Positions 1 to 38,807 of a stretch of 38,807 bases of DNA are shown here, one piece after another. The first letter of the stretch is position 1; every line of letters begins with the position of its first letter. The translations under genes and the position numbers were made by a program. The stretch comes from Candidatus Bathyarchaeota archaeon (GTDB lineage: Archaea > Thermoproteota > Bathyarchaeia > Bathyarchaeales > Bathycorpusculaceae). The DNA lies in NCBI GenBank assembly GCA_963775895.1, contig CAVZKL010000007.1, forward strand, positions 1-38,807, in the 5' to 3' direction. A model generated the notes under the pieces. The model searched no databases, had not been told where the DNA came from, and worked only from the letters and a program-made list of their open reading frames with translations.

Positions 1-24
1 GTTCAGGTACAAACGCTTCTTTCA

Positions 25-600
25 TCATATGGTACCCATATAGGCCATCACAAATATGATTGCGATCTGGAATACCGTCTGGCTGCCAGCGAAGTAGAAG
101 TTTCTCATGCCAAGTTTCACAATCTTCTCTGTGTCTGGGCTTGGCTTCCTGAGCTCGAGAAAGACGCGAACCTCGTTGGGCAGTATCAGAACAAAGCCTT
201 GGACCGATAAGATGACCACGATGATAAAGGCCGCAATTATTGGTGTGGAGAAGAAACTCCAACCCAGACTGATCGCTAGGTAAACGCCGGCAGTTATGGC
301 TACCGAAGCCAACGCAGGCATGAAGAACAACATGATCGGCACGAGTTTTTTTATGACCTCAACACGGCTTTGAGTGGAGAGACCACCCAGCACTCGGCTC
401 ATGACCAGCCCCATAAACAGGTCTATGCCAGTCCAAGTTCCGCCGGTGAGCACATGAACATAAGTCAGGAGAAGAAGGCTTCTGCTCAACAGCGCCACGA
501 TCAGTGCAACCACGGGGACAGCCAAAGTCAGAATTGAGGTGGGTCCCATGATCCCGCCAACTTTGCTGGCTGAAAGCCTTGTGCTTTGAGATTGTGTCAC
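25..600 (-). CDS. Multi-pass membrane protein (DUF2269/CopD-like, HV..G..W.G motif)
   Basis: About 5 hydrophobic segments with YVHVLTGGTWTG. GTG at 600 is preceded by GGAG. The ORF track start at 636 is probably too long. Confidence 0.65.
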   Translation of the reverse strand: MTQSQSTRLSASKVGGIMGPTSILTLAVPVVALIVALLSRSLLLLTYVHVLTGGTWTGIDLFMGLVMSRVLGGLSTQSRVEVIKKLVPIMLFFMPALASVAITAGVYLAISLGWSFFSTPIIAAFIIVVILSVQGFVLILPNEVRVFLELRKPSPDTEKIVKLGMRNFYFAGSQTVFQIAIIFVMAYMGTI

Positions 601-802
601 AGGCTTTTCTCTCCACGTGCTATAGTTGCGAGGCACATGATACTAACAGCACGCGTTACTGCGGCATGATTCGTTTGCATTTGCACGTTATTTCGTCTCC
701 AAAACTTTCTTAATTGCTACGACCCAAATAAGGACCTAAGGACTTTTTGCTATAGTACCAGAATACATATACCGAGGCTAACGCGCACGATTTGTCTCGT
801 TT

Positions 803-1657
803 TTATACCTTGCCTTTTGCAACGAAGATTGCGAGATGGGCAAGACGATGACGCTTAACCTTGCGGAAGTAACGGGATAACAAAGATTCAGCAAATGCGT
901 AGTCAAGTTTGGTCTTATCCTCTTCCAAGACTTCGTGTTCCACTTTCTCAACAAATTCCCCCATCGTTAGAGGGTAATTGTCCTTATTCGGATGAGAATA
1001 AGGAACGATGAACGCGAGACTTCCATCCTTCTTCAAAACGCGGTGTAACTCTTTCAGGGCTCGGTGGACATTTTCGGGTTCGCCATGCACTCTCACGGCG
1101 TCAACAAAGTTATCCTTTAGGGATATGTTTTCAACGGGGGTATCAAGAACAATGAGGTTTGCGCATTCGATGCTCAGCTTCACGGACTGGGGCTTGACCA
1201 AGTAGATTTTTCCATCCTCAAGCACGTTGCCTAAGGATGATATCATCCAATCATAGAAGACTTTGGGTGCAACCACCAAGATTGTGTCGCCTCTGCCCAC
1301 TTGCGAATCGAGCAAGCGTTGCAGTTTTCGAATGGCACTCTTCTCAGGAGGAAGTTTCGCCAAATATTGCATGTACTTGACATGAATGGTTTTGACTGCT
1401 TCCTTCAGCTCTTGATCCAGTTTCTTCGAACCTTTCTTGCCCAGCCTGTATACCTTCCTTTCCGGTCCGAGGGCGCTTTTCATTCGGGTGCCCTCCAGAT
1501 AGCCCTCTGTCTCCATCTCAGCGAGCACTCTGTAGAGGTAGCTAATGTTCGGCCTGAAGCCTCTGGATGCCAGTTGCTTTTGGACTTCATAGCCGTGCAT
1601 TTCTGCGGTGTTAAGCATCTCTACAATCGTCTTCTTCAGATCGTCTTTGTGCATCAA
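803..1657 (-). CDS. PadR-family wHTH regulator fused to a degenerate class I methyltransferase-like domain
   Basis: N-term EMHGYEVQKQL..ISYLYRVLAEMETEGYL..GPERKVYRL is PadR-like. C-term LKDNFVDAV..RALKELHRVLKKDGSL is the MTase motif II/post-II pattern, but there is no clear GxGxG. Confidence 0.75.
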   Translation of the reverse strand: MMHKDDLKKTIVEMLNTAEMHGYEVQKQLASRGFRPNISYLYRVLAEMETEGYLEGTRMKSALGPERKVYRLGKKGSKKLDQELKEAVKTIHVKYMQYLAKLPPEKSAIRKLQRLLDSQVGRGDTILVVAPKVFYDWMISSLGNVLEDGKIYLVKPQSVKLSIECANLIVLDTPVENISLKDNFVDAVRVHGEPENVHRALKELHRVLKKDGSLAFIVPYSHPNKDNYPLTMGEFVEKVEHEVLEEDKTKLDYAFAESLLSRYFRKVKRHRLAHLAIFVAKGKV

Positions 1658-1681
1658 AGAAACCAGCTATTCGAAAATCAG

Positions 1682-1691
1682 TACTATAGTA
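1682..1691. promoter_or_regulatory. Palindrome TACTATAGTA, putative PadR-fusion operator
   Basis: Perfect 10-bp palindrome in the divergent gap. The core CTATAGT recurs at 750-756 and 620-626. Confidence 0.4.
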
Positions 1692-1771
1692 ACATCGTCT
1701 TAGACATTTATAGGTTCCTGAGCCTTCAATCCTCAAAGCTAAACACAAAACAGAAGGGGAGGTGAAACAGA

Positions 1772-2585
1772 ATGAGCAAAAACGTACGCAACTATGCTGC
1801 GCTACTCCTTACGATTATCTTAGCAGTATCAGTAGGCAGCGTCGCCATGTTCACAATTCGTGCACAGAGTACTTCAGCATCTTCGGATCCCTCCCCAACT
1901 ATCACGCTCACCCCACCCGCCGGACCTGTACACACACCAATCACCGTCAAAGGAATCGGTTTCAAATCTGGAGCTACAGTGAATCTAACCTGGTTCGGAT
2001 TCATTCTTGACGTTCCAGGCATCACGGGGCATTTGGGCAACTATCCCATAAAGACTGGGATAACAGTCCCCTTAAGCGGAAACTTCAGCACCACAATCTT
2101 TGCACCATATGACTTCTCTGATATCGCTCACTTCGTTAACGCAACCCAGAACGGCGTTGGAACAGGCATAATAAACGCCACCTTCACCATCATGCCGACT
2201 CTGCAGCTGAGCCCTCAGAAAACCGTCTACAAAGATGGTGACCAAATACTCCTTCAAGATATATGGAGGGCCACTTGGAACAGCCGCGTTCGCAATGGGG
2301 CTTAACCCCATGAACGAAGTAGACGTACTCAAGTTCACCTATGACAACAACCTTTGGGGATTTGCGACATCGCACCTGCAGACTGAAGGACCCGTAGTGA
2401 CAGGAGGCTTCACAGGAGGAGACATCGGAGGTAACATAACGATAAGTTTCAAAGCAGTCGGATCAATGGGCTATCATGACATTAGAGGATACTTAGGGAC
2501 AAAGGACAATCCGCCAGTGCCATATCTACCATGCACAATAGGAGGCGAAGTCGAGTTCTACATCTGGGGTCCAACACAACCCTAG
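1772..2585 (+). CDS. Secreted/surface protein with beta-rich Ig-like domain (one frameshift near 2252)
   Basis: Signal peptide, then PTITLTPPAGPVHTPITVKGIGFKSGATVNLTW (IPT/Ig-like). ORFs 1772-2305 and 2235-2585 join if one C is removed at ctccttcaag. GGAGGTGA RBS upstream and pyrimidine tract at about 2606-2624. Confidence 0.65.
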
Positions 2586-2846
2586 CCATGCAAGAATGAT
2601 TCAAACTTTTCCCTCTTCTTTTCTCGGGTATTTGTAAGTTCTCTCCGTAAGCTTGCATCAATTAGAATATCAGTTTCCAGTCAATAGCGCGCGTCTATTT
2701 TCGTTTTCTGAATAGCATTGTTTCATTATGACTGCACACGAACTCAAAACCTGCTTCAATTAGCTTCTTTGCCTCATCCACATTACTGGCCAATGCTGAG
2801 CAGTATTCATCGCGTGCGAGTTGCTTAGACCTGAACCCACATAGAA

Positions 2847-2940
2847 GTGGGCCGGACCGGACTCGAACCGACGACCTTCTGTCCTTTCACTGCGTTCAAG
2901 GACTCCGCTTCGCTCAGCACGTCCAGCAGATGTCCTAACC
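2847..2940 (-). pseudogene. Degenerate tRNA-Val 3' fragment (old att relic) interrupted by a 36-bp hairpin insertion
   Basis: gtgggccggaccggactcgaaccgacgaccttctg [36 nt, 2882-2917] cacgtccagcagatgtccta matches the tRNA at 13739-13793 with 2 substitutions. No 5' acceptor strand and no CCA. Confidence 0.85.
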
Positions 2941-3003
2941 ATTTTACATCATCTTGCGGGCGCACCCCTGCGCTGTAGAATAAAAACGGTGCATTGAATC
3001 GTC

Positions 3004-3602
3004 TTAAGTGCTGCCGATTTTGACAAGTAGATATTTGAAAGCGCCATACGAGGTTTCAGCAATTCGAGAGTAGTTTCGCCAATTGAAATTGTAGGCACCT
3101 CTGATGAGGATGGGCTCTTCCCTTCCGTGAGTTGTACCTTTTGAGGCTTTGTTCCCCACCGCAACTCTCCTGTTGCATTCCTCCCTTGATGAATCCTGAA
3201 ACTTGCGTCGACTGTTTGGCTGTTTATCGGTTCTTTCCAATAAGCGCTGTCGTTGGTGAGAAAAATTGCGTAAGCGATGATTCTGTTAGTAGAAAGGACT
3301 CTTTCGAGTCTCTGAATGTCTTTTAGGTAATCATATCTCGCTAGGTCTTGGGCACTCTGGTCCAAGAGATGAAAGTCCTCGCCTCCAACCGTTACCTCAA
3401 GTCCTCGAGTCTTGTATTTGAGCTCGATTGCCAATACTGTCTCTTTGTCTGCTGCCCAAATATCCAAATAAACACGTTCTTTAGAATGTGGAGGCTTGAA
3501 TTCCAAGCGCATTGAACATTCTGGCCATTCATGATGTATTTGCCAAGCCAATGCGTGCTGAAAGTCAGCTTCTGAGTGGAAGACTGGTCTCTTGCTGGCC
3601 AA
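3004..3602 (-). CDS. Putative PD-(D/E)XK restriction-endonuclease-like protein (frameshift near 3150)
   Basis: FHSEADFQHALAW..YLDIW..AIELKYKT..YDYLKDIQRLE pattern. The C-terminus continues in the 3004-3240 frame (ASKGTTHGREEPI..FKYLLVKI). The start may be about 10 codons further upstream. Confidence 0.6.
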
Positions 3603-3852
3603 TTGAGTCAGAACTCTGTTGACGTCAACTATTGGCGTAGGAAGACCTCGTCATAAAGAATCTTTGAAACAACAGACGATTTATGCATTGCCCGCTGTCT
3701 ACACTGAAGAATAAAAACGTTGCATACCACATATGACTGGCAGTTTTCTATATCACGAGGCATTAATAGCGCGCGCTGTTGTATTAAACAGAATCAACCC
3801 TTCAGGAGTGACTTTTCTAAAAAAAGAGAAGTATATGGATTTTTGGCGAGAC

Positions 3853-4101
3853 TTACTTTTTCTTTGCTGGTTTTTCAAATGTCTCGTAGGCTTTTGCAGC
3901 TTTTGGGTCTAGTGGTTTAAGTTCGGTTATACACCATCGCCTTATCTCGACAGTCATCGTTCCTTCCTTTACTTTACTTGCAAGGTTGTCGGCAACCTTT
4001 GTTGCGTGTTCCTCTTTGGCTCCAGCTTTCTTAACAGAAGCTTTAAGTTTTGCCTTATCGAAATCCTGCGTAGCTCCAGAATGTTTCTTCACTTTAACCA
4101 A
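3853..4101 (-). CDS. Stand-alone ATP-cone domain protein
   Basis: VKVKKHSGATQDFDKAKLKASVKKAG..TVEIRRWCITEL fits the ATP-cone consensus. TTG start follows GGTG. Confidence 0.75.
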   Translation of the reverse strand: MVKVKKHSGATQDFDKAKLKASVKKAGAKEEHATKVADNLASKVKEGTMTVEIRRWCITELKPLDPKAAKAYETFEKPAKKK

Positions 4102-4320
4102 AAAAACACCACAAGCATACATTGTAGATGCCAATTTAAAGTTTTTGGCGGTTCTTCAACTAATTCGTTCATACCTCAAACCTACCTCGCGTGCGCTCTT
4201 GCCAAATGGCAACTTCATGGACCTGACGCAATCAGATGGGTGCACGAACAATGTAGTAATTGTCTCTCAATAGCTACATTGTTTTAGTAGCACCGGCGAC
4301 CAAAGATGCCCTGCTTTGTT

Positions 4321-4369
4321 TTGGTGGGCCAGACCGGACTCGAACCGGCGACCTTCTGCACGTCAAGCA
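4321..4369 (+). repeat. att site: copy of the tRNA-Val 3' half
   Basis: ttggtgggccagaccggactcgaaccggcgaccttctgcacgtcaagca matches 13736-13784 except A4331 versus G. Confidence 0.93.
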
Positions 4370-5100
4370 TCAAAAGACCCTTATTTCGCAAAATGCAGCC
4401 TAAAGAGATTGACGATTTGTTAGAAAAATTCCGTGACTTTGTACTTGTAGACCTGAGACGTGAAAAGAAAACAACTCATGACCATGTCTATTATACCCGC
4501 AAATTCTTAGAACACTTTTCAAAACCTGTTGTCATGATGACAGTTGAAGACGTTCGAGCATATTTTAGAAGTCTGAATAGTGCAAGTTGCCACACCTACA
4601 AGAACACTCTGAGCGCCTTGAAAGTTTTCTTCCGAGACTTCTTAGCCAAGCCCCAATTAATTGAGAGCTTCAAATTTCCAAGACCACCGTTTAAGCCAAA
4701 GCATATTGTGGCAAAAGAGCAGCTTCAAACGTTCTTTAAATCCCTTGAACTACCCAAGGAGAAGGCGTTGTTTCTGCTCTATGCAACAAGTGGGTTGAGA
4801 CGCAATGAAGTCATTTACCTGAAGCCTGAAAACGTGGATTTCAATGGTCGAATGATTACGCCTTGCGTTCATGAGGGCGATACTAAGAAGTCTTGGGTGA
4901 GCTTCTTCAATGTAGAAGCTGAGAAAGCTTTGAATGAATACTTGACTTCTAAGAGACCTTCAGTAAGTCCAAGAGTTTTTCCGATGCCCAGAAGTGAAGA
5001 AAGAGAGCTGTGGAAAACTGCAAAAGACAAGACCAAAATGAACATTACACCTCAACGTCTACGGGAATGGTTTTGCTGTGAAATGGCTCTGCTGGGAGTC

Positions 5101-5174
5101 AATGACCGTTATATTGATGCATACTGTGGAAGAACACAATGACCGTTATATTGATGCATACTGTGGAAGAACAC
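5101..5174 (+). repeat. Exact 37-bp tandem duplication
   Basis: aatgaccgttatattgatgcatactgtggaagaacac occurs at 5101-5137 and 5138-5174. Confidence 0.95.
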
Positions 5175-5268
5175 CAAAGACTATCCTCGCAAGAAATTAC
5201 ACCGACTACTCTCCTGAGAGATTAAAACAGATCTATGAGAAGGCAAATCTCTCGGTGTTGACTTGACA

Positions 5269-5370
5269 CCGAAAGCAAAAACTGTTGATGAAGCAGCGAA
5301 GCTAGTAGAGCAGGGTTTTGAATTCGTTACTGATGTCGATGGAGTGAAGCTGTTCAGAAAGCGAAAGTAG
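5269..5370 (+). pseudogene. Orphan C-terminal tail resembling a second type of archaeal tyrosine recombinase
   Basis: Reads PKAKTVDEAAKLVEQGFEFVTDVDGVKLFRKRK*. I recall this tail from Bathyarchaeia-type integrases; not verified by search. Confidence 0.5.
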
Positions 5371-5383
5371 TTTCCGAATGCTC

Positions 5384-5413
5384 TAGCGCGGGCTAAACTA
5401 CAAGCGCGCGCTA
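5384..5413. repeat. Tandem pair of TAGCGCGCGCTA-like palindromes
   Basis: tagcgcgggcta (5384-5395) and aagcgcgcgcta (5402-5413). Confidence 0.75.
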
Positions 5414-5458
5414 CCAATGATTGGATATAGTAGGCATGAGAGTTTTGTGGGAATGTTT

Positions 5459-6096
5459 CTAAGCAGGGTCTATCAACAAAAGTCTTGTTCCAGTGACGGC
5501 AGAACCTCCAAGGAATCCTGCTACAGGTCCTAGCCATATAGAAAAAGCTCCGATTGTAGCAATCCAGTTTGCAAAATCGATAGCGTTTTTGAGACCCCGC
5601 ACGGTCTTCCGCCATTCCTCAGGAGCAATATCTTCCAGATTAATTAGAGGAATAGCGTCCAACTTCTCGAAAATCTTGAAACTCTTCTTGAGGCGCGAGA
5701 GAATAGTTGACTGGGTAGCCAAAAAACGAATTCGTCTAGTAGAATGTCCCTAATTGAAGCGGGCACAACATGTTCTTCGAATTTTCTTCTGAGGTTCTCA
5801 AAGCCATTATGAAGCGGTTCAGGTATCTTCTCAAAATGCTCTTCCCAATTGAACAATTGAAAATTCTCTTTGGTTTTTTTTATCACGTTTTGCGAGCTGA
5901 GCATTTGCCGTTCTCTGATATAAACACCGTAGAATTCACCAAGCTCATGATCGTTAATTCTTTGAAGACTCATTGGGACGTAGACTATGGGAAACAACTT
6001 TTTCAAGGTCTCCGAAGAGTCCCAGAATTCGCGATGAACTAGTAGGGATGGGTCGATCATTAGGGGCCTAAGTCTTTTCTCAAACAGATTCTCCAT
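5459..6096 (-). CDS. Hypothetical protein, PIN-like N-terminal domain plus hydrophobic Gly-rich C-terminus (frameshift at A-run 5721-5726)
   Basis: LMIDPSLL..IVYVPMSL..ILLDEFVF|LATQSTILSR. The two ORFs join at a homopolymer. Confidence 0.5.
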
Positions 6097-6974
6097 GTTC
6101 TTGCCTTCCGATTCATTAGATTCATTGAAGTCACACTTTACTTATGATTTTCCTAAGGTAGTGGTTTCTTAATTGAAGGGCACGCGCGAACATGGTACAT
6201 TTTCTGGGGAGAAAGTCTTAAACAATTTGTTACTTGACATGAATTGAACCGCTTTTCGTGAGAAAGACTTGCTTTCATCATGTCATTTGTGGTTATTATT
6301 GTCTACGTTGAACATGTTCTAACTCGCGCATTATGACTTTAATTCAACAATGTTGTAAAAAGGATTTAAATAAGCAGACACTAGATACAGCGCTCGCCTT
6401 AGTCATGGAAACACTATGAAAGAGAAGCAAGCCGTACCAGTTTGCACTAGTACAGCTTACCTCCCAAACACGCGTAAACTGCTATTGCAGTATTCGGGAT
6501 TTAAGCTTTACTTGTTCGCGCTTGTTGGGCTTCTTCTTTTTCAGTGGTCCATGCAGAAGGTGATCGTAAGAAATGTCAGTGAGTGTCAAAGTGCTCGCCT
6601 ACACCTTTCCAACAGTGTGCATAGTGATGGGAGTGTTGCTGCTTTTTTCTGACAAGTCAGCAGAAGGCGGCGGGCTCATAGCTCTCGGGGCGCTCTTCCA
6701 AGGTCTCTACCTAGCAGTACGTTACAGAAAGTAGCGAGCTGAATAGGCAAAACAACCCCCTCTCTTTTTCTATTGAGCTTTTAGAACCACTGGCAAGTAA
6801 TGAAGTTCGCGTGCACGTCACAATATGTGTTTGCGCCGTTGAACAAAAGGTCTTGCAGGAATTTGTTGGATACGTAAAATGTTCAATAGCACATGCTTGA
6901 GACAGAATTCTATTGTAGCGACACTGAAACAGATGAGAAGAGAAAATAGACAGGACGTTCTCTATTAGATCGAT

Positions 6975-7199
6975 GTGAACGAATTGAATGTTGGAGCTTG
7001 GGTTCTGATTCCCCTTCCTTTGCCTGGGCAATACTTGACCTGCCCAAGTTGCAGAAGACAAGTTCCATCAGCTTCAACATACTGTAATTTTTGCGGGGCA
7101 TTGCTACGAACCAAACTGGTATTAAAAATCTGCCCTAACTGCAACAACAGAATTCTAGTCTCAGCACGTTTTTGCCCAGAATGCGGCCACAAACAATGA
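6975..7199 (+). CDS. Double zinc-ribbon protein
   Basis: Four CxxC motifs (CPSC, CNFC, CPNC, CPEC). Confidence 0.75.
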   Translation: MNELNVGAWVLIPLPLPGQYLTCPSCRRQVPSASTYCNFCGALLRTKLVLKICPNCNNRILVSARFCPECGHKQ

Positions 7200-7318
7200 C
7201 CTGAGCACACAAACGTGCGCGCTAACTTGTATTGGCAACCGCATTGAAGAAGAGAATAACTACGGAAACTGAAATCTGTTTTGAAAAATGCTCATAGAAT
7301 GCTGATGCTCGCACGCGC

Positions 7319-7816
7319 CTATTTCTTTGGAATCGGTGAATAAGGAGGAAAAACTCCACCATACTTTTCTAAAAGAAAAACAGACTTTACCATAGCTTTG
7401 TGGACAGCAAAGACAGTATTCATCAAGTTCTGTTTCGTTAAGTTGTCATAGAAAATACGGTTTGAAGAGACAAATAGCTCCTTGAAATCATGGGGAGGCT
7501 TTGGACTGATTTGAAATTCACCAAGCTGACTATCATTCAGCAACGTGAATTGTAAATCCCAATAGTACGCTATCCTTTTTGAATCATCCATAATATTCTT
7601 GTGAAGATTGAGTTGGTCGTTTCCAAGAGTCCACTTGGTTCCGATCACAAAACTGTCAACGAAGTGTACGCTTTGTACCACGTTTAACCATAGATCCACT
7701 GATTTTATCTTAAAGTTGAAGTAAGCATTCGGATCAACGATTTCTTCTGGAGCTAGTGATTCCTCTTTTAGCCAAAGTAGAATCTTATCCCTATTTTCCT
7801 TAATCTTTACACTCAA
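7319..7816 (-). CDS. DUF2299-like (YbjN/chaperone-like fold) protein
   Basis: KILLWLKEE..DPNAYFNF..RIFYDNLTKQNLMNTV pattern. GAGG RBS. Confidence 0.6.
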   Translation of the reverse strand: MSVKIKENRDKILLWLKEESLAPEEIVDPNAYFNFKIKSVDLWLNVVQSVHFVDSFVIGTKWTLGNDQLNLHKNIMDDSKRIAYYWDLQFTLLNDSQLGEFQISPKPPHDFKELFVSSNRIFYDNLTKQNLMNTVFAVHKAMVKSVFLLEKYGGVFPPYSPIPKK

Positions 7817-7822
7817 AATCCC

Positions 7823-8737
7823 TCATCCTCGTTCTATTTTAAAATCATCAAAATCCTCTACGGTAACAAAGAAAGTCCAAATGTTCTTTGGATACCTCTG
7901 TGCCGTTAGTCCAATTTCAACTTCAAACTTCAATGTTTGACCGCTACTGAACACGCTACCTGCATGGGCTGTTTCGATATCTGTGCAAAGGAATACGCTA
8001 GGCAAATCTTTGATCATATAGAAAATGAGCAAGTCCTTTTCATCCCCCTCATGCAAGTCAACCGTAGTGTTCCTGAGATACTTATTCAAGCCAAGATGCT
8101 TGACAGGATAAATTTCGTCAAACTTGTTTTGCTGGATCTCCCGCTTGATTGCCACGGAAAACCAATTCAAATATCCCCAATCAACAAAATTGGTCGGACG
8201 TACCTGTCCATACATCTCAATAATTCTCACTCTAACTTGTGCCCGACAATTTAACGCATCCCCACTTACGCAGTGGACGCGGATTACTCCAAACTTTGCT
8301 ATTAGTTCATTCAGCGGTTGATCTATCGGACCTTTTGCTACTTCGAGTTTTTGAGAAATCTCAAGCAGATTGTATTCAGCAGTGCTAGCTCCGACATTGG
8401 TAGCCGTAGCTGTCTTTTTTCCATTTCTAAGGTTTTTGACTTCTACTTTTAGCGGAAGCTGATAGCCCTTATAATGAGGCAACGGTCTGAAGTCGAGTAC
8501 TGCTGGTGATTGAAGAAGATTAATCACTTCAACCTTTTGTGGTTCTGCCTTTCCTTTAAGTGCCGCTTCTATTCGATCCCTAAAGCTCCAAAGTAAAACA
8601 CCAACGATCGCACTAAGAATTGCGGGAGTGAGCCACGCACTTACGTCAGTAATAGAAATCACTCCTTGCCAAAGTCCAACTCCGAGCAAAATTGCGAGAA
8701 CTACCGCAACTATTATTGCCGCAATCTCGTGTTTCAC
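7823..8737 (-). CDS. Hypothetical protein with two N-terminal TM helices
   Basis: About 304-aa ORF with two hydrophobic helices followed by a soluble beta-rich region. GTG at 8737 is preferred over 8785. Confidence 0.6.
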   Translation of the reverse strand: MKHEIAAIIVAVVLAILLGVGLWQGVISITDVSAWLTPAILSAIVGVLLWSFRDRIEAALKGKAEPQKVEVINLLQSPAVLDFRPLPHYKGYQLPLKVEVKNLRNGKKTATATNVGASTAEYNLLEISQKLEVAKGPIDQPLNELIAKFGVIRVHCVSGDALNCRAQVRVRIIEMYGQVRPTNFVDWGYLNWFSVAIKREIQQNKFDEIYPVKHLGLNKYLRNTTVDLHEGDEKDLLIFYMIKDLPSVFLCTDIETAHAGSVFSSGQTLKFEVEIGLTAQRYPKNIWTFFVTVEDFDDFKIERG

Positions 8738-9063
8738 TTTGGGTCGAATACATGTAGAATACTTTGCAAATATTAGATTTGCCAAAAACCTGCAATGACA
8801 GATGAGTTAAGGATACCCTGCTTGGTGTTATTGATAAGCGGATGGAATTGTTTAGACCAAGAGCGACCTAATCAGAAATAACGTGGAATATTGAGAGGAT
8901 TTGAAATGTCAGAAAGCTTCAACAATACGCCATTTCTCAAGCGTAGTTGACAGGACAATGCCGACATTCACTTTTTCTATACTCATTTTCTCATCATCTC
9001 CATTTTTCAAAACTTGTTGAGAGCAGGCAGCTCCTGCTCCCTATAGAAACACAACCCAAAACA

Positions 9064-9742
9064 TCATCGTGACCATGCCTCTCTCAACTTTCGCTCTCTG
9101 ACCTGCGTGAATTCATTCAATCTTTCTATGAGCTGCAAAGTCTTTGACAGAGAAGGCTCAGGCAAACGGTTGTTCCAATTGTCATAGCCTACAGAGACTT
9201 GAATCGGTGCTATCTCTTCAATCCATTTGGCAAATATCTCAAGATCAAAATCCATTATGGGCTCAATAGAGATGAACTTTCGGTCATACTGCAAATCAAT
9301 CATTGCTTTTGCTCTTTCAGCCACCGGCGGAGCTTTCGAGAAGTCATTTGACCTGTTGGTCTCTATTGTCGCTCCCAAAACAATGTTGTTTCGACACAGA
9401 TGAACGAATTCTTTGTATCTACTAGGGTTTTTTGTCAAAAACAGAAAGTCGCTTGATGGGACTTTGCCTCGTTGCGTCTATGACTTTCAGTATCCATTCT
9501 TTAGGTGTCCACTCGCCGAAGAGATCGCCCATGTCTGAGACAAAGACAAACTGGTTTCTGAAACGCTTGCTCAGCTCATTTTCTGCGAGTTTCGGCGCAA
9601 ACCCGTTTTTGTACTTTTCAGTGTTACTAAGTCTCTCAAGAGCGAATCTCTTCGCCCAGCAGTAGCTACAGCTGTGTAGACAGCCGATGACAGGGTTCCA
9701 AGTTTTCCATTTGCCGTCGATTTTGTCAGACATGCTTGCCAA
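9064..9742 (-). CDS. DUF5131 / phage Gp37-Gp68 family radical-SAM-like protein (frameshift near 9455)
   Basis: TWNPVIGCLHSCSYCWA (CxxxCxxC), FVSDMGDLF, FLFLTKNP, LGATIETN, FISIEPI. Confidence 0.8.
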
Positions 9743-10003
9743 CCTGTTTTAGAGATGCCTCTTCAAAGCTAGTTGTTTGGAACTCAAAAACAGAAAAGGC
9801 TTCTGCCTTCCTCATACTATATTACAGAAAATCAGTTTTGGAAATGAGACTGTATGATTCTTCGAAGTGTGATGCGCGGGCGCTAAAACTACATCGCAAA
9901 CCGAAGATCTGAATGTAATCGTTGAAAACGTCATTATTGAAAAGCCTTTTCAGATACTTGTTCTTAACCTTCTAATGGTTTACTGTTATCAGAGGCGTCA
10001 AGT

Positions 10004-13000
10004 GTGGAGGAGATTCTGCATCAGGCAGAACAGTCAGAGAAGGAATATGATTGGTGTGGAGCTGCCGAATTATATGAGAAAGCGCTGAATCTGCTGTCCC
10101 AAGATGATTTCTCGAAGATGGGAGAAATTCATGAGCGGTTGGGATATGCTTTTTACCGTTTTGCGTTTCAGGCTGAAAGCAAGGACGAGTTTAGAGAAAG
10201 GTTGCGTCAATCAGTTGCTCACTTATGAAAAGGCTATTGAGTTCTATGGAAAACTGAAAGAGTCCGTGAAAACGGCGAGGACATTGCGATGTAACGCTAT
10301 GATTGCTTACATAGGCTATTGGCTTGCGCCAGAAGCGCATGAAAAGAAGCGACTCATTGATGAGTGTTGGAGACTGACTAAGGAGGCGTTGAACGGCTTC
10401 AAGGAAGCTGGGGACACTTTTGAATACGGAAGAACATACAATCAACTCTCCACAAGCGCTGGGTTTAGAAACTACTATGAATGGGATTGCCAACCGCGAG
10501 AAAAAAGAACCCGCGAAGCTGTGGAAGCCGGGGAGGAGGCAGTCACTTCTCTTTCAGCGTTCGGTCGGTCGATAAGAGATTTCTATGAACTCACAAGAGC
10601 CTACGTAAGAAGTGCTACTTATCTGGAAGCTTTGAGCTATTTTATCCCGAACCCTGATGAACAGAAGGGAACCCGCGAAAAAGCGGCAGGCTACTGGTTG
10701 AAGGCCAGGGAGCTTTCTGAAGAGACAGCTTTCCTGGAATTCTTCCACTCATATTGTTTTCAAGTTCAGCTCATAGGCTGGGAACCAGGCACGAACAGCG
10801 CAATCGAGAACCTGAAAAAAGCTTTGGAGTATGGCACCAAAGCAAAGGACAAAATAGTAGTCGGCGGCTCACTGGATTGGTTAGCATATCACACTGTTTG
10901 GAAGGTGTCAGCAACCGAAAATGTTGTTGAAAAGGTGCAGCTTATTGAAGTGGCCCTTAAACACGCAATTGATGCTAAGAATCAGTTTTCTCAAATTGCC
11001 TTCATTACACCACGCGATGGTTTGTTCTGGGTAGAGGCGCCTCAACCTGAATATTATACAAAACTGGCTCATTGTAAAACAGATTTACGAGAAAGACGAG
11101 AACTGCTAGAAAAGGCAGTCAAGGCTGCCTCAACTTATCAGGAGCGAGCTGAAGACTCAGGATACCCAGATATCATACTGCTGGCGCATCACATATCCAG
11201 TTACTCTTTCGTGCACTTAGCCGAAATACAGGCAAATCCCGAAGAGAAAGAAGAATCTCTAGAGAAAGCACTTGAACACAGAAAAATGTCCATCAGTATT
11301 AGCGACAGAATTACTCCGCCCGCAGCACTGTGGAATCGAGGAATGATGATTGCTGGCCTTGCTGACATTAAACTGGCGCTTGCAGACTTGGCCAAAGATC
11401 CGGCAACAAAGAGGAAAATGCTCGAAGAAGTTGTGTCAGACAGGGAAGAATCACTACAACTTTGTCTCAAGGATATGTCAATGTTCGAAAAAAGGGGAGC
11501 TGTTTCGCTGTTTTCTGTTTTGGGGGGGTCACAAATTGAGTTGGGAGACATGTTAATCCGTCTCTACAGATACACTGGCGATAGGGATCAACTGAGGAGG
11601 GCCATAGCTGCATTTCAAGAAGCCACTGAATCATTTAGAAAACTCGATCTGGTAAGCAGTATAGCTGAGTGTGAGTGGAAGACGGCTCAGGCTTATGACT
11701 CTCTGGGTGAACATTTAAAAGCTGCTGAAAGATTCGAGCTGGCGTCAAGTCAATACGTGGGAGCTGCTGGCAAGATCCCTCAGCTCAAGGACTTCTACAC
11801 GAATTACGCATTGTACATGCAAGCCTGGAGCGAGATTGAAAGGGCCAGGCACAATCATGAAAGGCAGGAATATAGTATAGCAAAAGAACACTTCGAGAAA
11901 GCTGCAACCATTCACAAAACGATCAAACAATGGAATTATATGGCGTCAAACTATGCCGCTTGGGCCGAAGTGGAATATGCGGAAGACTTGAGCAGAAAGG
12001 AAAAAAGCGAAGAAGCACTCAACGGGTTCAAGCAAGCGGCCACACTTTTCAACCAAGCTGAAGATTCTTTCCAGTCAGAGCTCATCAAGACTGAGAGCAT
12101 GGACGAAAAGGAGATGATCACGGATATGCTCAGAGCAACCGAACTAAGACATGAGTACTGCGTTGCCAGGGTGGTGCTTGAGCAAGCCAAAATCCTTGAC
12201 AAAAAAGGTGACCACTACTCAAGCTCCGAAAAATACGGCGAGGTGGCCGAGAGCTTGGAAAGAATGATTCCCGGGCTGGAATCCGAACAGGATGAGAAGG
12301 AAATCAACTACCTCCTTCATCTTTCTCGTGCCTGGCAAAAAATGGCGCAAGCCGAAGCCCAAGCATCACCTGCGTTGTATCTGGAAGCATCGCAGCTTTT
12401 TGAAAAGGCCAAGGATTTCAGTCCAAACGAGAAGACAAATCTGCTAACGCTTGGTCACAGTCGATTCTGCAAAGCTCTCGAGGCGGGAGCGAAATTCACA
12501 GATACTCGAGAGGCAGGACTGCATGCCGCGGCTCTGCAACATTTGGAAAGTGCTGCTGACTATTATTTGAAAGCCGGTTTCGATCATGCTTCGGAATACG
12601 CTAAGGCAACTCGGCTACTGTTTGATGCCTACGTACACATGGACAGCGCTGTGAGAGAAGATGACCTTGAGAAAAAGACCAAACTCTACACGATAGTCGA
12701 AAAGCTACTGCAAACGTCAGCTGGTTCGTACACGAAGGCAGAACATCCGGAGAAAAGGGAGCAAGTGCTTAGAATGCTGAAAAGGGTAAGGGAAGAAAAG
12801 CAGTTTGCGGCATCCCTGGCTGAGGTGCTTTACGCTCCTATAATCACTTCCACAACATCATTTGCCAGTCCAACGCCAACTTCGGAAAGAGCAGTGGGCT
12901 TGGAAAAACTTCAGCATGCACAGATACAGGCAAACGTCATATGCAGCCGGAAAGAACTGGCAGTGGGCGACAGCTTCGACCTGGAAATAGAACTCGCTAA

Positions 13001-13310
13001 CGCAGGAAAAGGCACCGCATCAATGATCAAGATTGCGGGCGCTATTCCCGAAAGCTTCAAGATCATAGAAAAACCTGAAACGTGCCGTTTAGAACTCAAT
13101 GACCTGAACTTGAGGGGAAAGCAACTGGATCCGTTGAAGACAGAAGAGGTCAAGCTTGTTCTTAAGCCGATGCGTCAGGGTACATTCTGCATAAAACCAA
13201 CAATATTCTACATTGACGAAGAAGGCAAGAATAGGTCACATGAACCTGAGCCGATAGCTGTCACAGTCAGAGAACTTGGAATCAAAGGCTGGCTCAAAGG
13301 AGAAAGATGA
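10004..13310 (+). CDS. Large (about 1100 aa) TPR/alpha-solenoid protein with C-terminal Ig-like (CARDB/DUF11-like) domain (frameshift near 10220)
   Basis: Repeated A..Y.KA helices. C-term VGDSFDLEIELANAGKG..LDPLKTEEVKLVLKP..GTFCIKPTIFY. ORF 10004-10228 supplies the N-terminus. Confidence 0.75.
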
Positions 13311-13408
13311 TCTGCTGGCTGGTTTTGCGGAAATCATGCAACGCGCAACGTCAACTGAAAGCCTTTTAAGCCCAATTTGACCATTATATCGACATCGGAT
13401 GAGCAAAC

Positions 13409-13822
13409 ATGACTGAAACGGTAATTACTACTAGAATAAACGGCATAACATCAGAAGAGGACAAAAACTACTTTTTCAGCAAAGCTGAAATTGATTTCCT
13501 AAGGGGAATGAAAGCTGTGAGTTCAAACTATGAAAGAGTGCTACTGCACAGAATCTTCAGAAAACTTGATTGCTTCAAAGAAGATATTCTACCGATTCTG
13601 GCAAAAAATGAGAGAACAGTGTCTTGGGCAGAACGCATTACGGGAAACTGTAACAAAATTACTAATGACAGTAACAACGTTCACAGTAGAGAAAAACTCG
13701 AAAATAGTTTATTTTCTCAAAACAACGATGAAATGTTGGTGGGCCGGACCGGACTCGAACCGGCGACCTTCTGCACGTCAAGCAGATGTCCTACCGAGCT
13801 AGACTACCGGCCCCTGAGATAG
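13409..13822 (+). CDS. intN: N-terminal part of the split integrase, reading through the att/tRNA antisense
   Basis: Contains LVGRTGLEPATFCTSS, the same att peptide that starts intC, in a compatible frame. Confidence 0.85.
   Translation: MTETVITTRINGITSEEDKNYFFSKAEIDFLRGMKAVSSNYERVLLHRIFRKLDCFKEDILPILAKNERTVSWAERITGNCNKITNDSNNVHSREKLENSLFSQNNDEMLVGRTGLEPATFCTSSRCPTELDYRPLR
13737..13813 (-). tRNA. tRNA-Val(GAC), intronless, CCA encoded
   Basis: GGGCCGGTAGTCTAGCTCGGTAGGACATCTGCTTGACGTGCAGAAGGTCGCCGGTTCGAGTCCGGTCCGGCCCACCA. 7-bp acceptor stem, TCTGC/GCAGA anticodon stem, GTTCGA T-loop. Confidence 0.97.
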
Positions 13823-13838
13823 TCTACTTTCGTTTCCT

Positions 13839-13846
13839 GTATATAG
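13839..13846 (-). promoter_or_regulatory. Probable TATA box of tRNA-Val
   Basis: CTATATAC on the minus strand about 27 nt upstream of the tRNA 5' end. Confidence 0.45.
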
Positions 13847-14018
13847 CCACTTCGTCCTTCTCGCTTCTACTTTTGCGCACACTAATCCATCTAGCGAGCG
13901 CGTGGAGAAAACGTATCTCAGACAAGAGACTATCCATGAGGAAGTTTGCGCTTGAGCTGCAAAGGAAAAGAATTAATTGATGTGCGTCATTTCTTAGAGA
14001 AGTTTGGGGTGTTACGTT

Positions 14019-14240
14019 GTGAAGACGTACTTGACGATATGGTTTAACAGTGAGGGCTCTGGCCCCGTTGAGATTGTTGAAAGACTTCGTTCTTTAGGCT
14101 TTGAACCCTTAAGAGGTTACCACGACCACGTTTACGATTGGAAGAGGAATGTTGACCTCGGGGACATACTTCAGCTCACCGACAAGATTCATCACACGTT
14201 GAAAGGCCTGAACGTTCTTTACAAGATTGAGACAGAGTAG
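14019..14240 (+). CDS. Small conserved archaeal hypothetical protein
   Basis: MKTYLTIWFNSEGSGPVEIVERLRSLGFEPLRGYHD. GGTG RBS before GTG. Confidence 0.7.
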   Translation: MKTYLTIWFNSEGSGPVEIVERLRSLGFEPLRGYHDHVYDWKRNVDLGDILQLTDKIHHTLKGLNVLYKIETE

Positions 14241-14284
14241 GCTAAAAACGGACTCTCAGAACGACTAGCGCACGCGATAGACGC

Positions 14285-14860
14285 TCAACTCTGGGAAGTC
14301 TTCTGCGAACGCGTCTTCCGGCGATACATTAATGGCACAGCCACTAAGGCTGCAGCCGCCATGAGACCCAGGGAATAGAACAGCGGATTATAACTTCGCA
14401 CCCAGTGAGTCACCTGAACATAAACCCACTGAACACGAGTATCATATCCTTTGGACGTAAAAACCACATCCACGTTCGAAACTTGAGACCGGAATTCCTC
14501 ATAGCCGCTCACAACTATTCTGGTCGAGACAAAGATTAACTCGGTTCTCAAAACCTTGCCATCTCTCGTGAGATTCACCTCAAGCCACCCTCCAGTCACG
14601 TTGCCAACTTCAACTTGATACTCAAGTGACTCAAAAACATACAGAGGAGGTGGAAAAACGTATGACCCTCCAGACCCTTCTGAAAAACTCTTAGCAGAAA
14701 TACTCTGATCCTTGGAAACAAACAGGTTCTGCAATGACTTGTTCAACAAGGGGCTTTGCTCATAACTGTAGGCCCATAACCCTCCCCAGAGCCCACCCAC
14801 GACAGCTGCAACAATCAGGACAAGAGCAAGTTCCTGTTTCCAGTTAAGATCAATTCTCAA
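14285..14860 (-). CDS. Membrane protein (N- and C-terminal TM helices, extracellular beta domain)
   Basis: Hydrophobic ends and a basic C-terminal tail. Confidence 0.65.
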   Translation of the reverse strand: MRIDLNWKQELALVLIVAAVVGGLWGGLWAYSYEQSPLLNKSLQNLFVSKDQSISAKSFSEGSGGSYVFPPPLYVFESLEYQVEVGNVTGGWLEVNLTRDGKVLRTELIFVSTRIVVSGYEEFRSQVSNVDVVFTSKGYDTRVQWVYVQVTHWVRSYNPLFYSLGLMAAAALVAVPLMYRRKTRSQKTSQS

Positions 14861-14930
14861 ATTCCATCCCTACGTCCCAACTGTCCCTCACAATGTATCT
14901 TAGAGTTACAAAGAGATTAGTCTTGCGTAC

Positions 14931-15131
14931 TAGCGCGCGCTCTTTCGAAAGTTTCAAGCCGTCCTTTGCAGGCGTCTGATAATCAGAAACGATGAGGTCG
15001 TATTTCTCCGTCCGCAGCTTTGCAATAGCTTCTTCGACAGAAGCAGCCCTGTCAACTTGAGCAGGCGCTTTCATCTCTAGACGCTGTTTGGTAATGTTCA
15101 ACGAGCAAGAACCATCATCAACAAGCAGGAC
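14931..15131 (-). pseudogene. Truncated response-regulator receiver domain
   Basis: VLLVDD..AASVEEAIAKLRTEKYDLIVSDYQTPAKDGLKL. No start codon, and similarity ends at tagcgcgcgc 14931. Confidence 0.75.
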
Positions 15132-15182
15132 TCAATAGGCTTCGGACGCGTTTCCTGATACCCGCTACGGTTTTATGACTAT

Positions 15183-15199
15183 CAAAAAAAAGAGGGAGA
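15183..15199 (-). terminator. Oligo-T archaeal terminator
   Basis: TCTCCCTC followed by T8 on the minus strand directly after the stop at 15200. Confidence 0.5.
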
Positions 15200-15798
15200 T
15201 TAGGCGAAGATCGCCCACATGCGTATCGTCCAACTGCCCGTCGACGCTGAGAGCGCTGAGTCGTTGAACTGAACCGTTACCGCTGAACTGTCATAGTAAC
15301 CAACGGCCGCGGTGAACACGTCTGAATGGCCCACTCAGGGAATTTTCAGTCTCGTTGTAGACAAGGTCAACGGTTTTTCCGCGGAAAGTCAACGTAACCA
15401 TGTCAGGAGTCAACTGGCTAAAAGCGCTATAATTGAACGGTGGCACGATCGGCGTGGAAACGGGGGAACCTGAAACAGACCAGTTGTTTGTCGGCGACGG
15501 CATCAGAGGGTAGACTATCCACGATGCTTGTGAGACGTCAAAAACTATTCTGATAGCATAGGACTCTGACGGGTTCAGGTTCTCCGTCACAACATGGAAC
15601 GTGTACGGGACGCCCGAAAAGACTTCGCTGGGTAAGTCGCCAACCTTGGTGAGTCTTATTGGCGCAATTCAAGTTCGTGTAACTGTCCAACTCGTTGCTC
15701 GCACGCTGCCCAGTAAGAGACGCAACAGCGGCGAAGACCGCTCCGATAAGCGCCAGTGTCGTCAGTGCAGCTACAATGGCTATCCTCTTCTTCCTCAT
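15200..15798 (-). CDS. Secreted beta-rich protein (several frameshifts)
   Basis: Signal MRKKRIAIVAALTTLALIGAVFAA. Continues in the 15291-15590 frame, then DVFTAAVGYY..GSWTIRMWAIFA* ending at 15200, followed by a T-run. Confidence 0.55.
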
Positions 15799-16168
15799 TG
15801 AAATCACCAAACATAAGTTGGCAAGCGGATACTTAATGCCAAGCGTTAGTACACCAAGGACCAAACACTGGTACACGATGACACGCCACAGTCCCTGCTC
15901 TGGAAGGGCCCACCCGCACGCGTGCATATTTGGATCCTAATATTCATGATACATTGAAACGAGGAGGGGGAGGGTACACAATAAGCTTTTTTTCAGCGAA
16001 TAACAACATCGCACGCCCAGTCAGCCAAACCCCAATGCACGCGGTGTTCTGGCACAAGCCCTTCAACCCAACAACCTCTCTCACGTCCGAACAGAGACAA
16101 TTCGTGCATTGCGCAAGTCTTTAATCCACTTCACACAATACTAGACGTCTTCAAGATTGGTGAAACGC

Positions 16169-17471
16169 ATGGAAATAGATCAGATCGCTCTCCCGATAGA
16201 CGAATTCCCCAAAAAATGGTACAACATCGTACCCGACTTGCCCGAGCCGCTTCCACCTCCCAAAGAACCCGAAAGCGGCCCATCACGAATGGAATTCTTG
16301 GCCAAAACGATGATCAAAGAATGCCTCGGACAAGAAATGTCAACCGAACGCTGGATCACCATACCCCAAGAAATACGCGAACTCTACATCCACATGGGCA
16401 GACCACGACCACTGTACCGTGCCAAACGACTCGAAAAACGTCTTGGCACTCAAGAAAGTCAAACTCTACTACAAACGAGAAGACCTGTCACCCACAGGCA
16501 GCCACAAAACCAACACCGCCATCGCACAAGCTTACTACGCTCAGAAAGAAGGCAAAACAAACCTGAGCACCGAAACCGGCGCAGGACAATGGGGAACAGC
16601 ACTCGCCTACGCAGCCTCACTCCTCGAACTCGCATGCACAGTCTTCTGGGTCAGATCAGTCTACGACTGGAAGAGCGAAAGAAAAACTCTGATGAACCTC
16701 CTAGGCGCAAAAGTCTTCGCATCGCCCAGCAAACAAACCAAATTCGGCAAAAACGTGCTGGCAAAACATCCCAAAAGCCCCGGCTCACTCGGCATCGCCA
16801 TATCGGAAGGCCTCGAATACGCCGAAACCCACGACAACACGGTCTACTGCCTCGGCTCAGTCCTAAACCACGTCATGATGCACCAGTCAGTCATAGGCTT
16901 AGAAACCATCAAACAATTCGACATGATAGACGAAAAACCCGACCTCATCGTAGCCTGCCTAGGCGGCGGCTCAAACTTCAGCGGCATCGCCCTCCCCTTC
17001 ATCGGCGAAACGCTCAAACACGGAAGAGAATGCGATTTCCTAGCATCACAATCCATGGCCGCCCCCAACCTCGTGAAAGGCGAGTACAAGTACGATTTCG
17101 GAGACGTAGCCGAACACACACCACTCCTAAAGATGTTCACCCTAGGCCACAAAACCGAAATGAACCCCATCAAAGCAGACGGACTCCGCTACCACGCAGC
17201 CGGCCCCATCGTAAGCCTGCTCAGAAAACACGGCATAGTCAAAGCCGTAGCGTACCCCCAGAACGAAAAATCAATCTTCGAAGCCGCACGACTCTTCTTA
17301 CAGACAGAAGGATGGCTACCCGCACCAGAATCCAGCTACGCAATACGCGCCTCAATCGACGAGGCCCTCAAAACCGAAAAAACAGGCAAAAACAAGACGA
17401 TCTGCATGAACATCAGCGGCCACGGCTGGCTGGACCTCGAGGCTTACAGAGAAAAACTCGAAATCTCATAA
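16169..17471 (+). CDS. trpB: Tryptophan synthase beta chain type 2 (TrpB2; frameshift near 16450)
   Basis: PKKWYNIVPDLPEPLPPP, SPTGSHKTNTAIAQAYY (PLP Lys), TETGAGQWGTALA, GGGSNF, GLRYH, NISGHG. Confidence 0.93.
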
Positions 17472-17483
17472 GCGACTCCACCG

Positions 17484-18170
17484 TCAAAACTTGTGCCCAT
17501 ACTTCCCCGTCAACGGCACAAAAGCCACTCCGCCCAGATTCTCCTCTTTCGTCTTTCCATCACTATTCTTAGTCACTTTGATCAAGCTTTGAAACAGTGA
17601 CAGGCTGCCAACAGGAATCAACATTATCCCACTAAGCTTCAACTGATCAACAAGAGGCTTCGGAATGCTCGGCGCAGCCGCAGTGGCCAGAATCCGATCG
17701 TAAGGAGCCTTCTCAGCATAACCCTCCGAACCATCCGCATGAACAATCGTCACCCTATCACCGTAACCGCAGTTCATAATGTTCTTTCTCGCAAAATCCG
17801 CCAAACCTTGCACAATCTCCACCGTGTACACGTGCCCCCACCCGCTTCGCGGCGCCGTTCTCGGAGCAACCAACTCCGCTATCGTCGCAGCATGCCAGCC
17901 CGAACCCGCCCCCACCTCCAAGATCTTATGACCCACCTCAAGCTGCAAAGCCTCATTCATTATCGAAACCATATGAGGCGCAGAAGCAGTCTGCGAAAAA
18001 CCTATCGGAAGCGGAGTGTCGACAGCACCGTAAGAACGCATGTTTTCAGGAAGAAACTTCTCACGCGGAACCTTACGCACGGCCTCGATGACTCTCGGAG
18101 AATGAAGAATGCCCTCCTTAATCAGGTTCTGAACGAGTCTATCCCACTCGCTAGCTTCCACCGAACGCAC
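17484..18170 (-). CDS. pcm: Protein-L-isoaspartate O-methyltransferase
   Basis: VPREKF, LPIGFSQTASAPHMV, ILEVGAGSGWHAA, APYDRILATAAA, VAFVPL. Confidence 0.93.
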   Translation of the reverse strand: MRSVEASEWDRLVQNLIKEGILHSPRVIEAVRKVPREKFLPENMRSYGAVDTPLPIGFSQTASAPHMVSIMNEALQLEVGHKILEVGAGSGWHAATIAELVAPRTAPRSGWGHVYTVEIVQGLADFARKNIMNCGYGDRVTIVHADGSEGYAEKAPYDRILATAAAPSIPKPLVDQLKLSGIMLIPVGSLSLFQSLIKVTKNSDGKTKEENLGGVAFVPLTGKYGHKF

Positions 18171-18385
18171 CGAACATAAACAACCTGCTTGTCGGTTATT
18201 AACGTATTCGAATCAGATGATCACGCGAGCATCCATCAACCTCAGCCAACCATTTAAGCACTAAAGAATACACCCACAGAAAATGAAAAACAAAAAGCAG
18301 GAAGAGTCTTGAGCAACAAGCACGCGAAGAATTCTCTTGACTAGAGACGCGACAAGCAGCCGAACGCGCGCTCATTCTGTCCTGC

Positions 18386-20215
18386 CTATTTGACCGTCAC
18401 TGACTTAGCTAGGTTTCTCGGTCTATCCGGGTTGTAGCCTCTTTCCACAGCCATGTAATACGCCAACATCTGTAACGGAACAACGAAAGGCACAGGCGAC
18501 AGAACTTCTGGAATATCCTTCGGAACTTCAATGAAGTCGTCCGCCAGCTTCTTGATCTCTTCGTCTCCTTCCTCTATAACAGCGATTACGGAAGCCCCCC
18601 TCGCCTTCATCTCCATTATGTTTCCAATCAGTGTCCTGCGAGTTTCATCCCTTGCACAGATAAACACCACTGGAAAGCCCGGTTCTATGAGACTGATGGG
18701 CCCATGCTTGCTTTCTCCAGCTGGAAAAGCTATAGCCGGGATGTAGGCGATTTCCATAAGCTTAAGCCTTCCCTCATAAGCCGTTGCCGTGTTTATACCC
18801 CGGCCAAGAAAGAAAAACACTTTGGCGTCCTTGTACTTCTTAGCTATCTGCTTCGTTTTTTCTTCCTGTTTCAGAATTGTTTCTTCAACGATGTCTGGCA
18901 GCCTCTTCAGCCGTTCGGCCAAGTAGTCCATTTCATCCTGTGAAACCTTCCCGCGTTTTTTGGCAAGCCTCAAAGCAAGTTGCGCAATCACTGATAGCTG
19001 CGAAGTAAACGTTTTCGTCGCTGCAACACCTATCTCCGGCCCCGATTGCTGTCCAATGTAGACCCTTGAAACTCTCGTCAAAGTTGAACCGATCGCGTTT
19101 GTCAATCCCAAAATTGTAGCCGCTCGCTGACGCGCAGCGTTAACGGAGGCAAGAGTGTCCGCGGTCTCGCCGGATTGACTTACTGCGAGGATCGTGCTGT
19201 CAATATTGACTGATTTTCCACATTGCTCTATGAATTCAGAGGCTATTATCGGATAACTGGGAAGAAAAGCGAGCTTTGAAAACATGTATGACGCCGCCAA
19301 ACATGCATGGTATGATGTTCCGCAGGCCACAAGATAGACATCCTGGGCACGGTCGAGAAAAGTTGACATAAGATCCGCATAATGCTCTTGAACCCTGAGC
19401 GTGTTGCGGAGGCAATCGGGCTGCTCGTGAATTTCTTTTATCATGAAATGCGGGTATCCCTGTTTTACCGCCATCTCAGGACTCCAATCGATGATTTTCG
19501 GTTCTCGCGAAACAATTCGTGAATCCGCAATTTTCCTAATCTCAGTTTTTCCTGACGTGATCGTCACGATTTCGCCATCGTCAACTATCAACGCCTTGTT
19601 CGTCAACGGCAAAAAGGCTGGAATATCAGATGAGAAGAAAATGTTCTTTCCATTGACACCGATAACAAGCGGGCTCTCGTATCGAGCGCAAACTATCTTG
19701 TCAGGCTCCTTCGTCGAGATGACGGCAATGGAATACGATCCTTCTAGCTTCTTTACTGCCTCAAGGACGGCGTCAGTCAAACTGAGCGAAGGATTGCCTT
19801 TGAGGATCTCTTCGATGAGATGAGGCACGACTTCTGTGTCGGTTTTGGATTTGAAAACGTGACCGCGATTTTCAAGATCCGTACGCAGTTCGTCAAAGTT
19901 CTCGATAATTCCGTTGTGCACGACTGCTATTTGTCCGTCGCAGTCGACATGCGGATGGGCATTCACTTCCAAAGGAGCACCGTGAGTCGCCCATCGTGTG
20001 TGTCCTATTCCGATGCTTCCAGGCAGATCATCTAGGTTGCGCAGCCTATGGACATCGTCGATTTTTCCCTGATCCTTCTTTACGTAGAGTATACCCTCAT
20101 GTATAGTGGCTTCACCAACGGAATCGTAGCCTCTATACTCCAGTCTCTTCAGAGCAGCATGTATGACTGGGGCAGCTTTTTCCTCTTCCAGAATACAACC
20201 GAATATTCCGCACAT
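18386..20215 (-). CDS. glmS: Glutamine--fructose-6-phosphate aminotransferase (isomerizing)
   Basis: N-term MCGIFG, LEYRGYDS, GHTRWATHG, SQSGETADT, PRNLAKSVTV. Confidence 0.97.
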   Translation of the reverse strand: MCGIFGCILEEEKAAPVIHAALKRLEYRGYDSVGEATIHEGILYVKKDQGKIDDVHRLRNLDDLPGSIGIGHTRWATHGAPLEVNAHPHVDCDGQIAVVHNGIIENFDELRTDLENRGHVFKSKTDTEVVPHLIEEILKGNPSLSLTDAVLEAVKKLEGSYSIAVISTKEPDKIVCARYESPLVIGVNGKNIFFSSDIPAFLPLTNKALIVDDGEIVTITSGKTEIRKIADSRIVSREPKIIDWSPEMAVKQGYPHFMIKEIHEQPDCLRNTLRVQEHYADLMSTFLDRAQDVYLVACGTSYHACLAASYMFSKLAFLPSYPIIASEFIEQCGKSVNIDSTILAVSQSGETADTLASVNAARQRAATILGLTNAIGSTLTRVSRVYIGQQSGPEIGVAATKTFTSQLSVIAQLALRLAKKRGKVSQDEMDYLAERLKRLPDIVEETILKQEEKTKQIAKKYKDAKVFFFLGRGINTATAYEGRLKLMEIAYIPAIAFPAGESKHGPISLIEPGFPVVFICARDETRRTLIGNIMEMKARGASVIAVIEEGDEEIKKLADDFIEVPKDIPEVLSPVPFVVPLQMLAYYMAVERGYNPDRPRNLAKSVTVK

Positions 20216-20432
20216 TTGAAGGTGCCTCATTCGTTTTTGTGGTTAAGCCATATCCGAACAGGTTTGCGTTAATAAGCATTGTTAATACATAAACCTGAGC
20301 ATTAAAAGAAAATTCTGATCCACTTTTCAAATCGCAACGTTGATCAGGTCGTCAACCTTCATGATTTTCATTGAGTATTAATAAAAAAGTTATAAAGGTT
20401 CTGTCGCCCTACACTTCTGGCGAGGATGAGTC

Positions 20433-21398
20433 TTGGACAAGAAACTACTCTTGAAAGACGATGGAAAAACCCAGAAAGTCAAGGACATTAAGCTAGTGGA
20501 AGATCCGCAAAGGCTAAAGTTGATATTCAATAAGCTAAGCTGGAAGATTCTGCTGATGCTCTCTGAAAAGGAGATGTATCCTCTTGAAATAGCGAAGGCC
20601 CTGAATATTCACGAGCAGAAAGTCTACTATCACATAAGAAAACTGGAGGAAGCCGGCGCAATAGAAGTAGCAAGAGAAGAAGTGAAAAAAGGGGCCACGG
20701 CGAAATATTTCAGAACAACCTCTTCGGCTTTTGGAATTGATCTTCCACAAGGATATAGGCCGATAAGAAAGCTTTCCCTCTTAAGCATGGAAGACCGAGT
20801 GCACAAGTTTTTCAAAGAATTCATCAAAGAGGACGGTGCCTTTGAGGGCAAGATAGTCGTTGGCAGCCCGACGCCTCACGGGCCCTTCAAAACGAGCGCC
20901 AGAGACGGACATTATGCAGCTCATCTAGCTTTTTTCCTCGGCCAGTTTGTTCAAATGCCCGACGAATTTGCAATAAAACTCGATGTCGATGTCAAGGCTG
21001 AAAAAGAGGAGAAGAACAATCTGATACTCGTCGGTGGCCCTGGAACAAACCTGTTGACTCAAGATGTCAACGAACACTTGCCGATTAGGTTCGACATGCG
21101 TTCCTCAACCGAGGGTTTTCTATTTGGCGGTCTAGTTTCGAAAAGAACCTCTGCTGTTTACACCGCGGACAATGTAGGGTTGGTGGCCAAGATTGTCAAC
21201 CCGTGGGAAAAAACCAAGAGGATCATAGTGCTTGCAGGCAACAAAGCCGTCGGAACGAAAGCCTGCGTGTTGGCACTGACCAATTTCTGGAGCAGAACTT
21301 TGAAAAACTACGACGGAGATGAGACTTTCGCCAAGGTTATTCAAGGATTCGATCTAGACGGTGACGGGAAGGTTGACTCAATAGAGGTTCTGGAGTAA
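20433..21398 (+). CDS. ArsR-like HTH regulator with large C-terminal domain (conserved archaeal family)
   Basis: EMYPLEIAKALNIHEQKVYYHIRKLEEAG. C-term IVVGSPTPHGP, NLILVGGPGTN, GFDLDGDGKVDSIEVLE. Confidence 0.75.
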   Translation: MDKKLLLKDDGKTQKVKDIKLVEDPQRLKLIFNKLSWKILLMLSEKEMYPLEIAKALNIHEQKVYYHIRKLEEAGAIEVAREEVKKGATAKYFRTTSSAFGIDLPQGYRPIRKLSLLSMEDRVHKFFKEFIKEDGAFEGKIVVGSPTPHGPFKTSARDGHYAAHLAFFLGQFVQMPDEFAIKLDVDVKAEKEEKNNLILVGGPGTNLLTQDVNEHLPIRFDMRSSTEGFLFGGLVSKRTSAVYTADNVGLVAKIVNPWEKTKRIIVLAGNKAVGTKACVLALTNFWSRTLKNYDGDETFAKVIQGFDLDGDGKVDSIEVLE

Positions 21399-21399
21399 C

Positions 21400-21834
21400 T
21401 TGTGTCCAAATGAATTGAAAGAAGTCATCATCGCCCATGGACATGAGAACGTAAAAGCTACACACAAAACCACACTCGAAATCACGAGAGACCCATTTTT
21501 GACTGGGAAAGGCGATTGTATCCTCGCTGTTGGCGCTAACAAAGCAATAGATGATCTAAGCCCTGACTTCAAAGAGAAGCTTCGCAATGATCATGCTCAG
21601 CTCGCAGTTCTGATCGAGGTCAATGGAGTCGTTGAAACTGTGAACGCCGTTGGAAACGCTCATCTAATTCTTGCACACGCAAGCGATATCGTCATCAGAA
21701 AAGGCGGATACATAAACAATCGGACGTTGGCGATTCAAGCAAACAAAGCTGCAAATGAAATGTCAAGAGAACTTGTCAAGCTGCTGAAAAACCCGAAACA
21801 GCAAGCAAAAATCACTTTGATCGTCAGAGCTTAA
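21400..21834 (+). CDS. DUF371 family protein
   Basis: AHGHENVKATHKTTLEITRD..LTGKGDCILAV..RTLAIQANKAA. Confidence 0.88.
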   Translation: MCPNELKEVIIAHGHENVKATHKTTLEITRDPFLTGKGDCILAVGANKAIDDLSPDFKEKLRNDHAQLAVLIEVNGVVETVNAVGNAHLILAHASDIVIRKGGYINNRTLAIQANKAANEMSRELVKLLKNPKQQAKITLIVRA

Positions 21835-22898
21835 CTGATCCGTGCGTCGAGAACAGACTGCCACTCGTGGGGAGCTGTCTCACGAACCATTCTGGAACAG
21901 ACAAACTCTTCAACTCTCCGTCCCGACTTTTCAACCGCCTCCTTGAAGATGAGCTTCCAGTCTTCAACCGAGCTTGATGAGTTGATAAAACTGTAAAAGT
22001 GTATGAAGCCCCCCTCCGATCTTAGAGCCTGGCATGCAGTACCAACGAATTCGATTGCCCCCTCAGGCAGATTCATGATAACACGGTCAGCGATGCCTGA
22101 GAGCTTCTCATCTGTGATCTTTCGAGCATCGCCCAAGAAAGGATACACCCTGCCTATCACTCTGTTAAGTCGAATATTCGTCTTCAAATATTCAACTGCG
22201 TGCGGGTTAACATCTACAGCGTAGACCTTCACGTTCGCATGAGCCCTAGCTATCATTATGGCAAACGGACCAACACCTGAAAACAAATCCACAACAGTCT
22301 CTCCTTCTCTGACGAGAGATGTTATTCTTTGGTGTTCGTGCGAAAGCCGAGGCGAAAAATAGGCCTTCGTGACATCCACCTTGAACCGACACCCAGCCTC
22401 TTTATGAATCGTTTCGGTTGAGCCTTCACCGGCTATGACCTTAAAATCTCTCAAACGGTAAGTTCCACTGACAGCGCTTGCCTTCGCAAGAACCGTGCGG
22501 ACATTCTTGTTCACTCTTAGAATCGCGTTGCCGATGATTTTTTCGCAAGGCTTCAATTCAGGCGGAATTTCTATTATGGCTATTTCGCCCACGAAGTCTG
22601 CGGCGCGTGGCAGACTGGCAAGCGAATGAGGAGACAGTTCGGACTTTAACACTGCGTTGATTCGAGTTTTCCTCTTCCTTTCATCAAAAAGTCTAGTTGA
22701 AACCTTGAAGTTGACCCCTGTTTTCTTGAGCGTTTTCAAATCGGTGGCAGAAAGTCGGCGAATAAGTGGTATATATAGGAAATCACCGTCTTTCCCAATT
22801 TCCAGATCTTTCTGTATTAGTCCTAGAAGCTTCGCAGTAATGAGAGTCTTCTCGCCCTGTCGTTTCGGAACCTTGAGGCACGAGGATTGCCTTTGCAT
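21831..22898 (-). CDS. trm5: tRNA (guanine37-N1) methyltransferase Trm5 / Met-10+ family
   Basis: DFVGEIAII, TIHKEAGCRFKVDVTKAYFSPRLSHE, VVDLFSGVGPF, RVIMNLP. Confidence 0.85.
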   Translation of the reverse strand: MQRQSSCLKVPKRQGEKTLITAKLLGLIQKDLEIGKDGDFLYIPLIRRLSATDLKTLKKTGVNFKVSTRLFDERKRKTRINAVLKSELSPHSLASLPRAADFVGEIAIIEIPPELKPCEKIIGNAILRVNKNVRTVLAKASAVSGTYRLRDFKVIAGEGSTETIHKEAGCRFKVDVTKAYFSPRLSHEHQRITSLVREGETVVDLFSGVGPFAIMIARAHANVKVYAVDVNPHAVEYLKTNIRLNRVIGRVYPFLGDARKITDEKLSGIADRVIMNLPEGAIEFVGTACQALRSEGGFIHFYSFINSSSSVEDWKLIFKEAVEKSGRRVEEFVCSRMVRETAPHEWQSVLDARIS

Positions 22899-22902
22899 CC
22901 AA

Positions 22903-23691
22903 TCACGCTTTTCTATTTGCGGAAATAACGGTGAAGAACTGGGTCAACCCCGTGTCTGTTAACGTGTATTGCTTCCTTGTTCTTGACGCAGCAGCTTGTG
23001 TGAGATTGTTAACTGAGTCGATTCCAACCCCGAAGTATCTTCCCTTGTCCTCAATCAGTGCATCGTACCTTTTTTGGTATTCAATAGTCGTAGTTCTGGC
23101 TACATGAAATCCGTTCTTTTCCATTAACCCTTTCATTTCCGAAGCTTTGTAGTATTTCGAATGTGCTTTTGAAATGGTCCTTTCTAAATTCTCAAAAAAC
23201 TCCTCGTCATCTGACTCGTGCTCAGTCAGATCGCCATAGATCAGAACTCCGTTTTTTTTCAACAGCCTTTTGAAGACGCTAAGAGCCTTCTCTTGGTCAG
23301 CAAAATAGTGCATGGTGCTAATGCAGAGAATTGCGTCAAAGGACTCGTCGATCAGCGGTAAGTCTTCAGCGCCGCCTAGGATTAGATCGAATTTTTCTCT
23401 ATGAGCAACTAATTTGCTGCCAGCGGCTCTGAGCATTTCCTTTGAAAGGTCAAGCCCCACGAGATACGGGTTGATTCTCTCAAGCAGTAGCTTAGCATTT
23501 CTGCCGCTTCCGACACCGATTTCCAGCAGCGACTTGTTGTTGTAACCCTTCAGTCCCTGCAGTATTTCTTGGAATACCTTGTTTCCGAAGCCTCGAGTCG
23601 ATTGCCAAGTTCTACTCTTTTGTCGATCATAATCCTGCGCTCTAGCAGAATAGTACCTTTGAATCAACTTCTCGCGGTCGTAATTCTTCAT
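22903..23691 (-). CDS. Class I SAM-dependent methyltransferase (UbiE-like)
   Basis: LLEIGVGSG, GLDLSKEML, AEDLPLIDESFD, RLLKKNG. Confidence 0.85.
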   Translation of the reverse strand: MKNYDREKLIQRYYSARAQDYDRQKSRTWQSTRGFGNKVFQEILQGLKGYNNKSLLEIGVGSGRNAKLLLERINPYLVGLDLSKEMLRAAGSKLVAHREKFDLILGGAEDLPLIDESFDAILCISTMHYFADQEKALSVFKRLLKKNGVLIYGDLTEHESDDEEFFENLERTISKAHSKYYKASEMKGLMEKNGFHVARTTTIEYQKRYDALIEDKGRYFGVGIDSVNNLTQAAASRTRKQYTLTDTGLTQFFTVISANRKA

Positions 23692-23697
23692 TCGAGT

Positions 23698-24736
23698 TTA
23701 GCCAACCTTCTCTATTCTGCAAAGCGTGTTCAGCTTTTCTATTTTGAACTTGGCCTGTAAAATCTCTTCAGCTAGCCAAATGTTCGTTTCCAAATGCTCT
23801 GACACCATTCGTGTTAGGTAGCTTGACTTGCCACGGGCCAAAGCTACGTACGGTATAAGTAGATCGGCCAAGTGTACATCGACCGTTGGTTTCGCAGCAG
23901 ATTTCCTCCCAGAGCTTCTTTGAGGCTTCTTCTCCGACTTTTTCGCTCGTTTTCTTCAATTCGCCGATCGCGTCGGCACCATATATCACGTCAGTATCGG
24001 TTTCAACCCAGAGCACGAGTGAACTGCCCTTCTGCAGAGGGTTGGATGTATCGTTCACTGTCAGAATGCTTGTGTTGAACCCTTTTTCCCTGAAATAGTC
24101 GTTTGCTGTCTGGGCTTGTCTTTCCGCCACTTTTCTTTCCGCAAGAAAGGTGCAGACGGACACTCCTTTGACGGTTCTGATTTTTCCAGGGTTCTCCAGT
24201 CGCAGAGGGTTCAAATTCCTCGTAGGCTCTACTGATGCTGTCACTTCGCCGTTCCCTTTCGGGTAATAACCGTACTTGCGTACGTTTATGGTTGCGTTCA
24301 AACCCATTTTCCTGAGCACTGGCAACAACACGAAGCGCATGTAGTTGATCGTCGGTGAATGGGTGACATCTGTTCCTCCCTTCGTAACGAACAAGTCGAC
24401 TGGCTTACTGGCATAAGCGCAGATGGGCAGCACGGTCATCAGAAGCATAGGGATGCTTCCAGCTGTCCCAATTTCAGCTTCGATTCTCCCGCTTTTGATT
24501 GGTCCTGGATTGAACCATAACTCCCGCGAATTGACCTTGATTCCTTCAACTTGGGCATCACATAACCTCGCGGCTGTGAGGACGGCCTCCATGTGTTGAG
24601 GTTTTAAACCAGGTTGTGGTCTGTTGTGTCGAATGTTGTAGATGTGGAGAGGTTGTCTCTTTATGGCCGAAAAGGCGACGGCCAGCCTTAATATCGTGCC
24701 ACTTCCTCCCTTTTTGCTGCCGTCAATCTCGATCAA
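23698..24736 (-). CDS. rtcA: RNA 3'-terminal phosphate cyclase (frameshift near 23897)
   Basis: IEIDGSKKGGSGTILR, RPQPGLKPQH, GGTDV, GYYPKGNG. The shifted frame gives VDVHLADLLIPY..SEHLETNIW, ending at 23698. Confidence 0.92.
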
Positions 24737-24829
24737 ATGTGAAGTTACTCCTGCTCTTTAGCTTGGTGAAAAGGTCGGAAACAATTAATAAATGGTTTTG
24801 GTATTAAGGTTTGAGAAGGTTGAAGGCTG

Positions 24830-25258
24830 ATGAGCATGGATAGGGCGAAGGTTGAAACCCTCATTAAGAGAGTTGAAGAACTCGTTGTCATTTTAAGCGG
24901 CATCACGGAAGACTTGAAGACGGTTTCTTCGTCGTTGAAATCTCTGGCAGTGCAACAGATCACTCAGCCTGTTGCTGCGCCCCCGCCATTGTCTTTGAGC
25001 CAATCTGCATCGGTTGCTGGAGCACCTCATGCTGTCGAAAGATCAAAAGCCCTTGAAGACATCAAGGCGATGTTCTCTGACGATCTGGAGAGCCTGCTGA
25101 GCTTCGAGGAAAAGGATGATTACGTGATAATCAAACCGCGTCAGTTCTTGGGCTCAGATAACTTCTCCAAGATTGCATCCGCGGTGCGCCAAGCTGGGGG
25201 GGAATACGTAAGCGCGGGAAAAGCGTCACATTTCAAGGTGCCCAAGAAAAGAGCCTAG
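24830..25258 (+). CDS. Hypothetical protein (coiled coil, low-complexity linker, small C-terminal domain)
   Basis: 142-aa ORF ending IIKPRQFLGSDNFSKIASAVRQAGGEYVSAGKASHFKVPK. Confidence 0.7.
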   Translation: MSMDRAKVETLIKRVEELVVILSGITEDLKTVSSSLKSLAVQQITQPVAAPPPLSLSQSASVAGAPHAVERSKALEDIKAMFSDDLESLLSFEEKDDYVIIKPRQFLGSDNFSKIASAVRQAGGEYVSAGKASHFKVPKKRA

Positions 25259-25289
25259 TACCCTTTCGTTTTTTGAGAGGCGGCTCTAA

Positions 25290-25562
25290 CTATCTTGCTT
25301 CAAAGTCAGCGTATTCACCGGAATAGGGCTCCTTCAGAATCTGAATAGACGTCACTTCTGCCGCAGGAGGTCCGCGTCTGCAGAATTCGACCATTTTGGT
25401 TACTTCCGTCTCTTCTCCCTCAAATACGGCTTCAACCTTGCCGTCAGGCAGGTTTTGGACCCAACCGGTCACCTTTCGCTTTCTCGCCTCGTACTCTGTT
25501 TCTGATCGGTAAAAGACACCTTGCACTCTCCCGCTGATGTAGACGTGTACTCTGGCTTTCAT
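25290..25562 (-). CDS. acyP: Acylphosphatase
   Basis: ISGRVQGVFYR, GWVQNLPDGKVEAVFEG, GPPAAEV. Confidence 0.95.
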   Translation of the reverse strand: MKARVHVYISGRVQGVFYRSETEYEARKRKVTGWVQNLPDGKVEAVFEGEETEVTKMVEFCRRGPPAAEVTSIQILKEPYSGEYADFEAR

Positions 25563-25693
25563 GGTTACTGACTGTGTCCAAGGCGTTCACTTAAACCCAT
25601 CTCTCTTCTGTGTAAACATGTTGTTTCGACGTTCTTCTTAAAAGACGTTTGTTAGAACGTTCTGTTGGTGTTTGAAGATGTTGGAGAATTATA

Positions 25694-26014
25694 ATGGGAA
25701 ACTGTTTGTTTACACTTCCAGTCTTGATGTCTCGGGGAAAGCGTTTGGAACCTGTTCGGGCTGCCGCGGAGAAGATGGCTAGTCGATTGAAAATGGAATT
25801 TGAGGTCAGAACCTTCAAGAAAAAGTTCGCATCTATCTACGTGTACTACGCAAACGGTGATGATGAGCCTATTCCCATTTACTGCGTGAGCGAGCATCCG
25901 TCAAACATGGATGAGATCTGCGCGAAGTTGAGGAACATGATGTTTGTACTGTCCTTTCATCCGAAGCATTTAGCTTTGAGGCAGATGAGAGGAGAGCTTA
26001 TGCAGTTTTCGTAA
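25694..26014 (+). CDS. Hypothetical protein
   Basis: 106-aa ORF filling the gap, GGAG upstream, convergent overlap with the next gene. Confidence 0.6.
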   Translation: MGNCLFTLPVLMSRGKRLEPVRAAAEKMASRLKMEFEVRTFKKKFASIYVYYANGDDEPIPIYCVSEHPSNMDEICAKLRNMMFVLSFHPKHLALRQMRGELMQFS

Positions 26015-26324
26015 ACTTCACGCTTTGGTTTTCAAGGCTGATGTCGTAGATCTGATTCACGTCAAAATCGATGCTCAGCAGCTCATACTCTTGTTCGGTG
26101 AGGAATAGGATTATTTTCGGGATCGTCAAATCCATTCTTCCTGGAAAAATGGGCATTTGCTGTTGCAGAGTCTGGAGTACATCTTGCACGACTTTGGCTT
26201 CTTCTGTTTGGGGTCTAAGAACCGTTTGAGAAACCTGTCGATCCTCGATGAGCTCTATCCTTTTGCCAAGGTTTCCGTCAATGTCTCGGATAGATTCAAT
26301 CTTGTTTACGCGTACGCGAAACAT
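25998..26324 (-). CDS. Arcadin-1-like protein
   Basis: MFRVRVNKIE..GKRIELIE..PKIILFLTEQEYELL..DVNQIYDI resembles the arcadin-1 family (recognised from memory). Confidence 0.65.
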   Translation of the reverse strand: MFRVRVNKIESIRDIDGNLGKRIELIEDRQVSQTVLRPQTEEAKVVQDVLQTLQQQMPIFPGRMDLTIPKIILFLTEQEYELLSIDFDVNQIYDISLENQSVKFTKTA

Positions 26325-26458
26325 GGCTTGTCATGACTGAAGAAGCTTAGAGAAGCTTTATAGATTTCGGGAGAAGCGCTCTTATCGCGTCGTGAAGCTA
26401 TGTGGATTGTGTCTGCTTCGCATCAAATCTTATATTTGCTGCATATCATACTCTAAAC

Positions 26459-26629
26459 ATGTCAGAGGGAAAAGGCTTGAAACTCGTTACTGTGTTACTG
26501 CCAGAAGCTTATCTTGAAGGATTGGACGAGCTCGTGAGAGCAAACATGTATCCCAGCAGAAGCTCGGCGATAAGGTCGTCTGTGAGGGATCTGTTGAAGA
26601 AAGAGCTCTGGGAAAGACGCGGGAGATAG
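26459..26629 (+). CDS. Ribbon-helix-helix protein, CdrS/CopG-like
   Basis: LVTVLLPEAYLEGLDELVRANMYPSRSSAIRSSVRDLL. Confidence 0.85.
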   Translation: MSEGKGLKLVTVLLPEAYLEGLDELVRANMYPSRSSAIRSSVRDLLKKELWERRGR

Positions 26630-26669
26630 TCCTTGAGACGTGCACGCAGAGGCGTGCCGTCTTGGGGTT

Positions 26670-27446
26670 TCACTTGACGGAACGTGCGGTGTCTCTGACT
26701 CTCTTAGCCGCGTCAGCCGGGTTCTCTGCCTGGGTTATCTCTCTTCCTACGATCAAGTAGCGAGAACCGGACCTTATCGCTGGTTCAACAGCACCGCCTT
26801 GTGCTCCGATTCCTGGCGAGTATATTGGGACCTTTTTGGAGAGGATTTCATGGATTTCTCTTATTTTTTCTGGGTAGGTTGCTCCCACGATGGCGCCGTC
26901 TGCATCGTACTTGAGGGCTTTCTTGGCGAAGGAGATGTACTGTGGCATTTTTTTGCCGGTGTTGGCGTCTATTATGGTTTGTCCGTAGCCTTCGAACGCT
27001 GCCTTATGGCTCATGTAGACGAGAAGAATCACGCCCCGATCCGATCTTCTGGCCGTGTTAAAGATGGGTTCCAACCCTTCTTCCCATCCGATGAAGGGGT
27101 TCGCTATGAGTGCGTCAAATCCGGCGGCGTAGTAGTATTCGGCGATGATTTGGTTTGTGGAGCCTACGTCGTTGGCTTTGCAGTCCATGATGGTCACCAA
27201 TCCTTTGTCGTGTGCCTTCTGAACCAGTTTTTGGACGCCGTCAAAGGTGCCCAGCGGCAGAACGAGGTGATGGTTGAATTTGACGGCGCAAACGTACGGA
27301 TGAACCTGTTTCAGCAATTTCTCGGCTCTTGTGAACAGTGCTTGTCTGTTTGCTGGTTTCTCGAATGGAAAATCAAGGGCGAGGATGATTCTTGAGTCTT
27401 TTTCTTGTGCGACTCTGTCGATCTTGTCGCGGAAAGGCAAATTCAA
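26670..27446 (-). CDS. pyrF: Orotidine 5'-phosphate decarboxylase
   Basis: IILALD, AVKFN, DCKANDVGST (DxKxxD), VGATYP, SPGIGAQGG, IVGREI. Confidence 0.95.
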   Translation of the reverse strand: MNLPFRDKIDRVAQEKDSRIILALDFPFEKPANRQALFTRAEKLLKQVHPYVCAVKFNHHLVLPLGTFDGVQKLVQKAHDKGLVTIMDCKANDVGSTNQIIAEYYYAAGFDALIANPFIGWEEGLEPIFNTARRSDRGVILLVYMSHKAAFEGYGQTIIDANTGKKMPQYISFAKKALKYDADGAIVGATYPEKIREIHEILSKKVPIYSPGIGAQGGAVEPAIRSGSRYLIVGREITQAENPADAAKRVRDTARSVK

Positions 27447-27599
27447 ACACCTCTCTTTGTTTGTGCGGGGAGCTAAAAACTCTTTTGCTTTGCGTGCAGA
27501 GTTGACTGTGCTGAGGTTGGACGTGCCGGTTTTGGATCTTTTGGGGTTTTTGGTGTATTTTCTACACTAGATTTAAGAGTTAAACCTGATGATTGTTAC

Positions 27600-28056
27600 G
27601 TGGTCGAGCTGGAATTTGGTATGGACCGCCGAACGGTGTTGGGTGACGAGCTTCGCAGGTTGGTGGAGTCTCGGATGAAGAGTAACCTTGAGGGTATAGA
27701 GGAGACTCTGCGGCAGATATTCGGGGCTCAGAAGCTGGGTTTGGAAGAGCTGAGGGAGACGATTAGGAGTTTGGAAGAGAGCTTCGACCTTTTGTCTCAG
27801 AAGTGGAATCTTCAGATTCTTTACATACTTTTTCTCAGAGAGACGACGGGGTTCGGGGAGTTGAAGAAGATTTTGAGGGTGAATTCGCGAACGTTGTCTG
27901 ACAAGTTGAAGGTTCTCAACCGTTACGGTTTCATAGAAAGATCGGTCGATCGAGGGGCCGCCGCTGAGAGTTGGTTATTCCCTTACGATGAGGGGGCGCA
28001 ACACGGTTCTTCTTGCGTTGCCGTTTCTTTATTACGCGAGTAGCAACTTGTCTTGA
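27600..28056 (+). CDS. HxlR-family wHTH regulator (frameshift near 27950)
   Basis: LLSQKWNLQIL..FGELKKIL.VNSRTLSDKLK. The shifted frame gives EGPPLRVGYSLTMRGR, ending at 28056. Confidence 0.85.
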
Positions 28057-28349
28057 ATGGCTCATCGTTCTCGATGGAACTGCGGTGCATCACAACGATG
28101 CTCGCGCTGAGAGAGGTGGTTATTCGCTGAAAAAAGGCTTATTGTGTACCTCCCCTCCTCGGTTTCAATGTATCGTGAATATTAGGATCCAAATATGTTT
28201 GCGGTGTGGGCGGGGCTTTGGTTGGGGCTGGTGATTAGTGTGGTTGAACATGGTTTGGCTTGCGCTGGGTCTCCTGGTCTCATGGGGTTGAGTTTACCGC
28301 GTGCGATTGGGTTTCGGCCTCTTTCTGATGATCTGATCGCTCGTGTGGG

Positions 28350-30008
28350 CTATTTTAGCATGGGCATCTTGATGCCTTTTTCTCTGGCTATTCTCTGTGC
28401 TTTTTCGTAGCCTGCGTCTGCGTGGCGTACGATTCCTATTCCAGGATCAGTCGTGAGGACGGTCACTATTCGTTTTTCCATTTTCTTGGTTCCGTCTGCC
28501 ACGAGGCACATGCCGGCGTGAATGCTGTAGCCGATGCCCACGCCTCCTCCGTGATGCACGCTGACCCACGTTGCACCGCTGACGGCGTTTATCAACGCGT
28601 TCAGTATTGGCCAGTCTGCGATCGCGTCGCTTCCGTCCTTCATTCCTTCAGTTTCGCGGTTGGGTGAAGCCACGCTTCCGCAGTCGAGGTGGTCTCTTCC
28701 GATCCAAACTGGGCCGGAGAGCTTCTTTTCTGCGACCATTCTGTTGATGGTTTTTCCGAATTTTGCGCGTTCTCCGAAGCCGAGCCAGCAGACCCTTGCG
28801 GGTAAGCCTTGGAACTTGACCTGTTCTCTGGCTTTCTTTATCCAGCGGCAGAGCTGTTCGTTGTATGCGAAGTCCTTTAGGATGACGTTGTCGAGGGTGT
28901 GTATGTCGTCCTCGCTGCCGACGAGTGATGCCCAACGGAAAGGTCCTTTGCCCTCGCAGAACATGGGCCGGATGTATCTCTGCACGAAGCCTGGGAATGC
29001 GAAGGCTTCTTTGTAGCCGGCCTTGAATGCTTGTTCGCGAAGGTTGTTGCCGTAGTCGAAGGTTATGGCGCCTTTTCGCATCATTTTGACCATCGTTTCC
29101 ACGTGGACGCGCATGCTTCTGAACGAAAGATCAACGTATTTTTTGGGATCAGTTCTCCTGAGCTCATCTGCTTCTTTTTTGCTCATACCCGCGGGATAGT
29201 AGCCGTTCAACGGGTCGTGTGCACTTGTTTGGTCAGTTAAAACGTCAGGGGTGACGCCGCGCTTCAACAGTTCAGGAAGTACTTCTGCGGCGTTGCCGAG
29301 AAGTCCTATGCTTCTGGCAACAGTTTTTTCCTTTGCCTCCCTGACGAGTCTCAGGGCTTCGTCTATGTCGTCCGTCCACGTCTCCAAGTATTTGTACTTC
29401 AGCCTGCGGTCAATGGCCCGTTTGTCGATCTCCACGACAAGGACGATGCCACCGTTCATCGTGACCGCCAACGGCTGGGCCCCGCCCATCTCACCCAAGC
29501 CGGCTGTTAGCACGAGTTTTCCCCTTAAGCTTCCGCCGAAGTGTTCCTTGGCAACTTCAGCCAGGGTCTCGTAAGTGCCCTGCAAAATTCCCTGCGTTCC
29601 AATGTAAGCCCATGAACCGGCGGTCATCTGTCCGTACATGATCAAGCCTTTTTGTTCAAGCTCGTAGAAGTAGTCCCAATTCGCCCATTTGGGAACCAAC
29701 ATTGCGTTGACGATGAGAGCTCTAGGAGCATACTCGTGGGTCTTGAAGACGGCTACAGGCTTGCCACTCTGTATGAGCATGGTTTCGTCAGTTTCAAGGT
29801 TAGTCAGGGTTTCAACTATGGCGTCGAAACAATCCCAGCTGCGGGCAGCTCGACCAGTTCCACCGTAGACGATTAATTCATCAGGGTTTTTAGCAACGCT
29901 CGGATCAAGAACGTTGGTTAACATTCGCAGAACTCCTTCAATCTGCCAGTTCTTGCAGTGCAGCTTGTTCCCGGTCAGAGCATGTATAGGCCTTTCAAGT
30001 TTGACCAA
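28350..30008 (-). CDS. hutU: Urocanate hydratase
   Basis: [62 protein letters not shown]. Confidence 0.97.
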
Positions 30009-30083
30009 ACGCTTTCACGACTCAACAAAAGGTACGTCAAAGGTAACTTTAATTCTTTACGAGAATTTTCGAGAAGACTCGTC

Positions 30084-31422
30084 TTACTTTTCCTGTTCTT
30101 CTAAAATTCGAAACTCGCTTCGAGACCCTTCCTTGTCAACGACGATGCGACCGCTCTTTATTACTTTTTCAACGAGGTTGACGCCGAAGCGATAGCCGAG
30201 ACACCTGCAGTTCGGGATGTTGAGAATGATTATGTCGGCTTTCTTCCCAGCTTCTATGCTGCCAATTTCATTCGCTCGGTTCACGGCATGAGCAGCGTTG
30301 ATCGTTGTCGCGGTTATGGCCTCAGCGGGATTTAACTTCATGAAATGGCATGCGAAAGCGATGACTAGTTGTTGGTTCTCCACCCAACAACCGGGGCTGA
30401 AGCCGGTGGCCAATGCTAACGGAACGCCTTCGTTGATCATTGTCCGCGCGTCTGCGAAATGGCCGTTCATAAGACTGAAAGCGGCTGCGGGCAACAGCGT
30501 GCCTACGACGCCTTTGTTGGCCATTGCTTTGATGCCTTCGTTCGAGGCAAAAACCAGATGGTCAGCGGTCACTGCATCGACGCTCGCGGCCAGCTCTGCT
30601 CCACTCTGAGGGCTCATCTCGTCAGCATGCAGTTTCGGTTTCAAGCCCAGGTTCTTTCCTGCGACAAGTACGCGACGAGACTGATCCAGGTTAAAAACAC
30701 CTCGTTCACACAAAACATCGCAGAATTCGGCGAGTCCTTTCTCGGCTACTTTGGGAATCATCTCGTTGACTATCAGATTCACGTAGTCGTCAGGGTTGTT
30801 CACGAACTCTGGAGGCACAGCATGCGCTCCAAGAAAAGTCGGAACCAAATCAACGGAGTGCAGCTGGTTCAGCCGGTCCATTACTTCTAGTATCTTCAAC
30901 TCATCTTTCGTCGTCAAACCATAGCCGCTTTTGGTTTCAACGGTCGTGGTTCCGTGCTCCAGCATCGCATTAAGCGTTTCGGTTCCATTTTCAACGAGTT
31001 TCTCCACGCTAGCTCGCCGCGTTTCTTTGACAGTCTTCAGTATGCCTCCGCCCGCGTGAAGAACTTCCATGTATGAGACCCCTTCTACGCGGAGCTGAAA
31101 TTCGTCTTCGCGCGATCCTGCGAAAACCAGATGCGTGTGCGAATCAATGAAGCCCGGCAGTACAGTTTTGCCGTTTGCGTTCACCATGATTTCCGACTTG
31201 TAGAGCTTTGGTGATCTCTGGCGTTCTCCCGACAGCCGCGATTTTTCCTTCATTCACTGCCACGGCACCATTACGGATTATTCCCAGATCCAGCATCTGT
31301 TTCTCAACACGGGGTTTCTGATTATTTCCAGCAAGCGTGACAAGCTCATTGGCGTTCACAATAAGTAGGTCGACTTTCTCTCGCAACTTTGATTTGACAG
31401 GCTTATTCAAGGAGACCGCCAT
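30084..31422 (-). CDS. hutI: Imidazolonepropionase (frameshift near 31210)
   Basis: PGFIDSHTHLVFAGSREDEF, GTTTVETKSGYGL, FLGAHAVP, KLHADE. The N-terminus lies in ORF 31144-31422. Confidence 0.93.
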
Positions 31423-31858
31423 CAGGATAAGTCTGCAAGAACGTGACCGAGCGCGGATGCGTACTGTGCTTCTTGGACCCGTCGATTGCGAGCGCTATTA
31501 TCGCACAGGTTGAAAGTGTGAAGTCGCAGAAACGCTCAAGTGGCTGCATTCCCGTCTCCCTGGTCTAGAGTAACCCGCCACACGAGGTAATTAAGATATG
31601 CTACCGAACAAGGTCGATCTAGAAAGAAATCGTTTGATCCAAAAGCAAAGAAAGGTCAAGCCCTAGCGATTTTTACTTTGCGCCGGCGATATTACCTGCA
31701 CACTTTTTGCGTACCACTAATAAATCTAATGTTCCACTTTACCTTCAAATGGCACATCTCTGCAAACAATACCCTGAAGAAGGCGCGCGCACCACATCTA
31801 CGAAAAGACTCTTTTGTGAACACGTGTTCTAATTCAAAGCGCGCGTTGATTATGTTTC

Positions 31859-31909
31859 TTAACGTTTCTTCTTCTTCTTGAGTCCTGCGTGTGCTCTTTT
31901 CTTTGGCAT
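31859..31909 (-). CDS. Putative 16-aa basic micropeptide MPKKRAHAGLKKKKKR
   Basis: GGTGA RBS 4 nt before ATG, TATAAG further upstream, flanked by two GCGCGC motifs. Confidence 0.5.
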   Translation of the reverse strand: MPKKRAHAGLKKKKKR

Positions 31910-32003
31910 CTTCTCACCGAGTCTATCTATGTCCATTGTTTCTTATAGGTCTGATAGTTAGTAGCGCGCGCCAAGGGCTATTGGGCTGATGTTAAAGTGC
32001 GAT

Positions 32004-32195
32004 CTATCGTTCTTTGTCCCAGACTGAAACAAACCCACCTGCAGCTATTAGCAGGAATGCCGCAATAAGAAGCGTCTCCCCAGTCCAAGATGAAGGCTGC
32101 ACAATCTTCGCAATATAGAAGATGTATATCAAAAAGCCTAACAATGCTATTGCAGCTATCAATAGTGCCCTAGCTACTATCAGTCGTCGTGCCAT
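32004..32195 (-). CDS. Small two-TM membrane protein
   Basis: Two hydrophobic helices and a GGTGAGGT RBS. Confidence 0.7.
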   Translation of the reverse strand: MARRLIVARALLIAAIALLGFLIYIFYIAKIVQPSSWTGETLLIAAFLLIAAGGFVSVWDKER

Positions 32196-32369
32196 TTATG
32201 TGACCTCACCTAACCAATTGTACGCTGGCTTGTACCTAAAATGGTCAAAAGTGGTATTTATTCCTTTTTAGGCACGCCAGCCTGTTGCTAAATCGATTTC
32301 TCCGCGCGCAGCGTAGCTAAATAATGCCGAGCGCGCTAGTGATCATACTATTAATACAAAAAAAGAGGA

Positions 32370-32570
32370 TTAGGGCCGTCTTTGTATGAGTATCCTGTCT
32401 ATTTTTCCTCCTGCTAGTTGTTCCTGCAACTCTTTGACGAAGCTGTAGAATTCGTCTGGAAACATGGCGGCCTCTGTGTTCATGTCGAACGTTTTTGTCT
32501 GGGCTACGGTGTTGGCGTAAAGGCCGTTCTTAATTCCTTCCACACTAACCCGTACCATACCATCATCCAT
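32370..32570 (-). CDS. Small hypothetical protein
   Basis: 66-aa ORF with TATA-like sequence upstream and a T-run downstream. Confidence 0.55.
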   Translation of the reverse strand: MDDGMVRVSVEGIKNGLYANTVAQTKTFDMNTEAAMFPDEFYSFVKELQEQLAGGKIDRILIQRRP

Positions 32571-32662
32571 AGAAAGAAGAAAGGAAGATAGATTATATAC
32601 ATATCTAACAAGCCACGCGCGCGCTACCTCAACATATCTGACTTCAACTGAGTCGCGTTGAC

Positions 32663-33109
32663 CTATTTGGACAGCCCAAGCTGCTTCATAAACCCGACAA
32701 CATCATAGAATAGCCTTTCTTCAACGATTTCGCCGTTCTTCCAGGTAGCAACTGTGCAGAATTCAAGCTTTGCCGTTTTTCCAGTGGGCGGGATGATCTT
32801 TCCATCTGCGCCTTTCATGGGTCCCTTCATTGTCACTGTCCAATCGGCGACTGTGCACGTGTGGTCTCCGTCACCGAAAGCGATCTTGTAGGGGTTGTTG
32901 ACTAGTTTGTTGTCGAAAGTTTTGAAGAACTCCGTAGCCTCGACATCGTGGTTGTGTCGTCCTCTCGTAGGGTCAGGTTGAGCCGGCCAGTAGACTTTGA
33001 CGTCTTCTCTATGACGCTTCTTGAACGTCTCCCAAAGCGGGCTTTTAGGTCCAGCATTCCAAGCGTCATCAAGTGTCTTCATCAACTCAAGGTTTTCCTT
33101 TACTCCCAT
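32663..33109 (-). CDS. SnoaL-like ester cyclase (NTF2 fold)
   Basis: LDDAWNA..GADGKIIPPTGK..WKNGEIVEERLFYDVVGFMKQLGL. GAGGTGA RBS. Confidence 0.88.
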   Translation of the reverse strand: MGVKENLELMKTLDDAWNAGPKSPLWETFKKRHREDVKVYWPAQPDPTRGRHNHDVEATEFFKTFDNKLVNNPYKIAFGDGDHTCTVADWTVTMKGPMKGADGKIIPPTGKTAKLEFCTVATWKNGEIVEERLFYDVVGFMKQLGLSK

Positions 33110-33230
33110 ATCATTCACCTCACTTTCTATTCTTAGTGTTTAGTGCTAATAAGCGCGCGCATAAGTATCAGATGCAGAACGCTAACCATATACTCTAAAG
33201 AGCCCTAACACAGGATACGAACTATTCTTT

Positions 33231-33812
33231 TCAATGCCGTGCTCTTCGTATCTTTTTTCCAATTGAGAACGCTTGTCCTGTGCGTTTCCCAACTTTATGA
33301 TATGTCATTTGTGCAGGATTCCAGATGATCGGTTTCACTTTCTTAATGTCTGGAAGGTTCTTTTCATTAAGCACAAGAGAATCAGCTTTGACATCCACGA
33401 TTTCACCTATGAACTCTGTGTGTAGCCCAATTTTAATTATTTGAATAACCTTGCACTCTATTATCAGAGGAAATTCTTTCACATAGGGTGCATCAACAAG
33501 ATCGCTTTTCACAGGAGTAAGCCCTGTTGCTGAGAATTTATCCACCGTTTTCCCCGAAGCGATGCCAAAATAATCAGCCTCCTTGGTATAGGTTTCGGAT
33601 GGAATACTCACTGTAAACGATTTCCGTTTCATAATATTTCTATAGGTATACGTAGCTTTTCTCAGAGATACATAGAGACATGGCGGTCGGGAACAACAAA
33701 TTCCTCCCCAAGCAGCAGTCATGACATTTGGTTTTCCCTCTCGATCATAAGTTCCTACAACCCAGACAGGTGTCGTGGGAACGATAGTCTCTGCACCCAA
33801 AGAATTTTTCAT
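33231..33812 (-). CDS. Flavin reductase family protein (flavoredoxin-like)
   Basis: [60 protein letters not shown]. Confidence 0.9.
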
Positions 33813-33857
33813 AAGAAACCTCCTTAACATTTTGTCTTATCAATCGCGCGCGCGACG

Positions 33858-34705
33858 CTAGCGCGGCTTTGTCGCTGAAACGTTAATACTAAGTGTTGCC
33901 TCCAGAATTTCTTTCATTCTCTGTTTTGCCTTCTTGTTCAGTTCGGACACTTTCCTGGTTTCGGTAGCATCCGTTTTTGGATTGAAGACTAGGACTTCTT
34001 CATCAGGATCGCTGGTAAGATCCTCAGAGTGATATGACTTTTCTTGGATTATTCTCACGTTCTTGAATCCGACCGCGTTTATTGTTTCTATGTATTTGTC
34101 CTTCATTATTGCGCCCACAACGCAGCTTGTCGGATTCATTCCTTTCTTCATTGCCTCGGGGAGCTCCTTCAGCAATACGAGATCTGATACCATCAGTCTT
34201 CCTCCAGACTTGAGCACTCTGAACGCTTCTTGGAAGACTTTCTTTTTGTTTGGAGTCAAATTGATCACGCAGTTTGAAATGACTACGTCCACGGTGTTAT
34301 CTGCAACAGGTAAGTTTTCAATTTCTCCTAGTCTGAATTCGACGTTTGCGTATTTGCCTTTTCTAGCGTTCTCTCTCTTGCTTTGTCAATCATTTCGGGT
34401 GTCATGTCCACGCCTATCACTTTCCCTCTCTGACCCACTCTCTTGGCAGCTAGGAAGCAATCAAATCCGCCGCCTGAACCCAAATCGACGACGATCTCTC
34501 CTTCTTGAAGGGAAGTCAACGCTAGGGGGTTTCTGCAGCCCAAGCCCATGTTTGCGCCTTCTGGAGTAGTTTTGAGGTCTTTTTCGGAATATCCCATCTT
34601 CTTGCTGCCTTCGTAAGATGTGCTGTTGCCACGACAGGAACTCTGGTTCGTCGCTATTTTGGCATAGCCTTCGCGTACTTCTCTTCTCTGCTTTTCTTCA
34701 GTCAT
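33858..34705 (-). CDS. arsM: Arsenite methyltransferase (frameshift at the CT repeat near 34370)
   Basis: [61 protein letters not shown]. Confidence 0.85.
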
Positions 34706-34720
34706 GTGACCATCTCCAAA

Positions 34721-35107
34721 TCACTGTGTCTCCTTCTTGCCGAGTTCTCTTTTGGCTTGCTCTTTGAGTTCTCTGATCTTCTCGACGGTTGGCATGACTC
34801 TCTCAAAAAGGCCTTTTCGAGCTAGCATACCTTGTCTAATAAAGAACGCTGCTGCTTCTGATCGGCTTTTGAAAGCTTCAACCTCGACGAGTGCGTCAAT
34901 CTGCTTCAAATCCGCATCGTCCAGTCTCGTCATTACAACATTGCCTCGTTCTCCAAGGCCGTTTCCCAATTTCATTAGAATCTCATCTTTCAATTGGGGC
35001 GAAACCACTTTGCTCTCACCTTCAGGGCAGCAAACCATCATTGCGACTTTCTTCTGCTCATCCTCAATTTTCTTGACGTTTTCCTTGATATTTCCCTTCT
35101 TAATCAT
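34721..35107 (-). CDS. RHH/CopG-like DNA-binding protein with N-terminal CC motif
   Basis: NVVMTRLDDADLKQIDALVEVEAFKSRSEAAAFFIRQG and VCCPEG. Confidence 0.7.
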   Translation of the reverse strand: MIKKGNIKENVKKIEDEQKKVAMMVCCPEGESKVVSPQLKDEILMKLGNGLGERGNVVMTRLDDADLKQIDALVEVEAFKSRSEAAAFFIRQGMLARKGLFERVMPTVEKIRELKEQAKRELGKKETQ

Positions 35108-35129
35108 ATTTCCAGCTCCGCATCATGGA

Positions 35130-35157
35130 TGTAATGTGTAACGTGTAATATGTAACT
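35130..35157. promoter_or_regulatory. Four TGTAAnn heptad direct repeats upstream of the RHH gene
   Basis: TGTAA at 35130, 35137, 35144 and 35151. Confidence 0.65.
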
Positions 35158-35233
35158 CAGCTATTAAGCCTTTGTCTCAATTTAGCGCGCGCGTGCTAGA
35201 TAACCGAACTTCTTTCATTGTCTAGCAAAGAAT

Positions 35234-35692
35234 CTAGCGCGTGCTAGTACTAAGACTCAAACGCATCAGAATTGCCGTTTTTGGGCACGCGCTCTTAAAT
35301 TCCATAGAGTTGGTAATGCTTCCAGTAACATTTTCACGATTATCTTCCTTGAACCCTAGTTTTCGGAACAAGTCTGGAGCTGTAGTTGTCAGCAGTAACA
35401 ATTCACGAATTCCATTCTTCCTTGCTTCATTTATTACATGTTTGACTAGAGAAGACCCATACCCTTGATTTTGCAGGTTCTTGTTTACTGCAACGGATCG
35501 CAAAAGTCCTTTTCCTCCCCATACTTCCAAACCTGCCACACCGTGGATGCTTCCATTGCTCTCCTGAAGAACCCACATTTTGGAATTTTCAAGTCCGTCG
35601 AGAGGCAATTTAAAACCTGAAAGTAACAAGCTAATGCATTCTTTGTCTTCAAGTCGGGCTTGCCTTATCTTAAACGCTTTCTTTAGGTTCAT
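35234..35692 (-). CDS. Arsenic-resistance GNAT N-acetyltransferase (ArsN2-like)
   Basis: GVAGLEVWGGKGLLRSVAV..QNQGYG..LLTTTAPDLFRKLGF..EFKSACPKTAILM. Confidence 0.85.
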   Translation of the reverse strand: MNLKKAFKIRQARLEDKECISLLLSGFKLPLDGLENSKMWVLQESNGSIHGVAGLEVWGGKGLLRSVAVNKNLQNQGYGSSLVKHVINEARKNGIRELLLLTTTAPDLFRKLGFKEDNRENVTGSITNSMEFKSACPKTAILMRLSLSTSTR

Positions 35693-35717
35693 TATCTTGC
35701 TTCTCCCAACTCGCGCG

Positions 35718-36113
35718 CTAACTCTTGTTTATGATCAATTCTTTGACGCGTTGCTCAATATCGTCCCTGATTTTTCGCACTTCTTCTATCGGCTTTCCTT
35801 TGGGGTCTTCAAGCTTCCAGTCAATTGTTGGTTTGAAGAATGGCCCAGGGCAGACCCCATTGTCATTGCAGCCCATGGTAACAATCAAATCAGCGTCTTG
35901 AGTCATCTGGAAAGTGAGCAGCTTGGGCTTATTCATTGATATATCGATGCCCTTCTCCTTCAAGGCTTCCACTACTATGGGGTTGACTTTATTCGCTGGC
36001 TTATTGCCAGCGCTGGAAACGATGAATTTGTCTTTTCCATATTTGTTGGCGAAGGCCTCTGCTATCTGGCTTCTGCCCGCATTCTCAACGCAGACAAAAA
36101 GTATTCGCTTCAA
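35718..36113 (-). CDS. arsC: Arsenate reductase, LMW-PTP type
   Basis: ILFVCVENAGRSQIAEA, IVTMGC..VCP, DWKLEDPKG. Confidence 0.9.
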   Translation of the reverse strand: MKRILFVCVENAGRSQIAEAFANKYGKDKFIVSSAGNKPANKVNPIVVEALKEKGIDISMNKPKLLTFQMTQDADLIVTMGCNDNGVCPGPFFKPTIDWKLEDPKGKPIEEVRKIRDDIEQRVKELIINKS

Positions 36114-36140
36114 CTCGGTCCCTTAACGAAGATGCAGAAA

Positions 36141-36158
36141 AACATATTTAAATGCGTT
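36141..36158. promoter_or_regulatory. Imperfect palindrome / shared TATA of divergent arsC-arsR
   Basis: aacatatttaaatgcgtt centred on ATTTAAAT, about 30 nt from both starts. ATTTAAAT recurs at 36615 upstream of the HMA gene. Confidence 0.45.
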
Positions 36159-36183
36159 GCTATTACTGGTTATCTGAAAAGAT

Positions 36184-36570
36184 ATGGCTGCATCAAAAAT
36201 AAGTGAGAGATTACAACGGTTAGCCGAATTAGGAACTTGCTCTAGCGAGACTGCCTCAGAATACGCAGGCGAATTGAAGGACCTAGCCAATAAAGGCATG
36301 AGTTCGGAAAGAAGTAAAGCGAAGAGCAAGGTTTTCAAAGCTCTTGCAGACTCCATTCGGCTTAGAATTCTAGGCTTACTATCATCCCGTGAGATGTGTG
36401 TCTGTGAAGTCATGGTCGCACTCGACTTAACTCAGCCTACCGCTTCTCATCATCTGAGGATTCTAGAGAATGTTGGGTTGGTGAAGGACAGGAAAGAAGG
36501 AAAATGGGTTTTCTATAGCATTGCTAATCCTGAACTTTTTGAAGGCATGCGTAAACTGGAAATCCTCTGA
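36184..36570 (+). CDS. arsR: ArsR/SmtB metalloregulator
   Basis: FKALADSIRLRIL, REMCVCEV, TQPTASHHLRIL, RKEGKWVFYS. Confidence 0.88.
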   Translation: MAASKISERLQRLAELGTCSSETASEYAGELKDLANKGMSSERSKAKSKVFKALADSIRLRILGLLSSREMCVCEVMVALDLTQPTASHHLRILENVGLVKDRKEGKWVFYSIANPELFEGMRKLEIL

Positions 36571-36656
36571 TCTCTAAGGACATATGTGTGTGAAACACGG
36601 GATTATAACAATAGATTTAAATTCTTGAATATAACTACCTGCTTTTGGGTCAATCA

Positions 36657-36914
36657 ATGAATATTGAGAAAGTTGTCCTGAAGGCTTCAAAAAAAGATTG
36701 TACTGCATGTAGCACATGTGCAATTTTCAAGGCAGACAACCTCCGACACGCACTATCCAGATTAAACGGAATCTCAAAAGTCAAAGTTGACGAGATAACA
36801 GGTAAGGTCACAATAGAATACGACACACAAAAAATCAATCTCTCCAAGGTCACTGAACGCATTGAAAAGCTCGGTTACCAAGTTGAGATATTGTCAAGAG
36901 AGGAAATCCAATGA
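36657..36914 (+). CDS. Heavy-metal-associated (HMA) domain protein
   Basis: DCTACSTC..LSRLNGISKVKVD..VTIEYD..IEKLGY. Its stop overlaps the ATPase start (ATGA). Confidence 0.85.
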   Translation: MNIEKVVLKASKKDCTACSTCAIFKADNLRHALSRLNGISKVKVDEITGKVTIEYDTQKINLSKVTERIEKLGYQVEILSREEIQ

Positions 36915-38807
36915 GAGAACACGTCAAAGGCGTAATTCTGGTAATTTTACTTGGGCTATTCGCTTTAGCAGGCGCTCTAATACCTGGAACTCAAGTAACT
37001 TACGCGCATGAAATCAGCATTGCTTTTGCTTTGATCGCCGTTGCCTTAGGCTACCGCATCTACTTGCATGGCATTCGATCCTTGCGGCATGGGAATGTTA
37101 CCGCCCAATTGTTTGCAACTATCGCCATATTCATTTCAGTAGTAGCTGGTCTCGTCCTGCCTTCAGCATCAGCCACTGGCACAGCAGAAGCAGTTGGTTA
37201 CCTCACAGCATCAGCAATAGTGGCATTCATAATACTAGCAGGTATGACGCTTGAAGACTACATCATCCATAGAACAAGAGGCGCGCTTGAGGCTCTCGTA
37301 AAGATGAGTCCCACCACAGCTCGCATGCGTCGAGACGGTGCAGAAGTTGAAGTACCCATAGACGAGGTCAAGTTAGGCGAAATCGTCTTAGTCAAACCCG
37401 GCGACAAAATACCCGTTGATGGAGCCGTGATTTCAGGGCACAGCACAGTTAACCAAGCAACGATAACGGGTGAATCAATTCCTGTGGAAAAGACAGTGGG
37501 AGACCGCACATTTGCTGGTACACTCAATGAACATGGGGCATTAGAAATCAAAGTTGAAAAAATCGCTGAGGACACCACACTTGCTCATCTCATCCAACTT
37601 GTTGAAGAAGCTCAAGAGAAAAAAGCACCCATACAGAACGTTGCAGACCGATTTACCACTTACTTCTTGCCAATCATGGCAGTTTTAGCATCTTCTGTCT
37701 TTGCAGTCAGTTACTTCGCTTTTGGTTTTGACGTGGCACTGGTTAGAACCGTGACTGTTCTCTTAGTCGCATGCCCTTGCGCCCTTTCAATAGCTGTTCC
37801 CGTCGCTGTTGCCGGTACTATCGGTAATGCTAGCATGAATGGCATAATAATCAAGGGCGGCACACACATCGAAAAGCTAAAAGACGTTAAGCTCGTCGCA
37901 TTCGACAAAACTGGCACGTTAACCATCGGCGAACCCAAAGTTACTGAGATAAAGACTTTCGGTAATCACTCTGAAATGGACACAATCAAGTATGCAGCAA
38001 TTGCCGAGAAATTCTCAGAGCATCCCCTATCCAAAGCCATCATCACTAAGGCAACTGAGATGGGTATGAAAATTCCTGACCCCACAGACTTTAAGACTAT
38101 TCCAGGGCATGGTGTGGACGCCCATTACGGAAATAAGCATATCCTAATTGGAAGAAATATGATGGAAACGGAGATTTTAGAAGAAGCGAATCAATTGATG
38201 AATCGGGTTGAAAGCGAGGGGAAAACAGCTATTCCCGTAGCACTTGATAAAAATGTCATTGGCGTCATTGTTGTGGCTGACACAGTCAGAGAGAATTCTT
38301 TGGAAGCTATACAGAGGCTTAAGCGTATAGGAGTCAAAACTGTTATGATAACTGGCGACAACATGCGGACTGCCAAATCTATCGCTGAACAGATAGGAGT
38401 TGATGAGTACCAGGCTGAGCTCTTACCTGAACAGAAAGTTTCGGCCATTGGGGAACTGAAAAGAGGCAGTGTTGTTGCGATGGTTGGTGACGGTGTGAAT
38501 GATGCTCCTGCGTTGGCTAATTCGGATGTTGGGTTTGCGATGGGTGTGGCTGGCAGCGATGTAGCGATTGAGACTGCCGACGTGGCTCTGCTTGGAGATG
38601 ACTTGACAAAGGTTGAGTATGCGATTAGCCTGAGTCGGAAGGCGTTTAACAGAATGAAGGGGAACATAGTTTACGCTTTTATCTGGAACATAGTCGCTTT
38701 GAGTTTAGCCGCCTTCGGCATCTTAAATCCAGTCTTAGCCGTTGTTCTTGCAGAAGCTGGGTGCATATCAGTAGTAATCAATTCCGCTTTACTGTTGCTG
38801 AGCAAGC
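36911..38807 (+). CDS. P1B-type heavy-metal ATPase, 3' end just beyond the window
   Basis: Open frame from ATG 36911 (missing from the ORF track because no stop lies in the window): TGES, ACPCAL, FDKTGTLT, SEHP, MITGDN, GDGVNDAPALA. Confidence 0.95.
   Translation, partial: MREHVKGVILVILLGLFALAGALIPGTQVTYAHEISIAFALIAVALGYRIYLHGIRSLRHGNVTAQLFATIAIFISVVAGLVLPSASATGTAEAVGYLTASAIVAFIILAGMTLEDYIIHRTRGALEALVKMSPTTARMRRDGAEVEVPIDEVKLGEIVLVKPGDKIPVDGAVISGHSTVNQATITGESIPVEKTVGDRTFAGTLNEHGALEIKVEKIAEDTTLAHLIQLVEEAQEKKAPIQNVADRFTTYFLPIMAVLASSVFAVSYFAFGFDVALVRTVTVLLVACPCALSIAVPVAVAGTIGNASMNGIIIKGGTHIEKLKDVKLVAFDKTGTLTIGEPKVTEIKTFGNHSEMDTIKYAAIAEKFSEHPLSKAIITKATEMGMKIPDPTDFKTIPGHGVDAHYGNKHILIGRNMMETEILEEANQLMNRVESEGKTAIPVALDKNVIGVIVVADTVRENSLEAIQRLKRIGVKTVMITGDNMRTAKSIAEQIGVDEYQAELLPEQKVSAIGELKRGSVVAMVGDGVNDAPALANSDVGFAMGVAGSDVAIETADVALLGDDLTKVEYAISLSRKAFNRMKGNIVYAFIWNIVALSLAAFGILNPVLAVVLAEAGCISVVINSALLLLSK

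Follow-up and report, generated by a model that had tools for sequence, protein, structure and literature searches.

The palindrome (t)A-GCGCGCGC-T(a) is an extragenic element repeated many times in one Bathyarchaeia genus, and is also found patchily in several other Bathyarchaeia lineages. Recent DNA copies end on it far more often than expected by chance, which points to an undescribed way of gene shuffling. The best explanation, to which we assign a probability of roughly 0.45 on the basis of sequence comparisons, is that the motif would be the point where DNA is broken and joined in a sequence-specific exchange process carried out by a putative enzyme. The element was analysed in a stretch of 38,807 nt (hereafter the window), in the genome holding it (G000, a Bathyarchaeia MAG of 1.77 Mb) and in a complete genome of the same genus (G001).

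As a whole, G000 possesses 254 GCGCGCGC sites in 1.77 Mb. The intergenic core, counted on both strands, was observed 414 times vs. 7.4 expected under a first-order Markov model, i.e. a 56-fold excess, and 798 times vs. 11.3 in G001. The enrichment over background proposed in the earlier note is therefore genome-wide and not special to the window. Exact 8-nt runs in G000 number 19 in coding and 136 in intergenic DNA, which makes them 30 times denser between genes; the labels come from a custom crude ORF caller (1967 genes, 81% coding), so that a few of them are uncertain. G001 repeats this pattern (464 copies, 45-fold), the density in coding DNA being 30-45 times below the intergenic one in the two genomes.

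The motif is a specific sequence, not a simple repeat. Among exact 8-nt intergenic runs, the phase GCGCGCGC outnumbers CGCGCGCG by 114 vs. 22 in G000 and 214 vs. 30 in G001, and the length of alternating C/G runs peaks at 8 nt in both genomes, varying from 7 to 10 around this mode with no favour for longer runs. Outside the core, conservation is limited to A at -1 and T at +1 (about 50%) and, weakly, to T at -2 and A at +2. One-step neighbours of the core are enriched rather than depleted: internal transition variants occur at 6-7 times expectation and transversions at 2-4 times, as would follow if new copies were perfect and decayed afterwards. The background-subtracted transition/transversion ratio of the variants (about 2.1) does not exceed that of the population (about 3.2), so that ordinary transition bias suffices to explain the substitutions keeping purine/pyrimidine alternation that the earlier note had pointed out.

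Concerning the window itself, TAGCGCGCGCTA with up to two mismatches has 12 matches, while the mean over 100 dinucleotide shuffles was 0.87 and the highest count 3, none of the 100 reaching 12. Twenty alternating C/G runs of at least 6 nt were found, 14 of these being of at least 7 nt, besides about six degenerate copies (Table 1); ten of the runs of at least 6 nt lie in the zone 31.4-36.2 kb. Every example named in the earlier note was located, including the stop-adjoining copies at 7311-7318, 33845-33854, 35235-35246 and 35712-35718, but its figure of more than 20 clear copies was generous, since three 6-mers (30445, 31109 and 37281) are inside well-supported genes and several copies are degenerate. 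Its description of a 15-kb housekeeping block with one clear intergenic copy was confirmed (15-31 kb, copy at 18365).

Table 1. Motif copies in the window, with their gene context and the homology blocks or orthologous sites related to them.
Copy	Position	Context	Homology and comparative observations
GCGCGCG (aataGCGCGCGtcta)	2687..2693	intergenic	paralogous block (C9:2481-2605) begins at 2687; genus blocks begin at 2685-2697; left block shared with G009 likewise halts at a GCGCGC in G009
aataGCGCGCGCtgtt	3769..3776	intergenic, 76 nt past stop of 3853-4101(-)	
degenerate TAGCGCGGGCTA	5384..5395	1 mismatch; within doubtful ORF 5181-5615, no Pfam match	
AAGCGCGCGCTA	5402..5413	18 nt from copy 5384..5395	
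short gtGCGCGCta	7217..7222	intergenic	
degenerate GCACGCGC	7311..7318	adjoins CTA stop at 7319 of 7319-7816(-)	
degenerate TAGCGCACGCGA	14266..14277	between convergent ORFs	blocks common to G002 (95% identity) and G008 (89%) end at 14266
TAGCGCGCGCTC	14931..14942		block common to G005 (85% identity) ends at 14928
CGCGCGC	18365..18371	14 nt past glmS stop; only intergenic copy of the core block	GCGCGC behind glmS of G001, at the same offset
GCGCGCGC	31783..31790	end of repeated module 31711-31783	blocks end at 31783-31791 in G000 paralogs and other same-genus genomes
GCGCGCG	31839..31845		metagenome contigs of run X4 diverge before 31845
TAGCGCGCGCCA	31962..31973	joins two modules	blocks end at 31961-31971, another begins at 31963
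CGCGCGC	32303..32309	right end of module 31963-32309	92% block common to G009:C1 covers 31963-32309, motif copy to motif copy
short GCGCGCta	32331..32336	alternating run of 6 nt	
CGCGCGCGC	32616..32624	between 66-aa ORF and SnoaL gene	99% copy at C10:42206-42466 ends at 32625, unrelated flanks beyond; G009 block begins at 32625; contigs of runs X5 and X8 diverge at 32612
GCGCGCGC	33153..33160	between SnoaL and flavin-reductase genes	
CGCGCGCGCG	33845..33854	3 nt past stop of 33858-34292(-)	blocks common to G009 and G005 (94-97% identity) end at 33843
GCGCGCGCG	35185..35193	40 nt past GNAT gene stop	
degenerate TAGCGCGTGCTA	35235..35246	at stop of 35234-35692(-); 1 mismatch, a transition	
CGCGCGC	35712..35718	overlaps TAG stop of 35718-36113(-)	G001 ortholog also has GCGCGCGC 2 nt past its stop

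The bias towards accessory DNA holds across the genome. In G000 intergenic DNA, the density rises from 0.17/kb in gaps syntenic with G001 (7 copies in 41.5 kb) to 0.63/kb where both flanking genes are orthologous but non-adjacent in G001, 0.87/kb with one flanking ortholog and 1.26/kb with none; considering only syntenic gaps of at least 200 nt, 5 copies were found in 19.3 kb vs. 117 in 100 kb between non-orthologous genes. The same tendency was observed in 3' flanks, where the motif accompanies 4.1% of the 1053 reciprocal-best-hit genes vs. 16.3% of the 467 genes without a hit. A restriction to accessory zones, as suggested earlier, does not hold: the motif is a general extragenic element, with about 1 copy per kb of non-promoter intergenic DNA. 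As for turnover, the 1053 orthologous 3' flanks carry the motif in both genomes in 7 cases, in G000 only in 36 and in G001 only in 37.

The evidence for exchange comes from the ends of homology. Low-copy paralogous HSPs end within 3 nt of the motif in 27 of 295 cases in G000 vs. 26 of 2823 offset-matched control positions (OR 10.8), and in 73 of 535 cases vs. 54 of 5109 in G001 (OR 14.8), the motif-associated ends clustering within the motif or up to 10 nt away in both genomes. Other frequent intergenic 8-mers (about 380) gave a median of 0-1.9% and a 95th percentile of 4.9-7.5%, compared to 10.1% and 14.3% for GCGCGCGC; among the top eight control words listed per genome, only those with small n match this level, and these are mostly motif-derived. 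In G001, cassettes with the motif at either end and unrelated flanks were found: 1421017-1421601 equals 715099-715683 (585 bp, 100% identity), 2297512-2298458 corresponds to 999121-1000073 (93%) and 807376-807673 matches 1044397-1044699. Cassette flanks are all non-syntenic. Each of the ten module loci looked at (10/10) has one called gene, and a Pfam search on five of them gave unrelated domains in three and none in two.

In the window, five of the eight copies between 31.7 and 33.9 kb, as counted by eye from the block table, are ends of blocks with at least 80% identity to other contigs or species. Three loci carry the combinations P-motif-X, P-motif-Q and Y-motif-Q. At the population level, contigs from two studies (runs X1 and X4) join 33154, within a motif copy, to 31711, and loose contig ends were found at or beside copies (31792, 31845 and 32612). 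In G001, one copy lies exactly where a 13.7-kb island meets a duplicated target sequence.

This excess of homology ends over matched positions fits the joining signal suggested in the earlier note. Under the exchange reading, motif-bounded segments, often single small genes, would be copied or moved to other motif copies by strand exchange or cleavage within the motif, and a perfect copy would be left at each new joint, decaying later mainly via transitions; the driving enzyme would have spread horizontally. Such a process would explain the near-absence from genes and the scarcity in the 40 nt before starts, the abutting of stop codons, the rarity in syntenic gaps together with the density between lineage-specific genes, and the quick turnover between species. 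Several results stand against it. The window's classical integrated element, which has an integrase and is marked by tRNA-Val att repeats (4321-4369 and 13736-13784), ends without the motif, and 53 of the 67 lineage-specific insertion intervals are free of it at both edges. Most low-copy HSP pairs, 347 of 427 in G001 and 150 of 174 in G000, do not end on the motif at all. Ends of G000-vs-G001 alignments are not enriched on the G000 side (3.1% vs. 2.8%) and only weakly on the G001 side (4.1% vs. 2.2%). Moreover, a site of 10-12 bp is too short for the known core sites of tyrosine or serine recombinases. Taken together, the earlier interpretation is partly supported.

Passive microhomology could be another reason why homology ends coincide with so abundant a GC-rich 8-mer. 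This belongs to the best-surviving alternative, which we consider rather unlikely: the motif would be a selected cis-element with another main role, either as a site bound by a homodimeric protein (chromatin, insulator or roadblock) or as an element at the 3' end of transcription units. Its link with junctions would be a by-product, since microhomology joining or template switching would happen to use the commonest intergenic GC-rich 8-12-mer. Perfect palindromes of 10-12 bp are typical footprints of homodimeric DNA-binding proteins, and the motif fits this description. Its placement is also suggestive, the highest density being in the first 10 nt past stop codons (2.3-2.6/kb vs. about 1/kb elsewhere), with a density 3-4 times lower in the 40 nt upstream of start codons and convergent gaps being the richest (1.36/kb in G000, 1.45/kb in G001). 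The two genomes share the motif at orthologous 3' ends more often than by chance (odds ratio 5.1, p = 0.0014), and 74 of the 80 motif-ended HSPs have at least one end with a strict copy in one partner only, as opportunistic joining predicts and contrary to the exchange reading. On the other hand, a core regulatory or architectural role is ill-suited to the near-emptiness of the longer syntenic gaps, to the retention of just 7 of 43 orthologous 3' sites by the two species and to the patchiness of the motif even inside one genus. A candidate protein is not known.

That the motif acts as an alternative transcription terminator or a REP-like stabiliser of RNA 3' ends, at the end of single-gene units, appears improbable. 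The peak past stops and the convergent-gap enrichment are what such a role predicts, and part of the accessory bias could stem from accessory genes being single-gene units more often. In G000, a T5 tract within 80 nt of the stop is less frequent where the motif is present (11% vs. 23%, p = 0.004), but the relation is not significant in G001 (19% vs. 22%), where divergent gaps (0.80/kb) have as many copies as co-directional ones. Furthermore, no T-run or other asymmetric flank was found beside the copies, a self-complementary 8-nt GC run is unable to form a hairpin alone, and the distribution is patchy among close relatives that presumably share one transcription machinery.

Little probability is likewise given to an origin from a cut-and-paste transposon family, in which copies would be excision footprints or minimal terminal repeats and segments between two copies could be mobilised in trans. 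Tc1/IS630-type elements leave TA-flanked palindromic scars, and the perfect palindrome, its T-A flank preference, the run lengths of 7-10 (mode 8), the extragenic location, fast turnover and patchy phylogeny, and the presence of the motif at both ends of cassettes would agree with such an origin. However, full TA...TA flanks surround just 13 of the 254 cores in G000 and no transposase is associated with the motif-bounded cassettes. IS630-type DDE_3, not found in G000, is present in 14 of 201 Bathyarchaeia genomes, mainly motif-poor ones, in only 2 of the 20 motif-rich genomes, and commonly in motif-free genomes of another genus.

The least probable explanation is a HIP1-like palindrome that biased mutation or very-short-patch-like repair, linked to a cytosine methyltransferase, would maintain, or else a plain Z-DNA-prone element. 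It would account for variants being chiefly CG to TG/CA transitions, but conflicts with the enriched one-step neighbours and the unexceptional transition/transversion ratio. The Z-DNA version, also raised earlier, conflicts with the strict phase and the 8-nt length peak.

Membership in known systems was considered for HIP1, REP, attC, DUS and Z-DNA, and the motif departs from each in a tested feature; for HIP1 and integrons, both raised in the earlier note, the feature is a defining one. Like HIP1 of cyanobacteria (GCGATCGC), the motif is a lineage-specific 8-bp GC-rich palindrome over-represented by orders of magnitude. HIP1 is abundant within genes and tied to cognate methyltransferases, while the motif is 30-45 times rarer in genes and poorly kept at orthologous sites. 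A search for a C5 methyltransferase (PF00145) gave no hit in G000 or G001, although 2 of the 10 genus members have one; N4/N6 methylases were detected in 28 of the 31 genomes, with or without the motif.

Integron cassettes resemble the modules in several ways: each consists of one small gene with a palindromic site behind it, the functions are unrelated, the window array (32.6-36.1 kb) has a single orientation, and the same cassette occurs in unrelated contexts with homology stopping at the site. An attC site is an imperfect hairpin of 55-140 nt with R and L boxes, as opposed to a perfect palindrome of 10-12 bp without conserved flanks. Unlike integrons, motif arrays have no adjacent integrase, copies are dispersed genome-wide at about 1/kb of intergenic DNA and not gathered in one platform, and an array in G001 is of mixed orientation. 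Integrons with attC cassettes have been reported from archaeal MAGs too (PMC9668308).

The REP/BIME elements and RAYTs of bacteria share with the motif the extragenic location, the hundreds of lineage-specific copies, the bias to gene 3' ends and convergent gaps, and the association with rearrangement points. They differ in that REPs are imperfect hairpins of 20-40 nt, compared to a perfect palindrome of 8-12 nt without conserved tetranucleotide head, and no Y1/RAYT gene was found in the 31 genomes searched (0/31). As for a co-distributed recombinase or methyltransferase, which the earlier note had suggested looking for, none emerged: no C5 methyltransferase, RAYT, IS630, serine recombinase or TnpB is co-distributed with the motif, serine recombinase and TnpB being absent from the hits in G000 and G001, and tyrosine recombinases occur whether genomes are rich or poor in the motif. 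This counts against the exchange reading.

All ten same-genus genomes contain the motif, with 7-114 copies, vs. 0-1 in 20 genomes of other genera. Among the 201 Bathyarchaeia genomes, 20 have at least 10 copies and are spread over seven families, while 105 have none; in one other genus, a single genome has 14 copies and the remaining ten 0-3. Such lineage-specific sets of hundreds of copies of 10-12 nt recall the uptake sequences (DUS/USS) of Neisseria and Pasteurellaceae. Uptake sequences are non-palindromic and enriched in core DNA, unlike the motif, a palindrome whose density between accessory genes is 7 times that in syntenic gaps. A further likeness may lie in possible dialects, genomes of family f24 displaying an excess of the reversed-phase TCGCGCGCGA.

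The motif, a short extragenic palindrome with the core GCGCGCGC flanked by A/T, occurs at 254 sites in the source genome (G000), where a maximal-order Markov model ranks words with GCGCGCGC first among over-represented 8-mers. In intergenic DNA, the core exceeds its first-order Markov expectation 56-fold in G000 and 71-fold in G001, the complete genome (2,346,764 bp) of a member of the same genus; coding and intergenic labels come from our own crude ORF caller, which gave 1967 genes and 81% coding DNA for G000. A profile of 210 intergenic copies places the information in the 8-mer core, with an A at -1 and a T at +1 (about 50%) and weak information for T at -2 and A at +2; none was present further out. 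No T-run or other asymmetric signal appeared beside the motif after the copies had been oriented by the upstream gene.

The window, 38,807 bp long, is an entire contig (C7), one of the 28 contigs of the 1.77-Mb genome. It carries archaeal genes, including those for Trm5/TYW2, an RNA cyclase and an HTH protein with an S-layer-like domain, and the closest public GlmS loci are all from Bathyarchaeia MAGs (69-79% amino-acid identity). With up to 2 mismatches allowed, TAGCGCGCGCTA was found 12 times in the window vs. 0.87 expected, together with 20 alternating C/G runs of at least 6 nt, including 14 of at least 7 nt. Each position named in the earlier note is a motif copy or a variant one to two transitions away, and the single intergenic copy it had seen in the core block (the housekeeping genes at 15-31 kb) was recovered at 18365-18371, behind glmS. 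Ten copies lie at 31.4-36.2 kb. Between 32.6 and 36.1 kb, small genes that share one strand make up an array that codes for a SnoaL-like protein, a flavin reductase, a split methyltransferase, an unknown protein, a GNAT acetyltransferase and a low-molecular-weight phosphatase, and the majority of its short spacers contain a motif copy.

As for the genome-wide distribution, G000 and G001 share 1053 reciprocal best hits, with a median amino-acid identity of 75%. A motif was found 3' of 4.1% of the reciprocal-hit genes, 6.9% of the non-reciprocal-hit genes and 16.3% of the genes with no hit (G000 vs. G001). Intergenic density, in copies per kb, is 0.17 between orthologs that are neighbours in both genomes (7 copies in 41.5 kb), 0.63 where the two orthologs are not adjacent in G001, 0.87 where one of the two genes has an ortholog and 1.26 where neither has. 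Since this stepwise gradient persists inside gap-length classes, the impression, first gained in the window, that the motif is enriched in accessory DNA is correct genome-wide. The motif is like DNA uptake sequences in its lineage specificity, but it lacks a defining feature of theirs: they are enriched in core, vertically inherited DNA, whereas its density is 0.17/kb in syntenic gaps vs. 1.26/kb between genes without orthologs.

Among the 1053 orthologous 3' flanks, both species have the motif at 7, G000 alone has it at 36 and G001 alone at 37 (odds ratio 5.1, p = 0.0014); conservation between the two genomes is low, though above chance. Other Bathyarchaeia genera provided no orthologous comparison, because 12 of their 13 glmS loci are without GCGCGCGC. 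Sixty-six copies, mostly 7-mers in genes, fall inside G000-G001 alignments, 3 of them identical, 58 substituted, 4 partly gapped and 1 a clean 9-bp indel. This sole indel is at G001:1350331, where CGCGCGCGC is cleanly present or absent in otherwise alignable sequence.

Low-copy homology within each genome was delimited by self-BLAST with high-copy repeats excluded. Ends no more than 3 nt from an intergenic motif copy were counted, and control positions were matched to the copies in gap type and in offset from the gene ends. Such ends were found at 27 of 295 copies vs. 26 of 2823 controls in G000 (OR 10.8, p = 7e-15) and at 73 of 535 copies vs. 54 of 5109 controls in G001 (OR 14.8, p = 5e-43). 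They cluster inside the motif and the adjoining 10 nt, with the background level reached by 20 nt. To check for an effect of BLAST itself, about 380 further 8-mers that are frequent in intergenic DNA were scored and gave medians of 0-1.9% and 95th percentiles of 4.9-7.5%, vs. 10.1% and 14.3% for GCGCGCGC; among the top eight control words per genome, only those with a small n match the level of GCGCGCGC, and most are motif-derived.

Several loci illustrate these ends. The combinations P-motif-X, P-motif-Q and Y-motif-Q occur at three loci, where sharing runs exactly to the 8-mer, with unrelated DNA beyond. G001 has three cassette pairs with the motif at both ends and unrelated flanks, namely a segment of 585 bp (two loci, 100% identity), one of 950 bp (93%) and one of 300 bp. 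A single called gene was present at each of the ten module loci examined; among five module genes, Pfam recognised a CRM/YhbY domain, a stand-alone AsnC ligand-binding domain and a CxxCxxCC protein, the other two being without a match. The flavin-reductase gene of the window is 94-97% identical in G005 and G009, two other genomes of the genus, where its contexts are different, and the homology is limited by the window's motif copy on one side and by the copies of G005 and G009 on the other. By eye, five of the eight copies at 31.7-33.9 kb are ends of blocks at least 80% identical to other contigs or species, and in the first 16 kb of the window shared-block ends fall on three of nine copies. 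Short Logan contigs from metagenomes gave further joints: among the best supported, beside 25 other joints and 771 other loose ends, 33154, inside a copy, is joined to 31711 in two studies, while three loose ends, 31792, 31845 and 32612 (this one in two runs), coincide with copies or adjoin them, and others, at 32269, 34414 and 35791, are away from copies. In G001, a 13.7-kb island has a direct repeat of about 70 bp of target sequence on both flanks, with a motif exactly between the last island gene and the right-hand repeat. In G000, a motif copy lies no more than 25 nt from 4 of the 56 contig ends, and C9 begins with a copy, which suggests that assemblies break beside motif-bounded repeated modules.

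The proposal of a joining signal is therefore upheld in part: homology ends fall on the motif above matched controls, but the majority of ends are elsewhere. Among the low-copy HSP pairs (paralogous blocks from self-BLAST), 347 of 427 in G001 and 150 of 174 in G000 have no end on the motif. A role as regular edge of lineage-specific insertions was rejected, since 53 of 67 such intervals, many of them single small ORFs of the crude caller, have no copy at either edge, 11 having one at one edge and 3 at both. Between-species alignment ends, which are uninformative at about 75% amino-acid identity, fall on 9 of 295 copies vs. 78 of 2823 controls in G000, with no enrichment, and on 22 of 535 vs. 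113 of 5109 in G001. Eight of the ten module loci have flanking orthologs, on different G000 contigs in all eight cases; at the other two, an orthologous flank within 8 kb was missing on one side or on both, and none of the ten provided an empty site. The tRNA-Val integrated element of the window has the motif at neither end.

The best-supported reading, with a probability of roughly 0.45, is that the palindrome is a point of DNA breakage and rejoining. Segments that lie between motif copies would be duplicated, moved to other copies or inserted there, with decay of the copies afterwards. A homodimeric nuclease-like enzyme would fit a 10-12 bp palindrome better than a tyrosine or serine recombinase. 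Less probably, these 8-12 bp would by themselves be the whole recombination site of an archaeal cassette-shuffling system of a new kind, with a candidate enzyme cutting and rejoining at GCGCGCGC; any gene between two copies would then be a mobile cassette, and the candidate enzyme would itself have spread horizontally among Bathyarchaeia lineages. Such a system, if real, would do the integron's job without an attC site or an IntI integrase. In behaviour, the motif does resemble integrons, the same cassette being found in different contexts with homology ending at the motif, as for the 585-bp cassette of G001, and to this extent the integron-like site suggested in the earlier note agrees with the data. 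Defining integron features are nevertheless missing: attC is an imperfect hairpin of 55-140 nt with conserved R''/L''...L'/R' boxes, whereas the information of the motif is confined to the 8-mer core and positions ±1 and ±2, and no IntI-type tyrosine recombinase lies beside the array. The sole tyrosine recombinase of the window overlaps the att repeat of the tRNA-Val element, about 27 kb from the array.

The main rival to breakage and rejoining, which we consider unlikely, is that the motif exists for another reason, for example as an insulator, a 3'-end element or a protein-binding site, and serves as no more than a convenient microhomology. Per available intergenic position, copies occur at about 1/kb over most intergenic DNA, with a peak of 2.3-2.6/kb in the first 10 nt past stop codons and 0.2-0.6/kb in the 40 nt ahead of start codons; in nine copies, the G of a TAG stop is part of the motif. 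Convergent gaps are the richest (1.36/kb in G000, 1.45/kb in G001), and divergent gaps, at 0.30/kb, are the poorest in G000, but not in G001 (0.80/kb).

The remaining readings, i.e. a terminator or REP-like RNA role, a transposon footprint, HIP1-like methylation-driven maintenance and Z-DNA, are each contradicted on a tested feature or without support. An archaeal intrinsic terminator, usually signalled by T5 tracts, was rejected, since gene-oriented profiles have no coding-strand oligo-T tract beside the motif and T5 tracts peak separately, 10-30 nt past stops; their frequency with vs. without a motif is 11% vs. 23% in G000 (p = 0.004) and 19% vs. 22% in G001. REP/BIME elements are alike in location, being extragenic with a bias to 3' ends and convergent gaps, a bias that is weaker in G001 than in G000, but they are imperfect palindromes of 20-40 nt able to form a stem-loop, whereas the conserved part of the motif is 10-12 nt with no loop. 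Furthermore, none of 31 genomes, among them G000 and the complete G001, yielded a match to their RAYT (Y1, PF01797), with positive controls detected. The pairing of neighbouring copies as hairpins was also rejected, the excess of short spacings being, on a rough estimate, about that of random placement within intergenic DNA.

HIP1-type palindromes, alike in form, are abundant in coding and non-coding DNA and co-occur with a cognate cytosine methyltransferase. Neither feature was found for the motif, and the HIP1 analogy does not extend beyond form. The 8-nt runs are scarce in coding DNA, with 19 vs. 136 intergenic runs in G000 and 23 vs. 244 in G001, or 30-fold and 45-fold differences in density. 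The C5 methyltransferase PF00145 was not found in G000 (89% complete) or in the complete G001, and was present in 2 of 10 genus members, while the N4/N6 methyltransferase PF01555 was found in 28 of 31 genomes regardless of the motif. A Type II restriction site was likewise rejected: it should be avoided in the host, yet the motif is 56-71 times over-represented in intergenic DNA, and no consistent cytosine methyltransferase was found.

As for a Z-DNA-prone element, both phase independence and a preference for longer alternating runs are absent. Exact 8-nt intergenic runs of GCGCGCGC vs. the opposite phase CGCGCGCG number 114 vs. 22 in G000 and 214 vs. 30 in G001, and in both genomes run lengths have their maximum at 8 nt, with counts dropping beyond 8-9 nt. 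Rather than a microsatellite of dinucleotides or a generically Z-prone tract, the motif is a defined palindrome of 10-12 bp. One-step variants form a halo round the perfect core, with internal transitions 6-7 times and transversions 2-4 times over expectation. Substitutions had been said to keep the alternation; transitions are the commonest, but ordinary mutation is enough to account for them, because the background-subtracted transition/transversion ratio of the halo (about 2.1) does not exceed that of population variants (about 3.2). The picture is one of copies born perfect and decaying afterwards.

All ten other genomes of the genus contain AGCGCGCGCT, with 7-114 copies (reversed control 0-4), vs. 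0-1 per genome in 20 members of other genera within the family and order. The class as a whole was represented by 201 evenly sampled genomes, of which those with at least 10 copies and a control count of at most 5 were counted as rich. Twenty, from seven families, are rich (maximum 131 copies) and 105 have no copy, a strong contrast for phylogenetic profiling; in one other genus, a single genome has 14 copies and the remaining ten have 0-3. This patchiness suggests a horizontally moving agent rather than an ancient core function. In family f24 (G088, G102, G138, G141 and G204), the reversed-phase TCGCGCGCGA has 13-26 copies vs. 1-9 for AGCGCGCGCT, which may amount to a second 'dialect', built on CGCGCGCG as core and belonging to a different Bathyarchaeia family.

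A co-distributed recombinase or methyltransferase, which the earlier note proposed to look for, did not emerge, as no family tested follows the motif. Tyrosine recombinases are present in rich and poor genomes alike, and their copy number does not track the motif (10 in G000, 9 in G001, 7 in the motif-free G018, 1 and 2 in the motif-rich G115 and G113). IS630 DDE_3 was found in 14 of the 201 genomes, chiefly motif-poor ones, and neither serine recombinase nor TnpB was found in G000 or G001.

For the abundant, uncultured Bathyarchaeia, we know of nothing reported on how genes are exchanged. The motif is easily scored, sets old syntenic DNA apart from recently rearranged or acquired DNA, and is where single-gene cassettes end, which makes it a direct handle on the plasticity of these genomes. 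The enzyme, if it exists, would be a very compact sequence-specific DNA-joining activity. Even as a passive hot spot or a protein-binding site, the motif is a highly iterated extragenic palindrome in archaea, for which full-text literature searches found no earlier description.

Other elements found in the window
Feature	Position	Strand	Remarks
Direct repeat, tRNA-Val 3' half	4321-4369 and 13736-13784		49 nt, 98% identical; brackets about 9.4 kb
Tyrosine integrase	4306-5142	+	starts within the left repeat
tRNA-Val	13737-13813	-
Dispersed repeat	15921-16003 and 28113-28197		about 80 nt
hutI-like amidohydrolase, split	30084-31422		two ORFs
Methyltransferase, split	33858-34705		two ORFs

Judging from its sequence, the tRNA-Val region looks like an integrated element of the type with an att site within its own integrase gene, because the integrase begins inside one of the tRNA-Val repeats. 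One of its proteins (10104-13310, 1068 aa), with a weak TPR/SNAP-like hit as sole Pfam match, has paralogs on contigs C18 and C22, and each genome of the genus holds it in several copies. The dispersed repeat has more than 30 copies, at 88-99% identity, on many G000 contigs, and is present in all genus genomes; it includes TAGGATCC, which ranks second among the over-represented 8-mers. Rfam gave no match, and its fold is no better than that of shuffles (z = -1.6); the repeat may be a MITE or a small RNA gene. It does not travel with the motif, being confined to the genus apart from one weak match in the 201-genome class sample.

Contigs of three metagenome runs have one base fewer than the window at 31206, so the hutI split may be strain-specific or an assembly error. 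The core block contains a histidine-utilisation pair (28350-31253), consisting of urocanase and an imidazolonepropionase-like amidohydrolase; the 3' end of urocanase and the adjacent intergenic sequence (window 28306-28658) have a 94% copy on another G000 contig, at C17:50784-51136.
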